IMG/VR virus record: IMGVR_UViG_2802429245_000005 | Source: a virus | Lineage: Duplodnaviria; Heunggongvirae; Uroviricota; Caudoviricetes | DNA: 41,556 nucleotides | Direction: 5' to 3' (one strand) | Shown here: positions 1 through 41,556 of the stretch, in pieces | How the letters are laid out: each line of letters begins with the position of its first letter | Position numbering within the stretch: position 1 is the stretch's first letter | The notes under the pieces: model-generated | What the model was told of the DNA's origin: nothing | Seen by the model: the letters and a program-made list of their open reading frames with translations, nothing else | Database searches by the model: none | Made by a program: the position numbers and the translations under genes

Positions 1-516
1 ATGAAATTTAAAAAATGTTTTCTGCCTGTGGCAATTTTAGCGTCATTCACCCTGGCAGGATGCCAGTCAAATGCTGACGACCATGCCGCCGATGTCTATC
101 AAACCGATCAACTGAATACAAAGCAAGAAACTAAAACCGTTAATATTATCTCCATTCTTCCCGCAAAAGTTGCCGTAGATAACTCACAAAATAAACGGAA
201 TGCGCAAGCCTTTGGCGCACTTATTGGCGCTGTCGCAGGCGGCGTTATCGGCCATAACGTTGGATCTGGTAGTAACTCCGGAACAACGGCTGGTGCAGTT
301 GGTGGCGGAGCTGTAGGCGCGGCAGCGGGTACTATGGTGAATGATAAAACCTTAGTGGAAGGTGTCTCTTTAACTTATAAGGAAGGCACCAAAGTGTACA
401 CCTCCACCCAGGTGGGTAAAGAATGCCAGTTCACAACGGGTTTAGCCGTTGTTATTACCACCACTTATAACGAAACGCGTATTCAGCCAAATACAAAATG
501 TCCTGAAAAGAGCTAA
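1..516 (+). CDS. Outer-membrane lipoprotein with glycine-zipper region; probable host flank
   Basis: ATG at nt 1. N-terminus MKFKKCFLPVAILASFTLAGC has a lipobox (LAGC). Gly/Ala-rich GAVAGGVIGHNVG zipper. TAA stop at 514-516. Confidence 0.6.
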   Translation: MKFKKCFLPVAILASFTLAGCQSNADDHAADVYQTDQLNTKQETKTVNIISILPAKVAVDNSQNKRNAQAFGALIGAVAGGVIGHNVGSGSNSGTTAGAVGGGAVGAAAGTMVNDKTLVEGVSLTYKEGTKVYTSTQVGKECQFTTGLAVVITTTYNETRIQPNTKCPEKS

Positions 517-531
517 CTATCAGGAGGACTC

Positions 532-1074
532 ATGAAGAAAGTTTTTCTTTGCGCCGCCATATTAGCTGCTGTTAGTAGCCCGGCTTTCGCCTCTTCATTA
601 CAGGATCAACTCTCTGCGGTCGCAGAAGCTGAACAGCAAGGCAAAAATGAAGAACAAAGGCAGCATGACGAATGGGTTGCGGAGCGCAACAGGGAAATCC
701 AGCAAGAGAAGCAACGGCGCGCAAACGCTCAGGCCGCAGCGAATAAAAGAGCGGCAGCAGCAGCAGCGGATAAAAAAGCTCGCCAGGATAAACGGGACGC
801 CGAATTCACTGCGGATAAAAAGCGCGATCAAAGTTATGAAGATGAGCTGCGCAACTTAGAGATTCAGAAGCAAAAACTGGCGCTGGCAAAAGAAGAAGCG
901 CGCGTTAAGCGTGAGAACGAATTTATCGATCAGGAACTGAAACACAAAGCAGCGCAAACCGATGTTGTACAATCTGAAGCTGACGCTAACAGGAATATGA
1001 CTGAAGGTGGTCGTGATTTGATGAAAAGCGTGGGTAAAGCAGAAGAGAATAAATCAGACAGTTGGTTTAATTAA
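532..1074 (+). CDS. Secreted charged coiled-coil protein (signal peptide); probable host flank
   Basis: RBS AGGAGG at 523-528, ATG at 532. Signal-peptide-like N-terminus MKKVFLCAAILAAVSSPAFA. Lys/Glu/Arg/Ala-rich body. Confidence 0.55.
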   Translation: MKKVFLCAAILAAVSSPAFASSLQDQLSAVAEAEQQGKNEEQRQHDEWVAERNREIQQEKQRRANAQAAANKRAAAAAADKKARQDKRDAEFTADKKRDQSYEDELRNLEIQKQKLALAKEEARVKRENEFIDQELKHKAAQTDVVQSEADANRNMTEGGRDLMKSVGKAEENKSDSWFN

Positions 1075-1326
1075 TCGTCTTTCCACTACCAGGCCTGTAA
1101 TTCGTGAGGATTATGGGCTTTTTAATTGCATAAAAAAACCTCCAGTGGATGAACAGAGGGTTTTGTTACCAAAATATGCTGAAGCCTCGTACGAATAGAA
1201 AACCTCAGCATTTAGTGTTCGGGTTTATTCCCACTAAATTATTTACGACACACATAACCATTTGACTGATAACAACTTTCTGAAACCTGATTTTCACCGT
1301 ACCGTTTTATATACCGTCACCGGAAA

Positions 1327-1824
1327 TCAGTGCCACGATTTTTGCTTCTTCAGTGAATCGTATTGCTGTTCGCAGGATTCTCCTGCAATCCGATACTTTT
1401 CAGCCTCAGCTGCTGTTGCGTTGTAAACTCGGTTGCTTTCTTCAAGCATGTCGGCGAGCACACCGATGACCTTGCTGGCTGGCGTGCCAGTGGGGAAAGA
1501 TCCGGTATAGTGTTCGGCGAGTCGCTTGGTTTTGTCAAGCTCGGCGCGCAGGCTGTCAGCAGCGGCATTAGCATGCTCAGCATCAACACGCGCCACATCG
1601 ATACGGGATTGTGCTTCACGTTCAATTTGTGTTTTCTCCTGATCACGTTGTGACCTGGCCTTATCATCAGCCTGTTTCTGATCTTCCTGTGCCTGCGCAT
1701 ACCCGGCGTCGTACTGACGAATGCCGTGTGCATTCCAGGCTACAACTCCTGATATGACCAGAACAGCAAGCATCGCCATGATAACCAACTGTTTCCAGTA
1801 TGCTTTTGCGAATGCCCAGATCAT
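1327..1824 (-). CDS. Rz-like i-spanin (lysis)
   Basis: N-terminal TM helix then charged coiled-coil body. Start overlaps endolysin stop (ATGA at 1821-1824). Last gene of the lysis cassette. Confidence 0.6.
1350..1598 (-). CDS. Rz1-like o-spanin lipoprotein embedded in Rz in another frame
   Basis: Internal start gives [17 protein letters not shown] (lipobox LTAC) followed by a Pro/Ser-rich segment, entirely inside the Rz ORF. Start codon choice (1598, 1583 or nearby) is uncertain. Confidence 0.4.
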   Translation of the reverse strand: MWRVLMLSMLMPLLTACAPSLTKPSDSPNTIPDLSPLARQPARSSVCSPTCLKKATEFTTQQQLRLKSIGLQENPANSNTIH

Positions 1825-2450
1825 AACGCCAGCACCTTACTGGCAGTGATGTATCGCGCGCGCCGGTCATCAATGCCGTTCCGGCCACCATTGATAAGCA
1901 GAGTTACACGTGCAATATCTCCGGTATACTTCATGCAGCCTTTGCTGGAGAAGAACCACGCCGCGCTACGAGCCGCGTATTCGTCCTGCGCAAGCAGTTC
2001 AGGACTCTCCAGCAGGTCAACCTTAAGACCGTTTCCACAGTCACGATAGTTATTCAAACCGGTAATCTGGATAAGTCCGCGCCCACGGTAGTTCCAGCCA
2101 TCGCCAGGAGCATTGTTACCCATGCGTTTGCTGTACACCAGATTGGCAATCGCTCTCTGGCGCTCAGGTGGCAATGGTGGTTCGCCTGCGCGTCGCCCCA
2201 ATGCGTTGGCCTGTCCCTGAGTGAGACGCCCAGCCCGAACAAAGTTAGCCAGTCCGCTGACGCTGTAGTTGAAATTTTCCTGCAACCGGGTGAAACCTCC
2301 AGACTCATGCCCGACCTGAGCAATAAACATTGCCTGATCTTCTGGTTTGCTGATACCAAACTCTTTCATCGCAGAAGTTATATGCGAGAACCAGCGTGCG
2401 GCCAGCGCCTCGCTAATACCAGCAGCTCGCTGGAATTGTTTAATCTCCAT
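1821..2450 (-). CDS. Endolysin, glycoside hydrolase family 19 (chitinase-like) lysozyme
   Basis: Internal ATG at 2448-2450 gives [12 protein letters not shown]... with [18 protein letters not shown] and NY motifs typical of GH19 phage endolysins. The longer ORF to 2615 has an atypical N-terminal extension. Confidence 0.75.
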
Positions 2451-2643
2451 GTTTAGACCTCGATACTTTAAAAATTTGAACGACGTTACCGCGCGTTTTA
2501 ATAACCGCAGCGAGCATGACAGCGTTGATAATGACCTCAGATAAATCCACAGCCATTGGCGTGCGGAACCAGATTGCATAGGCAACACGAACCGGAATAC
2601 TGGCCGCAGCAACAATCAGGAAATAAGCAAGCCACCCCCCCAT
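2440..2643 (-). CDS. Small two-TM membrane protein, candidate class II holin or antiholin
   Basis: 67 aa with two hydrophobic helices and a charged C-terminus (KVSRSKHGD). Overlaps the endolysin start by 11 nt. RBS is weak. Confidence 0.4.
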
Positions 2644-2733
2644 CTTCGATGTTGAGATCCGTTACGCCGGAATGTGACAACACGAATTGCTATGCCAGTA
2701 CAAATAACTGCATTGGTGATAAGCAAAAAAAAC

Positions 2734-3138
2734 TCATGCGTTACCATCGTCTTTTCTCCCCGGAATTAACTCGCGTGGATTATCGGAACGGTGGTAGAGC
2801 CATATACCAATACGCACAGCAACAATTGCTGACACGAATGCGCCAGCAGAGAAAACAATCCCTTTTTCAAAAGAGTCCTGCGTGATAGTAGGGATCAGGC
2901 TGGCTATGCCGATAAGAATTGATGCTGCTGGTTTATAAAAAAGAAGGCCGCAGAGAAAGCTAAGCATCGACAAGAGTACACGACGACGAATGGGATACTC
3001 TACCGCAGAGGTAACAAAAATTACCGCTCCAGCCAAAGCCCCCAAAGCAACCTCAGGAGGAACTCCTGCTATCACCGCCGCCAGAGAACTCATGCTAAGC
3101 CACTGATTTAAAGTTTCACTGGTTAGTTGAGCTGACAT
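2734..3138 (-). CDS. Multi-TM membrane protein, putative holin
   Basis: ATG at 3136-3138 preceded by GGTGG. About 134 aa with 3-4 predicted hydrophobic helices, immediately upstream of the endolysin. Confidence 0.5.
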   Translation of the reverse strand: MSAQLTSETLNQWLSMSSLAAVIAGVPPEVALGALAGAVIFVTSAVEYPIRRRVLLSMLSFLCGLLFYKPAASILIGIASLIPTITQDSFEKGIVFSAGAFVSAIVAVRIGIWLYHRSDNPRELIPGRKDDGNA

Positions 3139-3358
3139 GTTTTCCACCGTTTATATGCATAACTACCTCCTGAACAGTAAAGCATTATGCATGATAAACC
3201 ATTTATGGTTTTTTGTTACTTCAACATCGTCAATCCCCTGTTTTCATGCCGATAATAAGGCTCACCTTTTACATAACACTGAAGAAACAACAGTACAGAA
3301 ATGATTCAAACTATGGAGATCGGGTTGAATACCGCGCCATCAAATGGCGCGGTAGCGA

Positions 3359-3655
3359 TCAAATAGAGAAATAAATACAAAAACAAAAAATGACAGGAAC
3401 AGCAAAATCCAACAGACTTCCCACATCCCACACGCGTGGGTCAAAACCTCCCCACCATGGCATGTTGATACGTTTCCCTTTCCCAAACTTTTCTATCCAG
3501 CGATATTCTGCCTGGGTGTGTTCACGCGCAATGAAGAACGTACAACCGGCTATCGCACCGTAAGCCCAGTTTCCTGTTATTATTCCGAAGAAACATTGCA
3601 CAATTATTGATGCAATAGCATGGACAAAAGGAGAATAGTCAATATTATTCATCAT
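3359..3655 (-). CDS. Small integral membrane protein of unknown function
   Basis: ATG ATG at 3650-3655 preceded by GAAGGTG. About 98 aa, hydrophobic (IASIIVQCFFGIITG..., FAVPVIFCFCIYFSI). Followed by a 10-bp perfect-stem hairpin at 3331-3354. Confidence 0.45.
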   Translation of the reverse strand: MMNNIDYSPFVHAIASIIVQCFFGIITGNWAYGAIAGCTFFIAREHTQAEYRWIEKFGKGKRINMPWWGGFDPRVWDVGSLLDFAVPVIFCFCIYFSI

Positions 3656-3684
3656 AACACCTTCATGAATAAACCATATTCTGC

Positions 3685-6426
3685 TTACACAGCACAAATC
3701 CTGATCGTTGCTGTGATATCAGTTTCAGTGCCATTATTGAGATATAACCTACCGCCTACAATTGACATCCCAATTTTGGTAGAAACTTCTTCATCTGCAG
3801 ATGTCACCACCACGTTTGTTTTATTGTAATTACCAAGCGGAGATTCATCAGTCGAATGCCCTGGCCTCAATATCATTCCTACACCTGCAAAGAAATTAGG
3901 GTTCCCATTATTTATAACATCCACACAATAAGATAATGCGCTTTTACTAAGTGGGATGGATTGACTTGTATGTGCCTTAACCCACATTTCCCATACGTAT
4001 TCACTTTTACGTATCGCCCCCTCACATGAACCAGATGCATGGAATAACTTTCCTGATGATACAGTGTTATTGGTGCCAACAAGAATCATCTGATTTCCAC
4101 CACCAAAGCCAAAGTTATCACCAAGAGATGGTCCACCATTAATCCTTAACATATATGCATCAGTACTGCCTGATGAGGCGTCAGAGTTATCTATATATAC
4201 AGTGCAATCACTTATAAGAACGCCATCAATCTTATCTGGCGCAACAGTATTAGTTTGGACAACGACGAACTCTCTGGTGGTAGATTTTGCCGAACAACCT
4301 TTAATAATTGTTGGTGTTTCAAGAGTATATGTTTGAGTAATAAAAATGAAATTACTAGGACGAAGCTTCCGATTAACAGCATTTGTTGCTTTCCACCATT
4401 TATTGCTTGATTCGGTTGTTTCGCTAAAGCCATCAATATAGTGAGTATCGGTAATAGTAATTCCGCTACCATAATACAAACGAATCGGAAGGTTGCTAAA
4501 TCCTCTAATCTCGCAACCAGATACTATCTCATTAAAACCACGTATAGTTGCGCCATAAAAACAGTCAACTGCCACATTGTCTTTATATTTAGACTCTGCG
4601 GCACCACCATGACTACCAAACCCATAGGAAAATTCAGTCCATCCTTCCGATGGAAATATAATCCCACCAGTATAACCAGTTCCGCCACCACGCATTGTAA
4701 TGTTGGTTACATTATTGTAGAGAGAACTCCAGTTACTCCCTCCAATATCAACACCACGCCTACAACAAGATGCATTGATATTGTCCACAGTGCAGTAACT
4801 GCTATTGGAAACAGAAACAGCATTACCTGTACCACCATCACCATTGAAAACTCTATTGATTCCATACAGAGATGTATCACGAACAGTGCATCTTAAGCAG
4901 CCTAACAAGGTAATCCCAGCATTCGGGAAATTTTCCACACTAGCGAAACTGGCAATACCGTTTACGCAATATTCGAAGACAACCCCATCATAAGCTTTTT
5001 GTCCGCTAGTTGCATTGGTAACTAACCCGTGTATCGTCCCAACATGAAAATCTCCAGAAATATTAAATGTAGCAGGATAGACAGCCCAGGCCTCAGCTTG
5101 CCTAACCAAACGAAATGTATCTCCTGCAGCAGGTTTATTTGGGAATCCAGTGTCAGCATTACTACCAATAGTAAATGTTTTTGTGTCATCATCATATGCT
5201 GTAACCATTTTGGTTATACCAGCATTATCTCCCGTTAATCCAAGAATTTTATAGAGTGCATCACGAGGTGGTGATGTCACTGAGAAATTTGTAGATGTAA
5301 ATGATTGCCCACTAGATGCGCCAGTAACTGTAACTGTAATATTCCCTCCTGAACGGTAGTAATAATATGCATCCTGATCTAATGTCACATTATTTCCACT
5401 AAGTGAAACGACTTCAACAATTTGCCCTTCCTGCCAACTTCCTCGGTTATCTCCACGAACAAGGTGGTTATTACGAATAACAAGCAAATCTCCGACAGAA
5501 ATATCAGACACATCATCAAGAGTCACAGTCTTTTCGCCCAATGATATATCTCTCGTTATGAAATTATGCAATTTAGTACTTGCAATTCCACCAAGCTTTA
5601 TTGCTGAACCTTCATATCCTACAACATTATTTGTGCAGAGCAATTCAACCTTTCCTGATGCCACCCAATCGAAGCAACCATATGGAATGGAAATATCTAT
5701 TTGTGAAAACAGGTACTTTCCTGCTGTCCATTCCAAACGCTTTCCGTTAGATGCGCAGTAAATGATGGCATTTGTTATTGCGTCTGTATCGTCAGTAATG
5801 CCATCCCCTTTTGCACCAAAATCGCGAACATTGACGATATCCCGCATCTTATCCTGGAACGTTCTGTATACTGCTCCAGAACCATACTGAATAAACAAAC
5901 CAAAACCACCAACAACTCCGGCGATTGCAGCATCGACATAATTACGCATTGAGCGATTATTTACAGCATCCTGCTCAAGTGATGGATCTGCAAGGTTAGA
6001 AATTCTGTTTTGTTTTGCATCGTAATATTTTGCAAGCAGAGAGGGCTTCATCAATGCACGTCTGAACCACCCAAAACATTGCTGGATCAGCATCGTCAGA
6101 TAGTCAAAGGCATCCTCATGCACTTCGGGGAAAAATTTTCCCTGATTGCGAAGGTCTGTCTCCTGCACTACATCAAGCACACGATCTATCGTAATTCGCC
6201 ATCCAGCAGCAAGCGGAGACGGAAGAACCACAGAACCGCCACTATAAGTGCCCGCCCCAGTTACCGTATAACCGGTATCCAGAACCAATTCTGTTACGTT
6301 CCCGTTCAGGTCAGACACCTGAACAACCAGGTCTGATTTTCTGAAAATTCGAAAAGTATACGGAAACGATGTCGTAACGCCGTTACCTGTGTATTCGTTG
6401 TGGTCAACTTCGGTTGAGACCGTCAT
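3685..6426 (-). CDS. Tailspike with N-terminal virion-attachment domain and pectate-lyase-like beta-helix receptor-binding/depolymerase domain
   Basis: 913 aa. RBS GGAG 9 nt upstream of ATG (6424-6426). VRDFGAKGDGITDDTDAI motif typical of right-handed beta-helix glycanases. Downstream two-thirds is AT-rich by eye. Confidence 0.85.
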   Translation of the reverse strand: MTVSTEVDHNEYTGNGVTTSFPYTFRIFRKSDLVVQVSDLNGNVTELVLDTGYTVTGAGTYSGGSVVLPSPLAAGWRITIDRVLDVVQETDLRNQGKFFPEVHEDAFDYLTMLIQQCFGWFRRALMKPSLLAKYYDAKQNRISNLADPSLEQDAVNNRSMRNYVDAAIAGVVGGFGLFIQYGSGAVYRTFQDKMRDIVNVRDFGAKGDGITDDTDAITNAIIYCASNGKRLEWTAGKYLFSQIDISIPYGCFDWVASGKVELLCTNNVVGYEGSAIKLGGIASTKLHNFITRDISLGEKTVTLDDVSDISVGDLLVIRNNHLVRGDNRGSWQEGQIVEVVSLSGNNVTLDQDAYYYYRSGGNITVTVTGASSGQSFTSTNFSVTSPPRDALYKILGLTGDNAGITKMVTAYDDDTKTFTIGSNADTGFPNKPAAGDTFRLVRQAEAWAVYPATFNISGDFHVGTIHGLVTNATSGQKAYDGVVFEYCVNGIASFASVENFPNAGITLLGCLRCTVRDTSLYGINRVFNGDGGTGNAVSVSNSSYCTVDNINASCCRRGVDIGGSNWSSLYNNVTNITMRGGGTGYTGGIIFPSEGWTEFSYGFGSHGGAAESKYKDNVAVDCFYGATIRGFNEIVSGCEIRGFSNLPIRLYYGSGITITDTHYIDGFSETTESSNKWWKATNAVNRKLRPSNFIFITQTYTLETPTIIKGCSAKSTTREFVVVQTNTVAPDKIDGVLISDCTVYIDNSDASSGSTDAYMLRINGGPSLGDNFGFGGGNQMILVGTNNTVSSGKLFHASGSCEGAIRKSEYVWEMWVKAHTSQSIPLSKSALSYCVDVINNGNPNFFAGVGMILRPGHSTDESPLGNYNKTNVVVTSADEEVSTKIGMSIVGGRLYLNNGTETDITATIRICAV

Positions 6427-6530
6427 GTTAAATCTCCAGATAGTCGCAGCACCCGTTGCGCCGCATATCTGGTTATTCTATTACCTGAAAAACCACATAT
6501 GGATAGAAAGACTGTAAATACGAATAGATA

Positions 6531-6545
6531 TTACCTTTCAGGTAA
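6531..6545. promoter_or_regulatory. Palindromic operator-like site TTACCTTTCAGGTAA
   Basis: Exact TTACC-N5-GGTAA between the divergent tailspike (start 6426) and gene 6622. Confidence 0.6.
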
Positions 6546-6621
6546 TTTGCAAAACGTGCTGGATAGCAAACAAATTATTTGCTACTGTATAAATATACAG
6601 TTATTGCATGGAGAAGATAAG

Positions 6622-6879
6622 ATGCAGCAGTATCACTATCCACTGGAAGACGGATTTACCGAAAGGATTCACACGCCGGGAGGCGTCAGATCACTGGTGG
6701 AGGGATCGCACTTGATGAAATTACTCCGGGATCTCGATAAGGATGGATTTAATGTCGATGGCCCACTTGCCGAACTGACTGCACTGATTAACTACGTCAC
6801 CAGCTCACAGATGTCTATGCAGGATCTGCAAACACATCTCGACTATTGTGCCGAACAATTACGAAAACAAACCCGGTAA
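6622..6879 (+). CDS. Small protein homologous to the C-terminal domain of the BRO-N antirepressor at 8028-8723
   Basis: ATG at 6622 with GGAGAAG upstream. Aligns with the antirepressor C-terminus (LMKLLRDLDKDGFNVDGPLAELT...DLQTHLDY versus LMNLLNQLQEDGHDVSGAAAELT...DIQTHAEY). Confidence 0.55.
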   Translation: MQQYHYPLEDGFTERIHTPGGVRSLVEGSHLMKLLRDLDKDGFNVDGPLAELTALINYVTSSQMSMQDLQTHLDYCAEQLRKQTR

Positions 6880-6886
6880 ATTTAAA

Positions 6887-6902
6887 GGCCGCAAGAGCGG
6901 CC
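6887..6902. terminator. Hairpin between convergent genes 6622-6879 and 6902-7630 (possible bidirectional terminator)
   Basis: GGCCGC-AAGA-GCGGCC with T-rich flanks on both strands. Confidence 0.4.
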
Positions 6903-7630
6903 TATCGTTTCGCTTTGTGCTCGTCCCAGCACGTTTTGCACCATGCCATTAAGCCGTCCGCATTTTGATTATTAGGGTAAAAGCTGGTTCGTTTTCTGCG
7001 GACATTACAAATTGGGCACCACTTCATATGACGTGTATTCTTTGGGCCATCGAGACACCTTGCACACCACTTAGTCAATCCATCTGGATTTTTTGACGAT
7101 TTCCTGAATTTTTCATATGGAAGGTTTATTCTGCATCGCAAGCACTGCTTGCTACCGCTTGAAACTCTGTTAGCTGATTCTTCTTTTGGCGGCGATACAG
7201 AAGATATTCTTGCTGGCTCTGATACTGCCTGAGGTGCTTTTTTAAATGACTGAGACGATATGTCATCACCAGGGAATCTTCCATGATATGCCGGACGCGT
7301 TGACACTCCAGGTGGAAGCTCAGCTGTAAACGGCTTTGGCTGAATCAGTTGCCTCTCTTTTGCTAACTCCTGCTGTTTATAATATGTCTGGATTACCGCA
7401 CTATCATAAGCAGGAGGTGCGGAAATATTAGGCGCATTACCTCCAGTTTTTTGAAACTGAGTAGAGGTGTGTTCTATCACCTGTGTACGATTAATCGTTA
7501 TCTCCCCATCTTCGGTCTTTATCGTTTTGTTATGATTAACGACCGTACGATCAGAGATCTTAGTCTTGTTCTGGTTGATAACGTAAATAATCACCGTAAC
7601 CACACCAACAACTATCCAGAAAACTTCCAT
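6902..7630 (-). CDS. Membrane-anchored protein with two tandem CxxC...WCxxC zinc-ribbon-like repeats
   Basis: RBS GAGGAAAAG before ATG (7628-7630). N-terminal TM helix, Pro/Ser-rich linker, repeats CLRCR...DGLTKWCARC and CPICN...DGLMAWCKTC. Operator motif at 7651-7665. Confidence 0.6.
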   Translation of the reverse strand: MEVFWIVVGVVTVIIYVINQNKTKISDRTVVNHNKTIKTEDGEITINRTQVIEHTSTQFQKTGGNAPNISAPPAYDSAVIQTYYKQQELAKERQLIQPKPFTAELPPGVSTRPAYHGRFPGDDISSQSFKKAPQAVSEPARISSVSPPKEESANRVSSGSKQCLRCRINLPYEKFRKSSKNPDGLTKWCARCLDGPKNTRHMKWCPICNVRRKRTSFYPNNQNADGLMAWCKTCWDEHKAKR

Positions 7631-7650
7631 TGCTTTTCCTCACAATAACA

Positions 7651-7665
7651 TTACCTTAAAGGTAA
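7651..7665. promoter_or_regulatory. Palindromic operator-like site TTACCTTAAAGGTAA
   Basis: Exact motif 21 nt upstream of the start of minus-strand gene 6902-7630. Confidence 0.6.
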
Positions 7666-7743
7666 TATCTTGCTTTCAGGTGATCAAGCATTAAACGCAA
7701 CCAACCAAATACGGTTGATTTTAATATTTATTCGCGTTTATCA

Positions 7744-7758
7744 TTACCTTTGCGGTAA
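7744..7758. promoter_or_regulatory. Palindromic operator-like site TTACCTTTGCGGTAA
   Basis: Exact motif at the head of the structured leader upstream of the antirepressor gene. Confidence 0.6.
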
Positions 7759-7792
7759 ATTTACATCGCACTCCTCTTGTGCCATAGTAATC

Positions 7793-7816
7793 GGGCACTG
7801 GCAAAATCCAGTGCCG
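7793..7816 (+). other. Perfect 8-bp stem-loop (GGCACTGG / CCAGTGCC) in the antirepressor leader
   Basis: Read directly; lies between the operator at 7744 and the terminator at 7851. Confidence 0.5.
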
Positions 7817-7850
7817 GGATTGGCGTCCCGGATTACTAAAAGGCGCATTC

Positions 7851-7870
7851 ACCGCGCAAGCGGTTTTTTT
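7851..7870 (+). terminator. Intrinsic terminator-like hairpin plus T7 tract in the antirepressor leader
   Basis: ACCGC-GCAA-GCGGT followed by TTTTTTT. Confidence 0.5.
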
Positions 7871-8027
7871 ATGCGTATAGCACGGCCACATTCGTATTAT
7901 GGTGGGCTGTGTGGGGGCACCGAAAGGTGCGCCGGGTCCTTTTAGCCGGTTACGCCAACCCTGCACAGTTCACCACCAACCGATTGGCGTCGGTAGTGGT
8001 GATTAACCAGACTAAAAGGTAACCACT

Positions 8028-8723
8028 ATGACAGCTACAAAAAGCACGTCCATTTTTTCTTTCGAATCCCAAGCCGATATACGGGTAATCGTCATTAATG
8101 GTGAGCCATGGTTTATCGCTTCAGATGTTTGTCGGGCTATAGGCATAGCAAACCATCGAGATGCTGTTCGAAAACTTGATGATGATGAGAAGGGCGTCGC
8201 TTCAACCGACACCCCTGGCGGTGAGCAAGAATCGATCATTATCTCCGAGTCAGGCCTCTACACACTGATCCTCCGCTGCCGCGATGCGGTGACACCAGGC
8301 ACTATCCCCTACCGCTTTCGTAAATGGGTTACAGGTGAGGTTCTTCCTCAGATCCGCCGCACCGGAAGTTACATTAAAAACTCGCTCCCGCAGGAAGAAC
8401 GCATAAAGATGGTTGCCGACCAGGTTGCCAACGCCACGGCGTCAGCAGTAATGCAGGCGATGAAGATAGAGAACAAAACCTACAGCGCCCCGCTGAAGCC
8501 AGGATACCGCAGTCTGATTCACTCGCCGTCTGGTGTTCTCGGCCTGACGGAGAACTCACTGCTGATGAATCTGCTGAACCAGTTACAGGAAGACGGGCAT
8601 GATGTATCGGGCGCGGCGGCGGAGCTGACCACCATGTTCTGCTACATCGTCGGTGTGAGTAAATGCCTGCGTGATATCCAGACGCATGCGGAGTACATCA
8701 ACGACAAGGCTGGGTTCTTCTGA
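8028..8723 (+). CDS. Antirepressor, BRO-N (Ant-type) N-terminal domain plus C-terminal domain
   Basis: N-terminus FSFESQADIRVIVINGEPWFIASDVCRAIGIANHRDAVRKLDDDEKG matches the Bro-N fold signature. RBS AAGG before ATG at 8028. Confidence 0.8.
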   Translation: MTATKSTSIFSFESQADIRVIVINGEPWFIASDVCRAIGIANHRDAVRKLDDDEKGVASTDTPGGEQESIIISESGLYTLILRCRDAVTPGTIPYRFRKWVTGEVLPQIRRTGSYIKNSLPQEERIKMVADQVANATASAVMQAMKIENKTYSAPLKPGYRSLIHSPSGVLGLTENSLLMNLLNQLQEDGHDVSGAAAELTTMFCYIVGVSKCLRDIQTHAEYINDKAGFF

Positions 8724-8789
8724 CGGGCGGCGGCACAGGGATGTGCCTTTAAAATAATCATTGGCGATGTGATGTAGATTCGCGTAATA

Positions 8790-8804
8790 TTACCTTAAAG
8801 GTAA
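8790..8804. promoter_or_regulatory. Palindromic operator-like site TTACCTTAAAGGTAA
   Basis: Exact motif immediately after a -10-like TAATAT (8785-8790) and 27 nt before ATG 8831. Confidence 0.6.
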
Positions 8805-8830
8805 ACCATGTGTTTACATGAGGAGGAGAT

Positions 8831-9040
8831 ATGGGATTTTGGTTCGCTCGTACAAAAACGAGGGATAATGCACCCAGCCCTCAGGCAAAAAATGCAGAAG
8901 TTCCGGCGTCAGCGCAGGTTAACAAGCGTGGTGGAGTATATATCTCATCACAGCAAATTTCTGAGCTTCCTGAGGTTAAGGAGATGCGTCGTCTCGCTGC
9001 TGCAATTGTTAAACAGGATCTTGCCACTGTAAGGAAGTAG
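8831..9040 (+). CDS. Small hydrophilic protein, first gene of an operator-controlled accessory cassette
   Basis: Strong RBS GAGGAGGAG before ATG at 8831. Operator motif at 8790-8804. Stop TAG overlaps the GTG of the next ORF. Confidence 0.55.
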   Translation: MGFWFARTKTRDNAPSPQAKNAEVPASAQVNKRGGVYISSQQISELPEVKEMRRLAAAIVKQDLATVRK

Positions 9041-9906
9041 TGTTGCTAGCTCTTCTAATTATCCCAATCCTGGTTAGCGGTTATATTATGATAACCGCTA
9101 ACCAGTATCATTATTTCCGTTTATACCGACACGAAGGCCAGCTTCTTTATATGAAAGTAGCGGCACTAGGTACATATTGCCTTGTTGCATCAGTAATAAT
9201 TGCAGCCGCTATAAAATATAAATGGCCTGATTTTCACCTAGTTCACGATATGGTGGAAACTTTTAATGTAACATCAAAACCAGAAACAGATAGAATTTAC
9301 ATGTGGCTGCTTCTTCTCTCAGCCACATCCATTTGCTTCTCTTTGTGTTATGTGTCTGTTGTGTGGGTGAAAGATTTTCTTCTTGGTTGTTTTTATAAAC
9401 GTGATATTTACGAGCAAAAAACAGAGGCAATGAAGGCCAGAGTACTGCGAAAAACTTACTCGCAGGGTTCTTTAGACTTACTATTGCTTGATGCTATTGA
9501 ATCGGATCCTAAACGACCAATGCTGATTACTTTATCATCAAACAAAGTGTATGTTGGAATAATAAATGGTTCTGGTGAACCAACGGAAAATCAGGGTCCG
9601 CATCAGCACATATCTTTTGTTCCTTTAATGTCAGGATACAGGAACAAAGAAAACTTATCTGTCACATTCACTAATGCTTATCCAGGAGAAATACAGGTCA
9701 AGCGGACTGCAGCAATAAGAGGAATTAGCAGAAAGAAAGTGCCAGGACTTGAGATCATGGTGTCTATTGACGAAATAAGTTATATATCATGGTTTGATTT
9801 TGAAGTATATAAAGCAACAAATAACAAAGTAGAATCCAGGGGGCACGTTATTCGTGTTACCAAAAATGGAAGAAATATATATCAAAGAAATAGCAAAAAA
9901 GAATAG
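9040..9906 (+). CDS. AT-rich integral membrane protein (three N-terminal TM helices plus soluble C-terminal domain); accessory gene
   Basis: 288 aa ORF. GTG at 9040 is coupled to the upstream stop; alternative ATG at 9088 lies in the loop of an 11-bp inverted repeat. AT-rich by eye. Intrinsic terminator directly after the stop. Confidence 0.6.
   Translation: MLLALLIIPILVSGYIMITANQYHYFRLYRHEGQLLYMKVAALGTYCLVASVIIAAAIKYKWPDFHLVHDMVETFNVTSKPETDRIYMWLLLLSATSICFSLCYVSVVWVKDFLLGCFYKRDIYEQKTEAMKARVLRKTYSQGSLDLLLLDAIESDPKRPMLITLSSNKVYVGIINGSGEPTENQGPHQHISFVPLMSGYRNKENLSVTFTNAYPGEIQVKRTAAIRGISRKKVPGLEIMVSIDEISYISWFDFEVYKATNNKVESRGHVIRVTKNGRNIYQRNSKKE
9074..9101 (+). other. 11-bp perfect inverted repeat around a candidate start codon
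   Basis: TTAGCGGTTAT-ATTATG-ATAACCGCTAA; the ATG at 9088-9090 is in the loop. Confidence 0.5.
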
Positions 9907-9927
9907 CCCGCGCCGCGGGCTTTTTTG
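9907..9927 (+). terminator. Rho-independent terminator after the accessory membrane-protein gene
   Basis: CCCGCG/CGCGGG stem followed by TTTTTT, immediately after stop TAG at 9904-9906. Confidence 0.7.
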
Positions 9928-9998
9928 TGGACGAAACAAAAGTCAGTGCTACACTCATTGACGCCACATTGAGATGGCTTATAGATGGAAATTTCACA

Positions 9999-10160
9999 AT
10001 GAAAAAAGCATTTGCTGCACTGTTCGTTTTGTTGTCTCTGGTAGCTTCAACTCAGGCCTTTGCCGGTCGTTGTCAGCACGACAGCGATACTGCTGCTGAC
10101 GGCTCCCGCTGCGGTGGGCGTTCTGCGGATTCCCGCCCGGGCGGCGGTGGCATCCGTTAA
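9999..10160 (+). CDS. Small secreted Cys-containing peptide (signal peptide plus about 31-aa mature part)
   Basis: Internal ATG at 9999 gives MKKAFAALFVLLSLVASTQAFA followed by GRCQHDSDTAADGSRCGGRSADSRPGGGGIR. RBS is weak. Confidence 0.35.
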   Translation: MKKAFAALFVLLSLVASTQAFAGRCQHDSDTAADGSRCGGRSADSRPGGGGIR

Positions 10161-10189
10161 AAACAAGGCCGCGAAAGCGTCCTGTTTGA

Positions 10190-11041
10190 TCACTGTGCAG
10201 TTTTCGCTGATCGATTTTCAGCTCTAAATTCAAGAACCGTTTCAATATTTCTTTCCTTCAGCATATCAATAACATTTTTATTCATTTGACTATCACTGGT
10301 TAATAACTGGTAAACGTTGCTTCTCTCTTTATCAGAGTTTTCTTTAACAGCTGCTTTGCATGCCAAATGCTTATTGAAATTTTCTACATCGCTAGTACAG
10401 GAATTTACGGCTGCTGATGAAATATCAGACGCTGAAGAAACACCATCATCCAAACGTTTTATAGCATTTTCTATACATGAGTTAAGGGAATAAACGACAA
10501 CTGAGCGATACCCTTCAGACGCACACCATTCTAAATTTCTTGAAGGATCGAGTGGTTTTACTTCGCTGGATTGAATTAACTTGTCAAAAACTGACTTATA
10601 TTCAATCTGTTTTTTATCTATAGCCCATACTTCAGTAGCTGATTTATAATTCCCCGTATGCCTATTAACATCAAATCCATGTTTTATAAGCAAATCTGCC
10701 CATGAAAGATTTATTGATTCATTGTTATGAGGCCATTTTCCTGTCAGAACCGCCCCCATAGACCCCATATATCCGCCATATGATGGTATAGCACCATGGC
10801 TCAGTAACTTCTCAGCAACCACAGGGCAATTAATTACATAAGAGGCGTAAAGCCCATTCCATAAAGCCCCTCTATAGTAATCGCCACGATTAGGTTCTTT
10901 TAAGTCGATAGCCTTTGATAATTGTTCACACGTTTTGCATGCATCAAAGTTATCCTTATTGCATTGCAATGAACTGGCAGCTGTAGGATTTACAGAGACT
11001 ATTGAAAGCACTATGCCAAAAAACAAATTTATTTTTTTCAT
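10190..11041 (-). CDS. AT-rich secreted/periplasmic protein of unknown function
   Basis: N-terminal signal peptide MKKINLFFGIVLSIVSVNPTAAS. Start codon sits 1 nt after the stop of the upstream 1129-aa virion protein gene. AT-rich by eye. Confidence 0.6.
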   Translation of the reverse strand: MKKINLFFGIVLSIVSVNPTAASSLQCNKDNFDACKTCEQLSKAIDLKEPNRGDYYRGALWNGLYASYVINCPVVAEKLLSHGAIPSYGGYMGSMGAVLTGKWPHNNESINLSWADLLIKHGFDVNRHTGNYKSATEVWAIDKKQIEYKSVFDKLIQSSEVKPLDPSRNLEWCASEGYRSVVVYSLNSCIENAIKRLDDGVSSASDISSAAVNSCTSDVENFNKHLACKAAVKENSDKERSNVYQLLTSDSQMNKNVIDMLKERNIETVLEFRAENRSAKTAQ

Positions 11042-11042
11042 C

Positions 11043-14000
11043 CTATTTCATCTGCTCTTCAACTTTATTTAGTAATGGTGATATCGCCCACAGATTCTGA
11101 AAAGGTAGCATTTTACGGACAGCGTGGGTTTGCTGGCTGTCAAATTCTCCGTTAAGTACACCATTTGCAACCGTCGCGGCATCACCGCCAAGATCAAAGG
11201 TAGGACCAAGTAAAGCACCAATAGCATTACGACTCTGAAACCTTGATACCGGAGGCGCACCAAACATCGCGCCAAGACCAAACCTACCGCCGCTTATGTT
11301 CTCAACGGTATTCAGCGGCTCAGAGAGCCAGCCAAGCATTCCGCCCCGGTCGATCCCCTCTTTCACAAGGTTATTCCAGCTGTAGTCAATATCGCGACCG
11401 CTTAACTTCTGTTTCATCATATAGACCATTGAGCCAAGCGCAATCGTGCCAAGCGCACCAAGATAGAATGCAGCATCGCCCTGCTGGATACCAGATACCA
11501 GCACCCTGTTATGCTGTGCGAAGATAAACGTTTTAAACTGCGTGATCATCTTCCAGCCTTCTTTACTAAAAAACAGCGGGGTATCACCTACGCCAGGCGT
11601 TACAATCACTGAGTCTACATCTTTCAGCACTGCAGACTGGAAAATCTCTCTAGCGAAACGGTCATCCCACAGATGACTATGCCCGGTTAACAGCCCGTCC
11701 ATATCCTCTCCGTGCTTCCCGAATTGCTCCCCGATTCGGCGCAGAACATCTTCATTGATGCCGACCTGTGCCATCTTCCGCATTTCACTTTTGGAGAGCG
11801 TGCCACCAGCAGAAACTTTGCGAGCCGCGTCAAGTATCCTCGACTGCACTATCATCCCGGACCATGATTTAAGTGCGCTGTTCCACTGATTCATCAGCGT
11901 CCAGTTACCGAATTTCTGCGTCATCCAGTTCAGACCTCGCTCAGCGGCGCTTCTCCGGCTATAGGGGTCAGTAAGATCCGCTATAGCCTTTGTACGCGTA
12001 GACAGGACATAATCAAGCCCAACGGCCATTTCTCGCAAATCCCTGGTTGCAATTTTCACTGAGTCCATATTTTTAAGCATGCTTACCATTGGTCCGAGAG
12101 ATTTTCTCAGGCCATGCTGCATCATCGGTCGCATCAGATCAGTTGCAGCGGAGACAGTCATTCCACCAAGCAAACGGAGGAAGTTAATATTCCTAGCAAC
12201 TCGCCCGGCACGAACAAAGAAACTGCGTGGATCTTGAGGTGCACCGTAAGTACCAAGCAGTCGATCACGCATAGCCGTAATATCCCTAATATCAGCCTCC
12301 CGTTGCTTCTCAAGAACTGCACGTCGTTTAGGTGTTTTAGCCTCTTTTATTAGCCGGGTATATTCCTCACTAACCTGACGGATTTGCTCCCCCATATCTT
12401 TACGGCCAAACTGCGCAGTCAGCTCAATTTCTGGTGCCACCTGCCGGAGATAACTTTCCATGATGTAGTTAACATCTGATTCAAGAAAATCTTCTATACG
12501 CTCATCAGGAATAAGCAGCGTTCTGCTTTTAGTGAAACCAGCCCGACCAACGAGTCTCTCTGGGATAATATCGGCTGGTACAAGCCCGGAAGGTGCGCCT
12601 ATTATTTTATTCACGATCTCGTCAGCAGCGTCCTCTGCTTCCTCTCGGGATAGAGGCTCCATCTGCTTCAGTGCTCGTTCGCGGCTTGCATTCAGCCTTG
12701 TGGTTGAATTTGCCCGTTTTTGCAGTCGGCGAAGCTCAGAACGATATTTCCGTGGATTATCCAGCAACTCCATATGGCGCTGATAGACAGGAAGCTCACT
12801 CTTTGCCTGCGCTATATCATCAAGGCGTGTTTTAAGGTCAGAGCTTTCTTTCATCATTCTTGCCTGAAGTTTTTCTGATGAAGTCTCGGCCAACTCTTTT
12901 TCTATTCTTGTAAGACGCGCCTGTGTGTCAGTCTCCTGAGATATAAGCTTATTTCGTTTATCCAGTTCTTCCATGAGTAGAATTTTTTTACCAGACCATT
13001 TCTCCGCTTCAGCGATTTCACTAGCGAGAGCATCAGCGCGCGGTGCCGATTCCTCTGCAGTTTTTAGCAATGAATTTATCCTTTCAATTCGCTGACCTGC
13101 TTTGTCAGCACCTTTGGCACTAATCCCTTGTATCCAGTTGGCAATTCGCCCTCTGAATTCAGTGCGGTCGGAAAGTATCTTATCGAACTTATAAATGCGG
13201 GGAAGATAACTTTTCGCCGTCACGACATCGATATCTTCAGGAAGGATCCCCAGTTCCTGCATACGGGCTTTTGTGGTCTCGAAAATGGGGCGGATTCTGG
13301 CGGCTGCTTGTGAAACCTCAGGAATATCACTCTGATCACCACGGCGCATAGCCATGCCAACAGCTTCATTGAAATCAATAAAGTTCATCCTCTTCACGCC
13401 GCGGGCGCTAACAGATTTGCTGTACTGCTGGTAAGCATCACGAGTAGCTTCCATCTGCTTATAAAGCATGGCGTCGTATTGCTTAATCTTAGTCTCGACT
13501 GCTGTAAACGTAGCCAACCCCTCATCATTTTTGGCGAAGAAATAGTTATTTTCGGCAAGCTGCTGGTTAATCTGACGGGAGACAAGAGATGGTGATTGCG
13601 CCAAGCGGCCAGCAGGAGTGACACTCAACGTTTTGTTAGCAAGTCCAAGTCCAGCGAGCTGTTCCTGATCGAGTGTGGTATTGAAAACCTGAGCTGCACC
13701 AATGCTTTGAGGAGAATCCATACCTCGCAAATGATTACCTACTGAGTTAACCACTGCCTCGCGCGCGCCAGGTCCAGCAAGTAGCTGTGCACCAGCACCA
13801 AGAATCCCACCAACGAGAGCATCAACAACAACGTTCGATACGCTCTCCATCGGTGAGCGAGCTTCCTGAGTGGCCTGTAATGCGGCCTCTGAAGCAACAC
13901 TGCCAGCAGCATTCGCCATGGCAAAACGCCCGGCTGTTTCTGCAATACGACCGCCACGAACGACAGCGCCGAACGGAATAAACATAGAAATCGCATTGAA

Positions 14001-14432
14001 TGGATCTGCTAATCTCATTGCTACAGAAGAGACTGTACCAGCAAATCCCAAGCCTGAATTGTATTCCATGTCAGCTCTCTGCTGATCGATTCGATGTTTA
14101 ATTGCCATTGTTTCTTCAGGCGAACCGGAGTTGATAAACGAATCTGCAAAATCTTCATAGCCTTTAATATCTGCTGCATCGTTATCAAATGGGTTATATC
14201 CTTCAACCCTGTCAAACTGACTGAAAGGAGCACTGGCAATAAAGCTACCCAGCGTGTTATCTATACGAAATGCTGCTTGTCTAGACCTTTGAACGCGTTG
14301 ATCACTGGTAAATGGGTTCACAGCAGAAAGCAAAGAAGGTGTTTCCATATAGAAATTACTGTCATCAGGTGCTGCTATTTGCTGAATATCCTCGCCAAGC
14401 AACTCTTTAGGATCCTGTTCATATATCGGCAT
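11043..14432 (-). CDS. Large internal virion (ejection/injection) protein with long charged coiled-coil region
   Basis: 1129 aa, in the late structural operon. Glu/Lys/Arg-rich coiled-coil central segment. Start overlaps the stop of the upstream gene. Confidence 0.75.
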   Translation of the reverse strand: MPIYEQDPKELLGEDIQQIAAPDDSNFYMETPSLLSAVNPFTSDQRVQRSRQAAFRIDNTLGSFIASAPFSQFDRVEGYNPFDNDAADIKGYEDFADSFINSGSPEETMAIKHRIDQQRADMEYNSGLGFAGTVSSVAMRLADPFNAISMFIPFGAVVRGGRIAETAGRFAMANAAGSVASEAALQATQEARSPMESVSNVVVDALVGGILGAGAQLLAGPGAREAVVNSVGNHLRGMDSPQSIGAAQVFNTTLDQEQLAGLGLANKTLSVTPAGRLAQSPSLVSRQINQQLAENNYFFAKNDEGLATFTAVETKIKQYDAMLYKQMEATRDAYQQYSKSVSARGVKRMNFIDFNEAVGMAMRRGDQSDIPEVSQAAARIRPIFETTKARMQELGILPEDIDVVTAKSYLPRIYKFDKILSDRTEFRGRIANWIQGISAKGADKAGQRIERINSLLKTAEESAPRADALASEIAEAEKWSGKKILLMEELDKRNKLISQETDTQARLTRIEKELAETSSEKLQARMMKESSDLKTRLDDIAQAKSELPVYQRHMELLDNPRKYRSELRRLQKRANSTTRLNASRERALKQMEPLSREEAEDAADEIVNKIIGAPSGLVPADIIPERLVGRAGFTKSRTLLIPDERIEDFLESDVNYIMESYLRQVAPEIELTAQFGRKDMGEQIRQVSEEYTRLIKEAKTPKRRAVLEKQREADIRDITAMRDRLLGTYGAPQDPRSFFVRAGRVARNINFLRLLGGMTVSAATDLMRPMMQHGLRKSLGPMVSMLKNMDSVKIATRDLREMAVGLDYVLSTRTKAIADLTDPYSRRSAAERGLNWMTQKFGNWTLMNQWNSALKSWSGMIVQSRILDAARKVSAGGTLSKSEMRKMAQVGINEDVLRRIGEQFGKHGEDMDGLLTGHSHLWDDRFAREIFQSAVLKDVDSVIVTPGVGDTPLFFSKEGWKMITQFKTFIFAQHNRVLVSGIQQGDAAFYLGALGTIALGSMVYMMKQKLSGRDIDYSWNNLVKEGIDRGGMLGWLSEPLNTVENISGGRFGLGAMFGAPPVSRFQSRNAIGALLGPTFDLGGDAATVANGVLNGEFDSQQTHAVRKMLPFQNLWAISPLLNKVEEQMK

Positions 14433-17179
14433 TATTTGCCCCCTGCGTATATATTGCTCGGAAGGTAATTGGCTGAACCATAACCGAATGGTTTGGTCAG
14501 ATCTGGAGGAGTATATCCATCTTTATTGCTGAACTGCGGCAGCGGATTGCCTTCTCTCCGCACTCTAGCCTCATCAACACGCTGTTGCTGGAACTGAATG
14601 GTTTGCCTGTACATTGGAGATGTCAGCTGATCCGGCTTGAAACGAACAGGGAGACCATTTTCTCCAATATAATTTCTCGGTTCTATCGCTCCGTTTGCGT
14701 CAGGCTGTAAAACCATAACAGCATAACTCCTATCCCTTGCCGTAAGGCCATCAGAAACAAGTATTAAGTCCGTATCACTGCGAGGACCGCCAAAGGATTT
14801 TGATTTAAGCTCGCGTTTTTCCTGCTCCCACTGCCCCTGTATCCAGTTACCAGCACCATTATTTACTCCGTACAATGCCTCAGGTGCATACTTCATAACC
14901 TCTGCTTTGCCATTAACCGTAGAAACTCCCCAGGTGGTTCTGATCATGGCATTGGTCATTTTCTCAGCCTGTTCTGCATCGCCACCTGTCTGTACAAAGT
15001 TAGCATCGTAAATTGTCTGGTAATCTCGCTGATAGGCCGCATTTGATTTTCCTGGATCGGTAATATCCGGAGACCACGAACCAAAGGAAGTCAGACTGCT
15101 GGCGTTATTTTGTGCAGCAGTTGCCCTCGCCGCGACATATTTTTTGTCTCGCATGGCAGTGGAAAGCATCTGTTTCATTCGGTCATCCTGTTGGAACACC
15201 TGGCTGTAAGCCATATCAACAGCCTTATCCTCCGGCACGCCAGCGCGGGAATAATCGTAAACCTTGCCGTAAAATGCCATCGTACTTTTATCAAGTGTTG
15301 CCGCTGCCGCCGGATTATTATCGAATAACTGACCGTAGAATTTTGCCATCGGGACAACCAGCGCAGGATCTCTTGATGTTGCTCCACTGTTAAGCATTGT
15401 TTTAACCTGAGTTGGTATCATGCCGCTTTTAGTTGTGACGGTGACCAGTGTATTGATGCTCTGCGGATCAGATATGGAAAACGAAGGCGCAATATCCTGC
15501 GCGAAATAACGGTCTACCGCTGCCTGATTGTTTTTGTCGTTCGGGTCCAGCGGGAAGTTATTTTGCATTGAAGACACGAACCTGTTTCTTCCCTGCTGAA
15601 TCTCCCAATCCCTATCCATCTCTTTAAATTTGGCCTGCATTTTCTCCCAGCGTTGCTGGTTAGCTGCAAATCCAGGAGCGTTTGGATCCTGTGGACGTAA
15701 ACGTTCAAGAATGTCTTGTCGTCCTTCTGGAGTGAGGTCTTTAGCGGCACCAATGACACCTCCATATTGTATCTGCGCCTGCATATCCTTCCACTTCATA
15801 GCGCCAATGCGCGGACCATTGGCCCGGATAAAATCGTCCTCAGAAGGTAACTGCTCAGGTTTCAATCCTTCATCAAGGGCTGAATATGCATCTTTAACTA
15901 CGGTGCTAAGCTGGTCCGCATACTGCTGGCGGTACTGATTTCTCAGCTCATTAGCCTGCCTCAATGCCTGTATTTGCATTTGAGGGCTCATAGCATCAAA
16001 TGCCGCATTGCCCGTATAACGCTTAGGTGAATCAAGGTTAGTTAGACCAAGGGCTGCCGAGATACCAGTTTCAAGCTGTTCGGTGCTATAAGGCATACTG
16101 CCATTTTCGTGTTTAATAATCCCAGCAAATAAAGCAGCTAGTGTCTTTGGGTTAGAGATATCAAGCTGATCATTCTCCCCAACACCAAGCTCACCACACA
16201 ATGCCCTAATATAAGCATCAGTATTATTACCATCACTAGCCGGAGCATAGCGATTAACAATCTCGCTAACGGTGTCATAGCCTTGACGCTGGTAAGACAA
16301 CATATTTTTACCCAACGCGCGGATTCCATGCTCAGGGGTAGCAAACGTTGCAAAACGTCCATCGCTACCGATCTGACCTTCCCACGGGTTAGATTTGCTC
16401 GCTTCAATATTACCAGGGTTATTATTACGTAAACCACGAGCATCCAATGAATTACCATGTGACATTGCACGACTCACACCGTCAAGATCCCCTGGCTCTC
16501 CATTAACCTGAAGAAACTCGTTGTATTTTTGAGCGATATTTCCTATCCATGCTTGCTGCCCCATTTGTTCCTTGAGCTGAGTTTTCTGCTGAACACGCCA
16601 CTCATCAGGAAGCCCATGCGCATCAGCGTATTGATCAATAGATTCAAATCGCTGCTTGGCTAAATCGACAAATGCTTGGTTATCGCTATATAGCCCCGCA
16701 GACTGAGTGACAGCCAATGCATTTCCTGACAAATACGTTTGATCTTGGAATTGCTGAAACTGCCCAACTTCATATCGACGTGCCTGATTGTAATAAGACT
16801 GCATAGACTGCTGGAGTTGAAAGGATAATTTATTCCTTTCCTCACTTTCAGGAATTGAGCCTAATAATGCCTGAGCCCTTTCCTGCATATTTTTCATAAC
16901 AGCGTCACTCTGACCAAGAGCGTTTTTACCCTGTTTAGAAATCAGCCCATTTTCAGGGTTGTTAATCTGGTCATCTGCAAATTGGTTAAATTGCAGTAAC
17001 GCCTCCTGGGCCATAGCAACATTCGCTTTCTGCCTGGCTTCACCATATGCCACCGCATACTGATCTGCGACATTCGCCAGCACCTGACCTGCTTGAGGAA
17101 CATCGAAGGTCTGAAAACCACCGGTTTGCACACCACGACTTTGCACCTGGCGTCCGGATGTAGTAGGAACAACAGGCAT
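14432..17179 (-). CDS. Large internal virion/tail-hub protein; contains a possible cell-wall hydrolase-like segment
   Basis: 915 aa. Strong RBS AGGAGG before ATG at 17177-17179. Segment RGLRNNNPGNIE...FATFATPEHGIRALG resembles virion-associated murein hydrolase motifs (recalled pattern, unverified). Confidence 0.75.
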   Translation of the reverse strand: MPVVPTTSGRQVQSRGVQTGGFQTFDVPQAGQVLANVADQYAVAYGEARQKANVAMAQEALLQFNQFADDQINNPENGLISKQGKNALGQSDAVMKNMQERAQALLGSIPESEERNKLSFQLQQSMQSYYNQARRYEVGQFQQFQDQTYLSGNALAVTQSAGLYSDNQAFVDLAKQRFESIDQYADAHGLPDEWRVQQKTQLKEQMGQQAWIGNIAQKYNEFLQVNGEPGDLDGVSRAMSHGNSLDARGLRNNNPGNIEASKSNPWEGQIGSDGRFATFATPEHGIRALGKNMLSYQRQGYDTVSEIVNRYAPASDGNNTDAYIRALCGELGVGENDQLDISNPKTLAALFAGIIKHENGSMPYSTEQLETGISAALGLTNLDSPKRYTGNAAFDAMSPQMQIQALRQANELRNQYRQQYADQLSTVVKDAYSALDEGLKPEQLPSEDDFIRANGPRIGAMKWKDMQAQIQYGGVIGAAKDLTPEGRQDILERLRPQDPNAPGFAANQQRWEKMQAKFKEMDRDWEIQQGRNRFVSSMQNNFPLDPNDKNNQAAVDRYFAQDIAPSFSISDPQSINTLVTVTTKSGMIPTQVKTMLNSGATSRDPALVVPMAKFYGQLFDNNPAAAATLDKSTMAFYGKVYDYSRAGVPEDKAVDMAYSQVFQQDDRMKQMLSTAMRDKKYVAARATAAQNNASSLTSFGSWSPDITDPGKSNAAYQRDYQTIYDANFVQTGGDAEQAEKMTNAMIRTTWGVSTVNGKAEVMKYAPEALYGVNNGAGNWIQGQWEQEKRELKSKSFGGPRSDTDLILVSDGLTARDRSYAVMVLQPDANGAIEPRNYIGENGLPVRFKPDQLTSPMYRQTIQFQQQRVDEARVRREGNPLPQFSNKDGYTPPDLTKPFGYGSANYLPSNIYAGGK

Positions 17180-17724
17180 CAGTAACCTCCTATTTTGAAT
17201 CGGGAGTCAGAATTCATAAAACCTGAGTTAGATAACATTGGCGTCCCACCACTAGATGTACTTCCTTTAGAGAACGGACTCCACGTCCCACCAAACATCT
17301 GGTACGCACCGTATGCCTTCAGAGGCGCAGTGAGCAATGTTGTTGCTGCTCCCACATTCCCCTGTTTACGGGCTGAACTGGCTTCTGCTTTATAGTTGGC
17401 AGCCTGAACCTGATAACCGTAAGCCTCGCGTTGCGCGTTATTCACCGTCGTCAGCGAATCAAGAGCGCCAAACTGAGCAGTGTCACCAAATATATCCAGC
17501 GCGTTACCGGTAGATAAATCAGCGCCGGTAGCCCCCATTGTCGCCGCCTGTGTACCAAGCCGCTGTCGGGTCTCTCTGCGCCGTTGCTCAGCTTCAGCGT
17601 TACCCCTGTTTATTGCATCATTTGCCTGAGCTGTGGCTATATCTGCGTTCGCTTCTGCAACCTTCGAGGCATACTTTCCCTGTTGGTACTGGGTGTATGC
17701 CTGAATGCCACTCATGGCGAGCAT
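17179..17724 (-). CDS. Virion structural protein (Gly/Ala/Thr-rich)
   Basis: 181 aa. RBS GGTGG before ATG. Stop overlaps the start of the downstream gene. Confidence 0.55.
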   Translation of the reverse strand: MLAMSGIQAYTQYQQGKYASKVAEANADIATAQANDAINRGNAEAEQRRRETRQRLGTQAATMGATGADLSTGNALDIFGDTAQFGALDSLTTVNNAQREAYGYQVQAANYKAEASSARKQGNVGAATTLLTAPLKAYGAYQMFGGTWSPFSKGSTSSGGTPMLSNSGFMNSDSRFKIGGY

Positions 17725-17753
17725 TGCGCCACCAGCAATAACCGGATCGCAGA

Positions 17754-18218
17754 TTATTTTCTCTCCATGTGAAATCTGTGGAAATTAAGACCAAGAGCAC
17801 CATAAGGCGCGGCTTCTTCAAGCCTGAATCCAAGCCAGTGCAGCCATGCTTTGGCAACATGGTTTCGCTCGTCGACGTAGTTTTCCAGGCGCGGATAAAC
17901 TGCCAGCATCTGCTGCAATACAGGGCGGCAGTGGCGAAGAAATGTCTTCTGATATTTTTCAATACGGCTGGTTCCGACCAGCCAGGGCGTACCATTGCCA
18001 CCGATCATTGACGCCGGAGATACACCAAACATGGTTACCAGTTCTCCGTTCGCGAACCCTGACCAGGCCATAGTCGCAGTGCGCAGACCAACGCGCAGCG
18101 CATCTTCGGTAGTCATCAGCGATACCGCATACAGTTCGTCAATATCAGCCTGACGAACATCCGGCAAAATCATCTGAAGATGCTCTTCGGTAGCGGGAAT
18201 AATTTGAACGTCGATCAT
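17754..18218 (-). CDS. Phage structural/assembly protein of unknown function
   Basis: 154 aa. RBS GGGGGA before ATG at 18216-18218. Stop-start overlap with the 823-aa gene. Confidence 0.55.
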   Translation of the reverse strand: MIDVQIIPATEEHLQMILPDVRQADIDELYAVSLMTTEDALRVGLRTATMAWSGFANGELVTMFGVSPASMIGGNGTPWLVGTSRIEKYQKTFLRHCRPVLQQMLAVYPRLENYVDERNHVAKAWLHWLGFRLEEAAPYGALGLNFHRFHMERK

Positions 18219-20689
18219 CAGAATCCCCCAACAGTAAGGCGAGGAATAACGGCAAGAACAGACAGCGGCAACGGGTCAAGCTGACGGATTTTTACACGTC
18301 CGTTTTTGCCCCAGTTACTGTCCAGTTTCACTTCTACTTTTCCGGTAGCATCATCAACAGGATCATCGTAGAACTCGAATTCACGCTGTGGATATTCGTA
18401 CCATTTACCGCCAGGCGTAGTCGCCCAGATGCCGCGGCTGGCATTCACAACCAGAGTAACGGAGGGGATCACCTGTTTTTTGTCCAGCAGCGTTTCCTGT
18501 CCGTTAATGTTGATATCCAGTGTTTCGAATTCAGCAGTTATTGGCAGACCGATGTGCACTACAGCCCCCGGAGATTCCAGCGTGACGGCACCTCCGGAAA
18601 CAACTTTCTGTGGCTCAACATTCGCATCAGAAAGAATGTTTACGGTCTGTCCTTCAAGATGAGACAGGCCTCCAAATGTCCGGCGCGCCATCTGCCAGTT
18701 CGTGGTGGCCGCATTCCTGAGGGATGGCGGGAGGTTCCTGTTGGCACGAACCACTACAGCGGTATTGCTGGTTACAGAAATAATGTCGCAACGTAATTCT
18801 TTTGACACTTCATCGCCAGTATCAGGATCAGTTCCAGCATAAGGGAACTGTAGTTGCGCACCGACATCACTACTGGTGAAGTACGCACCACCAGAAACAC
18901 TGATTGTATATTCCGCGCGGTAATCCCATTCACCAGAACCACCAGTGATGGTCATCGTTCTGTCAGACGTATTTCTTCCATCATAGCTAAGGCCAGAATC
19001 AACAAAGAAAGCGTCTTCATCGCTGGTAAATAAACGGCTGGACAGTCTCTCGATGTATCTCACTGCTTGCCCGTTAACGGTTCGGTTAACGACGAAATAC
19101 ACCGCATCTTCATTGCCTTCGCTGATACTGCATGTGCTTTCATATTTTCCGGTACTGGACTGTGGTGCCCATGCAAAAACCTGCTGATCACGCAAATAGG
19201 TCATCACCAGTAATTTACCGTCATCACGAATGCAGAAGGCGCTGGAGTAAGGGACAATCGAGAAGCACCAGTCAACAATGCTGTGCTTCTGAAAAAGATG
19301 ATTGGCAAGGATGGTCAGGTCGTTCCCCTGATAGCCGTCAACATCGAATGAGTAGGCCAGATCACGGACAACGCTGCCTTTCTCCTGGACGAACAAAGCA
19401 ATATTCGCCACGGCAATTGGCGGGACGTTGCTTGAGCCATTTGATCCCTGAGAGCTGAATGCAAATGATGATGGGGTTAACACTTTGTTCTGGTCGCCGG
19501 TGATGACGTACTCACCTCCGGAAGTCAGCGCCACCAGCGAACCAACATCAATCAGGTGACGGATCTCATTAACCTGACGCCCGGCATAGGTGTAGATAAT
19601 TCTGTCGTCATCCTGCGTAGGATTGCTTTTGCCAAAATCCTTATAATCCCCAGTACGGCTGGCCCAGATAGTCTGAGGGAACGCAGTCGATGCGGCGAAG
19701 TAAAGACGTTGTTGATAATAAACAACAGTGCCAGGATAACCATTAACACTGTTCCAGGCATATTTAGCCCATTTATAGCTGGCATTATCCTCGCCAACGA
19801 CCTGCGAAGGGATATAGGAAATCACCTCAGCAGTTGCAGTAGTGCCATTTACAGCAGTTATACGGGCAATGCCAAAACCACTGTGCAGATACTCCCACTC
19901 AATGCCAGTATCATCATCACCGGATCCGCCCCAGCCATCCCATGATGTGCCTTCTGTATGCGAAGGGCGCAAAGTGCCTGTTTTGCCTGCTGTAACGGCG
20001 CGATAGTAGTTACTGTCTGCACGGCGAATATCACCAATCGACGTACTCTTACTGGTTTCCCATACCGGCACTGAATCCACTGCAGGCTGTTCCAGATAGA
20101 ACAATTTGCCTACCTGCTCCGCGCCAAAAATAGAGGCGCTTGCCGTTAACGTAATTGTCCCGGTGCTGGCGCTGGCATAAACCGTCACTGACTCGTCAAT
20201 ATTGATATCTTCAAATGGCCCGTTCTTCGTTACCACATCAACCAGTTGCCAGTTGTCATGAGCATAGCGGCGCAACTCTTTCGGCGGGTATGCCGGATGA
20301 ACCAGCGTAAGCACGTCGGCGCTTTGCGTGAATTTAATTCGGAACAGATCGGCTTCAGTATATGGCGTGGCAATTTCATAAATAACATTGCTGCTGTTCA
20401 GCACCAACGCACCATCTTTGATAACGCGCATGTACTGGTGTCCGAACTCCAGAGCATAGGTCTGAACAGTCGAGAACTGGAACGGGATCAGGCGGCATTT
20501 CCGATTTGGGTATTTGGCGGCACCGACAAAACGCGTACCCGGTCGATTCTCAACGCCGCCATACTGCCGCACGATAAAGTTATCGCACTTGCGCAAAGCC
20601 ACCTGGTACTTCGCCATGTCGATACGACCGTACAACGACGGTCCAATCTCACCACCGGCAAAGCTGGGCTGGATCCAACTGATAGCCAT
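18218..20689 (-). CDS. Large tail/virion structural protein
   Basis: 823 aa in the late operon between head and internal-virion genes. RBS GAGG before ATG at 20687-20689. Confidence 0.7.
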   Translation of the reverse strand: MAISWIQPSFAGGEIGPSLYGRIDMAKYQVALRKCDNFIVRQYGGVENRPGTRFVGAAKYPNRKCRLIPFQFSTVQTYALEFGHQYMRVIKDGALVLNSSNVIYEIATPYTEADLFRIKFTQSADVLTLVHPAYPPKELRRYAHDNWQLVDVVTKNGPFEDINIDESVTVYASASTGTITLTASASIFGAEQVGKLFYLEQPAVDSVPVWETSKSTSIGDIRRADSNYYRAVTAGKTGTLRPSHTEGTSWDGWGGSGDDDTGIEWEYLHSGFGIARITAVNGTTATAEVISYIPSQVVGEDNASYKWAKYAWNSVNGYPGTVVYYQQRLYFAASTAFPQTIWASRTGDYKDFGKSNPTQDDDRIIYTYAGRQVNEIRHLIDVGSLVALTSGGEYVITGDQNKVLTPSSFAFSSQGSNGSSNVPPIAVANIALFVQEKGSVVRDLAYSFDVDGYQGNDLTILANHLFQKHSIVDWCFSIVPYSSAFCIRDDGKLLVMTYLRDQQVFAWAPQSSTGKYESTCSISEGNEDAVYFVVNRTVNGQAVRYIERLSSRLFTSDEDAFFVDSGLSYDGRNTSDRTMTITGGSGEWDYRAEYTISVSGGAYFTSSDVGAQLQFPYAGTDPDTGDEVSKELRCDIISVTSNTAVVVRANRNLPPSLRNAATTNWQMARRTFGGLSHLEGQTVNILSDANVEPQKVVSGGAVTLESPGAVVHIGLPITAEFETLDININGQETLLDKKQVIPSVTLVVNASRGIWATTPGGKWYEYPQREFEFYDDPVDDATGKVEVKLDSNWGKNGRVKIRQLDPLPLSVLAVIPRLTVGGF

Positions 20690-21294
20690 CAGGACAACCT
20701 CGCAATAGTAAACTCGTCAACCGGTGGCTGTGGTTCCTGTGATTCATTCTGGCTATGCGAGCCAGCACTAAGAATCACGCGATTGTACATATTGAGGGCA
20801 AACGTACCGAGGTCTGCATTCCCAGTCAGCGCCATGTTAATAGCTGCCGCAAGACGCCAGGCCAACGCCTCCATAAAAATGGCATCAAACATGTTCACAT
20901 CTGAAACGCGAGAGACATACTTGAGCCATGCCTGAGGCTGGTCTGTGTAGATCAACTTTCCTGTTCCGTTGGTGTCTGCACCAACTTCGTACTGAACGCG
21001 CATTGCTGCTGTTGGATTGCGTACACCAGGAAGCATAATTTCAGTAATGCGCAGACAATCTGACGGGTACTGATACGCATATTCCCAGTCAGGCGGTGGA
21101 TTGCTCGTATCTGCAAGCGCCACGCGTTTGGTAGCAAAGTTCCAGTCAAAATCAGAAAGCACAGCATCACGGCAGGCCTCAAAGTGCAGCGAACATTCCC
21201 CCGCTTCCTTGCTGGCTTCCTTCAGGCTGTTAATGCTGCGGCTATTGCCAATATTGGACAGCGCACGATTGCAGATCTCTACTACAGAGGCCAT
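20689..21294 (-). CDS. Virion protein (possible head-tail adaptor)
   Basis: 201 aa. RBS GGGGGTGAG before ATG at 21292-21294. Overlapping stop/start with neighbours. Confidence 0.6.
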   Translation of the reverse strand: MASVVEICNRALSNIGNSRSINSLKEASKEAGECSLHFEACRDAVLSDFDWNFATKRVALADTSNPPPDWEYAYQYPSDCLRITEIMLPGVRNPTAAMRVQYEVGADTNGTGKLIYTDQPQAWLKYVSRVSDVNMFDAIFMEALAWRLAAAINMALTGNADLGTFALNMYNRVILSAGSHSQNESQEPQPPVDEFTIARLS

Positions 21295-21617
21295 TACTCA
21301 CCCCCATTGCCGTACAGGGTTTCAGCCGCTGATTTTTCTACATCCCCGGAAACAGGAGCGATCGCCATATCAGTGATCTGCAGATCGGCGCTGCGATTAA
21401 CACCATCGTCAGTTTCTCTGGCAGACAGGCCTCGAATAACAGCCTTTGCAGTTATCATCTCTTCTGTTCCGACGCCCTGAGGTTGCGCCTTCAGCTTATT
21501 CAATGTGTCGTTATTCAGCGTGATGCACAGCCCCCACGGGTATTCATCGCGAGTTCTGGTTTCTCCGCTCTCATCCTGGTAGCTGTCAGTGCCGGTTTTG
21601 AGGTTTACGAGTTCCAT
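21294..21617 (-). CDS. Small virion-associated protein
   Basis: AGGAG 5 nt upstream of ATG at 21615-21617. The track ORF begins at GTG 21623. Confidence 0.5.
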   Translation of the reverse strand: MELVNLKTGTDSYQDESGETRTRDEYPWGLCITLNNDTLNKLKAQPQGVGTEEMITAKAVIRGLSARETDDGVNRSADLQITDMAIAPVSGDVEKSAAETLYGNGGE

Positions 21618-21667
21618 ATACACTCCTGCAATAAAGGGGCCGAAGCCCCTTGTCGGATTCGCGAGGC

Positions 21668-22003
21668 TTACACGCCCAGTTCTTTACGCTTATCTGCGAT
21701 CTTCTCGCGGAGCGTTTCGGCTTTGGCGTTATGGTGTGGCTTCTCGTTAAAGAGCAATTCGTACTCTTCACGGAGCTTATCCAGTTCACCATCATCTGAC
21801 ACATCGTTGATGATTTTGGTGCTGGTTGCTGCCATAGACACCTTTCCTGCTACCTTTGCTTTTGCCTGTCTGGCTGCATCGTTAACAGGTTCCAGTGCGC
21901 TACCAGGCTCACCTTCGTATTCGATTTCTGCCCCCTCCGGCCACAGTGTGTTATGGATATGAGAGAGGCGCAGAACGCGGTATCTTGGTTTCTCACCTGA
22001 CAT
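21668..22003 (-). CDS. Small head-associated protein (possible capsid decoration/stabilising protein)
   Basis: AAGGTGA before ATG at 22001-22003 (track start is GTG at 22012). About 111 aa, hydrophilic. Hairpin follows at 21635-21650. Confidence 0.5.
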   Translation of the reverse strand: MSGEKPRYRVLRLSHIHNTLWPEGAEIEYEGEPGSALEPVNDAARQAKAKVAGKVSMAATSTKIINDVSDDGELDKLREEYELLFNEKPHHNAKAETLREKIADKRKELGV

Positions 22004-22013
22004 CGATATCACC

Positions 22014-22451
22014 TTAACCAGTTACTTTTGAGCGGATCGGGTACGGCGTATTGGCATCAACATCAAGACTGATACCCGCAGTGAATTCGCCAGCCGTTAG
22101 TGGGCCAGTTGCGACGGAGTAGTTAACACGCAGATATCGCTGAACACCGGCAGGCACCTTTGCAGAAACAACTCGTTTACCTGCTGTCAGGGTGGTCTTT
22201 GCCAGTGCGCCACTATCATAAATAGTGGTCCATGAGCTGTTATTCTCACTCGTCTGCAACTGGATGTTTACAGTTGCATCACCGCTTGCCGCGGCGGCTG
22301 TGTTAACCAGCGCCCAAAATTCAAGCGGGTAACCCACGCCGATATCACGACGTTTTCCGTCAATTGGACCGAGATCGATTACGTCAGTAGAAGCCGCGGT
22401 ATTCGTAACCGCCTGAGCTTCGGAGAACATCAACAGTTTGTCGGTGATCAT
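22014..22451 (-). CDS. Head-associated protein downstream of major capsid gene
   Basis: RBS GGAGAAAG before ATG at 22449-22451. 145 aa, Thr/Ala/Val-rich, beta-rich-looking sequence. Confidence 0.55.
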   Translation of the reverse strand: MITDKLLMFSEAQAVTNTAASTDVIDLGPIDGKRRDIGVGYPLEFWALVNTAAAASGDATVNIQLQTSENNSSWTTIYDSGALAKTTLTAGKRVVSAKVPAGVQRYLRVNYSVATGPLTAGEFTAGISLDVDANTPYPIRSKVTG

Positions 22452-22466
22452 CTTCTTTCTCCATTA

Positions 22467-22486
22467 GTGGGTCTGTTACGACCCAC
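22467..22486 (-). other. Stem-loop immediately downstream of the major capsid gene
   Basis: Perfect 7-bp stem GTGGGTC / GACCCAC with no U-tract, between the coat stop and the RBS of the next gene. Confidence 0.45.
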
Positions 22487-22502
22487 AGGTTAATAACAGG
22501 CG

Positions 22503-23495
22503 TTACACCACGCGGGCTTCTGTTTCCAGAAGCGCATCAGTTTCACGGATTGGTACACCACGGAATGAAGTCCACCACTCGCCTTCAGTCTCTTTTACGC
22601 TGATAGCCAGAGATGTTTTCTCCAGAGACTGTAGATCAAGAGCCTGGCCTACAGTGCGGTTCATGTAGAACACCGGGCGGCCCATGCCACGGTTTGGAAT
22701 GCGATGCAGTGCTTTAACCATCAACTTCGCAATATTTGCGGCAGAGGAAGGTTCTGAAAGATTGCTGACATCGATGTTTGCAATGCGAACAACATAACGC
22801 CAGTCACGCAGAGCAAGTCCGTTGTCCCATTTGTAATGGGTACGGTAGCCTTCGTACTTGCCGCCATTCGCATCTTCCAGTGTCACCTGGCCTTTATCTT
22901 CCATCTGGATGCCAGCCTTCTGCCCTTTCGGGAAGATGCCATGCACGGTGTTTTCGCCCCACACCACTAACCAGATTGAGGTGTTATCTGTACCCGTGCC
23001 ACCAGCATCAATGATGTTCTGAGCATTACCCGCAGACAGGCTGGAATAGCGGGAGGACAAACCCATAAACTGCTGAGGGTTAACGCTGGAATCACCATAA
23101 AACAACGTCTGCGCCATCTGCTGATTCATCGCTTCAATAAATGCGCGGTCTTCAGACAGGCGGAATTCGGCGGTATTACCGTTCAGATCAGCCAGTGACT
23201 TATCGACTTCAGCATAGGTTTCCAACATGCCAACGGAATCGGTGACCTGCACTGTGGTTGATTTGCTTGGTTGTACGCCATAGTTCAGCAAACGCCAGGT
23301 AGCTGAAGGTAAACCAGAACGAATGGTGGTTCGGTGTCCGGTAGGAAGGTTCCCTTCGACAAAAGGCATATCCTGAAGGATCGGGTTAGTTTGACCGAGA
23401 AGCTCGATAATCTTATCGACTTTCCCGTTTGGATCGACGCGCTTACCCCAGTCAGCCAGCGTTAGCGCAGTTAAGCCTTTAACAGCCATTGTCAT
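22503..23495 (-). CDS. Major capsid protein
   Basis: 330 aa. RBS AGAGAGGA before ATG at 23493-23495. Lies directly after the scaffold gene and is followed by a stem-loop, as expected for a highly expressed coat gene. Confidence 0.8.
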   Translation of the reverse strand: MTMAVKGLTALTLADWGKRVDPNGKVDKIIELLGQTNPILQDMPFVEGNLPTGHRTTIRSGLPSATWRLLNYGVQPSKSTTVQVTDSVGMLETYAEVDKSLADLNGNTAEFRLSEDRAFIEAMNQQMAQTLFYGDSSVNPQQFMGLSSRYSSLSAGNAQNIIDAGGTGTDNTSIWLVVWGENTVHGIFPKGQKAGIQMEDKGQVTLEDANGGKYEGYRTHYKWDNGLALRDWRYVVRIANIDVSNLSEPSSAANIAKLMVKALHRIPNRGMGRPVFYMNRTVGQALDLQSLEKTSLAISVKETEGEWWTSFRGVPIRETDALLETEARVV

Positions 23496-23503
23496 TTCCT
23501 CTC

Positions 23504-24199
23504 TTATTTGCCATAGAGCACTTCGGCCGCACTACGCTGGCCTTCATTACCACCGGTGACCATGCCATCTTCAGACATCGCCTTTCCGATTTTCACGAAC
23601 GTTTTGACCAGATCAGGGTGATTACCCAGCCCGGTGGTGTTCAGATATTCTTTGAGTTCAGGTGTCCCGAACTGGTCAAGCGCACGCTGTGCGGCGCTAA
23701 GGTTAGAAATCAACTTGTCGCCACCGATTTCTTTGTCAGCTTTTACATCCGCAGCCCACTGCTCGGTTGTTTTCTGCCAGGCTTCTGCCTGGCGCTGCTG
23801 AACACCTGCCAGAATCTTCGGATAAGCATCAACCAGCTTTTGCGCTTGCTCGTTGGTCAGGTTAAGTTCTCGCGCCACCGGCTCGAATTCCTTCAACGCT
23901 TCTGTATCCAGCTCTACGCCTTCGGCAGCCTGAAACTCGTACTTCTCAGGCGCACCCTCTGGTTTATCGCCGCCCTTTTTTTCATCCTGCTTATCGTTTT
24001 CAGGCTTTTTGTCATCAGCAGGTTTATCGCCATCAGCAACAGGTTGTGGCTTATCGCCTTCCTGTTGTGATGGATCACCAACTGGAGCAGGGGTATCACC
24101 TGCAGGCGCTGACGGTTCTGACGCAGCCGGAGCTGCTCCACCATCGACTGGTTGCTCATTGCAAAGACGGCGATACAGCAAACGCTCAAATAAATTCAT
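23504..24199 (-). CDS. Scaffolding protein
   Basis: AGGAG 5 nt before ATG at 24197-24199. Acidic, low-complexity Pro/Ala/Asp/Lys-rich N-terminal half and helical C-terminus. Sits between portal and coat genes. Confidence 0.65.
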   Translation of the reverse strand: MNLFERLLYRRLCNEQPVDGGAAPAASEPSAPAGDTPAPVGDPSQQEGDKPQPVADGDKPADDKKPENDKQDEKKGGDKPEGAPEKYEFQAAEGVELDTEALKEFEPVARELNLTNEQAQKLVDAYPKILAGVQQRQAEAWQKTTEQWAADVKADKEIGGDKLISNLSAAQRALDQFGTPELKEYLNTTGLGNHPDLVKTFVKIGKAMSEDGMVTGGNEGQRSAAEVLYGK

Positions 24200-24201
24200 G
24201 A

Positions 24202-24498
24202 TCACTCCTGTTCACTGGCCTCTTTGGCCATCTTCAAATACTGTTCAGGGCAATGCGCCATAACGCGCTGAAACAGTTCCAGCGCCAGATTGCGTTGCCC
24301 CTCATTAAATGCCATTGCCATAGCGTCCATCGGTGAGATAGCGGAAAACACACGGCCTTTCTCCAGCACCGACCAGACAACGCGACGCCCCTGTTCACTG
24401 CTCATGACAAAGCGAATGTCATCAATTTCACGCTGCGCCATGTCACGTTGCTTACGGGCGTTTTCTTCTTTCAGTTGATCGTCTTCGTAATCTGTCAT
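24202..24498 (-). CDS. Small head-morphogenesis-region protein
   Basis: 98 aa. Overlaps the portal stop by 4 nt. Confidence 0.5.
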   Translation of the reverse strand: MTDYEDDQLKEENARKQRDMAQREIDDIRFVMSSEQGRRVVWSVLEKGRVFSAISPMDAMAMAFNEGQRNLALELFQRVMAHCPEQYLKMAKEASEQE

Positions 24499-26174
24499 TG
24501 TGATTGCCCACCCTGACCACTAACTGCATTCGCCATAGCTGACAAAACACTCGGATCCGAAGTTTTAGCTTCGCTTAGCGTCTTGGCACCCTGTGCCGCC
24601 GCCATCCCCATCGCCATCATTTGTTGCTGCTGTTGCTGCTGTGCCCGTTGCTGGCGAGCCTGCTCAACCTGTTCCTGCGGAACAATGACGGTTGGAGACA
24701 CTCCGGACATATCAGCGAATGCATCGATCGCCTGATCAACGTTGAGTTTGTCGAGAGCTTCTGGTTTCGCTTGCGCAAGTTGACCAATGAAGTTGACCGT
24801 AGACGCCAGACTGGACAAGCCGATAGACTTCTGCGCCTGAGCCATGACGGAAATGTATTCGACCTTCAGGGGCATACCTTCCATCGCGTCAGGCGGTGGC
24901 GGCAGCATGTTTTTACGCACCATCATCGAGAAAGCGCGGTCAATGAGAGGATTAAGACATTCGTCGTTCAGACGCTCCAGAACCGGCCCCAACATCAGAA
25001 GTTTTTCTTCTTTCATTTCGATCACCGCTTCAACAGGCATCGAGCGGGTATTGATGTTCTGCAACATCATGAACAGATCGACAAAGTAGGCGCTGTTAAT
25101 GATTTGACGAGTGTCCTGAATGTCTGCCACCAAATCTGCTGTACTGGGGTTAACCAGATAAGCAGGCCTGAAGCCATCCTGACCAGTAATCTGATCGATA
25201 TACGTGATGTCGCCAGGAAGAAGGGAGGCGCGCTGATTCTTGAGGGAAGTCGGAGCAACCATCGGCGGATTGGTGGCTTTATCAATCAACTGCGACTTGC
25301 GCTTCTGGAGAAGCTGCAATGCCTTAACAGGTCCAAGCGCCAGCATACCCGGGCATGATGATCCATAAACATCTTCGCCGTTAACTTCCCAGCGCGGAGC
25401 CATAATTGGAAACTCATCGAATCCGGACTCACGCAACAACTTGTCGTTATCGCCACCAACCTCGTAATAAACCGATTTGAATGGCTTGTTCTTGCTATCC
25501 AGCTTCGATGTATCGCGGTCAATGTTCGGGTAAACCGAATGCATCACTTCAATCCACTTCTCGTAGGTGCCGCTTTCCCACATGCTTTTTACGGATTCGC
25601 TGACGTTATTTAGCCCGAACTCCTGAACAAGCTGACGAACAGTCATAGAGAACTTACGAAAACATGTGTCCACACTGCCACGAGGTGAGTTAGCCAGGTA
25701 GTAACTACCTATCGGGAATGGCATTGTGCGAATTATGTCCTCGTCATCCTCCAGCACCGCCATTGCACCAGTGCTGTATGTGCCGAGGCTTCCGTATAAC
25801 TGCGGAAGAGACTGGTAGAGATTCGACTTATTGAACATATCGTTCATGCGGTTCTGCACCGCCTCAAGCCACAACTTAACAGGGCCATAATCCATCATTT
25901 CAGGATCTGGCGTAGCCAGGCGAAACCACGGACGCGCGGGACTTGTGATGCCTGACATCATGCCGCTGGCGAGAGTGCGCGCCGCCATAGTCCCGGTCGA
26001 ATCAATAATGCGTGTATTGCGTCGATCGTTACGGTTGACCTCAGAAGTCAGAAAGCGGGAACCACGCGGGTTGATGTAATCACTCAACTCGCGCCAGTGC
26101 GGCTCGAACGACTGACGCTCGCTTTCAAGTTGTGCGAACTGTTTGTTCAATCGCTCTTTAGTTGTTTCCGCCAT
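24495..26174 (-). CDS. Portal protein
   Basis: 559 aa. Sits between terminase and scaffold/coat genes. Gln-rich C-terminus. ATG at 26172-26174. Confidence 0.8.
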   Translation of the reverse strand: MAETTKERLNKQFAQLESERQSFEPHWRELSDYINPRGSRFLTSEVNRNDRRNTRIIDSTGTMAARTLASGMMSGITSPARPWFRLATPDPEMMDYGPVKLWLEAVQNRMNDMFNKSNLYQSLPQLYGSLGTYSTGAMAVLEDDEDIIRTMPFPIGSYYLANSPRGSVDTCFRKFSMTVRQLVQEFGLNNVSESVKSMWESGTYEKWIEVMHSVYPNIDRDTSKLDSKNKPFKSVYYEVGGDNDKLLRESGFDEFPIMAPRWEVNGEDVYGSSCPGMLALGPVKALQLLQKRKSQLIDKATNPPMVAPTSLKNQRASLLPGDITYIDQITGQDGFRPAYLVNPSTADLVADIQDTRQIINSAYFVDLFMMLQNINTRSMPVEAVIEMKEEKLLMLGPVLERLNDECLNPLIDRAFSMMVRKNMLPPPPDAMEGMPLKVEYISVMAQAQKSIGLSSLASTVNFIGQLAQAKPEALDKLNVDQAIDAFADMSGVSPTVIVPQEQVEQARQQRAQQQQQQQMMAMGMAAAQGAKTLSEAKTSDPSVLSAMANAVSGQGGQSQ

Positions 26175-26188
26175 TTCAATGACTCCGG

Positions 26189-26395
26189 TTACTGACCAAG
26201 CAGCGTTTTACCGCTGGTATTAGCGGTTGATGTGTCGCCCTGAGAACCGGTAAGCAGCGTAGAACTACGACCAGCAGCAGCGCGACGGCGACGAGTTTCT
26301 TCGTCGCGGGCATCAACAACGGCGGCATCCTGCTCCTGTGGTGCGGCCTGAACTTCTGGTGTTGCAGGCACTGATGGTGAGCTACCCATGCACAT
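26189..26395 (-). CDS. Small hydrophilic protein upstream of portal
   Basis: 68-aa ORF (ATG at 26393-26395) ending 15 nt before the portal start. Frame choice against the overlapping 26176-26415 ORF is uncertain. Confidence 0.3.
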   Translation of the reverse strand: MCMGSSPSVPATPEVQAAPQEQDAAVVDARDEETRRRRAAAGRSSTLLTGSQGDTSTANTSGKTLLGQ

Positions 26396-26485
26396 ATCAA
26401 TGACTCCGTACGCAATTAAATTATTACCAATTTAACCACATATGATTTATTTATCGTAGATAGTTGACATTTAACGCACGAATTA

Positions 26486-26500
26486 TTACCTTTCAGGTAA
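26486..26500. promoter_or_regulatory. Palindromic operator-like site TTACCTTTCAGGTAA
   Basis: Exact motif next to TTGACA (26464-26469), upstream of the tRNA region. Confidence 0.6.
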
Positions 26501-26822
26501 CCAAAGAGTTCATTCCGGTTACTAACCTGACTGGCTTGTCGTTAAATTGAACAGGTGGAGTGAGCTTTTATTTTGAGCAGTACGGCGTATGGCACATGCG
26601 CCGATAGCGGTCTGGATACGTTTAAGGGGCACCCTCCCTTGCTCGGGCAAACGAACCAGGTAGCCGGAATGTGCAAGTCGAGCGGTTTTATTCCGCGCAC
26701 GGGGATTCACCATCCCGGCGATTCGGTGTGACACCTCGGAAGAGACGAGGGTACAACGATGAGGGCATTTATGGAGCCGCGACAAAGTGTGGTGCCTTAA
26801 CAGGCTAAGTGCTCTCAGCGTT

Positions 26823-26899
26823 GTGGCATTAGCTCAGCTGGACAGAGCAACCGCCTTCTAAGCGGTTGGTCGCAGGTTCGAATCCTGCATGCCACGCCA
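26823..26899 (+). tRNA. tRNA-Arg, anticodon UCU (reads AGA), phage-encoded
   Basis: Cloverleaf read directly: acceptor GTGGCAT/ATGCCAC, D-arm GCTC-AGCTGGACA-GAGC, anticodon stem ACCGC/GCGGT with loop CTTCTAA, T-arm GCAGG-TTCGAAT-CCTGC, discriminator G and encoded CCA. Confidence 0.85.
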
Positions 26900-26942
26900 G
26901 AATCACGCCTAAGGACCGTGATGCCAGAAGTTCCATGGGCTT

Positions 26943-26985
26943 GGCGGTGATGGTTTCCCTTGAAGGACTATCACCGCCCTTTTTA
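26943..26985 (+). terminator. Rho-independent terminator downstream of tRNA-Arg
   Basis: 9-bp perfect stem GGCGGTGAT / ATCACCGCC followed by CTTTTT. Confidence 0.6.
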
Positions 26986-27058
26986 CAGCAGGACGCCATT
27001 GCGATGACTTCATGCTGTAAACCAGTACAGCCACGGAAGGCATAACTCATTGCTTCCA

Positions 27059-27087
27059 GTTCGCCCGGTTCGCCGGGCATTTTTTTG
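27059..27087 (+). terminator. Rho-independent terminator (second, downstream of the tRNA)
   Basis: GCCCGG-TTCG-CCGGGC followed by ATTTTTTT. Confidence 0.7.
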
Positions 27088-27102
27088 CCTGGTGACTGAA
27101 CG

Positions 27103-27117
27103 TTACCTTGAAGGTAA
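27103..27117. promoter_or_regulatory. Palindromic operator-like site TTACCTTGAAGGTAA
   Basis: Exact motif 33 nt upstream of ATG 27150, downstream of the tRNA terminators. Confidence 0.6.
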
Positions 27118-27149
27118 GATAACAAAAACATTTAACATCTGGTTTAGAC

Positions 27150-27755
27150 ATGTTCGAGCAATTTAAAGAGATCGCATCATCGGCTATTAGCACAACGTCA
27201 GAGAGAGTCCGCAACCCAGCACTTGGGGCATTTGTGTTTTCGTGGTGTTCTTTTAACTGGAATCCACTATTATTTTTATTCTTCAGTAAGTCAGGAATTG
27301 AAGAAAAAATAAATTATATATCTTCCCATAGTGATGCGTACCACTCACTCTTATATCCAGCTTTATGTGCATTCGCGCTGTGTGTAATAGTTCCATGGTT
27401 TAACAATATAGTGGTGATGTTTCAAAAAATTCCACTACAGAACATCGATAACTTCAAACACAACAAAAGCCTCAGGGATGTTAAAAACGCCATAGAATTG
27501 CGTAAGCTTGAGGCACAAAGGGACATTACATACGACAGAGTTAAGGTTGAGTTTGAGTCTGAGATTCAATTCTATAAAAATGATTTAATCAAGCACCAAG
27601 AGTCTTTGAATTCTTTTTTGCAGGAAAGAGATTCCCTTATTGAAAAAATAATGGCGCTTGAAAAAGAACTTGCAGAAGAAAAAATAAAATCCAATACCAG
27701 AATTGCAAATAAGTTTAACTCAAGGAACAATCGCAACACAGACAATGCTGCTTAA
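27150..27755 (+). CDS. AT-rich membrane protein with C-terminal coiled coil; accessory gene
   Basis: 201 aa on the strand opposite to the flanking late genes. Two hydrophobic segments then a heptad-like Glu/Lys-rich tail. Operator motif at 27103-27117. Confidence 0.6.
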   Translation: MFEQFKEIASSAISTTSERVRNPALGAFVFSWCSFNWNPLLFLFFSKSGIEEKINYISSHSDAYHSLLYPALCAFALCVIVPWFNNIVVMFQKIPLQNIDNFKHNKSLRDVKNAIELRKLEAQRDITYDRVKVEFESEIQFYKNDLIKHQESLNSFLQERDSLIEKIMALEKELAEEKIKSNTRIANKFNSRNNRNTDNAA

Positions 27756-27759
27756 AACT

Positions 27760-29229
27760 TTATGAAAACGGATCGTACTCAGTAATAGCTTTCCCCTGCT
27801 GCTGCCGTGGGTCATTAGTTTTCTTGGCTACCGGGAAGGCGAACGTTAGCAGCAGCGCATCACCTTTACCCGGCGAACGCCCAAGTCGCTCTTTGATATC
27901 TTCCTTCGGTTCGATAACGATTTTACCGTCCACGCGAACTTTGTACTCTGCCGTCGACAGGTCGTCCGCTGTTTCCTGGTCATCCAGCATCCCGCCCAGC
28001 CTCAGCCATGTCTTGCATGAGTTGAACATCTCCCCACGCTTGTTGAGCATCTGCGGGTCAGTAGACGCGCCACCGAACGGAACAAGTTGCCATGTACGAC
28101 CCCAGCCGTCACCGATTGACTTCAGACCAGTTCCGTAACCGAAGTCGATGAACACTGCGTCAGCCTGGTACTGGTCTTCAAAGTCAGCGATACGCTTCGC
28201 CATTATCAGATCGTCAGTGGTCTTGTTGCCAGTCCACAGCACCTTACTGTGCAGCCCCTGCCGCAGGTATATCACAGCGTCATCAACGCCGGAGTATGCA
28301 GGGTCAACGCCGATTATCACCGGAGCATGTGCCACCTGCGCAGCAGTTACCACCCGTTTCATTGCCTCGTCAGTAAGACCGGTAGGGATAAACTGCAATT
28401 CAGATGCATCAGGAAATATGCCGCGCACACGGATTTTAACGAAGTCGCTGTCTTCCCCGTAGTCATCAACCCATTTCTGTAATTGCTGCTTGTTAGTACC
28501 TTCCACCGTCCGGCTGTCAATCTGTGCAGTTTTCCAGCGGTGTTTATATTTGCGGAAACATTCGCGGAAACGCCCGGTGTTACGTGTCGGGTTTCCGAAC
28601 GCCACCCAGATAATCTCAGTGTCTTCGTCCGTAAGCGCACCCTCAGCAACTTCCCACACCAGATCCGCAATGTTCGACGCTTCATCGAATACCACGATGA
28701 TGCGTTTGCGCTCATTGTGTAATCCGGCGAATGCCTCAGTGTTGTGCTCAGACCAGGGGATTGCGTCAGCTCGCCACCGCTTGTCGTGCCCAGGGTCATT
28801 GCTGTACATCGCGGTAGCGGTACAGGTAAACCAATCTTTCGTGATAGCAAGGTTCGACCACTTGATAATTTCCGGCCAGGTCTTCGTTCGTAGCTGGTTG
28901 TCGGTGTTGGCGGTCACCACGACCTTACAATCCTCGCAAGTGGACATGCCCCAGTTGATCAGCATTGAGATGAATGCTGATTTACCAATACCGTGACCAG
29001 AAGCACGTGCCAGCATAAGCGGCTGATAGCGCGTCTCTGGATTCTGCAGATGATCACGTATCTCTCGGAACGCATCGGCCTGCCACTGACGTGGACCGGT
29101 GGCATGTGCCAGTTCAGTCCCCTCTTCCCCCCACGGGAACGCATAGAGGGCATAGCCAAGTGGATCGTGAGTGAACCCTGCAATATCCTCGATTAACTGC
29201 TCTTCAGGAGATAACGCTGTATCTGTCAC
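27760..29229 (-). CDS. Terminase large subunit
   Basis: 489 aa. GTG start at 29227-29229 overlaps the small-subunit stop, with RBS AGGATGG. Walker-A-like GHGIGKS and a C-terminal nuclease-type acidic region. Confidence 0.85.
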   Translation of the reverse strand: MTDTALSPEEQLIEDIAGFTHDPLGYALYAFPWGEEGTELAHATGPRQWQADAFREIRDHLQNPETRYQPLMLARASGHGIGKSAFISMLINWGMSTCEDCKVVVTANTDNQLRTKTWPEIIKWSNLAITKDWFTCTATAMYSNDPGHDKRWRADAIPWSEHNTEAFAGLHNERKRIIVVFDEASNIADLVWEVAEGALTDEDTEIIWVAFGNPTRNTGRFRECFRKYKHRWKTAQIDSRTVEGTNKQQLQKWVDDYGEDSDFVKIRVRGIFPDASELQFIPTGLTDEAMKRVVTAAQVAHAPVIIGVDPAYSGVDDAVIYLRQGLHSKVLWTGNKTTDDLIMAKRIADFEDQYQADAVFIDFGYGTGLKSIGDGWGRTWQLVPFGGASTDPQMLNKRGEMFNSCKTWLRLGGMLDDQETADDLSTAEYKVRVDGKIVIEPKEDIKERLGRSPGKGDALLLTFAFPVAKKTNDPRQQQGKAITEYDPFS

Positions 29230-29822
29230 TGATTACCATCCTGACGTTCTTTGAGTCGCTTCCTGGCTGCTGCTATGCGATCAGCAATTGTCACATTCAC
29301 ATTAACATCCAGACGTTCTTTGAACGCGTTGACATCAACATGCTTACCAATCAGCTCAAGGTTCTTCACCTTGTCAGGCCATTTAATTTTTTTGAGGATT
29401 GTCTCTATCGAATCCTCGTTCATGTTCATGATGGTCGATGACAGATCAAAGCCACTAAGCGTAGTACGCCAGATTTTCGGCCACTCACGGATTGGTTTAA
29501 GGCTCCCATCGTCGTTGAGGATGTCGATCACGTCCATCTGGTCGATCTCCACCAGGCGCATGAGAACGTAATCAGCACTGACGCGCATTCGTTTGTTGCG
29601 CTCCTCCATCAACTCGGCAATCCGTTTCTGAATGCGTTCATCGCGCATCATGACACTGGCTTTAACTGCCGCTGTATTTGGGGAGAATCCTGCGTTAATC
29701 GCAGCCTGAGTCTGGTTTTCAGGCGTTTTGATGTATGACTGGCAATAAGCCTCCTGCATTGCTGTGAGCGGCTTAAATTGCGTTGATTTGCGTTTATAGG
29801 TTTTAGGTTCAGCAGGCATCAT
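29226..29822 (-). CDS. Terminase small subunit
   Basis: ATG ATG at 29817-29822 with GGTGG upstream. 4-nt stop/start overlap with the large subunit. Confidence 0.65.
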   Translation of the reverse strand: MMPAEPKTYKRKSTQFKPLTAMQEAYCQSYIKTPENQTQAAINAGFSPNTAAVKASVMMRDERIQKRIAELMEERNKRMRVSADYVLMRLVEIDQMDVIDILNDDGSLKPIREWPKIWRTTLSGFDLSSTIMNMNEDSIETILKKIKWPDKVKNLELIGKHVDVNAFKERLDVNVNVTIADRIAAARKRLKERQDGNQ

Positions 29823-29839
29823 AACCACCGTGGTAATTG

Positions 29840-29854
29840 TTACCGTTGTGGTAA
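29840..29854. promoter_or_regulatory. Palindromic operator-like site TTACCGTTGTGGTAA at the late-operon start
   Basis: Exact motif between the minus-strand terminator (29866-29891) and the terminase small subunit start (29822). Nested GGTAA/TTACC half-sites around it (29832-29861). Confidence 0.55.
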
Positions 29855-29865
29855 TAGTACCATGC

Positions 29866-29891
29866 AAAATAAAGCCGCCATAGTTGGCGGC
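29866..29891 (-). terminator. Rho-independent terminator between the early region and the terminase gene
   Basis: 7-bp perfect stem GCCGCCA / TGGCGGC followed on the minus strand by UUUAUUUU. Confidence 0.6.
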
Positions 29892-29940
29892 AGTATTCAA
29901 AACCCATCAAATTCATCATGCATAATCTACTCGTGACATG

Positions 29941-30279
29941 TCACACTATTAATTTCGTTTCATGCCAGCCTTTAGTCACCCAGCATTGCGAGTCACCATT
30001 ACACGGGCATGAATTAACTGGAACTCTCTCGCCGCACTTACCGCAACGTTTTCTGCTGATCGATTTTATACGCCCGCGCACGCGTGCATCATCCTGGCGG
30101 ATCAGTAACGCTATATACTCACCAAATTCGTAAGGCGCACGCCCGGGGCGACGCGTGGCACAGTTACGCTCCAGCATTTCAATTTCCTGAGCATCAAGCA
30201 CAATTTCCAGCTTACGCACACCAGATGCAGCTTGTCTGGCTCTCTGAGCGGCTTTGCGCTCTGCTGCTGATTTAGCCAT
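29941..30279 (-). CDS. Small DNA-binding-like protein with C-terminal Cys-rich zinc ribbon; candidate late-gene regulator
   Basis: Basic/Ala-rich N-terminus (MAKSAAERKAAQRARQAASGVRKLEIVLDAQEIEMLE) and C-terminal CGKCG...CPCNGDSQC. Last early gene before the terminator and terminase. Confidence 0.5.
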   Translation of the reverse strand: MAKSAAERKAAQRARQAASGVRKLEIVLDAQEIEMLERNCATRRPGRAPYEFGEYIALLIRQDDARVRGRIKSISRKRCGKCGERVPVNSCPCNGDSQCWVTKGWHETKLIV

Positions 30280-30553
30280 CAATATTTACCTTTATCGCGA
30301 ACACCTTTACCGGTTTATCGCCGAAGTGCGGATGTGTGATTGTCTTGATTTCATATCCGTCATACGGAACATTAATTCTGCGGCTGGAATCGTCGCGCTT
30401 CGGATATCCCTTTGTGATAATCAGGCGGTCGTACTCGCGGAACATAATTCGCTTATTCCAGTAGTCATTACACAGGCGATACTCTTCCGTTTTCTCTCCG
30501 CGAATCATGGCATCGAAGTATTCACCTTTGACGGCAAGTTGCAGGTTAGCCAC
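30272..30553 (-). CDS. Small protein, possible ASCH/PUA-like fold
   Basis: GTG start at 30551-30553 preceded by strong AGGAGGAAGG. 93 aa. Fold assignment from motif recall only. Confidence 0.5.
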   Translation of the reverse strand: MANLQLAVKGEYFDAMIRGEKTEEYRLCNDYWNKRIMFREYDRLIITKGYPKRDDSSRRINVPYDGYEIKTITHPHFGDKPVKVFAIKVNIDG

Positions 30554-30830
30554 GACCTTCCTCCTTTGGCTTGTGAATTTGTATCGTCATGCCGCTTTGA
30601 GTGGTGACTACAACGACAGAACCTGGCTGAAGGCTGTTAAGATTGAATGCTTCGTAAAACGAATCCAATGCCAGTGCTTTTTTATTCTTTCGGTTCCACC
30701 AACGCCATCCCTTGCTACAGGCTACATCGACAATCCACTGTCCACTCCTGTAAGCCATATAAAACCAGATGAGCAAAACCTGAAGGAAGGCTATCCAGTC
30801 AATAATCGTATATTTCGCGAAGGAGTCCAT
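30546..30830 (-). CDS. Small membrane protein
   Basis: AGGAGGTGA before ATG at 30828-30830, which overlaps the upstream stop. One hydrophobic helix (IIDWIAFLQVLLIWFYMAY). Confidence 0.45.
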   Translation of the reverse strand: MDSFAKYTIIDWIAFLQVLLIWFYMAYRSGQWIVDVACSKGWRWWNRKNKKALALDSFYEAFNLNSLQPGSVVVVTTQSGMTIQIHKPKEEGRG

Positions 30831-31660
30831 CACTTCACCTCCTGCGGCGGTTCCGGTAGCCGCATCCAGTCGGTTACATTGCGACTCTGTGTTTCGAAAA
30901 GTTCATCACCATTGCGGACAATATCGAAAAACTCTCCGTCTCGATATTGCGCATAAAGAACGAATGCGCCATCACATAAAATAATTACGTGCTGACCATC
31001 ATCTGGCATTCGCTCACTACAGCTTATCCAACCATCCGGAGTTACCGGAGAATTGCCATTTACCAAGTCAGCTCGAACATATAGCGTGTCATCATGGTGC
31101 TGATTGTGGCTGCACCACGTTAATTCGCTTAACTCGCCATCTTCTGGCCATACTCCAGCTGTTTGCAGCCAGATATGGGCTGGCGCATCCTGGCAAGGTG
31201 TATTAACTGGAAACTTGTAAGTTTGGCTTACAGGTTGGCTACCCTGAAGCATGGCAGCGTGGCAGGCATCCTCTACGCCCTTAACTGCATCTGCGCAGTA
31301 GTTATAGCGATTGCATTCCACTAACTTCTGCTTGAGGATTTCAATTGTTTGCGCGACATCAGCCTGTATTACCGGCGCTGGCGGTGCAGTGTACACAGTA
31401 CGAAATTCGGCGTTTTCACTGGCGTTATCTTTGACAAACTCGTATTCCTGCTCGGTCAATTCCTGCCATCCGGTCGTCATGCCATTGTAGGGATTTCGCT
31501 CGCGATAGAGAGTTACCTTTTCAGCTTCCAGAGATGCCAGTGCAATCCGTGCCAGTTCTTTAAGATTTTCGCTATATGGTGAAGTATTATCACGGTTGAT
31601 TACGTGATTAGCTGTATCTATGAGAACTTGCTTTTGTTCTTCTCTGTTCATAGTGGTCAT
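30830..31660 (-). CDS. DUF551-type phage protein
   Basis: AAGGAGA before ATG at 31658-31660. C-terminal WISCSERMPDDGQHVIILCDGAFVLYAQYRDGEFFD resembles the DUF551 domain. Confidence 0.6.
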   Translation of the reverse strand: MTTMNREEQKQVLIDTANHVINRDNTSPYSENLKELARIALASLEAEKVTLYRERNPYNGMTTGWQELTEQEYEFVKDNASENAEFRTVYTAPPAPVIQADVAQTIEILKQKLVECNRYNYCADAVKGVEDACHAAMLQGSQPVSQTYKFPVNTPCQDAPAHIWLQTAGVWPEDGELSELTWCSHNQHHDDTLYVRADLVNGNSPVTPDGWISCSERMPDDGQHVIILCDGAFVLYAQYRDGEFFDIVRNGDELFETQSRNVTDWMRLPEPPQEVK

Positions 31661-31661
31661 C

Positions 31662-32222
31662 TCACTCTCCTTTGATGCGAATGCCAGCGGCGCGTGGCAC
31701 ATTAACTTCCACGATGCGCACAGTTGGTTTGTACATCTCAATCGCTGTCAGCCAGTCAGCTCCTGTCATGCGCTTTTCCGCATCGCCATTAGTCCACTGA
31801 ACCGGTACACCAATAGCCTTCATCGCGATTTCTATTTCCCCGGCAATGGCGCTTTTTCCGCAACCAGTAAAACCAGATACAACGACAAGAACTTCGCCTT
31901 TGGCTGGTTTTATTTCCCGTGCTTCCAGTTCTGCAATGCGCTTTTTGTCTGCTTCCCGTTCATCCAGTAGTGCCAGCAAGATAGCTGGACTGGCTGCGGC
32001 GATGAATTCAGCATTGGCCTGCTGTTCCATTTGGAAATCTTCATCGAAACCGCTTTCTGGATGCGCTCCTTCAATTCTGCAAATGGGAAGATATCCAACA
32101 ACTTCACGATGAATTAGCGCATCACCAGCATCAAATCTCTCCTCTCCATATTCGAGCGACCACACACCACACGTTGCTTTCTCTGCCTTTTCACGCAGTG
32201 CCTGATAGTCAATCTTGCTCAC
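31662..32222 (-). CDS. Ead/Ea22-like early protein
   Basis: AGGAGG before GTG at 32220-32222. N-terminus MSKIDYQALREKAEKATCGVW resembles the Ead/Ea22 family. Confidence 0.6.
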   Translation of the reverse strand: MSKIDYQALREKAEKATCGVWSLEYGEERFDAGDALIHREVVGYLPICRIEGAHPESGFDEDFQMEQQANAEFIAAASPAILLALLDEREADKKRIAELEAREIKPAKGEVLVVVSGFTGCGKSAIAGEIEIAMKAIGVPVQWTNGDAEKRMTGADWLTAIEMYKPTVRIVEVNVPRAAGIRIKGE

Positions 32223-32526
32223 TGGGTGCCTCCTTTGCTGGGCTTTCTAACTTCTGAGTGGTTGTATCAAACTCAAACAACTTAACCACGTCATCAAACA
32301 GGACATAATCTCCATCAGAATCTTCAGTCATGTCAGCGCCACAATCCTGACCGCACGAGTCACAACCATCCATATCAAGCTCGTATCGCTTGAGGTTTGC
32401 GATATTTGATAAATTCAGCGCCAGTACAGCTAGGTCATAAACCTCGTCAGCGGTATACCCTGCACCATGTCCATACATTTCAATGCGGGATATGATTTCT
32501 TCTACCCGTTGTTTTGTGATTGTCAT
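32209..32526 (-). CDS. Small acidic early protein
   Basis: GGGAGGTGAG before ATG at 32524-32526. Overlapping stop/start with both neighbours. Confidence 0.45.
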   Translation of the reverse strand: MTITKQRVEEIISRIEMYGHGAGYTADEVYDLAVLALNLSNIANLKRYELDMDGCDSCGQDCGADMTEDSDGDYVLFDDVVKLFEFDTTTQKLESPAKEAPSEQD

Positions 32527-32984
32527 TTTTGCTCACCTCCCTGTTCTTCCAGAAAAATACGCATAGCCTCAAGCATCTCTTCGGTGTCATACGGTGACAA
32601 CTTGTCACGCAGGATGTGTTCAATGCTGTTAATGAACTTGCGGATTGCTTTGCGTTCAATTTCAGCCAGAAAAGCATCGGTGGCTGGCATATTTCCTGTT
32701 GCCTTCATGGCCTCCAAAATAACCAGAACGCCATCTCGCCCAACCTCATCAGCGATAATCTCGGTGTTGTCGCCAACAACATCGCAGAATGCCTGAACTG
32801 CCTTACGAGCCAGCTCATTCTCCGCCGCAAGCGCATTAGCACGCGCCAGTTGCACTTCCAGTTGCGTTGCCAAATCGCTGATCAGCTTTGCCACACTGCG
32901 CATATCAACGGCACCACATTCTGCTTTCAGTTCCGAAGCCATCTCATGCCCGGCGGCAACTAACCCTTTGATATTACTTTCCAT
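32523..32984 (-). CDS. Early protein of unknown function
   Basis: RBS GAGGG before ATG at 32982-32984. 153 aa, helical and acidic. Confidence 0.5.
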   Translation of the reverse strand: MESNIKGLVAAGHEMASELKAECGAVDMRSVAKLISDLATQLEVQLARANALAAENELARKAVQAFCDVVGDNTEIIADEVGRDGVLVILEAMKATGNMPATDAFLAEIERKAIRKFINSIEHILRDKLSPYDTEEMLEAMRIFLEEQGGEQK

Positions 32985-33045
32985 CTTTACCCTCGCTTAT
33001 CCACATAACTTATTGATTACATTGATAACTAAAAAGATCGTCGAT

Positions 33046-33390
33046 TCAGAACTCTTCGATGTTCCAGCCATCACCCGCTTTCTTTGTCTTAACCGTTACC
33101 CCGATGATGCGAAACGGGTACTGGTCTGCTGCGACTTTGGTTTTCACCCTGGCGTCGTCGGTCCAGAAACCTTTCACTTCGTGTAGTTCCATCTCGCCGG
33201 TGGCGAGCATCACAGCAAAATCGGGCGTATAGAACGTGTTGTCAGCTAACCGCAGCTTGATACCCTCGAATCGATACCAGGCGATTTCCCCTGCACGTTT
33301 ACGCAGCTCAAGGTGCTGGCAATACGCAGATTCTGTTTTGTTCATCTGGCCTGTTTTGAGTCGACCAAGAGCCTGTATCTGTTTTCTCAT
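33046..33390 (-). CDS. Small PD-(D/E)xK-type nuclease (VRR-NUC-like)
   Basis: Motifs YTPDF ... ELHEVKG (PD...ExK). 114 aa. Two operator motifs upstream at 33394-33408 and 33456-33470. Confidence 0.55.
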   Translation of the reverse strand: MRKQIQALGRLKTGQMNKTESAYCQHLELRKRAGEIAWYRFEGIKLRLADNTFYTPDFAVMLATGEMELHEVKGFWTDDARVKTKVAADQYPFRIIGVTVKTKKAGDGWNIEEF

Positions 33391-33393
33391 GAT

Positions 33394-33408
33394 TTACCCC
33401 TGAGGTAA
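33394..33408. promoter_or_regulatory. Palindromic operator-like site TTACCCCTGAGGTAA
   Basis: Exact motif directly upstream of the start of gene 33046-33390. Confidence 0.55.
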
Positions 33409-33455
33409 TTAAAAACCACATAAGACACGAAATCAATAGAGTTTAGAATATTTTG

Positions 33456-33470
33456 TTACCAAACAGGTAA
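33456..33470. promoter_or_regulatory. Palindromic operator-like site TTACCAAACAGGTAA
   Basis: Exact motif between the P-like gene end and gene 33046-33390; 62 bp from the previous site. Confidence 0.55.
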
Positions 33471-33507
33471 TTATCAAGACGTAAAAAAATGCGCTATCGC
33501 GCTGGTA

Positions 33508-34284
33508 TTACTTGATAAATCCTGCCGCCTTTCCCCGCCTGTATTCCTCCATCAGCCACTGCGCCGGTGTTATTCCCCCAAGGGTGGCGGCGTTAGGCAT
33601 GCACCCGAAACTTCGCCCTGGTGGATGGTAAACGTCTCTCCCTGTGTCCGGAGGTGTACTCATGGGCTCTGGCTTTGCCTGTATGCTGATCACCGGATCG
33701 GGTATCTGCTGTCCGGAAGCCACCTTTTTCGCCCAATCATCGAGCAGCCTGCGCGCGTGTTTCTCAACCTCAATCTCGCTAAGCTGGCGCTGATACATTG
33801 CACGGCGGGTATCACATACGACCCAGTACATAACCGGATGCCGCCACGGGAATCTTTCGGGACCACCAGGATATAAACTTTTTTCCTTGCTGTACCGGTG
33901 AAACTCCGCCATCACATCGTCAATGGTGACGCCAAGAACCATCTTGCTGTCTTTACACCACTTGATAAATTGCCCTGGCGACGGCCAGAACGGAGATTCA
34001 CTGGCGCGGGCGTGGCGCATACCAGCGTTAACCTGTTCCATTGTAGTGATCCCATTCTCCAGAAACGCAAGCATCCATTGCTTACGGAATTCATTAAGTT
34101 TGTTCTGCTCCCTTATGGTCGAAACGCTTGCAGGAAATGCAGCCTGTAACTGGACAAATAGTTCATTGAAAATTCTAGCGACCTGCTCCTTTTTGCCATT
34201 GCTGTCACGCCGCTCTTCATGCACAGCAACACCATGCTCACGTAAGCGATCGTACTCATTGAGAAGTTCTGGAGTTGATTTCAT
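33508..34284 (-). CDS. P: Replication protein P-like helicase loader
   Basis: Strong resemblance to lambda P over IFNELFVQLQAAFPAS...RKQWMLAFLENGITTMEQVNAGMRHARASESPFWPSPGQFIKWCKD. RBS AAGGGG before ATG. Confidence 0.8.
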   Translation of the reverse strand: MKSTPELLNEYDRLREHGVAVHEERRDSNGKKEQVARIFNELFVQLQAAFPASVSTIREQNKLNEFRKQWMLAFLENGITTMEQVNAGMRHARASESPFWPSPGQFIKWCKDSKMVLGVTIDDVMAEFHRYSKEKSLYPGGPERFPWRHPVMYWVVCDTRRAMYQRQLSEIEVEKHARRLLDDWAKKVASGQQIPDPVISIQAKPEPMSTPPDTGRDVYHPPGRSFGCMPNAATLGGITPAQWLMEEYRRGKAAGFIK

Positions 34285-35086
34285 CCCACACCCCTTCTAT
34301 CCAGTCAGTGTTATTCCAGTCAAGCTCATCGCTTTTCCCGACGTTTTTTGATTTTCCCCTGATATGATTTACGTGCCTGGCGAATTTTTGTTCCCACTGA
34401 ACCTGCGTGAACACTTTGCCCTCAGCCATCCAGTAATCCCGGAATGCAGCAAGTTCAGCAGGTGTAAATTCCGGTTCCGGCAGGGCCGTTCCCCACAGCG
34501 CAGCACGCCGTCGAAAATCCGGCGACGGATGCCAGCCATCGGTCATCGGAAATTTCCCAATAGGTTCACTCAGGCCATCCAGAAATGCAGGTTCTGCCAC
34601 CTGCAACGGCGTACCGTTCGCTTCACTGGTCGGATCACTCTCGCGCGCGTGTGCTATGTGTGGGGTTTTATATATATCTTCCTCTTCCTCTTCCTCTGGT
34701 AACTCTTTTTGTAACGCTGTTGGCGTTACTTTTTGCGTTACTCGTTTTCGATGCTCTGCCACTCTTCTATTCGTAAGTGCACGTTTTTTCGATGATTCTC
34801 CATTGTGTCGCTCAAAGTTTGGAAGAATTAGTTTGCCGTCATGATAAGCAAGCCATCCGACGCTAATGAGGGCGTCAGCAAATCCTGTAATAAAAGCGAG
34901 TCTATCAAGTACTCCTTTTGTAACGCTGCCAGCGTTACCGTCTATTGTTTGCTGGTCAGCCCATGCCCATATACGAACCAGCTTTCCAAGAACAGCATCT
35001 GGATCAATACCCAGAATTTCTGCTATCTGAAAAATTTCAGGTTTATCAGGAGTGATAACTTCAACCTTAATCCAGCTGCTTGCCAT
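34256..35086 (-). CDS. Replication initiation/organiser protein with DnaT-like C-terminal domain (O-equivalent)
   Basis: C-terminus GKFPMTDGWHPSPDFRRRAALWGTALPEPEFTPAELAAFRDYWMAEGKVFTQVQWEQKFARH matches the DnaT C-terminal domain. GAGGGG before ATG at 35084-35086. Confidence 0.7.
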   Translation of the reverse strand: MASSWIKVEVITPDKPEIFQIAEILGIDPDAVLGKLVRIWAWADQQTIDGNAGSVTKGVLDRLAFITGFADALISVGWLAYHDGKLILPNFERHNGESSKKRALTNRRVAEHRKRVTQKVTPTALQKELPEEEEEEDIYKTPHIAHARESDPTSEANGTPLQVAEPAFLDGLSEPIGKFPMTDGWHPSPDFRRRAALWGTALPEPEFTPAELAAFRDYWMAEGKVFTQVQWEQKFARHVNHIRGKSKNVGKSDELDWNNTDWIEGVWDEINSRTSQ

Positions 35087-35279
35087 AGGTTTCCCCTCTT
35101 GCACTCTTTAGTGCACAAGCAAATTCATTACGATGGCGGTTGGCGCTATTCATTGCACATTCAACACATGTTCCGTTCAGAACATACCTTTCAGAGAGAT
35201 GGCCGTGACGGCACCGCTTTCCTGTGAAATAGCGATTTAACCCGGCTTTTGCGGCCTCCATTCTGGTTACTATCTTCAA
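35067..35279 (-). CDS. Small Cys/His-rich zinc-binding-like protein
   Basis: 70 aa with CRHGH...CVEC. Start is either TTG 35279 (AAGGGG upstream) or ATG 35261. Confidence 0.45.
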   Translation of the reverse strand: MKIVTRMEAAKAGLNRYFTGKRCRHGHLSERYVLNGTCVECAMNSANRHRNEFACALKSARGETYGKQLD

Positions 35280-35357
35280 TTTTTCCGCCCCTTTTTGTTA
35301 TTGATATTGGCTATTTTGCACAATTGGAAAATTTGATCAACCAGATTTGGTTTTTTA

Positions 35358-35372
35358 TTACCTTTGAGGTAC
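35358..35372. promoter_or_regulatory. Operator-like site TTACCTTTGAGGTAC (one mismatch)
   Basis: Between the terminator after the cro-like gene and the 70-aa zinc-binding-like gene. Confidence 0.4.
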
Positions 35373-35380
35373 GAATAGAT

Positions 35381-35406
35381 ATGAAAAGACCGCCGGATGG
35401 CGGTCT
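35381..35406 (-). terminator. Rho-independent terminator after the cro-like gene
   Basis: 8-bp perfect stem AGACCGCC / GGCGGTCT with a U-rich tail on the minus strand, 22 nt after the cro-like stop. Confidence 0.6.
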
Positions 35407-35427
35407 ACAGAGGGTTGTGGATGGATA

Positions 35428-35658
35428 TCATGAGTAGAAGAAGTATGCCAGTTCTGCTTTTGAGCGCAGCCATTGTCTTGTTTTACAGGCTTTAAAAAGC
35501 CCATTCATCAATACCTTACCTGGCATTTTGCGCTTACCTGTTAAGTGAGTCTGGATATAGTGACTCGTCGTTCCGGCTTCCTGTGCGAAGGCTTCACGCT
35601 CATCCGGAGTAAGTGCAAGCCAGTGCTTTTTGAAATCGAAATGTCCGTTATCGCTCAT
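35428..35658 (-). CDS. Cro-like small HTH regulator, first gene of the leftward early operon
   Basis: 76 aa with HTH-like LTPDEREAFAQEAGTTSHYIQTHLTGKR. Divergent from the repressor-like gene. Intrinsic terminator directly downstream. Confidence 0.6.
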   Translation of the reverse strand: MSDNGHFDFKKHWLALTPDEREAFAQEAGTTSHYIQTHLTGKRKMPGKVLMNGLFKACKTRQWLRSKAELAYFFYS

Positions 35659-35694
35659 AGCTATTGCCTGATATTTATTTCAGATAATAAATAT

Positions 35695-35709
35695 TCACCC
35701 ATAAGGTAA
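35695..35709. promoter_or_regulatory. Operator-like site TCACCCATAAGGTAA (one mismatch) in immunity region
   Basis: First of three sites between the divergent cro-like (start 35658) and repressor-like (start 35813) genes. Confidence 0.45.
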
Positions 35710-35725
35710 CAAAAATCAAGGATAG

Positions 35726-35740
35726 TTACCTATGAGGTGC
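35726..35740. promoter_or_regulatory. Operator-like site TTACCTATGAGGTGC (two mismatches) in immunity region
   Basis: Second site; degenerate right half. Confidence 0.35.
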
Positions 35741-35742
35741 AT

Positions 35743-35757
35743 TTACCTGTTGGGTAA
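35743..35757. promoter_or_regulatory. Palindromic operator-like site TTACCTGTTGGGTAA in immunity region
   Basis: Exact motif; third site, nearest the repressor-like gene. Confidence 0.6.
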
Positions 35758-35812
35758 TATTGCTTTAAATTGAATCATCTACTGATTCATATATGAGGCG
35801 ATTTTCCAGAAA

Positions 35813-36397
35813 ATGAAAAGTATCCAGGACGTCCGCAGGCAAAATCTCAACGACTTGATCGACCGTGAATTCAATGGTGTTCAGACGCGGATGGCAGAAA
35901 AACTTGGAACTCAGGCAAATCTGGTAAACCGCTGGGCTCTTGGCAAGAAGGTTATCGGCGACCAGGTTGCGCGAAAAATTGAAGCTGCCGCCAATAAACC
36001 CCGTAACTGGCTTGATATCGATCGCTCGCTTTCTCAGGAAGGTTTTCAGCCTGTCGGCCCAAGCGACATTGGTCAGCTGGCGGCTCACAACCTGGAACGC
36101 TGGATGAGCGAAAGCCGCGACCTTTCAACACAGGGAAAACTTCACCGCGCATCCGGCGTCGCCCAGGTAACAATCAGCCGCCTGTTAAACAATGAGGTCA
36201 GCGTTTCCATTTCCACCCTGGAGAATGTTGCATCCGCATTCGGGCGTCACGGCTATGAATTACTGATTCACCCGCACGACCCTGCGACCATCAACTATGA
36301 CCGCTCGCGCTACGCATTGTTACCCGAAACCGAGAAAGCAAAGATCGAAAGTTACATTGAATTTGTCATCAACCAGAACGAAAAAAATAAACAATAA
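35813..36397 (+). CDS. Repressor-like protein with two XRE-type HTH domains (candidate lysogeny repressor)
   Basis: 194 aa with two HTH-like segments and no S24 peptidase domain. Monocistronic: strong terminator at 36418-36444. Operator motifs cluster between it and the cro-like gene. Confidence 0.7.
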   Translation: MKSIQDVRRQNLNDLIDREFNGVQTRMAEKLGTQANLVNRWALGKKVIGDQVARKIEAAANKPRNWLDIDRSLSQEGFQPVGPSDIGQLAAHNLERWMSESRDLSTQGKLHRASGVAQVTISRLLNNEVSVSISTLENVASAFGRHGYELLIHPHDPATINYDRSRYALLPETEKAKIESYIEFVINQNEKNKQ

Positions 36398-36417
36398 AAC
36401 TATAGTTTTCAGCAAGT

Positions 36418-36444
36418 AAGCCGCCTCATGGCGGCTTTTTTATT
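36418..36444 (+). terminator. Rho-independent terminator after the repressor-like gene
   Basis: AAGCCGCC-TCAT-GGCGGCTT followed by TTTTATT. Confidence 0.75.
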
Positions 36445-36454
36445 GCCATCAAGA

Positions 36455-36469
36455 TTACCTTATGGGTAA
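36455..36469. promoter_or_regulatory. Palindromic operator-like site TTACCTTATGGGTAA
   Basis: Exact motif about 20 bp upstream of TTGACA (36489-36494), ahead of the recombination operon. Confidence 0.6.
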
Positions 36470-36488
36470 TTTTTTTAGCTCATATCTA

Positions 36489-36516
36489 TTGACATCAAAC
36501 CAAATACGCATAATCA
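36489..36516 (+). promoter_or_regulatory. Sigma70-like promoter candidate for the recombination operon
   Basis: TTGACA at 36489-36494 and -10-like CATAAT (36509-36514) or TAATCA (36511-36516). Spacer length is non-optimal, so assignment is tentative. Confidence 0.4.
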
Positions 36517-36531
36517 TTACCCCAACGGTAA
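36517..36531. promoter_or_regulatory. Palindromic operator-like site TTACCCCAACGGTAA
   Basis: Exact motif immediately downstream of -10-like CATAAT/TAATCA (36509-36516); paired with the site at 36455. Confidence 0.6.
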
Positions 36532-36550
36532 CAGACCGAGGTAACAAATT

Positions 36551-36703
36551 ATGCAGTGGAAAATCATCAACGGTTGGTACTGCGTTACTGCATGCGGATT
36601 CATGAGCTGGAAGTTCCGCACCTTACAGGAAGGCATTAAGTGGGCTTTCGTCAGCAAAGAAGCTCGCGATGTGGCCAACGATAACGAGATATGGGAGGGC
36701 TGA
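36551..36703 (+). CDS. Unannotated small ORF (50 aa)
   Basis: Absent from the supplied ORF track. GAGG 10 nt before ATG at 36551. Sits between the promoter/operator region and the next gene, ending 3 nt before its start. Confidence 0.3.
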   Translation: MQWKIINGWYCVTACGFMSWKFRTLQEGIKWAFVSKEARDVANDNEIWEG

Positions 36704-36705
36704 TA

Positions 36706-37005
36706 ATGAACGTTAATCAGCAGAAAAATCTTCAAAAAATCATGCTGGCATTCGACAAGGACTACCGCCTGTCAGAACAGCTATATGACCGACAAGTTGA
36801 ACTGATTGAGAGCATCCGACTTCATCAACTGTCCTCAACTTTCGACGTTGTAACAGGCAAAGGCGTTCGTCAGGAAGTACTGGAGGCTGCTAAAGACAGC
36901 CCTGAGTTCGAAGAACTGATGGATGCCTACCGGCGCGAGGCAATGGCAATTATCGCCCGCTGGGATCTGGCGGATCAGCTTGATGGACAGAGGGACGCGG
37001 CATGA
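36706..37005 (+). CDS. Small protein of the recombination operon
   Basis: GGGAGGG 7 nt before ATG at 36706 (track start 36691). Stop overlaps the exonuclease start. Confidence 0.5.
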   Translation: MNVNQQKNLQKIMLAFDKDYRLSEQLYDRQVELIESIRLHQLSSTFDVVTGKGVRQEVLEAAKDSPEFEELMDAYRREAMAIIARWDLADQLDGQRDAA

Positions 37006-37823
37006 AAGCGGGAATTTATTTCGACATCAGCAACGAAGACTACCACGCCGGTGACGGCGTGAGTAAATCGCAACTGGACATGGTTGCCAAGAATCCGGCG
37101 CTTCTTAAATGGGTTCAGGCAGCACCAGAAGACGAAGAGAAAAAGTCTGCACTGGATATGGGAACCGCATTGCACTGTCTGCTTCTGGAGCCTGGAGAGT
37201 TCGACAAACGCTTCATTGTTTCACCGAAATTCGAACGTCGGACGAAACAAGGTAAAGCTGACGAAGAGGCATTTCTTCGTGATGTGGCGGATATGGGGAT
37301 TACGGTACTTGATGCCGAGCAGTGGCGGAAACTGGAGCTGATGCGTGATAGCGCAATGGCTCACCCGGCGGCACGCTGGATGCTGGAAGCACCTGGTTAC
37401 TGCGAAGCATCAATGTACTGGAACGATGAAGATACTGGTGAGTTGTGCCGCATTCGTCCAGACAAATGGCTGAACGAGCACAACGTGATCGTCGACGTGA
37501 AAAAGGTTGCAGATATGGACCGTTTTGCACGCCACATCGAGGAATTCCGCTACCACGTGCAGGACGCAATGTACCGCGAAGGCGCAATGAGGGTTACTGG
37601 TCAGCCGCATGGTTTTTTCTTTCTTGCCGTGAGCGAAAGCATTGATTGTGGTCGATATCCGGTACGCGTGTTCGAGCTGGATGCGCCGGATGTCGATGCC
37701 GGGCACGCTCTGTTCCGCCGGGATCTGAATACCTATCACGAATGCCGCATCAACGATGAGTGGGGCGGAGTGGAAATTATTAAACGCCCTGACTGGGCAC
37801 GCAAACAGGATATGTACATATGA
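37002..37823 (+). CDS. PD-(D/E)xK recombination exonuclease (YqaJ/lambda-Exo-like)
   Basis: Acidic/Lys catalytic-type motifs (IVDVKK, D...E.K). Directly upstream of, and overlapping, the RecT-like gene. Confidence 0.7.
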   Translation: MKAGIYFDISNEDYHAGDGVSKSQLDMVAKNPALLKWVQAAPEDEEKKSALDMGTALHCLLLEPGEFDKRFIVSPKFERRTKQGKADEEAFLRDVADMGITVLDAEQWRKLELMRDSAMAHPAARWMLEAPGYCEASMYWNDEDTGELCRIRPDKWLNEHNVIVDVKKVADMDRFARHIEEFRYHVQDAMYREGAMRVTGQPHGFFFLAVSESIDCGRYPVRVFELDAPDVDAGHALFRRDLNTYHECRINDEWGGVEIIKRPDWARKQDMYI

Positions 37824-38761
37824 GCAACGACATCGCAAACATCAATGCACCAGTAGACACAGCAATCGCTGGAACTGCTGCAACTATTTTCAGCCCAGAC
37901 GGCTTGAACCAACTGATGAAATTCGCCGAGGTAATGGCGCAAAGCCGCGTAACGGTACCGGCGCACCTCGCCGGGAAACCAGCTGATTGCATGGCCGTGG
38001 CAATGCAGGCTGCGCAGTGGGGAATGAACCCGTTTGCCGTGGCTCAGAAAACCCATGTTGTGAACGGCACGCTAGGTTATGAAGCCCAATTAGTAAACGC
38101 AGTTATCTCAACGATGTCGCCAACAAAAGATCGCATCAACTACGAGTGGTTCGGGCCGTGGGAACGCGTGATCGGTAAGTTTGTTGAGAAAACATCCAAA
38201 AACGGCAATCCATATATCGCACCAGGCTGGACTCTAAAAGACGAAGAAGGCTGCGGTGTTCGCGTATGGGCAACCATGAAGGGCGAGGATCAACCTCGAG
38301 TGCTTGAGTTAATGCTGTCTCAAGCACAGGTAAGAAACTCCACACTTTGGGCCAGTGATCCGAAACAACAACTCGCATACCTTGCGACAAAACGCTGGTC
38401 TCGCTTGCACTGTCCTGACGTAATCATGGGCGTCTACACACCAGACGAATTACAGGAAACGGCACCGCGCGTTGAGCGAGACATTACTCCGCAAACGACC
38501 ACTGCTGCGGGAATGAACAGTCTGATCAACGCTAAACAAGTGAAAAAGCCTGATGAGCAAACGCGTAAAGCGGATAGCCGTGATCCAGAAGAAATGCTGA
38601 TGGCCTTTACCAGCGCAGCGATGAATTACAGCACTGTCTCCGAACTGGATAAAGCTTACAAATACATTGCACAAAAACTTTCAGATGATGACGAACTGCT
38701 GGCAAAAGCCACCGACGTTTACAGCGTTCGTCGGGAAGAATTAAACGAAACATCTATGTAA
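37820..38761 (+). CDS. recT: RecT-family single-strand annealing protein
   Basis: 313 aa. ATG overlaps the exonuclease stop. Conserved RecT-like core (AQWGMNPFA...TLGYEAQLVNAV). Confidence 0.8.
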   Translation: MSNDIANINAPVDTAIAGTAATIFSPDGLNQLMKFAEVMAQSRVTVPAHLAGKPADCMAVAMQAAQWGMNPFAVAQKTHVVNGTLGYEAQLVNAVISTMSPTKDRINYEWFGPWERVIGKFVEKTSKNGNPYIAPGWTLKDEEGCGVRVWATMKGEDQPRVLELMLSQAQVRNSTLWASDPKQQLAYLATKRWSRLHCPDVIMGVYTPDELQETAPRVERDITPQTTTAAGMNSLINAKQVKKPDEQTRKADSRDPEEMLMAFTSAAMNYSTVSELDKAYKYIAQKLSDDDELLAKATDVYSVRREELNETSM

Positions 38762-38810
38762 CCACCACCGCGGCGCCACGCGCGCCGCACTGCAACCAAG
38801 AGAGGTATTT

Positions 38811-39059
38811 ATGAAAGGTGCATTAGGTAAGAAGGAACTCCTGGCGGTGGTGCCACTGTCATGGAGCACTATCGACCGCATGGAGCGCGCAGGGGAATTT
38901 CCTAAACGCTGGTATATCACTGACAAACGCTGCGCATGGAACCGTGATGAAGTTGAGCGTTGGCTTGATGAACGTCAGGCAGCAAGCCCGGCAGAGTTCC
39001 AGGGTAAAAAGCCTCCTGTTCAGCAACGTGTATATCGTCCTGTGAGCAACGCTGCATGA
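38811..39059 (+). CDS. AlpA-family DNA-binding protein / excisionase-like
   Basis: AGAGAGG RBS. Winged-HTH signature LLAVVPLSWSTIDRMERAGEFPKRWYITDKRCAWNRDEVERWL typical of AlpA/Xis. Confidence 0.7.
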   Translation: MKGALGKKELLAVVPLSWSTIDRMERAGEFPKRWYITDKRCAWNRDEVERWLDERQAASPAEFQGKKPPVQQRVYRPVSNAA

Positions 39060-39172
39060 GTGTGCTGCTAAGGCACTGGAGCAAATGGTCAGGATGGTAC
39101 TTATTCCTGGCCTCTGTTTCAGCATGGCTTTATCTGCTGGCATTAATTTTCAGAGAGGGTTGGATTAAGTGA
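39056..39172 (+). CDS. Unannotated 38-aa single-TM peptide ORF
   Basis: ATG overlaps the AlpA-like stop (ATGA) and its TGA overlaps the GTG of the next gene. Peptide MSVLLRHWSKWSGWYLFLASVSAWLYLLALIFREGWIK. Confidence 0.3.
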   Translation: MSVLLRHWSKWSGWYLFLASVSAWLYLLALIFREGWIK

Positions 39173-39468
39173 AAAAGTTAAGCCGACTTGAAAAATATCA
39201 CATGAACAAGGTTTCAATGCGCAGTCCGTCAAAGATTGTCGCCGTTACTCCTGCGGCGATAGAGATCGAAAAACGCGCGATTGAAAGAGAGAAAAAAGGG
39301 CAGTTCCGCATTGCCGCTCACCTTTGGCTTCAGTGTATGGATGTTGCTTCTGGTGATGTTGAGCGTGCGAGGATCGCGGTTCGCAGGGACCAATGTATCA
39401 CAAAAGGTAACGGCCTTCGCCGTGGCGACTATAGCGGCATAGGATGTTGTGGGGTGGTTTATGACTAA
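39169..39468 (+). CDS. Small regulator-like protein (ANR-like) preceding the methyltransferase
   Basis: GTG start with AGAGAGGG upstream. 99 aa. Family assignment from recalled motif AHLWLQCMDVA only. Confidence 0.5.
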   Translation: MKKLSRLEKYHMNKVSMRSPSKIVAVTPAAIEIEKRAIEREKKGQFRIAAHLWLQCMDVASGDVERARIAVRRDQCITKGNGLRRGDYSGIGCCGVVYD

Positions 39469-40111
39469 GAAATACACACTAATCTATGCAGATCCACCCT
39501 GGGTATACCGGGACAAAGCCGCAGATGGTAATCGCGGTGCCGGTTTTAAATATCCGGTTATGAGTGTGCTGGACATCTGCCGCCTTCCTGTGTGGGATTT
39601 GGCCGATGAAAACTGTCTGTTGGCCATGTGGTGGGTGCCAACACAACCACTCGAAGCACTAAAAGTTGTTGAAGCCTGGGGATTCCGTCTGATGACCATG
39701 AAGGGATTCACGTGGATAAAATGTGGTAGTCGACAACCAGATAAACTGGTTATGGGTATGGGACACATGACTCGCGCCAATAGTGAAGATTGCCTGTTTG
39801 CGGTAAAGGGAAAACTACCTCCGCGCATTAATGCAGGTATCGTTCAGTCATTTACCGCACCGCGGCTTGAGCATTCAAGAAAACCAGATATTGTTCGTGA
39901 AAAACTTGTGCAATTGTTAGGCGATGTTTCTCGCATTGAACTGTTCGCCCGCCAGACGTCTCATGGCTTCGATGTTTGGGGTAATCAGTGCGAAGACCCG
40001 GCAGTGCAACTACACCCTGGATACGCGTTGGATATTGCCGGATTAACAAATGCATTCAGCAATGCTCCGCTGTCACCAACAGACAACCAGGGGCGGGAGC
40101 GTGCAGCATGA
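39461..40111 (+). CDS. MT-A70-family N6-adenine DNA methyltransferase
   Basis: Catalytic DPPW motif in MTKKYTLIYADPPWVY. About 216 aa. Start taken at ATG 39461; the track starts at GTG 39449. Confidence 0.75.
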   Translation: MTKKYTLIYADPPWVYRDKAADGNRGAGFKYPVMSVLDICRLPVWDLADENCLLAMWWVPTQPLEALKVVEAWGFRLMTMKGFTWIKCGSRQPDKLVMGMGHMTRANSEDCLFAVKGKLPPRINAGIVQSFTAPRLEHSRKPDIVREKLVQLLGDVSRIELFARQTSHGFDVWGNQCEDPAVQLHPGYALDIAGLTNAFSNAPLSPTDNQGRERAA

Positions 40112-40302
40112 ACAGGGCATCACCAGCAGATTTAAGGAAATGCCTTGAAACTGCAAACATGCTTGCACACAGCGGGATCAGGTTTGTTCCAATTCCCGCT
40201 GTCACTGATGCTGAATTTGCAACGCTGTCAGCAATATTCGCAGACAAAATTGAATCACTGGCAGCAGAAGCCGAGATGGAAGAAAATCAGCAGAACTATT
40301 AA
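40108..40302 (+). CDS. Small protein downstream of the methyltransferase
   Basis: ATG overlaps the methyltransferase stop (ATGA at 40108-40111). 64 aa. Ends 4 nt before the convergent integrase stop. Confidence 0.45.
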   Translation: MNRASPADLRKCLETANMLAHSGIRFVPIPAVTDAEFATLSAIFADKIESLAAEAEMEENQQNY

Positions 40303-40305
40303 ACG

Positions 40306-41556
40306 TTATTCTCCCGCCATCCACTTCTCAAACTTCGACGGGGAGAACGGAATCAAATCCGTATGCTCCCCGTTAATCCAGGAATCAATCATATCGGCCC
40401 ACTGCTGCAACATGTAGGCGCGCTGTCTGGCGTATTCCGCTTTGTTATATACGGCGCGCACACTTTTCTGCTCATGTGCCAGGGCCTTTTCAATCCAGTC
40501 TGAAGGATAACCAGCCTCATGCAACAACGTACTGGCTGTACGGCGCATATCGTGTACGGTGAAGTCCTGAATATGCTCACCATCTTCATTTATTATTTTC
40601 ACCGTTCTGTCGATCAGAGAGTTCAGCGCGGCATTAGATAATGGCTTCCGGAAGTTGTAACGACCAGGAACCAGATATTCACTTCCACCAGCGCACATCT
40701 GCAACCCGACCAATATATCCTGTGCCTGTTTAGGCAGGTAAATAACGTGCGCCCGGCTTCCCTTCATGCGGTCTGAAGGAATTGTCCATGTCCATTTTTT
40801 AAAATCTATTTCATCCCACGTTGCATTGGTGAATTCGCCTTTACGAACCATGGTGATAAGCACCAGCTTTAAAGCCATTTTCATAGTGCCCATAGCACCA
40901 ATGGCATCCAGCGTGCGGAAGAACAGGCCAACTTCTTCTGGTGTCAGTGTTCGCTCTCGTGGTTTAAATATGGCGATAGACGAAGGTTTAATGTCAGCCG
41001 CAGGATTAAACAAACCATGACCACGGTCATTGGCGTGACGGTATACGCTGCTGATGATCTCCCTGGCCTGCACTGCTGTTGCCCGGCCACCGCGTTCGAC
41101 AATCCGGTCACACAAATCACGAACCATCGATGTGGTAATTTCAGCCATCATTTTGTTGCCAAGAACCGGAAGTATGTCACGGTCGATCACTGCCTTCTTC
41201 ATTGCGCGGGTACTTTCAGCAAGGATGACGTGTTTCATATAACTGTCGGTATGTACCGTAAACGTCTCGGCACCACGAATCTTTTTGATACCGTCACGTT
41301 TAGCCGCAGCCGGTGACTGGCCTGCTTTAAGCAGCTTTTTTGCAGCAATCAGTTCTTCCCGCGCTTCTGCCAGGCTGATACCGTCACGCCCATACTGCCC
41401 GATTACCAGTGTTTCGCGGCGACCGTTGATACGGTAGTCATAGCGAAATGAGACCGTACCTGACGTAAGCACAGCTACATACAGCCCGTCACGATCGGAG
41501 ACTTTGTACAGTTTGTCCTGCGGCTTGAGGTTTTTTAATTTTGTATCGGTAAGCAC
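40306..41556 (-). CDS. int: Tyrosine integrase (P4-like family); 5' end at or beyond the window edge
   Basis: N-terminus (M)LTDTKLKNLKPQDKLYKVSDRDGLYVAV matches the P4-type integrase N-terminal domain. C-terminal catalytic region with HDMRRT and Y. ORF runs to the last base; the first codon in the window is GTG. Confidence 0.85.
   Translation of the reverse strand: MLTDTKLKNLKPQDKLYKVSDRDGLYVAVLTSGTVSFRYDYRINGRRETLVIGQYGRDGISLAEAREELIAAKKLLKAGQSPAAAKRDGIKKIRGAETFTVHTDSYMKHVILAESTRAMKKAVIDRDILPVLGNKMMAEITTSMVRDLCDRIVERGGRATAVQAREIISSVYRHANDRGHGLFNPAADIKPSSIAIFKPRERTLTPEEVGLFFRTLDAIGAMGTMKMALKLVLITMVRKGEFTNATWDEIDFKKWTWTIPSDRMKGSRAHVIYLPKQAQDILVGLQMCAGGSEYLVPGRYNFRKPLSNAALNSLIDRTVKIINEDGEHIQDFTVHDMRRTASTLLHEAGYPSDWIEKALAHEQKSVRAVYNKAEYARQRAYMLQQWADMIDSWINGEHTDLIPFSPSKFEKWMAGE

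Follow-up and report, generated by a model that had tools for sequence, protein, structure and literature searches.

Predicted integrase-distal attachment junction of a phiV10/epsilon15-like prophage at the 3' end of guaA in a non-coli Escherichia

P4-like phages and islands that target tRNA genes integrate at the 3' terminus of the gene, for which they bring a substitute along. Among phages of E. coli, vB_EcoP_ZX5 has an attP identical to attB, attgagtgggaatgatt, which is located at the 3' end of guaA, with 190 bp between it and the start of int, and its guaA junctions were confirmed in E. coli by PCR and sequencing (PMC9782041). The same core was stated for phiV10 and epsilon15 (PMC9782041), and TL-2011b is likewise reported to insert in guaA (PMC3293862). 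The junction analyzed here is in this respect an ordinary one, a described phage group at a described and already known attachment site; integrase-dependent recombination at this site is experimental for vB_EcoP_ZX5, whereas it is predicted in the present case.

The DNA under study is a window of 41,556 nucleotides, in which an initial annotation had proposed positions 1075-1326 as the left junction of a prophage. We are highly confident that this stretch is the integrase-distal junction of a Uetakevirus (phiV10/epsilon15-like) prophage of about 40.5 kb, which its tyrosine integrase of the P4 type inserted at the guaA 3' end in a non-coli Escherichia, and nothing contradictory to this assignment was found. 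The annotation is partly supported: its location was right, and the details given in its favor come down to host terminators, wrongly assigned, and a single repeat due to chance. The gene boundaries were also given correctly. On the left, the plus-strand genes yfgH (1-516), encoding an outer-membrane glycine-zipper lipoprotein (Pfam glycine zipper 2TM, in agreement with the yfgH annotation in E. coli), and yfgI (532-1074; DUF5384, Pfam E-value 4.8e-60) are the final host genes ahead of the junction, with yfgI ending at 1074. On the right, the minus-strand ORF 1327-1824 encodes an Rz-like i-spanin (DUF2514, Pfam E-value 8.8e-23; annotated as Rz-like spanin in phiV10) and is the last gene of the lysis cassette. 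Beyond Rz lie the genes for an endolysin and a tailspike and a pair of genes of the holin type, each with 87-95% identity to phiV10-like (Uetakevirus) phages of E. coli; for the lysis cassette, the identity is 87-95% to phiV10 and its E. coli relatives and ∼79-80% to phages Tyrion and PAT1. Both Uetakevirus gene content and an adjacent P4-type tyrosine integrase (40306-41556, minus strand; Pfam Phage_integrase and Arm-DNA-bind_3) are thus present.

The junction was located by comparison with seven prophage-free loci or assemblies of the same host, found via an identical YfgI protein, in which a look-up in public assemblies places guaA next. These empty sites match the window from yfgI through position 1239 and then continue with guaA, the shared sequence ending in ...GTTCGGGTTTATTCCCACTCAAT and being followed by AGTAGCTGG..., the guaA 3' end; they differ from the window in single-base lengths of two A/T runs and at position 1236. 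While the identity with the host stops at 1239, the identity with free phages already starts at 1227. The overlap of 13 bp (1227-1239) marks the attachment core, of which the window carries the attL copy ATTCCCACTAAAT in place of the consensus ATTCCCACTCAAT. Its reverse complement on the guaA strand, ATT GAG TGG GAA T, comprises the four final codons of the gene (Ile-Glu-Trp-Glu, I-E-W-E) and stop base 1. As anticipated in the initial annotation, the core is therefore found inside 1075-1326, and the uninterrupted host locus confirms the junction, with host DNA extending through 1239. The prophage boundary is accordingly fixed at 1227-1239 and not at the hairpins, which matters mainly for annotation.

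As the window stops short of attR, the right junction was read from two assemblies with the same prophage (L004 and L005), which were found via the exact integrase protein. The right end of the window shows 0 mismatches to L004 over 5251 nt and 1 mismatch to L005. In both assemblies, the phage arm is followed by ATTCCCACTCAAT and then by guaA, the attR core being located 194 nt past the window end (41556). Thus, the matching right junction does lie outside the window, and the direct repeat suspected beyond the integrase gene is found there, fused to guaA. The core is directly repeated at both ends of the prophage, with 12 of 13 positions identical between attR and the attL copy of the window and 13 of 13 in the sister lysogen L024, and the core-to-core length of the prophage is 40,524 bp. 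In five free phages (phiV10, EC.W1-9, Phi05_2388B, Tyrion and PAT1), the integrase arm, the core and the Rz arm are contiguous in an int-Rz spacer of ∼280-320 bp containing ...GCTGTTAATCATTCCCACTCAATTATTTACG.... The phage copy of the core together with its next two bases restores the guaA frame with a change of the stop codon from TAA to TGA, and the GuaA C-terminus PPATIEWE* is identical in the lysogen and the empty site. Read side by side, attL, attR, attB and attP fit a simple conservative site-specific insertion.

The locus shares with the Uetakevirus guaA site of phiV10, epsilon15 and vB_EcoP_ZX5 the same core and the same target, i.e., the last guaA codons, the same int-attP-Rz order, and the same P4-type integrase with an arm-binding domain; the distance from the start of int to the core is 194 nt here compared with the reported 190 bp. 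With regard to the published core attgagtgggaatgatt (reverse complement AATCATTCCCACTCAAT), attL of the window has 12 of the 13 host-shared bases, while attR and the related attPs are complete. Two differences were observed: this copy carries one substitution, at 1236, and attP and attB are identical over 13 bp here but over 17 bp in E. coli. Since the guaA stop codon of the host is TAA, not TGA, and the following bases differ as well, only 13 of the 17 published core bases are common to phage and host, and as the AATC part is phage-specific in this host, it is missing from the attL copy. At least four distinct lysogens at the guaA site were found in this host (L010, L013, L015, and L024/window). 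The occurrence of several independent lysogens despite a 13/17 core implies that the identity needed by the integrase, and hence the crossover, must lie within ATTCCCACTCAAT. Similar to other elements that insert into 3' ends, the phage brings a duplicated gene end, here together with a terminator hairpin closely resembling the E. coli yfgI/guaA terminator, and the target gene therefore stays intact. In contrast to those elements, the target is a protein-coding housekeeping gene and not a tRNA gene.

The phage arm of attL, i.e., the integrase-distal, Rz-proximal arm of attP, was assigned to 1240-1326 based on other lysogens and on six aligned attP regions, which come from phages of three host genera (E. 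coli, Enterobacter and Salmonella). Phage-arm sequence had been suspected in the gap between yfgI and Rz; this holds for 1240-1326 only, and the conserved elements within it had been overlooked. They form three blocks (1240-1247, 1252-1275 and 1299-1320) with variable stretches in between. The last block contains, on the plus strand, GTACCGT (1299-1305) and ATACCGTCAC (1311-1320), 12 bp apart, and the whole block, ATACCGTTTTATATACCGTCAC, is invariant in the six attPs except for its first base, 1299, which is A in PAT1. The window holds four copies of ATACCGTCAC compared with 0.04 expected, and the integrase-side arm has the motif as well, once inverted (-165) and twice as a tandem pair with the same 12-bp spacing (-137 and -125). 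Given this conservation and enrichment, GTACCGT and ATACCGTCAC are good candidates for tandem arm-type integrase sites, an assignment that fits the arm-binding domain of the integrase. Three further exact copies of ATACCGTCAC occur in the 5' part of the integrase gene, at 41035-41044 (minus strand), 41288-41297 and 41378-41387 (both plus strand). Tyrion and PAT1, with integrase DNA that is only 82-84% identical, retain both copies of the plus strand, and the intragenic copies could be extra integrase binding sites or merely conserved R-D-G-I codons.

In attP, putative 10-bp inverted core-type sites flank the sequence CCCACTC (1230-1236). Across three attP versions, the halves of this inverted repeat, GTTAATCATT[CCCACTC]AATTATTTAC, agree at 8-9 of 10 positions, which suggests a 7-bp overlap region at 1230-1236. 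In the excision reaction that we envisage, the integrase would bind the two tandem arm-type sites (1299-1320), the conserved block 1252-1275 would probably bind accessory bending or excision proteins, the sites of the attL arm would assemble with the integrase-side arm into an excision complex, and strand exchange would take place inside the overlap CCCACTC. The att sites of phage lambda combine core-type sites around a 7-bp overlap with arm-type Int sites and sites for accessory proteins. The present arrangement resembles this architecture in its inverted core-type repeat around a 7-bp center and in its arm motifs, which are repeated in either arm and form one tandem pair per side. It differs from lambda in having an integrase of the P4 type and in targeting a gene at its 3' end, the target of lambda being intergenic. 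Moreover, no close IHF consensus is present, a search of the arm giving only matches with one mismatch. Since attL of lambda is the int-proximal junction, the int-distal junction described here corresponds to lambda's attR.

Three hairpins lie to the left of the core. The first, at 1091-1125 on the plus strand, was detected by a terminator scan and consists of a 13-bp stem (1091-1120) followed by TTTTT. With a folding energy of -15.5 kcal/mol (z -3.1), it combines a stable G+C-containing hairpin with a U-run, as is typical of intrinsic terminators; it belongs to host DNA, is also present at the empty sites, and is likely the yfgI terminator. The second is the A-run/T-run hairpin (1131-1168, with arms 1131-1140 and 1159-1168), which is host DNA present at the empty sites as well and aligns to AAAAACCCTCTGTAGTAACAGAGGGTTTT of E. 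coli K-12, a perfect 12-bp bidirectional terminator between yfgI and guaA. The inverted repeat had been noted at ∼1134-1164; the repeat exists, but its fold has only -7.1 kcal/mol (z -0.21), a stability reached by 66 of 200 shuffles, and the DNA is not that of the phage. From this alignment, the hairpin is a decayed homologue of the K-12 yfgI/guaA bidirectional terminator, the job of which appears to be done in this host by the hairpins at 1091-1120 and 1176-1211.

The third hairpin, on the minus strand (1168-1211), has a 13-bp stem including G-U pairs (1176-1188/1199-1211) followed by AUUUUGGU (1175-1168) and folds with -17 kcal/mol (z -3.9). A simple terminator scan gave no flag, since its loop of 10 nt exceeds 8 nt, and its U-tract, AUUUUGG, is modest. 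At the empty sites, it is located 16 nt downstream of the guaA stop codon, which makes it likely that 1176-1211 is the native guaA terminator of the host, left orphaned by the insertion and now downstream of the prophage Rz gene. The inverted repeat reported at 1176-1211 is thus a real hairpin, but it is host DNA at empty sites and not phage sequence. As the A-run/T-run hairpin, the repeat at 1176-1211 and the 13-mer at 1161-1173 are all found in DNA that is identical in uninfected strains, none of them can be the phage arm. A weak alignment to phiV10 had raised the possibility of an older phage-arm remnant in the spacer left of the core, which was dropped, as the empty sites carry the same sequence. 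Rfam and tRNA scans of 1000-1400 and 900-1500 yielded nothing beyond a meaningless lncRNA match (E-value 0.7).

On the integrase side, the phage arm contains a strong hairpin with a U-run behind it, AACCCUCUGUUUUUGCAGGGGGUUUUUGUUUUU, and the equivalent element of phiV10 is annotated as a terminator in its record. When the hairpins were compared (3920-3952 in phiV10, L003; 3850-3885 in L005; 4905-4937 in K-12, L001), the stem of the integrase-side hairpin, AAAAACCCTCTGTAAAAACAGAGGGTT, was found to be nearly identical to the K-12 yfgI/guaA bidirectional terminator, suggesting that the phage once captured the guaA 3' end and its terminator from an E. coli-like host. Upon insertion at the guaA 3' end by the phage integrase, the phage copy of the core rebuilds the gene end, and the phage-borne hairpin with its U-run would become the new guaA terminator, so that guaA would remain properly terminated. 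The likely host guaA terminator (1176-1211, minus strand) would stay at attL behind Rz, where it would stop transcription of the lysis genes before it runs antisense into yfgI. With one minus-strand terminator presumably located on the same side of the core in either partner site, recombination would swap the terminators between guaA and the lysis operon. We infer these terminator roles, like the arm-type sites and the 7-bp overlap, from sequence and conservation. The swap would be a tidy example of phage insertion in an essential-pathway gene without harm to its expression.

The one anomaly of the core concerns position 1236, where ATTCCCACTAAAT has A and the consensus has C. C is found at this position in the empty sites, in attR, in the five free phages and in the other lysogens examined. 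The C version was also found in at least 120 IMG/VR contigs, while the sole match to the A version was an unrelated coding sequence and thus due to chance. Over 3.3 kb, only two differences separate the window from its sister lysogen L024, namely 1236 and the length of a C-run at 2634-2640 (within 2440-2747, minus strand), which has 7 C in the window and 8 in L024. The shorter run frameshifts a 102-aa Phage_holin_3_7 gene after about residue 38, resulting in the ORFs 2616-2747 and 2440-2643, and is due either to a sequencing error in the homopolymer or to a mutation, be it inactivating or phase-variable. Likewise, the two differences are either both assembly errors or signs of a prophage copy that has begun to decay. 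The A at 1236 perfects an 8-bp inverted repeat between 1210-1217 (ATTTAGTG) and 1232-1239 (CACTAAAT), which is compatible with a template-switch "quasipalindrome" mutation; coincidence is possible too.

A mismatch between attL and attR at 1236 is not expected of a freshly formed junction. Overlap heterology lowers excision in lambda, and if 1236 is the last base of the overlap, the mismatch would be predicted by analogy to depress excision here. It is conceivable, albeit rather improbable, that the change is real and falls on the last overlap base, so that the overlaps of attL and attR are mismatched and the prophage is largely locked in place, which together with the holin frameshift would represent first steps of domestication. 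Considerably less probable is that A was a phage-borne variant of attP, retained in attL as the crossover lay to its left and thereby marking the crossover point. An attL with A and an attR with C is indeed the pattern expected from an attP with A, an attB with C and a crossover left of 1236. However, L024, with one other difference (the homopolymer length) over 3.3 kb, has C, as do all five free phages, all other lysogens examined and at least 120 IMG/VR contigs, the only A match in IMG/VR being unrelated, and we regard such a variant as very unlikely.

Even less credit can be given to the proposal, following the initial annotation, that the hairpins and the string TTTTGTTACCAAA constitute a phage-derived arm with a repressor half-operator at the junction. 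The string does recur exactly as reported, at 1161-1173 and at 33451-33463, the latter beside operator-like palindromes, but the match is limited to 13 nt, and when random 252-bp pieces are drawn from the window, 38% have one or more 13-mers in common with the remainder. When the choice among ∼240 possible 13-mers is allowed for, the match is at chance level and was treated as chance. The operator-like sites near 33400-33470 are palindromes of the form TTACC-N5-GGTAATTA, whereas the copy at the junction has a single TTACC half and lies within host DNA present in non-lysogens. Furthermore, 1075-1226 with all three features is present in non-lysogens of the same host, and phage homology begins only at 1227. 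The proposal is hardly tenable and already refuted by the comparison with empty sites. In total, the gap shares four 13-mers with the rest of the window, an excess over a Markov null; this number, reached by 4% of random pieces, falls within the empirical range, and the matches are A/T-run strings without extension. The palindromes themselves, at 33394-33411 and 33456-33473, are 62 bp apart and intergenic, between the ORFs 33046-33390 and 33508-34284, described as divergent minus-strand ORFs, and they probably serve the immunity region as sites for repressor binding.

The weakest alternative, in which genes 1-1074 are cargo of the phage and the real junction is located to the left of the window, has in its favor that the TL-2011b phage record contains yfgH and yfgI homologues beside Rz, but that record is prophage-derived and also holds yfgG and a pdeF fragment, its core is the same and in the same place, yfgH-yfgI occur in 5419 of 5426 E. 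coli genomes, ∼90% of them without the arm beside yfgI, and adjoin guaA in K-12 and at the seven empty sites of the host, and the free phages join the integrase arm straight to the core, so that we attach practically no probability to it and regard it on these comparisons as already refuted.

The host status of genes 1-1074, as originally proposed, therefore withstood the cargo test, and from their distribution yfgH and yfgI are host genes and not phage genes. In E. coli K-12, they immediately precede guaA, which is transcribed convergently. The E. coli figures refer to complete genomes, and a related prophage arm is found beside yfgI in ∼510 of these 5426. The nucleotide identity of the host region or yfgI is ∼90-91% to E. 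coli, E. ruysiae, E. whittamii and Escherichia sp. E1V33, and 78% to E. albertii. In a scan of species-representative genomes with the YfgI protein, no species exceeded 96% protein or 91% nucleotide identity, and a 30-mer of the host spacer gave 0 matches in the species-representative genome collection. Judged by these identities, the host is a non-coli Escherichia; E. marmotae and E. fergusonii are possible candidates.

In the assembly index, 1175 blocks list the exact YfgI protein, yet the region is absent from species-representative genomes. An assembly labeled "Brevibacterium sp." has a 336-bp contig with a YfgI fragment of 100% protein identity, probably due to contamination. In the RefSeq record of phage TL-2011b (L018, NC_019445.1), positions 1-3520 are ∼3.5 kb of host chromosome beyond the attachment core. 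This host-derived part consists of the pdeF fragment, yfgG, yfgH and yfgI, with yfgH labeled as "DNA methyltransferase", and its presence in a phage record could mislead analyses of cargo genes.

Follow-up and report, generated by a model that had tools for sequence, protein, structure and literature searches.

Several described systems resemble parts of the locus analysed here. The Rep-Ant-LexA antirepression of phage SPC32H was reportedly the subject of work by Kim and Ryu in 2013, which dealt with ant and the lysis-lysogeny switch; 5D4Z and 5D50 are structures from this system. With respect to leader hairpins, Emory, Bouvet and Belasco are said to have described in 1992 that of ompA, a 5'-terminal stabilising stem-loop, and Berget, Poteete and Sauer reportedly found in 1983 a terminator ahead of the P22 tail protein gene 9. 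Processing by RNase III has its precedents in the lambda N leader and the intergenic sites of T7. In the accessible literature we found no paper on a Uetakevirus tailspike leader and no experimental data on the leader studied here; the ZX5 paper predicted promoters by software only and does not mention the leader.

The window, by which we mean the whole stretch of 41,556 nucleotides that was analysed, is an E. coli Uetakevirus prophage of the phiV10/epsilon15 kind. Its tailspike gene corresponds in position and N-terminus to phiV10 gp25, epsilon15 gp20 and the ZX5 tail protein, and it is split off from the other structural genes by an oppositely oriented ant. The surroundings of the gene are as follows.

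3359-3658, minus strand: gene for a 99-aa membrane protein (PHROG 1443), downstream of the tailspike
3685-6426, minus strand: tailspike gene, an open reading frame of 913 aa with matches to PHROG tail and tailspike families and to Pfam PF12708 and PF24149
6530-6546, either strand: predicted Rep operator ATTACCTGAAAGGTAAT, with its TTACC-N5-GGTAA core at 6531-6545
6585-6600, either strand: LexA-box-like CTGTATAAATATACAG, 21 nt upstream of ant and kept in relatives
6622-6879, plus strand: ant, an 85-aa antirepressor gene divergent from the tailspike (PDB 5d50_E, SPC32H anti-repressor, E 4.1e-47)
6886-6903, minus strand: terminator-like hairpin between orf242 (minus) and ant (plus)

The motif TTACC-N5-GGTAA has 16 matches in the window where 0.75 are expected, the homologous site in the epsilon15 record is annotated as a repressor-binding site, and an orthologue of Rep is encoded at 35813-36397 (PDB 5d50_A, E 4e-42). 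By its palindrome, its over-representation and the presence of a cognate Rep, the site at 6531-6545 is predicted to be a genuine Rep operator of the epsilon15/SPC32H type. An earlier sequence-only reading of this DNA had placed an operator at exactly these positions, and rightly so, but it had overlooked the LexA box and ant that lie beyond. The SPC32H record labels the homologous gene “ant”, and the orthologue here, with a CTGT-N8-ACAG box (a predicted LexA site) upstream of it, is of the SPC32H Ant type. A second, Bro-N-fused Ant is also encoded in the prophage, behind C4/isrK-like RNAs. A nearby C4-like or isrK-like RNA was considered as a regulator that targets the tailspike leader and was rejected (p = 0.23 and 0.16); for C4 and the leader of the Bro-N ant, p was 0.018, in line with expectation. 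A PADLOC search of the adjacent AT-rich genes returned no matches.

Within the tailspike gene itself, three segments can be distinguished.

5839-6426, minus strand: N-terminal virion-anchor module, aa 1-196, of backbone-like composition
5707-5838, minus strand: junction zone, aa 197-240, with the conserved DFGAKGDG..TDDT beta-helix start, where homology to different relatives stops
3578-5764, minus strand: exchanged cassette, made up of an AT-rich beta-helix receptor-binding/depolymerase module, the 3' end of the gene and about 108 nt downstream

The first of these is the conserved virion-binding module of a Uetakevirus-type tailspike. Its aa 1-120 are 74-81% identical to phiV10, Tyrion, epsilon15, SPC32H and a Klebsiella phage, the module is at least 88% identical to ZX5 as far as aa ~200, it matches the N-terminus of Dpo31/Dpo36 in the PDB (E 1.9e-31), and aa 1-165/245 alone match more than 15 different PHROG tail families. 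Residues 1 to ~196 are common to all Uetakeviruses. The earlier reading had described a backbone-like N-terminal region joined to an AT-rich beta-helix portion, and the composition agrees: GC is 0.484 and GC3 0.478 over aa 1-115, beside a window GC of 0.4785 and a GC3 of 0.42-0.59 in the structural genes, while aa 116-196 are intermediate (GC3 0.33), aa 197-913 have a GC of 0.401 and a GC3 of 0.283 (p = 5e-5 for the difference in GC3 from aa 1-115, Fisher's test) and aa 241-840 a GC3 of 0.265. GC3 is not uniform along the gene, although a single whole-gene change-point on raw GC, at aa ~132, is only marginal, since 19 of 300 codon shuffles reach it.

The domain swapping of a host-range determinant that had been proposed is strongly supported by homology breakpoints, and not by composition alone. 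DNA homology stops at 5839 for ZX5 and at 5765 for EC.W1-9, while protein identity falls off at aa ~200 for ZX5 and after aa ~240 for the relative P0012. The left breakpoints are 5839, 5765 and ~5705, and the right breakpoint, where the homology of other phages resumes, is at 3577, in the first codons of the 99-aa membrane-protein gene. Megablast of the cassette against 50,697 phage records and 5,426 complete E. coli genomes gave no match, and tblastn with the receptor-binding module found only 25.6% identity, in Bacillus phage Mater. At the protein level (BLASTP over the query of the receptor-binding domain, RBD), this part shares 70-84% identity with proteins whose N-termini are unrelated, and 48% with one that carries the P22 head-binding domain PF09008. 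All RBD relatives share G207, D208, D212 and T214. Those relatives (P0001-P0011) bear other N-termini, and their genes adjoin tape-measure, baseplate J or P22 gp7/gp20/gp16 genes; in P22-like, siphovirus-like and myovirus-like settings, the module follows at least six N-terminal adaptors other than the one seen here. Domain-wise BLAST therefore yields different sets of relatives for the two parts of this module-swapped receptor-binding protein, with sharp breakpoints between them, and a single shared history of the N- and C-terminal modules is contradicted by these comparisons. They show that the tailspike gene is a recombinant of a conserved virion anchor and a horizontally exchanged, AT-rich receptor-binding module, which is ordinary and already well-known phage mosaicism.

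The fold of the exchanged part was assessed with an AF2 model of aa 195-913, in which block-mean pLDDT is mostly 75-95. The best Foldseek matches are beta-helix depolymerases (probability 1.00, E down to 4e-14), with a TM-score by target of 0.43-0.55 for most of the top 13 matches, and there is a Pfam match to the “Rider” insertion domain of K1 lyase. Together with PF12708 and PF24149, the model and the structural matches uphold the earlier beta-helix call, and residues ~197-913 model as a right-handed beta-helix receptor-binding/depolymerase domain. The fusion point lies within the DFGAKGDG..TDDT beta-helix start at aa ~197-240; aa 1 to ~196 would anchor the spike to the virion, and the exchanged depolymerase module, which is plugged onto other adaptors elsewhere, would set receptor specificity. 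As the module is absent from the phage and E. coli genomes searched, its target is probably an O-antigen or capsule for which there is no characterised tailspike, and such a putative target would be useful for typing or depolymerase work. Its occurrence behind seven or more adaptors, across all three tail morphotypes, makes it a worked example of plug-and-play host-range exchange with the junction mapped at the DFGAKGDG motif.

The leader of the gene contains the following elements.

6436-6472, minus strand: leader stem-loop, with outer helix 6466-6472 / 6436-6442 and inner helix 6458-6465 / 6445-6452
6453-6457, minus strand: loop of this stem-loop (AACGG), with the bulge at 6443-6444
6434-6437, minus strand: Shine-Dalgarno (SD) sequence GGAG, 7 nt before the ATG (6426), with G6437 and G6436 forming the last two outer-helix pairs

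The sequence-only reading had reported an inverted repeat here, CCAGATA (6472-6466) and TATCTGG (6442-6436) on the tailspike-sense (minus) strand, 23 nt apart and overlapping the GGAG (6437-6434) by 2 nt. Its coordinates are exact and the overlap is there in the sequence. The repeat is real, but it is just the base of a 15-bp stem-loop, the full size of which had been missed; a bare 7-nt inverted repeat is unremarkable, at roughly one per few hundred nt as estimated from the length of the window. The full helix reads CCAGAUA-UGCGGCGC-[AACGG]-GUGCUGCG-AC-UAUCUGG and has 15 bp, one 2-nt bulge and three G.U pairs. The suggested folding check gave a stable structure: the 45-nt fold has a minimum free energy of -20.9 kcal/mol, which places it within the top 0.17% of the 27,674 windows folded along the two strands, and ranked by local fold stability it is roughly the 19th separate site in the window. 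A 101-nt fold has a z-score of -2.78, and a single one of 200 shuffled sequences reached its stability. Owing to the G.U pairs, the sense strand folds more stably than the antisense (-22.4 vs -18.1 in the window, -21.7 vs -13.4 in phiV10). Rfam has no match at the hairpin, either at the gathering threshold over the window or at permissive E-values over 6380-6640, where the top score of 21 bits stays below the threshold of 100. The leader hairpin appears to be undescribed, but it is a modest element.

Nucleotide diversity is 0.0025 in the hairpin but 0.134 in the spacer next to it and 0.123 at synonymous sites, so that the hairpin is ~50-fold less polymorphic than the adjacent synonymous sites. 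Column-based covariation (MAFFT and RNAalifold, 14 lineages) returned an invariant 3-bp core only and no covariation, as the register of the outer helices changes between lineages and indels put the arms out of alignment, and we replaced it with alignment-free tests, for which the lineages are not fully independent. Arm complementarity across leaders is significant (Fisher p 1e-4), and in a half-swap test the cognate 5' and 3' halves sum to -357.1 kcal/mol against -310.6 +/- 10.7 when permuted, a value reached by none of 20,000 permutations. The pair A6470-U6438 has become G.U in 12 contigs and G-C in L189, a compensatory change, and lineage-specific pairings include CGGUA/UGCCG, UCCGG/CCGGA, and GGAUGG/CUAUCC or AUCUCC/GGAGAU. 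Across relatives the helix ends at the SD and keeps a GC-rich apical stem and an NNYGG loop. The helix is thus stable and maintained across genera by compensatory changes, and these results show that the hairpin is real and its pairing under selection in the sense RNA. Within E. coli none of the 37 nt varies, loop and bulge included, and from genus to genus the loop keeps a final GG, which exceeds what a purely structural role predicts.

This invariance within E. coli, in a region dense with operators, could also be that of a palindrome bound by a protein at the DNA level as part of the promoter/operator complex. In line with such a site, AACCAGATATG (6474-6464) repeats CATATGTGGTT (6501-6491) in inverted orientation and is one of just 3 perfect CATATNNGGTT sites in the window. 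However, the inverted-copy relation is missing in the epsilon15, Tyrion and Klebsiella lineages, the arms are 71% complementary as DNA while the sense RNA pairs fully via G.U, and the substitutions keep RNA pairing, G.U intermediates included. We consider a DNA-level role highly improbable.

Upstream of the hairpin lie two elements that may form its promoter.

6475-6485, minus strand: invariant GGTAATAGAAT, an operator half-site (GGTAAT[A]) overlapping the -10-like hexamers TAATAG and TAGAAT
6491-6504, minus strand: 14-bp near-palindrome ATCCATATGTGGTT of the AACCA-N4-TGGTT family, at the position of a -35 element

The first block is invariant in all enterobacterial relatives, with 0 variable sites in 66 E. 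coli-clade haplotypes, and contains TTTCAGGTAAT, an exact inverted copy of half of the Rep operator. It is duplicated at 26418-26444, with an identical operator upstream. The AACCA-N4-TGGTT family has 11 matches with at most one mismatch where 1.35 are expected, and the near-palindrome also precedes the portal operon (26434), the holin (3197) and orf242 (7703). The promoter of the portal operon belongs to the same class but lacks a hairpin of this kind. A consensus scan found no canonical sigma-70 promoter in 6427-6620. Because ant is oppositely oriented and the terminator-like hairpin at 6886-6903 lies upstream, the tailspike is most likely transcribed from its own predicted promoter at 6475-6504.

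The helix starts 1-4 nt after TAGAAT in 34 of 34 related leaders, and at nt 3 in about two thirds of them as read from dot-bracket strings. Were TAGAAT a canonical -10, transcription would start at 6466-6469, inside the 5' arm, and the covarying pairs would be absent from the transcript; a start 6-9 nt after TAGAAT would mean that the RNA lacks the SD-pairing bases altogether. A plain -10 at TAGAAT with a start 7 nt downstream would therefore conflict with the covariation seen at nt 3-5 after the hexamer, and a stabilising role for the hairpin requires that TAATAG be the -10, that the promoter be non-canonical or that the RNA come from read-through.

In longer read-through RNAs the hairpin might serve as a processing site. 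In an RNA started upstream, the stem would extend to ~19 bp (GAAU/AUUU, 7 bp and 8 bp) with an internal loop that encloses the AG of the SD, and RNase III might cleave it to free the SD or make a stable 5' end, for which the strict sequence conservation of a protein-recognised site would be fitting. We give this little credence, as the 15 bp present are short beside the ~20 bp or more of double-stranded RNA, often with an internal loop, that are usual at such sites, the extra GAAU/AUUU pairs are not kept in epsilon15, Tyrion and other lineages, and the upstream terminator speaks against abundant read-through. The hairpin might instead be a degenerate terminator or an attenuator that keeps down transcription entering the tailspike from upstream, a parallel to the terminator ahead of P22 gene 9; it has a GC-rich apical stem (GCGC-N5-GCGC), and Pseudomonas relatives carry canonical T-run terminators at the same place, after a co-directional gene. 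This we regard as very unlikely, since the stem lacks a following U-tract in every enterobacterial lineage (AGAUUUAAC, AGAAAAUGA), a better terminator already exists at 6886-6903, and covariation ties the lower helix to the SD-proximal sequence, something for which a terminator would have no use. A terminator scan of either strand reported no intrinsic terminator at the hairpin, where the tail is AGAUUUAAC, and on the plus strand A.C mismatches weaken the stem.

In every case the 3' arm runs up to the SD or into it, and the earlier reading had proposed that the 2-nt overlap could modulate translation. The hairpin would then be a translational operator, sequestering the SD so as to throttle translation or to have it switched by temperature, a protein or ribosome standby. 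Pairing takes in the full SD in a Klebsiella phage (AUCUCC/GGAGAU), in an Erwinia prophage (L012) and in Proteus prophages with a 10-bp stem over GAGGAG, opening UGGAGA costs 6.6-8 kcal/mol with the full helix, and the conserved apical loop could be a protein site. In the window, however, two of the four SD bases pair and the AUG is free: the predicted probabilities of being unpaired for the SD bases G, G, A and G are 0.00, 0.01, 0.96 and 0.92 with the 5' arm in the RNA, and the AUG and the SD A and G are at least 0.83 unpaired. Neither the SD nor the start codon is fully paired here, as it would be in an SD-sequestering operator or RNA thermometer. A start 6-9 nt after TAGAAT would leave the SD-pairing bases untranscribed and lower the cost to 2.4-3.5 kcal/mol. 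The overlap with the SD ranges from 0 nt (Tyrion) to 6 nt among relatives, so occlusion is not the conserved feature, and we consider a translational operator unlikely.

We favour, with a confidence slightly better than even, a mosaic tailspike gene on its own promoter whose leader hairpin acts as a 5'-proximal mRNA stabiliser and perhaps as a damper of the ribosome-binding site. Since the helix starts 1-4 nt after the promoter-like block, a 5'-proximal leader hairpin that tunes stability or translation is the best inference. The leader from promoter to SD would be almost entirely one 15-bp stem-loop in the sense RNA, which would shield the long, AU-rich tailspike mRNA from 5'-end-dependent decay and may also insulate or mildly damp the ribosome-binding site; damping is possible because opening the first two paired SD bases costs ~4-8 kcal/mol with the full helix. 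A more far-reaching reading, that the hairpin, whose apical NNYGG loop and bulge are strictly conserved, is a post-transcriptional element to which a phage or host factor binds and which gates Uetakevirus tailspike synthesis and that AACCA-N4-TGGTT marks an undescribed -35 promoter class (tailspike, portal, holin and orf242), strikes us as decidedly doubtful. Both the hairpin and the promoter-like block go with the “docking” end, the conserved part of the gene, and 6427-6504 should be kept intact in chimeric Uetakevirus tailspikes. Should the hairpin turn out to stabilise the mRNA or to regulate its translation, this would add a little to what is known of late-gene control in phages, without amounting to a new principle.

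As in the ompA leader, a stable stem-loop precedes the SD and sits no more than a few nt from the inferred 5' end of the mRNA, but here the loop and bulge are conserved in sequence, the helix reaches into the SD and the 5' end is an inferred one. P22 gene 9 likewise has a hairpin directly upstream of a podovirus tailspike adjoining the immunity (ant) region, but here there is no U-tract and ant points away from the tailspike instead of towards it. The solved depolymerase tailspikes (Klebsiella K64-1 S2-4, 9k4a; K1 lyase, 7w1c; LKA1 gp49, 4ru4) and other solved beta-helix spikes (phi297 gp61, AP22 gp54, and the Sf6 and HK620 tailspikes) share the right-handed parallel beta-helix fold with the protein described here, but with only 9-15% sequence identity and a different N-terminal adaptor. 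The SPC32H switch is matched by orthologues of Ant (E 4e-47) and Rep (E 4e-42) and by a TTACC-N5-GGTAA operator and LexA box between ant and the tailspike, and the second, Bro-N-fused Ant behind C4/isrK-like RNAs sets this prophage apart from it. The Uetakevirus tailspikes (epsilon15 gp20, phiV10 gp25, ZX5 ORF7 and SPC32H Tsp) have the same N-terminal module, the same place divergent from ant, and the same upstream operator, promoter-like block and hairpin, whereas the tailspike of this prophage carries an unrelated receptor-binding module, with less than 40% identity to theirs after aa ~200.

The structural block of the window shares 97-98% identity with E. coli Uetakeviruses, among them EC.W1-9, phiv142-3, phiV10, TL-2011b, and ZX5, and on this basis we read the window as a phiV10/epsilon15-like temperate podovirus prophage of E. 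coli. Its two ends and the tailspike region comprise the following genes:

1-516, plus strand: glycine-zipper/TraT-like lipoprotein gene, at the end of the window opposite the integrase
532-1074, plus strand: DUF5384 gene, beside the lipoprotein gene
3359-3658, minus strand: 99-aa membrane-protein gene (PHROG 1443) downstream of the tailspike, with the right-hand cassette recombination junction in its first codons
3685-6426, minus strand: tailspike gene, 913 aa, ATG at 6426
40306-41556: tyrosine integrase gene, at the other window end

The lipoprotein and DUF5384 genes are candidates for lysogenic conversion or exclusion.

The sequence-only reading had placed an inverted repeat in the tailspike leader, CCAGATA (6472-6466) and TATCTGG (6442-6436), overlapping a GGAG Shine-Dalgarno (SD) sequence (6437-6434), and all of its coordinates, including those of the ATG and the operator, are exact. 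An isolated 7-nt inverted repeat is unremarkable, but here it is the base of a far longer helix, which in tailspike-sense RNA folds as CCAGAUA-UGCGGCGC-[AACGG]-GUGCUGCG-AC-UAUCUGG, with 15 base pairs, 3 of them G.U, and one 2-nt bulge. A stable structure is predicted: at an MFE of -20.9 kcal/mol, the 45-nt segment falls in the top 0.17% of 27,674 windows from the two strands and ranks about 19th among distinct sites across the 41.5 kb, and comparison of the 101-nt region with dinucleotide shuffles gives a z-score of -2.78. Because the G.U pairs favor the sense RNA over its complement (-22.4 versus -18.1 in the window, -21.7 versus -13.4 in phiV10, and likewise in several more lineages) and DNA complementarity between the arms is only 71%, the evidence points to a tailspike-sense RNA rather than a DNA palindrome or plus-strand element. 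An intrinsic terminator was rejected, as a U-tract follows the stem in none of the enterobacterial lineages and the hairpin is absent from the terminator scan; in distant Pseudomonas relatives the position is occupied by canonical terminators that follow a co-directional gene, and these may be a clue to the hairpin's origin. The hairpin was not predicted to be a target of the nearby C4-like or isrK-like RNAs, and an Rfam search matched it to no family.

Both the pairing of the hairpin and selection on it are demonstrated by its relatives. Among 66 distinct E. coli-clade haplotypes, nucleotide diversity is 0.0025 across the 37-nt hairpin (three singleton sites), compared to 0.123 at third positions of the adjoining tailspike codons, 0.134 in the operator-palindrome spacer, and 0.164 in the N5 spacer. 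Pairing is kept at two of the three singleton sites, A6470G giving G.U and U6451C turning G.U into G-C. A pattern scan of IMG/VR recovered 34 related distinct leaders, in which A6470-U6438 is replaced by G.U in 12 contigs and by G-C in a single one (contig L189), and other lineages pair their arms as CGGUA/UGCCG, CGGU(AG)/(UU)AUCG, UCCGG/CCGGA, GGAUGG/CUAUCC, CAGAUG/CAUCUG, or AUCUCC/GGAGAU. MAFFT and RNAalifold returned only the invariant 3-bp core of these leaders, with zero column covariation, because the helices differ in register, and alignment-free tests were therefore used. In 8 of 12 lineages, the first 11 nt past the promoter block (the invariant stretch at 6475-6504, between operator and hairpin) are more complementary to the SD-proximal 17 nt than shuffled sequences are, at p <= 0.08 (Fisher p = 1e-4; about 0.005 by hand calculation when restricted to independent arm types). 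When 5' and 3' halves were swapped, cognate halves had a summed MFE of -357.1 kcal/mol versus -310.6 +/- 10.7 for permuted ones, and 0 of 20,000 permutations reached the cognate value; as the lineages are related, the p-values of both tests are indicative rather than exact.

The tailspike is separated from a divergent small gene by 195 nt, and the control elements in and around this region are as follows:

6546-6530: palindromic operator ATTACCTGAAAGGTAAT, in the tailspike/ant intergenic region
6585-6600: perfect LexA-box pattern CTGTATAAATATACAG, 21 nt ahead of ant
6622-6879, plus strand: ant-type small gene, divergent from the tailspike, orthologous to the SPC32H antirepressor Ant (PDB 5d50_E, E 4e-47)
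6886-6903: terminator-like hairpin separating orf242 from ant
6902-7630, minus strand: orf242, 242 aa (PHROG 6762), between ant and the C4 region
7795-7870, plus strand: isrK Rfam match (77.9 bits, gathering level)
7895-7980, plus strand: C4 antisense RNA Rfam match (77.7 bits, gathering level)
8028-8723, plus strand: Bro-N antirepressor gene, 231 aa, directly downstream of the isrK/C4 matches
35813-36397: gene of Rep, the cognate repressor (PDB 5d50_A, E 4e-42)
3197-3210, 6491-6504, 7703-7716, 26434-26447, and 35339-35352: AACCA-N4-TGGTT sites, an over-represented palindrome

The operator proposed at 6531-6545 is real, because TTACC-N5-GGTAA occurs 16 times in the window, mostly in intergenic regions, versus 0.75 expected, and in the GenBank record of epsilon15 the homologous site ahead of the tailspike is labeled as bound by the repressor, with an IHF site coming after it. 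The block between operator and hairpin, (T/C)CATAT-NN-GGTT-N5-GGTAATAGAAT, does not vary across Escherichia, Klebsiella, Citrobacter, and Enterobacter. A second copy, at 26418-26444, precedes a small ORF and the portal gene, and an identical operator lies upstream of both copies, at a distance of 42 nt (portal) versus 30 nt (tailspike). The left part of the block is a member of another over-represented palindrome family, AACCA-N4-TGGTT (11 matches in the window at <=1 mismatch versus 1.35 expected), which is placed as a -35 would be ahead of four units (holin, tailspike, orf242, and portal), occurs in the immunity region as well, and may be a site for some regulator or late activator. Together with the hairpin at 6886-6903, these features suggest that the tailspike has its own Rep-controlled promoter, putatively at about 6475-6504; a simple sigma-70 consensus scan called no promoter there.

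Each promoter block also contains a half-copy of the Rep operator (6480-6490 versus 6536-6546 at the tailspike, 26424-26438 versus 26486-26500 at the portal), TTTCAGGTAAT being an exact 11-nt inverted copy of part of it. The half-copy centers are about 50 bp (tailspike) and 62 bp (portal) away from the full operator, distances close to whole helical turns, and epsilon15 has its IHF site annotated between the two elements, an arrangement that would fit DNA looping by tetrameric Rep.

The 3' end of the hairpin always abuts or enters the SD, with an overlap of 0 nt in Tyrion, 1 in a related leader (L007), 2 in the window, as had been claimed, and 3 in both epsilon15 and SPC32H; a Klebsiella phage, an Erwinia prophage, and Proteus prophages have their entire SD paired, the last with a different hairpin. 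Opening UGGAGA is predicted to cost 6.6-8.0 kcal/mol with the 5' arm and 2.4-3.5 kcal/mol without it. Since the overlap varies between lineages and the AUG and last two SD bases of the window leader are predicted to be free, SD occlusion is partial and is not what is conserved. The helix starts 1-4 nt past TAGAAT in 34 of 34 leaders, at nt 3 in most (about two thirds, from dot-bracket reading). If TAGAAT were a canonical -10, transcription would start at about 6466-6469, inside the 5' arm, and the covarying pairs 6470-6472 would be missing from the RNA. An alignment anchored by hand on AACCA-N4-TGGTT places the near-consensus -10 hexamers of holin (CATAAT) and orf242 (TTTAAT) in the frame of tailspike TAATAG, and a start 6-8 nt past TAATAG would lie at 6472-6470, where the helix begins. 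Given the variable SD overlap, the helix start close behind the promoter block, and this TAATAG-based start, we favor a model in which a dedicated tailspike mRNA would carry the hairpin at its extreme 5' end; promoter, mRNA 5' end, and hairpin function are all inferred. There it would mainly protect and insulate a long message rich in A and U, and ribosome binding would be mildly damped, either incidentally or as fine-tuning; the translational role that had been proposed is a plausible candidate. The loop, NNYGG, whose last two Gs and the next G are invariant across genera, and the likewise conserved bulge are not explained by this 5'-protective model and leave room for a trans-acting factor. 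The hairpin is nowhere described in the annotations of epsilon15, phiV10, Tyrion, SPC32H, and ZX5, and no description was found in the accessible literature; it is a real structure of the sense RNA, conserved and modestly novel.

The tailspike had also been read as a mosaic of a backbone-like N-terminal region and an AT-rich receptor-binding portion. Codons 1-115 have a GC of 0.484 and a GC3 of 0.478, backbone-like against the window GC of 0.4785 and a GC3 of 0.42-0.59 in large structural genes, codons 116-196 are intermediate, and codons 197-913 are AT-rich (GC 0.401, GC3 0.283; GC3 contrast p = 5e-5, Fisher's exact test). While the parts differ in GC3 as described, a test for one change-point in raw GC gave only a marginal result, so composition by itself is weak evidence for mosaicism. 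Residues 1-120 share 74-81% identity with phiV10, Tyrion, epsilon15, SPC32H, and one Klebsiella phage; the ZX5 tailspike is at least 88% identical as far as residue ~200 and <40% beyond, and a common E. coli prophage tailspike (P0012) is 95-100% identical to residue ~200, 88% over residues 201-240, and 20-50% thereafter. DNA homology stops at 5839 (ZX5) or 5765 (EC.W1-9) and restarts at 3577, within the first codons of the 99-aa gene. The N-terminal 165-245 residues by themselves match >15 different PHROG tail families, and the N-terminus also matches that of the solved Klebsiella depolymerases Dpo31/Dpo36. At the sequence level, homology settles the matter in favor of domain swapping, the N- and C-terminal parts having different relatives with breaks near residues ~200 and ~240. 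The 99-aa gene is found at 88-97% DNA identity in seven phage records (Gally, JEP4, HZ41, vB_EcoP-611R6, IdasGreatGrand, mEp460_4F5, and ev243).

The receptor-binding module (residues 197-913) is a rare variant. Near-identical DNA is absent both from 50,697 phage records and from 5,426 E. coli genomes that are complete, and the best tblastn match among phages has only 25.6% identity, to a Bacillus phage. In a large metagenome-derived protein collection it was seen with the same N-terminus at 96% identity, behind at least four unrelated N-termini at 70-84%, and at 48% behind the P22 head-binding domain and one further adaptor. The carriers adjoin a tape-measure gene (siphovirus-like context), baseplate J and sheath-initiator genes (myovirus-like context), or P22 gp7/gp20/gp16 and mnt/arc. 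Among relatives with other N-termini, P0002 is 98-100% identical over residues 321-640 and divergent at both ends, and the final ~70 residues match P0001 only, so the receptor-binding part is itself mosaic. An AlphaFold model built from the metagenomic relatives has good confidence for residues 195-913 and poor confidence at the N-terminus, and its best PDB matches are right-handed beta-helix depolymerases/tailspikes (K64-1 S2-4, K1 lyase, LKA1 gp49, phi297 gp61, AP22 gp54, Sf6, and HK620), in agreement with the beta-helix that had been proposed. Domain swapping is a well-known trait of podovirus tailspikes, and the mosaic reading is therefore correct but ordinary, with no new phenomenon.

Other features of the prophage accompany these elements. 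For the C4 RNA, pairing with the leader of the Bro-N ant gene is predicted (p = 0.018). The PHROG 450 Ant domain occurs in two proteins, as the 85-aa product of the LexA-box gene and, in the 231-aa Bro-N protein, as the C-terminal 80 residues, and the prophage may have two independently controlled antirepressors against one Rep. The orf242 gene is inserted, missing from phiV10, and flanked by operators at 7651 and 7744; its product has C-terminal zinc-ribbon-like repeats with weak matches to Stc1, endonuclease VII, and Lar-like proteins, and PADLOC gave no match. An AT-rich gene pair (9040-9906, plus strand, and 10190-11041, minus strand; GC 0.37, GC3 about 0.29; PHROGs 3630 and 6118) has the antirepressor region on one side and the genes for internal virion proteins on the other; neither gene matched Pfam or PADLOC, and both are probably accessory cargo. 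Two further features, on the opposite strand, split the structural operon in the terminase/portal gap, immediately upstream of the site where the promoter block recurs:

26823-26899, plus strand: tRNA-Arg (anticodon TCT)
27150-27755, plus strand: 201-aa gene with no assigned function

The tailspike shares its N-terminal module, position, and fold with the Uetakevirus tailspike family, and its control region matches the Rep-Ant-LexA arrangement of SPC32H and epsilon15; ant of SPC32H is reportedly under LexA control. The isrK and C4 matches upstream of the Bro-N antirepressor gene resemble a P1-like immI module. In the Proteus relatives (loci L017-L019) ant and the tailspike are still divergent, but the hairpin, about 45 nt ahead of the tailspike ATG, is an unrelated one of 10 bp (UCAUAUCCUC...GAGGAGAUGA), in which a CCUC anti-SD is paired with the entire GAGGAG ribosome-binding site. 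The hairpin of the window fails the defining tests of a terminator and of a full SD-sequestering operator, and would appear to behave like the 5'-leader stem-loops of ompA-type stabilizers or partial SD-occluding leaders.

Follow-up and report, generated by a model that had tools for sequence, protein, structure and literature searches.

A dispersed palindrome in an ε15/φV10-type Escherichia coli prophage is the predicted operator of its master repressor

The window, a stretch of 41,556 nucleotides analyzed at its full length, is an ε15/φV10-type (Uetakevirus) E. coli prophage in which the palindrome TTACC-N5-GGTAA recurs before nearly every operon. The repeat is real and is most likely the operator, predicted here, of the master repressor Rep; we hold this best explanation, taken as a whole, with high confidence. 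The sequence-only reading had implied that the network was new. However, the GenBank record of ε15 (AY150271.2) contains seven dispersed protein_bind features, designated "repressor / lysogeny," that are exactly this palindrome, and Rep belongs to the structurally characterized SPC32H Rep/Ant family. Because the ε15 record already marks the same sites, the window adds a clear further example to a known system.

Copy number and placement of the palindrome

Scanning the window confirmed 12 exact copies, starting at positions 6531, 7651, 7744, 8790, 26486, 27103, 29840, 33394, 33456, 35743, 36455, and 36517, whereas none occurred in 100 dinucleotide-preserving shuffles; the earlier chance expectation of ~0.04 copies was correct. 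With up to one mismatch allowed, 16 matches were found against 0.75 expected. Four weaker copies adjoin exact ones: the three degenerate copies noticed before, at 35358 and 35695 (one mismatch each) and 35726 (two mismatches), and an overlooked one-mismatch copy at 29822, located 18 bp from 29840. The one-mismatch copy at 3000 lies within a gene and is probably due to chance. Among palindromes of the 5-N5-5 type in the window, TTACC alone has more than two copies (12, compared to a maximum of 2 for any other). The extended form, ATTACC-N5-GGTAAT, had been described as frequent, which was true in part, as an A precedes the motif in 14 of 24 symmetrised positions.

Intergenic DNA makes up 7.8% of the window and holds all 12 exact copies (P about 5e-14), as first proposed, when gene starts are corrected by homology (TerS to 29822, as in ε15, and Ant to 6622, as in SPC32H; the correction also concerned a φV10 p04-like ORF overlapped by a tRNA). 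Unlike the exact copies, 22 of the 24 two-mismatch matches are intragenic. Promoter-like sites were predicted in three scanned regions (n = 12); four to five of the 12 abut or overlap operators. Overall, the promoter counts there did not exceed those expected from shuffles, and several of the promoter assignments given below are our own consensus matches.

Operator map and conservation among relatives

The positions and their synteny support a decentralized network of operators for the early, late, and accessory units of both strands, as the sequence-only reading had suggested, but "every unit" would be an overstatement, because no site with up to two mismatches was found upstream of the lysis-gene cluster of the window. 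The expected three-site cluster (35695..35757, comprising 35695, 35726, and 35743) was found between the divergent genes for the Cro-like protein (76 amino acids; 35428..35658, minus strand) and for the prophage repressor Rep (194 amino acids; 35813..36397, plus strand), and site 35695 is in the spacer of the minus-strand cro promoter-like site 35712-35684. Two operators 62 bp apart (36455..36531) lie on either side of a P_L-like promoter (36489-36517; TTGACA-17-AATCAT), site 36517 beginning at the final base of its -10 hexamer, and are syntenic with ε15 sites 32616-32632 and 32554-32570. The degenerate operator 35358..35372, whose position is kept in φV10 and Tyrion, is just downstream of the cro terminator (35406-35387) and stands ahead of the gp40-like and replication genes.

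Operator 6531..6545, syntenic with the annotated ε15 repressor site 19895-19911, is located between the tailspike gene (minus strand, start at 6426) and ant (plus strand, start at 6622). A LexA-box-like sequence, CTGTATAAATATACAG (6585..6600), is found just 5' of ant and is kept in all six genomes compared; ant of SPC32H is reportedly under LexA control. The ant gene (6622..6879, plus strand) encodes a small antirepressor of 85 amino acids homologous to SPC32H Ant (PDB 5D50_E; E = 2.7e-46). Downstream, the window-lineage-specific operator 7651..7665 is 20 bp 5' of orf242 (6902-7630, minus strand; phrog_6762), the product of which has a zinc-ribbon/Lar-like C terminus. Operator 7744..7758 starts at the final -10 base of a plus-strand promoter-like site (7715-7744; TTGATT-18-TATCAT), and 3' of this operator-overlapped promoter, on the plus strand, are an isrK-like Hfq small RNA (7795-7870; Rfam RF01394, 77.9 bits), a C4 antisense RNA (7895-7980; RF01695, 77.7 bits), and a Bro-N antirepressor gene (8028..8723) with 99% identity to φV10 p23. 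The experimentally tested ORF4 of phage ZX5 is likewise a Bro-N protein. Operator 8790..8804 is directly 5' of orf74/orf69 and orf288, the last of which belongs to phrog_3630, a family with no assigned function.

In the head-gene region, operator 26486..26500 separates gp3 and the head genes (minus strand) from a divergent plus-strand unit, overlaps TTGACA-17-TACCTT on the plus strand, and is syntenic with ε15 site 2931-2947. A plus-strand tRNA-Arg(UCU) (26823..26899) lies between this operator and terminator 27063-27078, right after which operator 27103..27117 is found, 32 bp 5' of accessory orf201 (27150-27755, plus strand; phrog_4780). The tandem operators 29822 and 29840 (29822..29854) abut the minus-strand terS start codon at 29822, lie downstream of terminator 29891-29874, and are syntenic with ε15 site 12-27. 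A second pair with 62-bp spacing, 33394 and 33456 (33394..33470), is syntenic with ε15 sites 35907 and 35969; site 33456 occupies the spacer of the minus-strand promoter-like site 33477-33450, and site 33394 is on the ribosome-binding region of the DUF1064 gene. The network includes window-specific operators that precede accessory genes, a tRNA unit, and the isrK/C4-RNA/Bro-N module.

Five relatives chosen by protein similarity and not by motif (φV10, ε15, SPC32H, Tyrion, and Klebsiella BUCT711) have 8 to 11 exact copies each at syntenic positions. In the alignments, the conserved islands are the half-sites, the -35 hexamers, and the LexA box, and the operator geometry relative to the -10 and -35 hexamers is conserved. 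All six genomes have two 62-bp operator pairs each, one pair being spaced at 63 bp. Such a pair was found in at least 120 viral contigs, 117 of which are recognizably from the ε15/φV10-type family and encode Rep and Cro.

A role for the palindromes at the RNA level, as hairpins that serve as attenuators, processing sites, or terminators, instead of as protein-binding DNA is extremely improbable. Every site could fold into a hairpin of 5 to 7 bp, and some are in 5' leaders or adjoin terminators, but these hairpins have little stability (-3.2 to -5.2 kcal/mol) and no T-tracts, and many sites are 5' of or inside promoter hexamers and would thus not be transcribed in a useful orientation. Furthermore, the arms are invariant and not covarying across the 59 exact and 32 one-mismatch sites of the six genomes, with pairing preserved in only 5 of the 32 single changes.

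The sites could also be envisaged as targets of a host transcription factor or of a restriction-modification or methylation system or as recombination "linker" sequences. The phage has a gene for an adenine methylase (39449-40111), one and the same 16-mer forms sites 7651 and 8790 on either side of an accessory module, and the CI/Cro switches of three unrelated low-GC phages use this palindrome too. We nevertheless give this possibility next to no credence: 117 of the 120 paired-motif loci tie the motif to genomes with Rep and Cro, a modification target would not be expected to shun coding DNA entirely, and the geometry relative to the promoter hexamers is conserved. In addition, the motif was not equally frequent in unrelated DNA, as record PH444 has 1 copy in fifty kb of unrelated sequence versus 7 in its homologous part.

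Rep as the predicted reader of the operators

Rep is homologous to SPC32H Rep over its full length (PDB 5D50_A; E = 4e-42), its only PDB matches are 5D50 and 5D4Z, with no C1 homologue, and it is 100% identical to the ZX5 repressor; both relationships support its earlier designation as the natural candidate binder. Its identity to the Reps of the five relatives is 42 to 78%, the value for ε15 gp38 being 42%. The SPC32H Rep/Ant antirepression switch (5D4Z and 5D50) is that of Kim and Ryu (2013) and Kim et al. (2016). According to one report, the N-terminal domain of SPC32H Rep binds DNA, the middle domain dimerizes, and the C-terminal domain is responsible for tetramerization and Ant binding (PMC9986798); another describes a tetramer in which pairs of N-terminal domains from different dimers bind palindromic sites (PMC9638917). 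Overexpression of the ZX5 repressor lowered holin and endolysin transcripts by 99.97 to 99.99% and abolished free phage (PMC9782041), an effect on transcripts that could be indirect.

The sequence-only reading had assigned one helix-turn-helix (HTH) domain to each half-site, so that a single Rep monomer would read the whole palindrome. Both Rep halves do give HTH-like Pfam signals, a weak YdaS/Cro-like match at residues 21 to 61 and an HTH_3 match at residues 106 to 147, but the latter falls in the middle domain, to which the literature assigns dimerization. No sequence relationship links the two domains, although the site itself has perfect two-fold symmetry, which suits two identical domains and not two different ones. 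The N-terminal domain is the best-conserved part of Rep (53% identity between the φV10 and ε15 types), whereas the middle domain is far less conserved (34%) while the operator is invariant. Moreover, TTACC/GGTAA palindromes also accompany the cI of Pseudomonas PseuP_224 (with a 4-nt spacer) and the Moraxella Mcat9 repressor, in which the N-terminal domain is the only one shared with Rep and no middle domain is present. Monomer binding is therefore very unlikely.

Somewhat less remote, though still unlikely, is the explanation that the Cro-like protein is the main reader, acting as a lytic-phase modulator, with Rep confined to the switch region. This protein belongs to an HTH-type "transcriptional repressor" family (phrog_35), and its gene diverges from rep at the three-operator cluster. 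Lambdoid switches, in which Cro and CI use common operators, provide a precedent. The Cro-like protein was found alongside Rep in every genome examined and accompanies the motif at all loci of the family; Mcat9 also has a homologue of it, and PseuP_224 shows a weak transitive link. For these reasons, co-occurrence cannot prove Rep over Cro as the reader. However, sites before late and accessory genes suit a repressor that maintains lysogeny and not a weak early-lytic one, overexpression of Rep alone stops lysis-gene transcription in ZX5, and both the reported tetramer on palindromic sites and the 62-bp pairs suit Rep. Rep and the Cro-like protein likely both bind at O_R, which is compatible with Rep being the general reader.

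With Rep as the reader, each ATTACC-N5-GGTAAT in the lysogen would be bound by two N-terminal HTH domains in a symmetric arrangement; with their centers 10 bp apart, the two half-sites are on the same helix face. The operators appear to cover the -10 hexamer, spacer, or start region of sigma-70-type promoters or to follow interoperon terminators, so that Rep alone would repress the lytic units directly. The predicted targets are P_L, P_R/cro, the replication and late-early segment, terS-terL, the head genes, the tailspike gene, the accessory genes, and the two antirepressor modules. Two promoters seem to be bracketed by pairs with the 62-bp spacing, which is approximately six helical turns, and one Rep tetramer probably clamps both sites of such a pair. 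Induction would proceed without Rep cleavage: SOS inactivation of LexA is expected to release Ant, which would strip Rep from the DNA.

Comparison with known systems

ε15, a member of the same genus, has the identical palindrome ATTACC-N5-GGTAAT in the same dispersed layout, with sites before terS, the gp3/head genes, the tailspike/ant region, P_L, and a postreplication operon. Of the window sites, six have a syntenic counterpart among those annotated in ε15. Additional operators of the window (7651, 7744, 8790, and 27103), which precede accessory genes, are absent in ε15, whereas the third P_L site and the lysis-cluster site of ε15 are missing from the window. The ε15 features, which may be bioinformatic predictions only, leave the O_R sites of that phage and the partner of one pair without annotation. 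The ε15 genome paper is that of Kropinski et al. (2007). SPC32H shares a full-length Rep homologue, a close Ant homologue, a LexA-box-like site 5' of ant, and 10 exact motif copies positioned as in the window, whereas the second antirepressor system of the window (isrK-like RNA, C4 RNA, and Bro-N protein) is absent from it. A genome-wide operator map for SPC32H was not found in the accessible literature.

The properties of P1 C1, the L5 stoperators, and the λ switch are well established. The analogy to P1 C1 drawn earlier holds in logic: a single repressor serves numerous dispersed operators, one of which lies at the promoter of a module that combines an antisense RNA with an antirepressor. 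In P1, C1 controls the immI operon (c4-icd-ant), and the window has its counterpart behind operator 7744, where a C4 RNA is followed by an antirepressor gene. However, the operators of P1 are 17-mers without symmetry, and C1 does not belong to the XRE-type HTH proteins, whereas the window has perfect palindromes predicted to be read by the XRE-like domain of a tetramer. As for mycobacteriophage L5, the dispersal stands, gp71 stoperators being tens of repressor sites in short intergenic gaps genome-wide. The likeness in mechanism is weaker, because the window sites are symmetric and mostly over promoters, whereas stoperators are asymmetric and orientation dependent and block elongation. A roadblock role is conceivable for sites 29822/29840, 33394, and 35358, located past terminators or on ribosome-binding regions.

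The window resembles λ in that a graded set of three operators separates the divergent repressor and cro genes, that the leftward early promoter has operators as well, and that there is an oligomeric repressor which, in the window, would also bridge separated sites. In contrast, λ has no operators at late or accessory units, its CI is cleaved through RecA whereas Ant-based induction is proposed for the window, and its bridging spans 2.4 kb, compared to the 62 bp proposed around a single promoter here.

Occurrence of the palindrome in the prophage and its relatives

The window is a temperate podovirus genome of the ε15/φV10 type (genus Uetakevirus), with an immunity region 98% identical to those of Escherichia phages vB_EcoP_ZX5, HEMP4, and TL-2011b. 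Its gene order has the lysis genes leftmost and closes on the right with the start of the integrase gene. A search of the window for attgagtgggaatgatt, the att core of ZX5, gave no match. Positions 1 to 1074 contain two secreted or lipoprotein-like ORFs and have the appearance of a host flank.

A pattern scan for the 15-bp palindrome TTACC-N5-GGTAA returned 12 exact matches in the window and none in 100 dinucleotide-preserving shuffles; with up to one mismatch, there were 16 matches versus 0.75 expected. The exact copies are those that the sequence-only reading had located at 6531, 7651, 7744, 8790, 26486, 27103, 29840, 33394, 33456, 35743, 36455, and 36517, and its three degenerate copies were also recovered, with one mismatch (35358 and 35695) or two (35726). 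An additional one-mismatch copy, which that reading did not list, is found at 29822, 18 bp from the copy at 29840, and another, at 3000, lies within a gene and looks like a chance match. No other palindrome of the 5-N5-5 type exceeds two copies in the window.

In a mechanical ORF list, a few copies fall within long ORFs. With gene starts corrected by homology, all 12 exact copies are intergenic, as had been claimed, in a window of which intergenic DNA makes up 7.8% (P ~5e-14), and, in line with chance, coding DNA holds 22 of the 24 two-mismatch matches. The corrections place the TerS start at 29822, as in ε15, and re-read ORF 6499 to 6879 as the 85-amino-acid antirepressor Ant, starting at 6622; the window ORF resembling φV10 p04 may be no real gene because a tRNA overlaps it. 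The φV10 record (L001) begins terS at position 41, which puts its operators (L001 87 to 101) within the coding sequence; the ε15-type start directly after the operators (198 amino acids) is more likely correct.

The ε15 GenBank record (AY150271.2) contains seven protein_bind features labeled "repressor / lysogeny," and all seven read out as the extended form ATTACC-N5-GGTAAT. One precedes terS, one precedes gp3, one separates gp19 (the Ant homologue) from the tailspike gene, three are downstream of the repressor gene, and the last comes after the replication genes. Six exact window sites (29840, 26486, 6531, 36517, 36455, and 33456) are syntenic with annotated ε15 sites, and sites 33394 and 35743 have ε15 counterparts that are present but unannotated in that record. 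No operator is defined in the φV10 GenBank record or in the ZX5 paper. A search of published text for the motif sequence found nothing relevant, and what is said here of the ε15 and SPC32H operators draws on the GenBank features and secondary descriptions.

Scans of related genomes and of unrelated DNA, which had been proposed as checks, bore the motif out. Five relatives were picked by repressor similarity, independently of the motif: φV10, ε15, SPC32H, Enterobacter phage Tyrion, and Klebsiella phage BUCT711, whose repressors are 100%, 42%, 42%, 78%, and 45% identical, respectively, to the window repressor, Rep (35813 to 36397, plus strand). Each carries 8 to 11 exact copies at the same landmarks as the window. 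As a control, 50 kb of record PH444 without homology to the window holds one copy, whereas the homologous part of that record holds seven. In alignments of five regulatory regions, the few islands kept amid diverged spacers are the half-sites, the -35 hexamers (TTGACA at P_L, TTGATT at P_R, and TTGAC upstream of gp3), and the LexA box upstream of ant.

In four relatives, a one-mismatch site, TTACC(T/C)TAAAGGTAT, is found ~57 bp upstream of the integrase start (L001 26870, L002 26882, L003 26960, and L004 28568), which suggests that int is also controlled by Rep. The last base of the window coincides with the int start codon, so the counterpart position falls just past its right end. For the lysis cluster, the window has no upstream operator at up to two mismatches; in relatives, a site with one mismatch is found there.

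Rep and the reading of the operators

Rep aligns over its full length with SPC32H Rep (PDB 5D50_A; residues 1 to 190; E = 4e-42), and its C-terminal part matches the separately crystallized fragment 5D4Z. By homology, Rep has the three domains described for the SPC32H protein in PMC9986798, namely, N-terminal DNA-binding, middle dimerization, and C-terminal tetramerization/Ant-binding domains. According to PMC9638917, Rep is a tetramer on DNA, and the palindrome is read by pairs of DNA-binding domains from different dimers. The product of 6622 to 6879 (plus strand) is a close homologue of SPC32H Ant (5D50_E; E = 2.7e-46), and just upstream, at 6585 to 6600, is the LexA-box-like sequence CTGTATAAATATACAG, a perfect CTGT-N8-ACAG kept in all six genomes (the window and the five relatives). 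Kim and Ryu reportedly found in 2013 that LexA represses ant and that Rep is not cleaved via RecA.

The Rep of ZX5 is 100% identical to that of the window, and upon its overexpression free phage disappeared and endolysin and holin transcripts fell by 99.99% and 99.97%, respectively (PMC9782041). These effects lend indirect support to the prediction that Rep binds the palindrome and represses the adjoining promoters.

The sequence-only reading had further proposed that two HTH domains of Rep each contact one half-site, and four lines of evidence oppose this. (i) The strong Pfam HTH_3 match covers residues 106 to 147, in the domain that the literature assigns to dimerization, and the N-terminal domain has a weak YdaS/Cro-like match. 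(ii) A perfect two-fold palindrome with half-site centers one helical turn apart is the signature of two identical domains. (iii) Among 54 distinct Reps of the family, the N-terminal domain is the best conserved (22 of 72 residues invariant, including N-L-V-N-R-W), and its identity between the φV10 and ε15 types is 53%, versus 34% for the middle domain; in this motif-selected set, the pattern is only suggestive against one HTH domain per half-site. (iv) Two repressors that share only the N-terminal domain of Rep, with an S24 autocleavage domain in place of the others, adjoin the same half-sites. Both were found by tblastn of a phage collection; a protein-homologue search returned relatives at least 52% identical, too close for a covariation test. 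For the cI of Pseudomonas phage PseuP_224 (39% identity), ATTACC-CGTA-GGTAAT and TTACC-TGTT-GGTAA stand immediately upstream of the gene and a further two copies follow it (operator regions 2421 to 2474 and 3297 to 3336), with the same half-site and a spacer one base shorter, 4 nt throughout. In Moraxella phage Mcat9, whose repressor shows 36% identity, the switch region contains TTACC-N5-RRTAA-like repeats. PseuP_224 also contains an unannotated 76-amino-acid Cro-like ORF from position 2390, on the strand opposite to cI.

The operators could possibly be read solely by the Cro-like protein (35428 to 35658, minus strand). A homologue of it accompanies the repressors with the Rep-like N-terminal domain (E = 3.5e-8 in Mcat9 and a weak transitive link in PseuP_224), and because of this co-occurrence the two phages do not separate Rep from Cro as the reader; Rep is the more parsimonious choice. 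By analogy with λ, the three-operator switch O_R (35695 to 35757) is likely shared by Rep and the Cro-like protein. Three low-GC (Firmicute-type) contigs (L009, 3793 to 4142; L075, 323 to 423; and L124, 6563 to 6663) each have a switch made up of a CI-like XRE repressor gene and a Cro-like gene, with three to five copies of ATTACC-N5-GGTAAT in the intergenic DNA between them. Neither their CI nor their Cro proteins resemble the N-terminal domain of Rep or the window Cro-like protein to any meaningful degree, so the contigs are uninformative on the reader; their use of the palindrome may be convergent.

Action of the palindromes as RNA hairpins is unlikely, given weak predicted stems (-3.2 to -5.2 kcal/mol) and arms that are invariant, without covariation, across the 59 exact and 32 one-mismatch sites of the six genomes. 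A role as host-factor target, modification target, or recombination linker would leave unexplained both the tight tie of the motif to Rep/Cro-bearing genomes and the promoter geometry of the operators.

The φV10 and ε15/SPC32H types share a highly conserved Ant (most of the 83 aligned residues are identical) and an invariant operator; the C-terminal part of Rep, the target of Ant, is just 34% to 45% identical between them, an oddly uneven distribution of constraint across the switch.

Probable operators at promoter-like sites, terminators, and accessory genes

Promoter-like sites were taken from a consensus scanner. In the P_L-like promoter (36489 to 36517; TTGACA-17-AATCAT), operator 36517 begins at the last base of the -10 hexamer and operator 36455 lies upstream of the -35 hexamer, and operator 7744 has a P_L-like geometry at the site at 7715 to 7744 (TTGATT-18-TATCAT). 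Operator 33456 fills the spacer of a minus-strand site (33477 to 33450), and operator 35695 lies within the spacer of the cro promoter-like site (35712 to 35684). Because the overall number of promoter-like sites did not exceed that expected from shuffles, the scanner by itself is no proof, and the promoter-overlap argument rests on geometry kept across clades. By eye, we infer that the three geometries recur at terS (TGGTACTAT running into TACC), 8790 (TAATAT running into TACC), 26486 and 7651 (a -35 hexamer, then 17 nt, then TACCTT), and 27103 (where GGTAAGAT could be the -10 hexamer). Operators follow a terminator at three junctions, with 35358 after cro, 33456/33394 after the P gene, and 29840/29822 after a gp49-like regulator gene (29941 to 30279), and each segment of the lytic program therefore appears to be gated separately.

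Each of the six genomes has two operator pairs, spaced at exactly 62 bp except for one pair at 63 bp; those of the window are the P_L pair (36455 and 36517) and 33394 and 33456. A scan of IMG/VR for two motifs 62 bp apart, in which chance matches should be negligible because 20 bases are specified, gave at least 120 loci. Among the 120 matches listed, 98 had a full-length Rep homologue (40% to 100% identity) in the fetched flank and 19 more were recognizably of the same family, with Rep beyond that flank. One Rep tetramer may clamp promoters through fixed 62-bp micro-loops, and the invariant pairs offer a simple test of how this unusual tetrameric repressor engages DNA.

A second conserved element, consisting of a half-site, N5, and then AACCACATA(T/A)G (in minus-strand form, CATATGTGGTT-N5-GGTAAT), precedes the tailspike gene (6480 to 6501), the head genes (26423 to 26444), and the DUF1064 operon (33404 to 33424). 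Nearly invariant upstream of gp3 in the six genomes, the element may function as a late promoter or an activator site. The sequence AACCACATATG lies at 26434, in the head-gene element, and at 6491. From a lone half-site at 26424, inside that head-gene element, to operator 26486 the distance is exactly 62 bp. A micro-loop may join the half-site and the operator, in which case late-gene control would be a composite of Rep and a putative late activator.

Four exact operators belong to accessory DNA absent from ε15: site 7651 precedes orf242 (phrog_6762), 8790 precedes orf74 and orf288, 27103 precedes orf201, and 7744 overlaps the promoter-like site upstream of an isrK-like Hfq sRNA (7795 to 7870; Rfam), a C4 antisense RNA (7895 to 7980; Rfam, 77.7 bits versus a gathering score of 45), and, directly after this tandem, a Bro-N antirepressor gene (8028 to 8723), all on the plus strand. 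Together they make up a putative antirepressor module of the P1 immI/Gifsy isrK-anrP type, the second beside the SPC32H-type Ant; its layout predicts that it is transcribed as a unit under repressor control. The antirepressor overexpressed by the ZX5 authors is of the Bro-N type (PMC9782041). The 1.1-kb module is flanked by an identical 16-mer, ATTACCTTAAAGGTAA, at operators 7650 to 7665 and 8789 to 8804, and the operators might double as recombination joints in module exchange.

Operator 26486 overlaps a plus-strand TTGACA-17-TACCTT directed at tRNA-Arg(UCU) (26823 to 26899, plus strand, opposite to the late genes) and the terminator at 27063 to 27078. SPC32H has a tRNA-Arg at the equivalent place. 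A second LexA-box-like sequence, CTGTAAACCAGTACAG, is located at 27015 to 27030, between the tRNA and the terminator.

Relation to known immunity systems

The window shares with the ε15/SPC32H (Uetakevirus) system the Rep architecture, the Ant gene with its LexA-box-like site, and syntenic operators at terS, gp3, ant/tailspike, the P_L pair, and the post-replication pair, and its sequence places it in that Rep-operator immunity system, with Rep binding itself predicted. The dispersed palindromes of the sequence-only reading are real, and its biological account of them, an operator system with Rep as the candidate binder, was essentially right; the system is not novel, since the palindrome is already annotated in the genus. 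What is new is incremental: the operator map of the φV10/ZX5 lineage, the invariant 62-bp pairs, the operators on accessory units, and the persistence of the half-site across very different repressor architectures and Reps merely 40% identical. φV10 is an O157 reporter phage. For its lineage of E. coli prophages the map is complete and testable, and on it a tRNA, accessory genes that were acquired, and the additional antirepressor module would all be wired to one repressor; it reveals no new regulatory principle.

In phages of Escherichia, Salmonella, Klebsiella, and Enterobacter, Reps with as little as 40% identity keep TTACC-N5-GGTAA exactly. With its operator present at a dozen or more promoters, the genus as a whole may have become locked into a frozen DNA code, and the concentration of Rep divergence in the dimerization and Ant-binding domains may mean that immunity specificity moved from operator recognition to the repressor/antirepressor interface. 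That a frozen code, this shift, and tetramer micro-loops of 62 bp, with composite late control, all hold together seems rather doubtful.

P1 immI is a repressor-controlled c4-icd-ant operon, and Gifsy-1 has an isrK-anrP locus; the layout of the unit at operator 7744 resembles both, and its C4 RNA and Bro-N gene may be analogous to the C4 RNA upstream of the antirepressor in immI. P1 itself uses a C1-family repressor and asymmetric 17-bp operators, whereas the window has perfect palindromes and an XRE/HTH_3-type Rep whose PDB matches are 5D50 and 5D4Z alone. The stoperators of L5 gp71 are asymmetric, lie in one orientation, and act on elongation, whereas the window sites are symmetric and most overlap -10 or -35 hexamers. 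Given symmetric sites and an XRE-type repressor, the window system belongs to neither family, and of the likeness originally drawn to P1 C1 and L5, the decentralized logic of P1 is the part that stands: with Rep binding as predicted, the prophage would function as a P1-like, decentralized immunity network.

Follow-up and report, generated by a model that had tools for sequence, protein, structure and literature searches.

Here, we report two predicted antirepressors in an epsilon15/phiV10-like (Uetakevirus) prophage of Escherichia coli, which appear to share one Rep-binding module, the first wired to the SOS response and the second to RNA control like that of phage P1 immI; we give this reading a probability of about 70%. 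The window (the full 41,556 nucleotides of IMG/VR record IMGVR_UViG_2802429245_000005) carries both antirepressor genes near its tailspike gene. This analysis supplied the evidence on homology, on gene order, on the operators and LexA box, and on the RNA models with their covarying pairings; the binding of Ant to Rep in Salmonella phage SPC32H and the anti-lysogeny effect of an identical BRO-N protein in phage ZX5 come from the literature. The pair of prophage-induction switches is real but largely ordinary, and every component is of a known kind.

The small gene (6622..6879, plus strand, 85 aa) and the BRO-N gene (8028..8723, plus strand, 231 aa) are both real genes under purifying selection (dN/dS of ~0.05 for the small gene versus SPC32H and of ~0.21 for the BRO-N gene versus a Klebsiella phage). 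BLASTP aligned residues 2 to 75 of the small protein with residues 150 to 223 of the BRO-N protein without gaps (31/74 identities, 42%; E = 8e−16). A preliminary description of this DNA, made from the letters alone, had proposed just such an alignment with the C terminus of the BRO-N antirepressor, and it had correctly placed both genes on the plus strand; its by-eye identity of 35 to 40% was slightly low. The similarity was significant against shuffled sequences as well (local-alignment score of 161 versus 26.5 ± 4.4 in 2000 shuffles; z = 30.9), and by tblastn the small protein matched only these two places in the whole window.

On homology, the 85-aa protein is the ortholog of Ant of SPC32H, and its gene (ant) is identified as the already characterized SOS-triggered antirepressor of epsilon15-like phages. 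The SPC32H Ant/Rep pair was reportedly studied by Kim & Ryu in 2013 and by Kim et al. in 2016 (PDB 5D50, 5D4Z). Residues 2 to 84 of the small protein were placed by phmmer on residues 3 to 85 of PDB 5D50 chain E (“Anti-repressor protein”; E = 4.1e−47), an entry in which SPC32H Ant is crystallized with its repressor, Rep. The protein is 88% identical to the SPC32H ant product (SPC32H_020; tblastn), both genes adjoin the tailspike gene, and the protein matches phrog_450. Across the small protein, the cargo open reading frames nearby, and the C-terminal module of the BRO-N protein, scans of Pfam, NCBIfam, and PADLOC yielded just a chance-level DUF724 match and sub-threshold matches. A 126-aa reading (start at 6499) was rejected because its start precedes both the LexA box and the operator, while the 85-aa start has a GGAG ribosome-binding site (6610 to 6613) and fits the crystallized 86-aa protein. 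Two papers that summarize the work on SPC32H describe Ant as a tetramer that binds Rep, breaks the Rep tetramer, and releases Rep from DNA (PMC9638917, PMC9986798).

Three roles had been proposed for the small protein, and the third, a second antirepressor, is supported by this orthology. The first two would make it a derived, free copy of the BRO-N C-terminal domain, either a decoy competing for Rep without inactivating it or a modulator in mixed oligomers. The two proteins do have a homologous module in common, their genes are neighbors in many relatives, and mixed assemblies are conceivable because Ant of SPC32H is a tetramer (PMC9638917). Nonetheless, we consider either role very unlikely: the 88%-identical ortholog is described as breaking the Rep tetramer in a phage that has this single Ant-domain gene and no BRO-N paralog, and among the three partners small Ant has changed least (84 to 88% identity in Salmonella phages, against only 42% for their Rep). 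Separate control also counts against a decoy, the small gene being predicted to form a LexA-box unit with its own terminator and the BRO-N gene to lie behind a C4 RNA. Because of this difference in control, and because the module occurs in several fusions, the direction of derivation seems nearer the opposite, with the standalone form as the characterized family and the BRO-N protein as one of several fusions bearing the module.

The small gene is predicted to be its own transcription unit, with a near-consensus LexA box, a Rep operator, and a terminator hairpin. The predicted LexA (SOS) box, TACTGTATAAATATACAGTT (6583..6602, plus strand), has the form CTGT-N8-ACAG, agrees at 18/20 positions with the consensus TACTGTATATATATACAGTA, and aligns with the SPC32H box. 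It is the sole AT-rich CTGT-N8-ACAG site in the window; two others (22473 and 27015) were discarded, having GC-rich spacers and a number within chance. SPC32N, a constitutive variant with a mutated LexA box, differs from SPC32H between genes only by a C-to-A change that hits the CAG half-site of this box. In the window, the box contains a candidate −10 element (TATAAA, 6588 to 6593, plus strand); the ant promoter hexamers, which are inferred, are weak, and the promoter scan missed them. Upstream, in the stretch that ant has in common with the divergent tailspike gene, lies the predicted Rep operator ATTACCTTTCAGGTAAT (6530..6546), a perfect TTACC-N5-GGTAA. Its core (6531 to 6545) is 77 nt upstream of the small gene and holds the same position in SPC32H, phiV10, and TL-2011b. 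This operator may leave ant unrepressed, because it sits ~17 bp upstream of any plausible ant −35 element, and it could serve the divergent tailspike gene. On the other side, a GC-rich hairpin (6886..6903), terminator-like in the scan, lies between the convergent ant (plus strand) and a 242-aa gene (minus strand) inserted between the two antirepressor units; it is probably a bidirectional terminator closing the ant unit. The LexA box and the RNA leader of the BRO-N gene described below were both absent from the preliminary description.

The presumed target of both antirepressors is Rep, the cognate repressor (rep, 35813..36397, plus strand, 194 aa), which matches the “Repressor” chain A of 5D50 (E = 4e−42) and 5D4Z_A (E = 4e−20) and is 42% identical to SPC32H Rep. 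It has an HTH_3 domain; a domain search for an S24 peptidase (self-cleavage) domain in it was negative. Operators flank the gene, as the same motif (ATTACC-N5-GGTAAT) flanks rep in SPC32H, and the window holds 12 TTACC-N5-GGTAA sites versus 0 expected. The claim that the same operator motif precedes both antirepressor genes held in part: the motif lies upstream of each, but the BRO-N gene has no operator immediately before its start. Its two sites (7651 to 7665 and 7744 to 7758) are 363 and 270 nt upstream, with a promoter and an RNA leader of ~230 nt in between, so the gene is not directly behind an operator.

The BRO-N gene is, as predicted from the RNA models and covarying pairings, under P1-type C4 antisense-RNA control. 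The predicted Rep operator TTACCTTTGCGGTAA (7744..7758) abuts the −35 element of a predicted sigma-70-like promoter (TTTACA, 17 nt, (TG)CATAGT; 7760..7788, plus strand); the isrK match starts 7 nt past the end of this promoter. The operator is kept in phiV10 with its half-sites intact and its spacer inverted, and equivalent operators lie just upstream of isrK at three other loci (L010, L011, and L013). Behind the promoter come an isrK-type small RNA with its own terminator (7795..7870, plus strand; Rfam RF01394, 77.9 bits, gathering score of 50) and a C4-type antisense RNA (7895..7980, plus strand; RF01695, 77.7 bits, gathering score of 45), the latter nearly identical in TL-2011b and phiV10; the c4-a1b1 model (RF03163) also matched at 7782 to 7834 (45.1 bits). 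Two single-stranded segments of C4, CCUUUUAG (7938 to 7945) and ACGCCAA (7952 to 7958), are exact complements of the target sites. The downstream targets are UUGGCGU (7984 to 7990) and CUAAAAGG (8012 to 8019), the latter lying across the BRO-N gene's ribosome-binding site, and by complementarity upstream copies of both (7820 to 7826 and 7836 to 7843, respectively) lie inside isrK. At three further loci (L005, L006, and L008), C4 and both copies of its targets have changed in a compensatory manner. There is no leader open reading frame of the icd or orf45 type between the end of C4 (7980) and the ATG at 8028, so the occluded ribosome-binding site would be the antirepressor gene's own. The isrK-C4 leader does not always accompany the Ant module, as Stx phage phi296 has the same leader before an unrelated Ant.

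The 231-aa product, predicted to be the second antirepressor, combines a BRO-N domain (residues 17 to 107, nucleotides 8076 to 8348; Pfam PF02498, 76.7 bits, cutoff of 25.6) with an Ant-like C-terminal domain (residues 150 to 226, nucleotides 8475 to 8705). Its C terminus matches 5D50_E (E = 1e−13), and residues 148 to 229 match phrog_450 (E = 4.2e−36); no model in Pfam or NCBIfam describes this module, and PADLOC was likewise empty for it. An AlphaFold2 model of the protein from a 15-sequence alignment was of low confidence (mean pLDDT of 47, pTM of 0.33). ORF4 of phage vB_EcoP_ZX5 has a sequence 100% identical to that of the protein. When ORF4 was overexpressed with a GST tag, the prophage titer fell from 1e9 to 1e6 and repressor mRNA fell by 75%, in a study that included no binding assay (PMC9782041). 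The C-terminal module of the phiV10 BRO-N gene is frameshifted, and the second antirepressor is therefore dispensable in that phage.

We infer that the C-terminal module is what allows the BRO-N protein to bind Rep. The residues shared by the two modules, 42% identical, could instead serve oligomerization and not contact with Rep, because Ant is a tetramer. Taken further, this would make the module an oligomerization domain only, with the BRO-N protein acting independently of Rep by way of a DNA-binding BRO-N domain or of another partner. The tetrameric state of SPC32H Ant would suit such a role, as would the absence of a Pfam or NCBIfam model for the module and its occurrence, in the manner of a generic multimerization tail, on five kinds of N-terminal domain that are usual in phage regulators: besides BRO-N, the same module is fused in relatives to AntA, Rha, ORF6N, or P22_AR_N. 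The family is narrow, however, with 61 representatives at 50% clustering among 1.84 billion proteins in an exhaustive profile search, from which alone the fused architectures came; a word-indexed search with the small protein returned just standalone close relatives. Moreover, in a phage collection of 50,697 records, small Ant (35 records), the C-terminal module (34), and Rep (37) occurred in the same set of phages, the module only in phages with an SPC32H-type Rep. Such strict co-distribution would be unexpected of a generic oligomerization domain, and we regard a purely oligomerizing module as quite improbable.

A further alternative keeps Rep binding and aims the BRO-N fusion mainly at the Reps of heteroimmune relatives (cross-talk or superinfection anti-immunity) and not at its own. 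The P1/P7 immI and P22 immI systems, whose control the C4 arrangement resembles, act at superinfection. The module of the fusion and the resident small Ant have drifted apart to 42% identity, and across phage groups the identity of the former to the copy in the window falls with that of Rep (100/77/54% versus 100/78/45%), which suggests specificity. The same tracking of its own Rep argues for a cognate interaction, however, and in ZX5, which has a Rep 100% identical to that in the window, overexpression of the identical protein reduced the phage's own lysogeny; a mainly heteroimmune target is thus unlikely.

The reading we prefer, with two antirepressors acting on one Rep, would operate as follows. 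In a lysogen, LexA bound to the box overlapping the ant promoter would keep ant off. DNA damage would remove LexA and Ant would be made; Ant would then bind the C-terminal tetramerization domain of Rep and break the Rep tetramer, and Rep would leave its TTACC-N5-GGTAA operators. Rep may be expected to repress both the ant promoter and that of the isrK leader. The BRO-N gene would be transcribed from the Rep-operator-flanked promoter through the isrK RNA and then the C4 antisense RNA. C4 would pair with two short sites, one of them over the ribosome-binding site of the BRO-N gene, and translation would be blocked while C4 is present; isrK would bear decoy copies of both C4 sites. As for the occasion on which this unit fires, the BRO-N antirepressor would act at infection or superinfection, or after the C4 block is lifted, and not upon DNA damage.

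The small-ant half of this arrangement closely follows SPC32H in its Ant (88% identical, 85 aa here versus 86 aa), the place of its gene beside the tailspike gene, the position of the LexA box, the upstream Rep operator, the repressor family, and the operator consensus. It differs in that Rep here is only 42% identical and that a BRO-N::Ant-module paralog with an isrK-C4 leader, absent in SPC32H, is present. ZX5 encodes a BRO-N protein, a Rep, and a small Ant that each match their counterparts in the window at 100% identity, and overexpression of ORF4 lowered lysogeny; that paper takes ORF4 as the sole antirepressor, with 0 occurrences each of SPC32H and LexA (PMC9782041). Unlike ZX5, the window has the 242-aa gene inserted between the two units.

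The P22 immI region comprises mnt-arc-ant with the sar RNA, beside the tailspike gene. The antirepressor region here likewise adjoins the tailspike gene, and in TL-2011b a further fusion of the module, to P22_AR_N, has an Arc-like gene and a sar RNA next to it; the window is without arc, mnt, or sar and has LexA and C4 control instead. In P1/P7 immI, the order is c4 antisense RNA, icd, and ant1/ant2; the leader of the antirepressor mRNA gives rise to C4 by processing, and in P1 the two short single-stranded segments of C4 pair with duplicated upstream and downstream targets, the downstream one covering a ribosome-binding site. The window is alike in having C4 upstream on the same strand, duplicated target pairs, and an operon promoter next to an operator of the main repressor. 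It differs in its lack of an icd-like leader open reading frame and in its antirepressor, a BRO-N fusion with an SPC32H-type module; the short Ant2 of P1 is an internal in-frame product of ant1, whereas the short form here is a separate gene predicted to be LexA controlled. In isrK-orf45-anrP of Gifsy-1, isrK has a terminator, read-through yields a processed RNA of ~80 nt (STnc1160), and the antirepressor-like gene is translationally blocked until relieved (PMC4825925). An isrK RNA with a terminator thus stands at the 5′ end of an antirepressor transcript there as it does here, where both the isrK and C4 models match, but Gifsy-1 has an orf45 leader open reading frame and a downstream effect via the AntQ antiterminator (PMC4825925). 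Tum of phage 186, GfoA/GfhA of the Gifsy phages (PMC3121763), and AntC of N15 are alike as LexA-repressed small proteins that inactivate a non-cleavable repressor; no sequence relationship to them was detected.

In relatives, the unit “operator-isrK-C4-X::Ant module” recurs beside small ant and a tail fiber gene, with AntA, ORF6N, or Rha as X. It is conceivable that the Ant module, of ~80 aa, is a portable Rep-binding cassette, present in this phage lineage in two or three copies per genome behind LexA/SOS, isrK-C4, and (in TL-2011b) Arc/sar, and that, because Ant works as a tetramer, small Ant and the fusions co-assemble as mixed tetramers, although we consider this doubtful. If true, such mixed tetramers would integrate separate inputs at the protein level and give a modulator role as cross-talk and not as a decoy.

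These findings join two literatures on the antirepressor of epsilon15-like phages, one on the LexA-controlled Ant of Salmonella phage SPC32H and the other on the BRO-N protein of E. coli phage ZX5. The small gene, labeled “hypothetical protein” in phiV10, TL-2011b, ZX5 (as listed in its GenBank record), and the E. coli genomes examined, should be annotated there as an SOS-inducible antirepressor. The coding sequences annotated within this isrK-C4 leader, an “ash family protein” (ZX5) and a “hypothetical protein” (Stx phage phi296), overlap RNA genes. The system is a tidy case of domain shuffling, with one repressor-binding module set behind many N-terminal domains and regulatory leaders, and not a new mechanism. 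Prophages of this kind occur in enterohemorrhagic and other E. coli, in which an SOS input and an RNA-gated input would be useful for predicting induction by antibiotics.

The small gene (6622-6879, plus strand) encodes an 85-amino-acid (aa) protein that aligned without gaps to residues 150-223 of the 231-aa BRO-N protein (8028-8723, plus strand; BRO-N domain, residues 17-107), with 31 of 74 positions identical (42%; E = 8e-16) and a score 31 standard deviations above shuffled controls, confirming a homology proposed in the preliminary description. The two genes hold the only copies in the window of the shared ~80-aa Ant-like domain (the module), and both are under purifying selection. The small protein matched one solved-structure entry, over its whole length (5D50 chain E, "Anti-repressor protein"; E = 4e-47), which is Ant of Salmonella phage SPC32H, crystallized with the repressor Rep; this match ruled out an uncharacterized fragment. 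SPC32H ant (SPC32H_020; 86 aa) occupies the same genomic place, divergent from the tailspike gene (here 3685-6426, minus strand, 913 aa). The small gene is an ortholog of this structurally and genetically characterized antirepressor, in keeping with the earlier suggestion of a second antirepressor. A 126/127-aa reading of it (window 6499-6879; clusters P0003 and P0031-P0035) is common in databases, one such protein cluster having 833 members; that start, an ATG 5' of both the LexA box and the operator, is almost certainly incorrect.

Located 20 nt upstream of the small gene's GGAG ribosome-binding site, a LexA box (TACTGTATAAATATACAGTT; 6583-6602) agrees with the LexA consensus at 18 of 20 positions. 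No other AT-rich CTGT-N8-ACAG site occurs in the window, and the box aligned column by column with TACTGTATGTTTATACAGTG of SPC32H. In a 2013 study, LexA was reportedly found to repress SPC32H ant, and variant SPC32N is said to be constitutively lytic through a point mutation in this box. When 1049 bp around ant were compared between the public SPC32H and SPC32N sequences, two positions differed, one inside the tailspike gene and the other replacing C with A in the CAG half-site of the LexA box. In Klebsiella phages and in two metagenomic or genomic loci, the equivalent position carries a box in which one half-site is degenerate (ATGT...ACAG; 15-17/20). A GC-rich terminator hairpin (6886-6903) closes the unit, and the LexA box, the SPC32N change, and the terminator together mark the small gene as a predicted self-contained, SOS-controlled antirepressor unit. 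The proposal that the small protein is a decoy or modulator of the BRO-N antirepressor is contradicted by this independent SOS control and by its orthology to an antirepressor that functions on its own; mixed tetramers of the two proteins may form.

The window holds a nearly complete prophage, with virion genes, an integrase gene (40306-41556), and, at about 33.5-37 kb, a region for replication and immunity. The region around the two antirepressor genes has 94-98% DNA identity to Escherichia phages TL-2011b, vB_EcoP_ZX5, and phiV10 (epsilon15-like podoviruses, genus Uetakevirus), and some part of it is present in about 1000 of 5426 complete E. coli genomes. The protein encoded at 35813-36397 (194 aa) matched 5D50 chain A ("Repressor"; E = 4e-42) and shares 42% identity with SPC32H Rep; a domain search of it found an HTH domain and no self-cleavage (S24) domain. 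According to PMC9986798, Ant contacts Rep through the C-terminal tetramerization domain of Rep.

The motif TTACC-N5-GGTAA occurred 12 times in the window versus never in 100 shuffles and is read here as the Rep operator, because sites cluster around rep (35743, 36455, and 36517) and also surround rep in SPC32H. Several degenerate half-matches (e.g., TTCACCCATAAGGTAA and GTTACCTATGAGGTG) lie beside the perfect site in the rep/cro-like intergenic region (35697-35757 and 35358-35372), consistent with multi-operator binding or looping by tetrameric Rep. Two perfect operators (26486-26500 and 27103-27117) bracket a tRNA-Arg(TCT) gene (26823-26899), and a further one lies at 29840-29854. Farther upstream of the small gene than the LexA box is a perfect operator conserved in SPC32H (ATTACCTTTCAGGTAAT; 6530-6546); it lies about 17 bp 5' of any plausible -35 element and may repress ant or serve the divergent tailspike gene. 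The preliminary description placed the same operator motif before both antirepressor genes; the motif is real, but it does not lie directly before the BRO-N gene.

Instead, an RNA leader missed in that sequence-only reading spans the interval from the operator at 7744-7758 to the BRO-N ATG at 8028. The operator abuts a sigma-70-like promoter (TTTACA-17-CATAGT; 7760-7788); isrK RNA with its own terminator starts seven bases later (7795-7870; 77.9 bits, gathering score 50), followed by a C4 antisense RNA (7895-7980; 77.7 bits, gathering score 45), both known Rfam families. The single-stranded C4 segments CCUUUUAG and ACGCCAA are exactly complementary to an upstream pair of targets inside isrK (7836-7843 and 7820-7826) and to a downstream pair (8012-8019 and 7984-7990), with 8012-8019 covering the AAAGG ribosome-binding site 9 nt before the BRO-N start codon. 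Covariation supports these pairings. The first segment and its target are CCUUUGUAG and CUACAAAGG in Klebsiella phage L006 and CCUUUUUC and GAAAAAGG in Stx phage phi296 (L008), the targets being altered in both the isrK and the ribosome-binding-site copies; in Klebsiella phage L005, CCGUUUAG pairs with CUAAACGG upstream and CUAAGCGG downstream (one G-U pair). The second pairing is AGACCAA with UUGGUCU in L006, again with both target copies changed, and unchanged (ACGCCAA with UUGGCGU) in the other two.

TL-2011b and phiV10 carry the leader in nearly identical form; it is absent from the SPC32H genome compared. The P1/P7 immI operon has the same architecture, as does the Gifsy-1 isrK-orf45-anrP locus (described in PMC4825925 for Gifsy-1). 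The window differs from both in having no leader open reading frame (ORF), the occluded ribosome-binding site being that of the antirepressor gene itself. Coding sequences called in the leader of ZX5 ("ash family protein" in GenBank; L009, 1441-1554) and of phi296 ("hypothetical protein"; 2532-2699, overlapping isrK and C4 matches at 2495-2569 and 2592-2677) are probably misannotated RNA genes. A 319-aa Rha::Ant-module gene (locus L013, 10001-10960), called with its start at 10001, overlaps isrK and C4 matches (10003-10189), and the true start is probably about 200-230 nt 3' of the called one.

The BRO-N protein is 100% identical to ORF4 of ZX5, as are Rep and small Ant to their ZX5 counterparts. 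When ORF4 was overexpressed, prophage titer fell from 1e9 to 1e6, with a 75% drop in repressor mRNA (PMC9782041); SPC32H and LexA are not mentioned in that paper, and the ZX5 GenBank record lists the small gene as hypothetical. An identical protein has thus already been tested by overexpression, and the BRO-N protein would be an antirepressor that acts on Rep; a fusion aimed exclusively at a heteroimmune target is less likely given the ZX5 result. In phiV10 (L002, 3793-4472), a frameshift inside the module divides the BRO-N gene between p23 (194 aa) and p22 (29 aa), which points to a pseudogene or else to an error in sequencing; the same split recurs in O157 typing phages 9 and 10. The BRO-N unit is not essential, because the phiV10 module is frameshifted.

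Among 1.84 billion representative proteins searched exhaustively with a profile, only 61 clusters have the module, as standalone proteins of 82-96 aa or at the C terminus of longer proteins with N-terminal AntA, BRO-N, Phage_pRha, or ORF6N domains. Where context was visible, AntA, ORF6N, and Rha fusions adjoin a small ant gene and a tail-fiber gene, each fusion gene following a Rep-type operator and isrK-C4 leader. TL-2011b has a third copy, gp42 (L001, 6499-7683), with an N-terminal P22_AR_N domain and a module almost identical to that of the BRO-N protein; its gene has an Arc-like repressor gene and a sar antisense RNA as neighbors, giving three differently controlled copies in one phage. 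Small Ant (35 records), the module (34), and Rep (37) occurred in the same set of Uetakevirus-like phages in the phage collection. Identities to the window copies of Rep, small Ant, and fused module were 98.5-100%, 98-100%, and 95-100% in E. coli phages; 78%, 85.5%, and 77% in Enterobacter phage Tyrion; and 45%, 58-63%, and 54% in Klebsiella phages. Salmonella phages had Rep at 42% and small Ant at 84-88%, with the fused module absent. That the module would bind Rep in the fusions too is argued mainly from its strict co-distribution with Rep, and its narrow, Rep-linked distribution makes a purely oligomerizing module less likely.

Inserted between the two units is a 242-aa gene (6902-7630, minus strand; phrog_6762), absent from phiV10 and ZX5, whose product has an N-terminal hydrophobic segment, C-terminal CxxC zinc-ribbon repeats, and weak Stc1 and endonuclease VII-like matches. 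A perfect operator (7651-7665) is placed 20 nt upstream of the start of this gene, with a degenerate copy after it (~7671-7685). A plausible promoter overlapped by another perfect operator (8790-8804) immediately precedes a 69-aa ORF (8831-9040, plus strand; phrog_5739), itself overlapped by a 288-aa ORF (9040-9906, plus strand; phrog_3630). Neither ORF had a match in Pfam, NCBIfam, or PADLOC, and both are apparently cargo genes under Rep control.

We propose two antirepressor units built on one module. Unit 1 (6530-6903) would link DNA damage to Rep inactivation via LexA, as in SPC32H. Unit 2 (7744-8723) would be held off in the lysogen by Rep at the promoter and by C4 RNA at the ribosome-binding site and, by analogy with P1/P7 and P22 immI, should come on at infection or superinfection, before C4 has built up, or through titration of C4 by isrK. 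The paralogy of this lineage's two "antirepressors" through one module, with orthogonal controls, seems not to be spelled out in the literature consulted. The finding is useful for annotation and illustrates domain shuffling neatly, rather than revealing a new kind of system.

Follow-up and report, generated by a model that had tools for sequence, protein, structure and literature searches.

Several small inner-membrane proteins of phages, among them P22 SieA, T4 Imm and Sp, HK97 gp15 and lactococcal Sie2009, confer superinfection exclusion and are encoded by accessory genes. The genes for Sie2009 and for RexAB of lambda adjoin a repressor gene. To our knowledge, none of these superinfection-exclusion proteins carries zinc fingers. 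A different use of a membrane anchor is made by protein p16.7 of phage phi29, in which an N-terminal transmembrane (TM) segment is combined with a C-terminal DNA-binding domain that folds as a homeodomain-like dimer. This early phage protein recruits DNA to the membrane (PMC4974454). SNIPE, a GIY-YIG nuclease bound to the membrane, cuts phage DNA as injection proceeds; the protein has a periplasmic N-terminus, a single-pass TM segment and a cytoplasmic basic DNA-binding domain, and acts at genome entry (PMC13190303).

The stretch of DNA analysed here (the window, 41,556 nucleotides) derives from an epsilon15/phiV10-like (Uetakevirus-type) temperate podovirus or prophage of E. coli. One of its genes, on the minus strand at 6902-7630, encodes a four-part protein of 242 aa, in which an N-terminal TM helix is followed by a conserved segment next to the membrane, then by a linker that is variable and rich in Ser, Pro and Ala, and finally by a pair of homologous Cys4 fingers. 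The gene resembles those of the exclusion proteins in being an accessory gene, and a homolog adjoins the repressor gene in two lambdoid prophages. PHROG and Pfam scans showed no similarity to SieA, Imm/Sp, gp15 or Sie2009, and the window gene is, by prediction, under repressor control and not expressed in the lysogen. With SNIPE the protein has its predicted N-out single-pass topology in common; it differs in being phage-encoded and in having no catalytic domain, the DUF4041 and GIY-YIG domains being unmatched in Pfam and the PADLOC-DB v2 defence HMMs giving 0 families at E ≤ 0.1. The fold of p16.7 is unrelated, and p16.7 is a conserved replication component of a protein-primed Gram-positive phage, whereas the window gene is a sporadic moron. 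No characterised protein is known in which HNH-type fingers devoid of a nuclease are carried on a long disordered tether behind an N-out anchor.

We consider it tentatively, with a probability of roughly 40%, that the product is a membrane-tethered, non-catalytic factor which binds DNA or a partner and excludes incoming foreign DNA. The initial annotation had suggested that the protein could be tethered to the membrane, bind nucleic acid or protein, and take part in exclusion or signalling. The first of these roles is compatible with all findings and is strengthened by two independent contexts next to cI, and may be the function of the gene; nothing was found in support of signalling.

Gene and protein family

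The coding sequence and its ribosome-binding site were located as follows.
6902..7630, minus strand: reading frame for the 242-aa protein (WP_105266601.1), which belongs to PHROG 6762, based on the PHROG match, the alignment and purifying selection
7636..7641, minus strand: Shine-Dalgarno sequence GAGGAA, 5 nt upstream of the start codon, identified by inspection

The ORF begins with ATG, and its translation is identical to WP_105266601.1. Comparison with close homologs gave dN/dS values of 0.30-0.37. In comparisons with distant homologs the synonymous sites were saturated (pS 0.76-0.88), while pN was only 0.19-0.31. The ORF is therefore a real coding gene under purifying selection, and its coding status, on which the initial annotation depended, was borne out.

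A total of 33 homologs with 38-95% identity were found, all in Enterobacterales and all unnamed or "hypothetical". Among complete E. coli genomes the cassette was present in 133 of 5426 (~2.5%), its product always being named "hypothetical protein"; carriers include ETEC H10407 (WP_000451762.1) and APEC strains. The gene could also be observed in prophages of Serratia, Citrobacter or Enterobacter, Salmonella, Pectobacterium, Yersinia, Aeromonas and Marinobacterium. In the literature, neither the copy in Escherichia phage TL-2011b nor WP_000451762 nor a phage Stc1 zinc ribbon was named in any paper found. The TL-2011b copy is annotated only as a misc_feature and its tblastn alignment began at residue 19, which had raised the suspicion of a pseudogene; alignment of the DNA revealed an intact start region, and this interpretation was rejected.

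The complete protein matched PHROG 6762 (E 3.3e-148, 493 bits, residues 1-242 against profile positions 1-242 of 242). The architecture had been regarded as unassignable to a known family, which is only partly correct in view of this full-length match and of the Stc1-like fingers described below; PHROG 6762 is, however, without annotated function, so membership leaves the mechanism unexplained. A scan of NCBIfam gave no match. In the family alignment the identity per column was 0.79 for the TM helix, 0.69 for the juxtamembrane segment, 0.35 for the linker and 0.79 for the zinc domain.

Membrane anchor and tether

The N-terminal two-thirds of the protein comprise three features.
7571..7624, minus strand: single N-terminal TM helix, residues 3-20, based on AlphaFold2 (AF2; pLDDT ~90) and a charge census of 30 homologs
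7457..7570, minus strand: conserved basic juxtamembrane segment, residues 21-58, with a column identity of 0.69 and low AF2 confidence
7160..7456, minus strand: Ser/Pro/Ala-rich tether, predicted to be disordered, residues 59-157, of variable length and with pLDDT mostly below 50

The TM helix has the sequence VFWIVVGVVTVIIYVI. A single helix at the N-terminus had been proposed initially, and AF2 likewise placed one helix at residues 3-20 with a pLDDT of ~90. The charge census showed that only 'ME' (or 'MQ') precedes the helix in 30/30 members, and that the 15 residues following it contain 3-5 Lys/Arg, again in 30/30. By the positive-inside rule, the lack of a positive n-region together with the Lys/Arg residues after the helix predicts an N-out/C-in anchor, which would place the Cys4 fingers in the reducing cytoplasm. 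In Yersinia phage YeP5 a (TK)n run has been expanded directly after the TM helix. A cleavable signal peptide was considered and rejected on reading the sequence, as the n-region is negative or absent and no AxA site is present.

A lone N-terminal hydrophobic helix combined with eight cysteines could also represent a signal-anchor with a disulfide-rich ectodomain. The topology would then be reversed, and a periplasmic, disulfide-bonded Cys-rich domain might act in a spanin-like manner or block a receptor or channel. Such an arrangement is highly improbable: it runs against the distribution of charges around the helix in all 30 members and against the (TK)n expansion in YeP5, the relatives of the domain are cytoplasmic nucleases and helicases, and the phage encodes its own Rz-like spanin elsewhere.

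The juxtamembrane segment has the consensus NQNKTKxSDRTV...TIKTEDGEIxIxRTQV, with N21, T39 and G42 invariant in the family alignment. It is still conserved in the Aeromonas homolog, which is only 29.5% identical overall. AF2 predicted strands at residues 27-39 and 42-54 with a pLDDT of ~50, which suggests, at low confidence, that a beta-hairpin may be formed next to the membrane. Residues 59-160 contain 14% Ser, 13% Pro and 11% Ala, in agreement with the Pro/Ser-rich linker noted in the initial annotation, and the length of the linker ranges from 59 to 102 aa within the family. When AF2 was run with the family alignment, everything between helix 3-20 and residues 158-242 was modelled at low confidence.

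Tandem Cys4 fingers

The C-terminal part of the protein consists of two fingers.
7034..7159, minus strand: zinc finger 1, residues 158-199 (C163, C166, C189, C192), based on invariant Cys, pLDDT above 90 and the repeat test
6905..7033, minus strand: zinc finger 2, residues 200-242 (C205, C208, C231, C234), based on the alignment, AF2 and the repeat test

All eight cysteines are invariant or nearly so in the family alignment, each repeat having the form CxxC-x22-CxxC. Alignment of the profiles of residues 159-199 and 201-241 with hhalign gave a probability of 97% (E 8e-11, 33% identity over 39 columns), showing that the two repeats, which had been noticed initially, are homologous. The pLDDT of the AF2 model exceeded 90 across residues 158-242, and each finger was predicted to form short strands followed by a helix beginning at the second CxxC. 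With this secondary structure the fingers look like treble clefs rather than classical zinc ribbons in the model, so that of the 'zinc-ribbon-like repeats' reported initially the two homologous Cys4 repeats were retained, but not the type of fold. The module is strongly basic: the C-terminal 85 aa of the window protein have a net charge of +14, the zinc module of 28/30 members has a net charge of +12 to +16, and a basic run RRKRTSFY in zinc finger 2 is nearly invariant. We infer that the Cys4 fingers bind zinc and that the module may bind DNA.

Relatives of the fingers were found by several methods. In the PHROG profiles they matched the N-terminal parts of endonuclease VII, HNH endonuclease and primase families, and also a "Lar-like" profile. 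The Pfam scan of the window protein at E ≤ 1 yielded nothing except the Stc1 domain (PF12898), at 21.2 bits against a gathering threshold of 24.8 (E 4.3e-4) and thus below threshold; 24/30 members matched PF12898 at E<0.01, all of them below threshold, with a best E of 1.2e-4. Foldseek returned as its top PDB match 2luy, the tandem zinc finger of Stc1 (E 4e-3, probability 0.87), with a low TM-score because the full-length model had been used as query. BFVD returned HNH/EndoVII endonucleases together with proteins labelled 'Zn-finger', the lowest E being 9e-8. When 1.8 billion representatives were searched with a profile, 1729 proteins with the fingers were retrieved, these roughly 1,700 remote homologs being counted at E ≤ 0.001. 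They include stand-alone forms of 85-94 aa and fusions to SF1/SF2 helicases and to HEAT repeats, and those with multiple repeats pass the Stc1 threshold. Searches of PDB sequences, either with the C-terminal domain alone or with a profile of 15 sequences, gave only chance matches to RING fingers (E ≥ 0.18). Judged by these profile and fold comparisons, the C-terminus is an Stc1-like tandem zinc finger, as present in HNH/EndoVII nucleases of phages and giant viruses and in Hpy99I and PacI.

Two other assignments were rejected. A zinc-binding anti-sigma factor would have a different order of domains, and the HxxxCxxC motif is missing from the sequence. An activator of the Ogr/Delta type, which has a similar CxxC-x22 spacing, was not supported by Pfam, where at E ≤ 1 only the sub-threshold Stc1 match appeared.

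With the HNH/EndoVII (beta-beta-alpha-Me) nucleases the window protein has the Cys4 zinc-finger scaffold in common. In these nucleases a catalytic His, the general base, and an Asn/His metal ligand lie within the finger, whereas no conserved His was found inside either finger in the family alignment; a nearly invariant His occurs only at position 201 (H201), between the two fingers. A cryptic HNH active site was rejected on the same grounds. The spacing between the CxxC pairs, 22 aa, is also shorter than the 31 aa of T4 EndoVII. Taken together, the lack of a conserved His in the fingers and the restriction of the Pfam result to sub-threshold Stc1 identify the module, at the level of sequence, as a pair of nuclease-type fingers to which no nuclease is attached.

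The Stc1 protein itself is a soluble eukaryotic adaptor in an RNAi/chromatin pathway. Its domain (PF12898; 2luy) resembles that of the window protein in having two consecutive Cys4 fingers with eight conserved Cys; the domain in the window differs in being phage-encoded and membrane-tethered. In fission yeast the Stc1 domain makes protein-protein rather than DNA contacts, and the ligand of the phage module may therefore be a protein. This also bears on a possible role in host takeover or anti-defence, in which LIM/Stc1-like fingers would draw a cytoplasmic protein of the host to the membrane and sequester it there; the target could be a nuclease or restriction complex, or else a division protein or transcription factor. 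Consistent with such a role, the best fold match in the PDB is the Stc1 tandem zinc finger, a protein-binding LIM-like domain; the gene is predicted to be co-regulated with antirepressor genes; and there is a partial match to Lar-like restriction alleviation proteins (PHROG 5558, E 2.9e-9). That match, however, takes in no more of the profile than positions 7-47 of 130, corresponding to the finger common to both, and Pfam at E ≤ 1 added nothing to the sub-threshold Stc1 match. The strongly basic surface and the associations with nucleases and helicases favour nucleic acid as the ligand, and co-transcription with cI, as described below, implies that lysogens are not harmed by the product, an argument against a toxic takeover function. 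We regard sequestration of a host protein as unlikely.

In the reading preferred here, the product would be a bitopic inner-membrane protein with a periplasmic N-terminus of two residues, one TM helix and a flexible cytoplasmic tether of 60-100 residues, at the cytoplasmic end of which the strongly basic Cys4 finger pair would be held. On the cytoplasmic side of the membrane the tethered zinc module would bind either DNA itself or a protein of DNA entry or ejection. Competing DNA would thereby be hindered from entering or becoming established, which would amount to superinfection exclusion or defence that needs no nuclease. If the protein does act in exclusion or defence, the fingers by which HNH nucleases recognise DNA would be reusable, non-catalytically, as a membrane-tethered barrier to genome entry. 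Such a factor would complement the logic of SNIPE and would add a determinant of phage host range that is relevant to phage therapy.

Operator, accessory cassette and genomic contexts

Regulatory features were found upstream of the gene and at its 3′ end.
7650..7666, no strand assigned: 17-bp operator, presumed site of the HTH repressor encoded at 35813-36397, based on motif enrichment
7659..7687, minus strand: predicted sigma-70 promoter with -35 TTGATC (7687-7682), a 17-nt spacer and -10 TACCTT (7664-7659), based on its conserved layout
7715..7759, plus strand: divergent promoter Pant (TTGATT-18-TATCAT), overlapped by an operator at 7743-7759, based on motif and promoter scans
6886..6903, minus strand: GC-rich hairpin AGGCCGCTCTTGCGGCCT with a T-rich tail, overlapping the stop codon, from a terminator scan

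The operator upstream of the gene is a perfect 17-bp palindrome, ATTACCTTAAAGGTAAT, with zero mismatches at 7650-7666. The gap between it and the ATG is 19 nt, against the 21 nt given before. The motif ATTACC-N5-GGTAAT occurs at 16 sites in the window, compared with 1.14 expected, and 0/100 shuffles reached 16. Placed on the annotation of TL-2011b, the sites fall in five places: they flank the HTH repressor gene, precede the replication genes as well as terS, coincide with Pant, and precede three accessory genes, one of which is the gene studied here. The operator sites map to the early promoters around the repressor gene. The -10 element TACCTT of the predicted promoter is the left half-site of the operator at 7650-7666. 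A layout of TTGNNN-16/17-TACCTT with the -10 element in the operator was observed in 25/39 distinct upstream regions, representing five lineages of the cassette that have diverged from one another (E. coli, L068-73, L075, Serratia and Pectobacterium). The proposed TTGATC-17-TACCTT promoter was not called by a generic promoter scan. On the other strand the hexamers of Pant (7715-7744) are followed by isrK-like and C4-like RNAs and by the Bro-N gene ant (8028-8723), and the operators at 7650-7666 and 7743-7759 are 93 bp apart from centre to centre. Both the divergent orientation relative to the antirepressor leader and the operator control proposed initially agree with this arrangement, the latter through a predicted -10 element within an enriched operator and a layout kept in diverged cassettes.

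The repressor (35813-36397) contains an HTH_3 domain and no S24 peptidase domain, and by this domain content it fits an antirepressor-dependent switch. In ZX5, a related Uetakevirus, the roles of repressor and antirepressor have been verified; the paper on vB_EcoP_ZX5 maps no operators (PMC9782041). Nothing on the present operator was found in the literature on epsilon15 operators. From the position of the -10 element inside the operator, it appears that the repressor occludes the promoter of the gene, which would be silent in an established lysogen and would fire together with ant on infection or induction.

The gene lies in a variable region between the tailspike gene (3685-6426, minus strand) and the genes for internal virion proteins, a region that also holds antirepressor genes. 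Positions 6400-8100 are 97.5% identical to TL-2011b, while phiV10, ZX5 and O157 typing phages match only the two flanks. The segment 6880-7753 of the window (874 bp) stands in place of 41 bp of phiV10 and comprises a terminator, the ORF, the operator and a rebuilt Pant. It is an accessory, moron-like insertion. Its left end is marked by the hairpin at 6886..6903, which lies inside the segment absent from phiV10 and is likely to be a bidirectional terminator between the gene and a convergent 85-aa ORF (6622-6879, plus strand). The cassette is a clean example of a moron promoter built around the operator half-site of the resident repressor, and provides a testable model for the wiring of accessory genes into a prophage regulatory circuit.

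The predicted early, repressor-controlled expression and the combination of an N-terminal TM segment with a basic nuclease-type zinc module would also suit an early membrane organiser that tethers the phage's own replicating or newly injected genome, for which phi29 p16.7 is a precedent (PMC4974454). The distribution of the gene speaks against this: it is missing from near-identical phages, e.g. phiV10 and ZX5, and occupies a slot in which genes are swapped in and out. Moreover, a replication aid would be pointless in the two lambdoid prophages with cI co-transcription, and no relation to p16.7 in sequence or fold could be detected. Organisation of the phage's own DNA is thus quite unlikely.

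Exclusion of foreign DNA, the reading preferred here, has to accommodate the same regulation, and also the lack of a match to any PADLOC defence model. An operator over the -10 element predicts that the gene is off in lysogens of the window phage, so that classical prophage-mediated exclusion is not expected here, but only exclusion during early lytic growth or establishment. Exclusion of the former kind, during early lytic growth, is exerted by T4 Imm. Two lambdoid elements, Aeromonas phage phiARM81mr and a prophage of Marinobacterium, carry homologs that are 33% identical to each other; in both, a CI-type repressor gene (HTH_3 and Peptidase_S24) lies ahead of the homolog on the same strand, with the homolog beginning 18 nt further on. 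The rexAB genes of lambda have the same position after cI. This same-strand position implies that lysogens tolerate the product and presumably benefit from it. These two were the only cI-adjacent cases found, the evidence from genomic context coming mainly from one phage lineage; a scan of genome contigs with the Aeromonas-type subfamily yielded two loci, one of them useful.

On this basis, in the window phage the gene would be off in the lysogen and on with ant and other early genes upon infection or induction, whereas in the lambdoid relatives it would be co-transcribed with cI. Exclusion could benefit lysogens where the gene lies in the cI operon, and could be of use in early lytic growth or in establishment where the gene is operator-controlled. 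Such a role also agrees with the carriage of the gene as a moron, and SNIPE offers a precedent for the mechanism (PMC13190303). A more far-reaching and rather doubtful proposal is that the family represents a new nuclease-free class of phage exclusion or defence, in which HNH-type fingers tethered at the mouth of DNA entry capture incoming DNA or ejection/tape-measure proteins, and in which each phage lineage has recruited the gene either to the cI operon or to the repressor regulon.

In epsilon15-type prophages of Serratia and of Citrobacter-like and Yersinia-like hosts, the gene was found elsewhere in the same variable region, where it typically adjoins the genes for internal virion proteins and lies near Bro-N or KilA-N antirepressors or HicAB. 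Extra antirepressors were present near the Serratia loci. In a Pectobacterium prophage the equivalent slot is occupied by an unrelated gene of 244 aa, for which a paralogous origin was considered and rejected. Genes of the HicAB and YafO toxin-antitoxin systems are among the neighbours in that prophage and in TL-2011b. In one siphovirus the homolog is located among tail genes and is preceded by a hairpin and a T-run.

The operator regulon and its presumed repressor

The 17-bp palindrome ATTACC-N5-GGTAAT, the predicted operator, was found at 16 sites in the window against 1.1 expected, forming a scattered regulon. Early promoters carried sites, as did both flanks of the repressor gene, and a tandem pair lay immediately 5' of terS. 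No published map of this operator was found in the literature.

Operator sites and presumed repressor
Operator site positions: 6530, 7650, 7743, 8789, 26485, 27102, 29821, 29839, 33393, 33455, 35357, 35742, 36454, 36516
35813-36397, + strand: presumed prophage repressor, with a C-terminal HTH_3 domain

A Peptidase_S24 domain was absent from the presumed repressor, so that induction of this phage probably depends on the antirepressor rather than on RecA-mediated repressor cleavage. Operator-like sites at 26485 and 27102 flank a tRNA gene (26823-26899, + strand, tRNA-Arg, anticodon TCT).

The antirepressor leader and neighbouring genes

The leader of the Bro-N antirepressor gene ant gave two Rfam matches above the gathering score.

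Leader and adjoining features
7702-7717: inverted repeat CAACC-N6-GGTTG between two divergent promoters, followed by a T-rich run
7760-8027, + strand: ant leader, upstream of ant (8028-8723)
7795-7870, + strand: isrK Hfq-binding RNA, 77.9 bits
7895-7980, + strand: C4 antisense RNA, 77.7 bits
6622-6879, + strand: 85-aa ORF, like epsilon15 gp19 and phiV10 gp24
9040-9906, + strand: 288-aa protein gene, PHROG 3630, function not annotated, operator at 8789-8805

Together, the two matches suggest that this Uetakevirus-type phage joins P1/P7-type immI RNA control to a Gifsy-1 IsrK-like element. The leader is common to Stx-converting phages, at approximately 60-90% identity. The inverted repeat overlaps the -35 hexamer of the predicted ant promoter.

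The 85-aa ORF, to which the perfect operator at 6530-6546 belongs, is a free-standing copy of the adjacent antirepressor's C-terminal domain; PHROG 450 matches both. Its product could act as an Ant modulator, e.g. as a decoy or dominant-negative form. The 288-aa protein showed apparent hydrophobic segments at its N-terminus and had neither a Pfam nor a PADLOC match; its gene is another accessory gene under predicted operator control, in the same variable region as the target gene.

Homologous loci in other genomes

In TL-2011b (L001 5502-6590, record 34153-35241), the only annotation of the homolog is a misc_feature ('similar to hypothetical protein') whose span takes in the isrK/C4 leader as well. 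The start region of the ORF is intact, and the gene is therefore probably functional and merely unannotated.

The diverged cassettes L068-L073, whose proteins are approximately 62% identical to the window protein, carry a palindrome, GTGACATGTCAC (GTGACGTGTCAC in L070), just 5' of the -35 hexamer and approximately 70-85 nt before the homolog's ATG. This palindrome, absent in the E. coli cassette, may be a site for a second regulator.

In the Marinobacterium sp. MBR-109 prophage (L094, 5341-7310), the order is cI (HTH_3 and S24 domains), homolog, SNase + Excalibur nuclease, a set that may represent a small accessory operon expressed in the lysogen. The nuclease has a hydrophobic N-terminus and is likely secreted; exonuclease and RecT genes lie downstream of its gene.

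What the first reader, a model, noticed from the sequence alone, without database searches (positions are those of the whole stretch)
7744..8027. Structured leader (operator, hairpin, terminator) upstream of the antirepressor gene: candidate small RNA or attenuator
Between the operator at 7744-7758 and the antirepressor ATG at 8028 there is no convincing ORF. Instead there is a perfect 8-bp stem-loop (7793-7816), a GC stem with T7 tract (7851-7870), and a further GAAA-loop hairpin before the RBS. A roughly 100-nt terminated transcript from an operator-controlled promoter could be a regulatory sRNA, or the leader could make antirepressor expression depend on antitermination, analogous in logic to antisense or attenuation control of ant in P22-like phages.
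Basis: partly seen in the sequence, partly recalled or inferred. Interest (0 to 1): 0.65.

Follow-up and report, generated by a model that had tools for sequence, protein, structure and literature searches.

The report
P1-type C4 antisense control of antirepressor
The "structured leader" in front of this E. coli prophage's antirepressor gene is an unannotated copy of a known phage RNA switch: an IsrK-type short leader RNA followed by a C4 antisense RNA whose loops are complementary to the antirepressor's ribosome-binding site. It is ordinary in kind.

Summary
All three hairpins, the T7 terminator and the palindromic operator are present, within one base of the stated coordinates. No ORF in the interval is conserved.

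The interval is not a new attenuator. It matches two curated Rfam families full-length: isrK (7795-7870, 77.9 bits) and C4 antisense RNA (7895-7980, 77.7 bits). This is the phage P1/P7 immI layout: operator, promoter, leader with decoy sites a1/b1 and a weak terminator, C4 RNA, then target sites a2/b2, then ant.

C4 loop b' (CCUUUUAG) and tail a' (ACGCCAA) are exactly complementary to b1/a1 upstream and to b2/a2 downstream. b2 (8012-8019) is the Shine-Dalgarno sequence of ant (ATG 8028).

Across P1, Gifsy-1, Stx, Klebsiella, Hafnia and APSE phages and 79 IMG/VR loci, a' and b' co-vary with both target pairs. I saw 5 a-types and at least 8 b-types.

It differs from P1 in having no icd ORF and a Bro-N antirepressor. 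It differs from Gifsy-1 IsrK in having no conserved coupling ORF.

Verdict: new member of a known kind, low interest.

The parts
7650..7666 (.). Upstream operator copy, perfect palindrome ATTACCTTAAAGGTAAT. It lies between the divergent gene 6902-7630 (-) and the ant leader.
   Evidence: 0 mismatches to ATTACC-N5-GGTAAT. The family is strongly over-represented in the window.
7743..7759 (.). Operator ATTACCTTTGCGGTAAA, ending 1 nt before the -35 hexamer of the leader promoter.
   Evidence: The half-sites are conserved while the 5-bp spacer varies or is inverted in relatives (phiV10, Tyrion). The position matches P1 Oc4/Op51, which overlaps the -35 of P2c4.
7760..7788 (+). Predicted sigma-70 promoter: -35 TTTACA (7760-7765), 17-nt spacer, extended -10 TGcCATAGT (-10 hexamer 7783-7788). 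Predicted transcription start about 7795.
   Evidence: The spacing from -10 to the first base of the isrK model equals that of the Gifsy-1 PisrK sequence. The region is nearly invariant in 65 related leaders. No transcript data; the start site is inferred.
7795..7870 (+). IsrK-family leader RNA, equivalent to the P1 a1/b1 leader. It has hairpin 1 (7794-7815), hairpin 2 (7815-7830), a single-stranded b1 stretch and an intrinsic terminator.
   Evidence: Rfam RF01394, 77.9 bits (gathering 50), model 1-77/77. c4-a1b1 RF03163 scores 45.1 bits at 7782-7834, just below its gathering score of 46.7. The MFE fold matches the family structure. Six of 7 hairpin-1 pairs show compensatory changes.
7819..7826 (+). 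a1 decoy site AUUGGCGU, in the loop of hairpin 2.
   Evidence: UUGGCGU is perfectly complementary to C4 a' ACGCCAA. It co-varies with a' across loci.
7836..7843 (+). b1 decoy site CUAAAAGG.
   Evidence: Perfectly complementary to C4 b' CCUUUUAG. It co-varies with b'.
7851..7870 (+). Weak Rho-independent terminator: 5-bp stem, GCAA loop, U7.
   Evidence: -8.1 kcal/mol. A hairpin plus U5-U8 is kept in all 14 loci with different stem sequences.
7895..7980 (+). C4 antisense RNA gene (Rfam hit). The mature RNA is predicted as 7901-7977 (77 nt) by alignment to the annotated P1 c4.
   Evidence: RF01695, 77.7 bits (gathering 45), model 1-87/87. The fold is -45.1 kcal/mol, z -4.54. Nine of 24 pairs show compensatory changes.
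7938..7945 (+). b' recognition sequence CCUUUUAG, in the loop of C4 hairpin 2 (stem 7931-7935 / 7946-7950).
7952..7958 (+). a' recognition sequence ACGCCAA, in the single-stranded junction of C4.
7971..8003 (+). Alternative hairpin. The 3' strand of the C4 closing stem (CACCACC) pairs with downstream GGUGGUG and presents a2 in the apical loop. It cannot form at the same time as the C4 closing stem.
   Evidence: -17.8 kcal/mol. It is predicted in all 14 loci, with compensating changes in P1 (CCUGC/GCAGG) and G-U pairs in APSE. Function unknown.
7983..7990 (+). a2 target site AUUGGCGU, starting 3 nt after the C4 hit.
   Evidence: Its position corresponds to P1 a2.
8012..8019 (+). b2 target site CUAAAAGG, which is the Shine-Dalgarno of ant (8 nt between GG and the ATG).
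   Evidence: Its position corresponds to P1 b2, which precedes icd.
8028..8723 (+). ant: 231-aa antirepressor with a Bro-N domain.
   Evidence: Pfam Bro-N, E 2.3e-21. It is 100% identical to vB_EcoP_ZX5 ORF4, whose overexpression lowers lysogeny (PMC9782041).
35813..36397 (+). Prophage repressor (HTH_3), the candidate binder of the ATTACC-N5-GGTAAT operators.
   Evidence: Pfam HTH_3. It is 100% identical to the ZX5 ORF21 repressor and the phiV10 putative repressor. Operators flank the gene at 35742-35758, 36454-36470 and 36516-36532. Binding is inferred, not shown.

Best explanation
The interval is the regulatory leader of a P1/P7-type immI antirepressor module carried by an epsilon15-like (Uetakevirus) E. 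coli prophage.

Proposed mechanism:
- A sigma-70 promoter (7760-7788) is abutted by an operator of the prophage repressor. It starts transcription near 7795.
- The first 76 nt form the IsrK-family leader: two hairpins, the sites a1 and b1, and a weak intrinsic terminator.
- Some transcripts stop there and give a short sRNA. The rest read through into the C4 gene (mature RNA about 7901-7977).
- C4 then pairs through loop b' and tail a' with b2 (the ant Shine-Dalgarno) and a2 on ant mRNA. This blocks ribosome binding, so little antirepressor is made.
- a1/b1 are exact copies of a2/b2. In cis or on the short RNA they compete for C4 and so tune or relieve the repression.

Shown here: family membership, anatomy, complementarity, and three-way covariation.

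Taken from P1/P7 work (Citron & Schuster 1990, Biere et al. 1992 and Hartmann et al. 1995, recalled from my own knowledge; the P1 site annotation is): C4 is processed out of the leader transcript (its 5' end by RNase P) and acts by translational repression.

Inferred: repressor control of the promoter, and the decoy or activator role of the short RNA. The latter rests on IsrK trans-activation in Gifsy-1 (PMC4825925).
For: - Full-length Rfam hits above gathering score for isrK and C4, adjacent and on the same strand.
- The P1 leader itself hits c4-a1b1 at 51 bits and isrK at 35 bits (E 9.5e-6), so the two families are the two halves of the P1 layout.
- b' and a' are perfectly complementary to b1/a1 and b2/a2, in the antiparallel order used by P1. 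The composite motif occurs 3 times against 0 expected.
- b2 is the ant Shine-Dalgarno.
- Covariation holds in 14 loci and 65 distinct leaders: 5 a-types and at least 8 b-types change together in C4 and in both target pairs. Cognate pairs give 7 nt (a) and 7-9 nt (b) of perfect complement, apart from G-U-interrupted cases. Non-cognate pairs reach this only when they share a type.
- Stems co-vary. The terminator is conserved in structure but not in sequence.
- Ant and the repressor are 100% identical to the ZX5 proteins tested by overexpression.
- The operator family is enriched about 30-fold, and this copy sits as Op51 does in P1.
Against: - There are no transcript, processing or reporter data for this phage. 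The transcription start, the mature C4 ends and termination efficiency are all predictions.
- The MFE of the unprocessed leader pairs a1/b1 with b'/a' in cis and leaves the ant Shine-Dalgarno open. Repression therefore needs processed or excess C4.
- RNAcofold shows no net gain for C4 with its target. It cannot model loop-loop contacts.
- Two P1 features are absent: the icd ORF, and hence Rho polarity, and a P1-type Ant.
- The operator centre lies about 44 bp upstream of the predicted start. That position could also serve activation rather than repression.
Confidence: 0.8

Rival explanations
1. Gifsy-1 IsrK-type positive control as the main mechanism. The readthrough transcript would be translationally silent. 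The short leader RNA would act in trans to open the start of a small ORF overlapping C4 (the orf45 equivalent, 7899-8006), whose translation is coupled to ant.
For: - The isrK family hit is full-length.
- The AUG at 7899 corresponds to the first AUG of orf45 in Gifsy-1.
- The MFE of the long transcript pairs the leader with the C4 segment, like 'structure A' of PMC4825925.
Against: - The ORF ends at 8006, 21 nt before the ant ATG. In Gifsy-1 the orf45 stop overlaps the anrP start (AUGA).
- In close relatives the frame is only 3 to 28 aa long, so coupling is not conserved.
- ant has its own Shine-Dalgarno inside b2.
- The Gifsy-1 locus itself contains a full C4 with a2/b2 at the anrP ribosome-binding site. 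IsrK activation there can therefore be read as titration of C4.
Confidence: 0.1
2. Simple transcriptional attenuation or antitermination. The T7 terminator would block ant transcription until a phage antiterminator or another signal allows readthrough, and the hairpins would have no antisense role.
For: - A real intrinsic terminator lies between the promoter and ant.
- It is conserved in all relatives examined.
Against: - The terminator is uniformly weak, a 5-7 bp stem at -8 to -12 kcal/mol.
- In Gifsy-1 part of the transcripts read through it (PMC4825925).
- Attenuation alone does not explain the three-way covariation of a'/b' with a1/b1 and a2/b2.
- No antiterminator recognition site was identified.
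Confidence: 0.05
3. The interval encodes a small protein. GenBank annotates an 'Ash family protein' on the homologous DNA of vB_EcoP_ZX5 (equivalent to window 7909-8022) and of Hafnia phage yong2.
For: - ZX5 carries a CDS annotation on this DNA.
- Pfam Phage_ASH hits residues 68-161 of the yong2 ORF at E 1.2e-12.
Against: - The window ORFs hit nothing in Pfam or NCBIfam.
- The reading frames are broken by the 1-nt length differences between b' types and are not conserved.
- The Pfam-matching residues in yong2 are encoded by exactly the isrK, C4 and a2/b2 DNA.
- Conservation follows RNA pairing, not codons.
Confidence: 0.02

Closest known systems
Phage P1/P7 immI operon (Op51 - P51a/b - a1 b1 - c4 - a2 b2 - icd - ant1/2)
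   Same: - The order of parts on one strand is the same.
- A repressor operator lies at the -35.
- The leader has hairpin 1, a1 in the loop of hairpin 2, then b1.
- A terminator-like hairpin follows.
- The C4 RNA is 77 nt with b' in a hairpin loop and a' in the 3' junction.
- a2 lies directly after C4 and b2 at the ribosome-binding site of the next gene.
- Specificity is set by a/b sequences that co-vary, which is the basis of P1/P7 heteroimmunity.

   Different: - There is no icd ORF. b2 covers the Shine-Dalgarno of the antirepressor itself, so Rho polarity through icd is not needed.
- The antirepressor is a Bro-N protein unrelated to P1 Ant1 (BLASTP E 0.11).
- The operator is a 17-bp palindrome for an HTH_3 repressor, not the asymmetric C1 operator.
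- The host element is a 40-kb integrated podovirus, not a plasmid prophage.
- The a and b sequences differ from those of P1.
Salmonella Gifsy-1 IsrK - orf45 - anrP locus (Hershko-Shalev et al. 2016, PMC4825925)
   Same: - The leader is a full-length IsrK family member with the same promoter-to-start spacing and the same a1 (UUGGCGU).
- A weak terminator is partly read through.
- A processed RNA of about 80 nt (STnc1160) comes from the position where Rfam finds C4.
- The downstream gene is an antirepressor-like protein.
   Different: - In Gifsy-1 a 45-codon ORF over C4 ends on the anrP start and is needed for anrP translation. Here the ORF is 35 aa, ends 21 nt upstream and is not conserved.
- The b sequence differs (AUCACCG against CUAAAAGG).
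- Gifsy-1 places the module after the Q antiterminator gene. Here it lies between the tailspike region and accessory genes.
APSE phages of Hamiltonella (Rouil et al. 2020, bioRxiv 10.1101/2020.03.17.996009; record LR794146)
   Same: isrK and C4 lie directly upstream of a Bro-N gene with no icd. a'/b' were reported to match the region upstream of that gene.
   Different: - The a and b types differ (AUUCGCAU, CUAAACAGG).
- The operator and promoter differ.
- That paper did not link isrK to a1/b1.
P22 immI (Mnt, Arc, sar RNA - ant)
   Same: - Antirepressor synthesis is held down by a small RNA that pairs at the ant ribosome-binding site.
- The module lies next to the tailspike gene in a podovirus prophage.
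   Different: - sar is transcribed from the opposite strand within the ant leader.
- No Rfam sar hit appears at E up to 10.
- Control here is by a same-strand RNA of the C4 type.
P4 CI RNA with seqA/seqC, and N15 CA RNA
   Same: A leader-derived, processed RNA pairs with repeated sites upstream and downstream of itself. The IsrK paper calls IsrK a structural homologue of P4 seqA.
   Different: Those RNAs cause premature transcription termination rather than occluding a Shine-Dalgarno. Membership was not tested here.

Membership tests
C4 antisense RNA (Rfam RF01695) / P1-P7 immI | Covariance-model score at or above the gathering threshold over the full model | tested here: met
   77.7 bits against 45, model 1-87/87, E 1.1e-13.
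C4 antisense RNA (Rfam RF01695) / P1-P7 immI | Long closing stem enclosing two hairpins, supported by covariation | tested here: met
   The MFE fold matches the family structure, -45.1 kcal/mol, z -4.54. Nine of 24 pairs show compensatory changes among 13 sequences.
C4 antisense RNA (Rfam RF01695) / P1-P7 immI | a' and b' complementary to a1/b1 upstream and a2/b2 downstream on the same transcript | tested here: met
   Perfect complements of 7 nt (a) and 8 nt (b) at both places. Three-way covariation is seen in 14 loci and 65 leaders.
C4 antisense RNA (Rfam RF01695) / P1-P7 immI | b2 lies at the ribosome-binding site of the first downstream gene | tested here: met
   b2 at 8012-8019 contains AAAAGG, 8 nt before ATG 8028. 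P1 b2 occupies the same position before icd.
C4 antisense RNA (Rfam RF01695) / P1-P7 immI | An icd ORF between C4 and ant, whose translation permits ant transcription | tested here: not met
   ant starts 48 nt after the C4 hit and there is no intervening ORF. The same holds in Stx, Klebsiella, APSE and Gifsy-1 loci.
C4 antisense RNA (Rfam RF01695) / P1-P7 immI | Antirepressor homologous to P1 Ant1/Ant2 | tested here: not met
   BLASTP E 0.11. The protein has a Bro-N domain instead.
C4 antisense RNA (Rfam RF01695) / P1-P7 immI | Leader promoter controlled by the primary phage repressor through an operator at the -35 | tested here: inconclusive
   The operator-family palindrome ends 1 nt before the -35, as P1 Oc4 does. 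Binding and repression were not tested.
C4 antisense RNA (Rfam RF01695) / P1-P7 immI | C4 excised from the precursor (5' end by RNase P) and acting in trans | not testable with these tools
   Only homology to the P1 c4 ends and a tRNA-like closing stem followed by CCA (7976-7978) are available.
IsrK sRNA (Rfam RF01394) | Covariance-model score at or above the gathering threshold over the full model | tested here: met
   77.9 bits against 50, model 1-77/77.
IsrK sRNA (Rfam RF01394) | Primary transcript that starts at its own promoter and ends at a Rho-independent terminator | tested here: inconclusive
   A promoter-like site is correctly spaced and the terminator is present. There are no transcript data.
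IsrK sRNA (Rfam RF01394) | Downstream orf45-type ORF translationally coupled to the antirepressor gene | tested here: not met
   The ORF 7899-8006 stops 21 nt before the ant ATG and is truncated to 3-28 aa in relatives.
IsrK sRNA (Rfam RF01394) | Hfq binding and trans-activation of the long transcript | not testable with these tools
   Shown only for Gifsy-1 (PMC4825925).
P22 immI sar antisense RNA | Small RNA transcribed from the strand opposite the ant leader | tested here: not met
   No sar family hit at E up to 10 on either strand of 7400-8300. All matched RNAs are on the ant strand.

The most novel reading that the evidence does not exclude
IsrK and C4 are treated as separate sRNAs in the papers I could read. 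They may instead be two halves of one three-part RNA circuit found in many enterobacterial prophages.

- The terminated leader would be a dedicated sponge (anti-antisense) for C4. The readthrough ratio at a deliberately weak terminator, together with a conserved alternative hairpin that competes with the C4 closing stem, would set the balance of C4 to decoy and hence the antirepressor level.
- On this reading Gifsy-1 'orf45'/STnc1160 is C4, and IsrK activates by titrating it.
- The independently reassorting a and b sequences would form a two-word specificity code. This would yield orthogonal immunity classes and allow two non-cross-reacting ant cassettes in one phage (for example contig L020).
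Probability: 0.35. Interest if true: 0.5.

Novelty: new member of a known kind. Interest (0 to 1): 0.25.

Why it matters
**Annotation.** This explains an unannotated 280-bp gap in a common E. coli prophage family. The leader has megablast matches in 941 of 5426 complete RefSeq genomes, where only the Bro-N CDS is listed under the match. It also explains ORFs called on this DNA as 'Ash family protein'.

**Biology.**
- These epsilon15-like phages would regulate their tested antirepressor (ZX5 ORF4) with a P1-style antisense RNA.
- The same module appears in the nin region of many Stx-converting phages. There, antirepressor control could bear on prophage induction and toxin release.
- The a/b types predict which prophages are immune to each other's antirepressor control.

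None of this is a new principle. It extends a mechanism described for P1/P7 in 1990.

Tried and rejected
- **RNAduplex and RNAcofold of C4 with its targets.** duplexfold ignores intramolecular structure and gave only marginal separation from shuffles. cofold cannot model loop-loop contacts and showed no gain. I relied instead on exact complementarity, its chance expectation and covariation.
- **MAFFT alignments.** They misaligned the terminator and the shorter C4 hairpin-1 variants, so RNAalifold missed those helices. I examined terminators per sequence instead.
- **Considered and rejected:**
  - a P22 sar-type opposite-strand RNA (no hit);
  - a conserved leader peptide or orf45 equivalent;
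  - a chance cluster of hairpins;
  - a second C4 cassette in this window (only one hit per family).
- **Deliberately not run.** The large protein homology searches, structure prediction and a custom covariance model. The RNA family assignment already answers the question.
Full report
**1. The observation**

- The palindromic operator ATTACCTTTGCGGTAAA lies at 7743-7759.
- A perfect 8-bp stem joins 7794-7801 to 7808-7815, with loop CAAAAU.
- A short GC stem with a GCAA loop is followed by seven T (7851-7870). The terminator scan also picks it up.
- The hairpin GCACC-GAAA-GGUGC lies at 7917-7930.
- ant has its ATG at 8028, preceded by AAAAGG.

The + strand ORFs in the interval are 91, 35 and 37 aa. 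They have no Pfam or NCBIfam match. The one that overlaps the hairpins is not conserved in close relatives, where it is 3 to 28 aa long.

The interval folds much better than shuffles. The z-score is -5.24 for 7790-8045, -4.54 for the C4 part and -2.43 for the leader.

**2. What it is**

A scan of the whole window against Rfam gives two adjacent, same-strand, full-length matches above the curated thresholds:
- isrK (RF01394) at 7795-7870, 77.9 bits, E 3.6e-15;
- C4 antisense RNA (RF01695) at 7895-7980, 77.7 bits, E 1.1e-13.

The family 'a1, b1 targets of C4' (RF03163) scores 45.1 bits at 7782-7834, just under its threshold of 46.7.

The annotated P1 record lists the following order: Oc4 (Op51), promoters P2c4 and P1c4, a1, b1, c4, a2, b2, icd, ant1/2. 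The P1 leader itself matches c4-a1b1 at 51 bits. It also matches isrK over the full model, terminator-like hairpin included, at 35 bits and E 9.5e-6. The isrK family is therefore the a1/b1 leader of the P1 layout, and the window carries that whole layout.

**3. Anatomy in P1 nomenclature**

Reading the P1 sequence shows two rules.
- a is the 5' target element and pairs with the 3' single-stranded a' of C4.
- b is the 3' target element next to the Shine-Dalgarno and pairs with the loop b' of the second C4 hairpin.

In the window the sites are as follows.

| Site | Sequence | Coordinates | Location |
|---|---|---|---|
| a1 | AUUGGCGU | 7819-7826 | loop of leader hairpin 2 |
| b1 | CUAAAAGG | 7836-7843 | single-stranded leader |
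| b' | CCUUUUAG | 7938-7945 | loop of C4 hairpin 2 |
| a' | ACGCCAA | 7952-7958 | C4 3' junction |
| a2 | AUUGGCGU | 7983-7990 | just after C4 |
| b2 | CUAAAAGG | 8012-8019 | Shine-Dalgarno of ant |

The pattern TTGGCGT-N(3-33)-CTAAAAGG occurs three times in 41.5 kb: the two target pairs on the + strand, and C4's own a'/b' read on the - strand. None is expected by chance.

By alignment to the 77-nt P1 c4, the mature RNA should be about 7901-7977.

A promoter-like site lies at 7760-7788: TTTACA, a 17-nt spacer, then an extended -10 TGcCATAGT. It places the start at about 7795, the first base of the isrK model. The spacing equals that of the Gifsy-1 isrK promoter sequence.

**4. Evidence from relatives**

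The window is an epsilon15-like (Uetakevirus) prophage. The leader is 98% identical to phage TL-2011b, 98.9% to vB_EcoP_ZX5 and 97.4% to phiV10. Those records annotate at most 'terminator' and an antirepressor CDS.

I collected 79 IMG/VR loci through the Ant protein, giving 65 distinct leaders. I added P1, Stx phage P27, two Klebsiella phages, Hafnia phage yong2, APSE-7 and Gifsy-1. All of these carry isrK and C4 hits, with the P1 isrK hit below threshold.

In every locus a' and b' are complementary to sites at the same positions upstream and downstream. The sequences change together.
- a-types and their a' partners: UUGGCGU/ACGCCAA, UUGGUCU/AGACCAA, UUUGCAC/GUGCAAA, UUCGCAU/AUGCGAA, UUGACAG/CUGUCAA.
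- b-types include CUAAAAGG, CUACAAAGG, CUAAGUGG, CUAAACAGG, GAAAAAGG, UCGCAAGAG, AUCACCG and GUUAGUG. Each has the exact complement in b', apart from some G-U pairs.
- a and b types occur in mixed combinations.
- In an all-against-all table, cognate pairs give 7 nt plus 7-9 nt of perfect complement. Non-cognate pairs reach this only when they share a type.

Other structural evidence agrees.
- Stems co-vary: 6 of 7 pairs in leader hairpin 1 and 9 of 24 pairs in C4.
- The terminator is kept as a weak hairpin plus U5-U8, with different stem sequences, in all 14 loci.

**5. The protein partners**

Ant (8028-8723) has a Bro-N domain. It is 100% identical to ZX5 ORF4. The 194-aa HTH_3 protein at 35813-36397 is 100% identical to the ZX5 ORF21 repressor.

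In ZX5, overexpressing the repressor abolished free phage. Overexpressing the antirepressor lowered the prophage titre about 1000-fold (PMC9782041).

The operator belongs to a dispersed family, ATTACC-N5-GGTAAT.
- Thirteen sites have at most 1 mismatch, and the pattern is about 30-fold enriched.
- Copies flank the repressor gene and bracket a strong promoter at 36480-36508.
- In relatives the half-sites are kept while the spacer varies.

That the repressor binds these sites, and that it represses rather than activates the leader promoter, is inference. The operator centre lies about 44 bp upstream of the predicted start.

**6. How it most likely works**

Steps resting on what was computed here:
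- RNA family identity;
- placement of the recognition and target sites;
- b2 being the ant Shine-Dalgarno;
- covariation.

Steps taken from P1/P7 work (Citron & Schuster 1990; Biere, Citron & Schuster 1992; Hartmann et al. 1995; cited from my own knowledge, with the site annotation):
- C4 is processed out of the leader transcript, its 5' end by RNase P.
- It pairs with a2/b2 and blocks translation initiation.

Because there is no icd here, the block falls directly on ant.

Inferred steps:
- The short terminated RNA, or the leader in cis, carries exact copies of the targets and competes for C4.
- In Gifsy-1, short IsrK supplied in trans raises anrP translation more than 100-fold (PMC4825925). 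That fits such a role.
- The MFE of the unprocessed window transcript pairs a1/b1 with b'/a' and leaves the ant Shine-Dalgarno open. New transcripts may therefore be briefly translatable until free C4 builds up.

I put 0.8 on C4-mediated repression of ant translation and about 0.5 on the decoy role.

**7. Differences from the closest systems**

*Against P1:*
- no icd;
- an unrelated antirepressor;
- a different operator and repressor.

*Against Gifsy-1:*
- The 45-codon ORF that overlaps C4 and ends on the anrP start has no conserved counterpart here.
- The Gifsy-1 locus contains a full C4 (69 bits), with a2 and b2 next to the anrP GGAGG.
- The IsrK paper does not mention C4 or P1. It does describe a processed species of about 80 nt, STnc1160, from that position.
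- A 2025 review lists IsrK and c4 separately.

*Against APSE phages:*
- APSE phages have the same icd-less arrangement in front of a Bro-N gene, and it has been published.

*Already annotated elsewhere:*
- Rfam-based annotation of EDL933 already lists C4 and isrK.

**8. Verdict**

The feature is real and functional-looking, but it belongs to a known kind. It is an unannotated member of the C4/IsrK antirepressor-control module, in the icd-less variant with a Bro-N antirepressor.

The attenuation and P22 analogies are not supported.

Interest is low (0.25). The most novel reading still open is that IsrK-type leaders are dedicated sponges for C4 within a single circuit that uses a combinatorial a/b specificity code.

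Noticed in passing
window 6530-6546, 7650-7666, 7743-7759, 8789-8805, 26485-26501, 29821-29837, 29839-29855, 33393-33409, 33455-33471, 35742-35758, 36454-36470, 36516-36532 (weaker: 27102-27118, 35357-35373): A dispersed 17-bp palindrome, ATTACC-N5-GGTAAT, occurs in front of many genes of the prophage. Copies bracket a consensus-like promoter at 36480-36508 and flank the repressor gene. It looks like a P1-style regulon of scattered operators for the 194-aa HTH repressor.
   Followed up: partly
window 6499-6879 (+): This ORF's C-terminal 74 residues are 42% identical (E 6e-19) to the C-terminal domain of Ant. An operator at 6530-6546 lies upstream of the likely real start (the methionine beginning MQQYHY). 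It may be a free-standing copy of the Ant C-terminal domain under the same repressor.
   Followed up: partly
L020 2268-3193 (+) and about 4970-5202 (-); similar second copies in L017, L018, L044, L048, L060, L068, L069, L073: Many related phages carry two convergent isrK-C4-ant cassettes about 2 kb apart, with different a and b types. In the L020 minus-strand copy the leader a1 (UUGGCGU) matches the other cassette's C4, while its own C4 and a2 are of the UUGGUCU type. This is either a recombinant or cross-talk between cassettes. The window has only one cassette.
   Followed up: partly
L040 and L048 leaders, position equivalent to window 7802-7807: The loop of leader hairpin 1 is reverse-complemented (CAAAAU becomes AUUUUG) while the stem is unchanged. 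This looks like an inversion between the stem arms. The loop is otherwise nearly invariant from P1 to APSE.
   Followed up: no
L087 1288-1971 (Hafnia phage yong2); L088 1672-1785, equivalent to window 7909-8022: Pfam PF10554 (Phage_ASH) matches residues 68-161 of the annotated yong2 'Ash family protein' at E 1.2e-12. Those residues are encoded by exactly the isrK, C4 and a2/b2 DNA. ZX5 also has an 'ash family protein' CDS lying on C4. At these loci the Ash calls appear to be translations of RNA genes, and the Pfam family may be built in part on such ORFs.
   Followed up: partly
window 7971-8003; equivalent positions in all 14 loci: A conserved alternative hairpin is predicted. The 3' strand of the C4 closing stem pairs with a downstream GGUGGUGA element (GCAGG in P1, which compensates) and puts a2 in the apical loop. 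It cannot coexist with the mature C4 fold. It may be a processing or switching element; its function is unexplained.
   Followed up: partly
L089 (Gifsy-1) 34076-34316, minus strand: The published 'orf45' region of the IsrK locus is a full C4 antisense RNA by Rfam (69 bits). a2 (UUGGCGU) and b2 (AUCACCG) lie next to the anrP Shine-Dalgarno. The IsrK paper does not mention C4.
   Followed up: yes
L084 1795-2701 (Stx phage P27); 279 phage records match, the largest groups named Stx1a-, Stx2a-, Stx2- or Stx2c-converting phages: The same isrK-C4-Ant module sits in the nin region of Stx-converting phages (NinE - isrK - C4 - Ant - Roi). Small 'putative protein' CDSs are annotated over the RNA genes.
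   Followed up: partly
window 6902-7630 (-): This is a 242-aa ORF with an N-terminal hydrophobic segment and a Cys-rich C-terminus (weak Stc1 zinc-finger hit, E 4e-4). It is divergent from the ant leader. The DNA is shared with TL-2011b, but phiV10 and ZX5 similarity begins only at about 7738-7754. It appears to be a lineage-specific insertion next to the module.
   Followed up: no
window 26823-26899: A tRNA-Arg (anticodon TCT) gene lies inside the prophage, with operator copies about 300 bp to either side (26485-26501 and 27102-27118).
   Followed up: no
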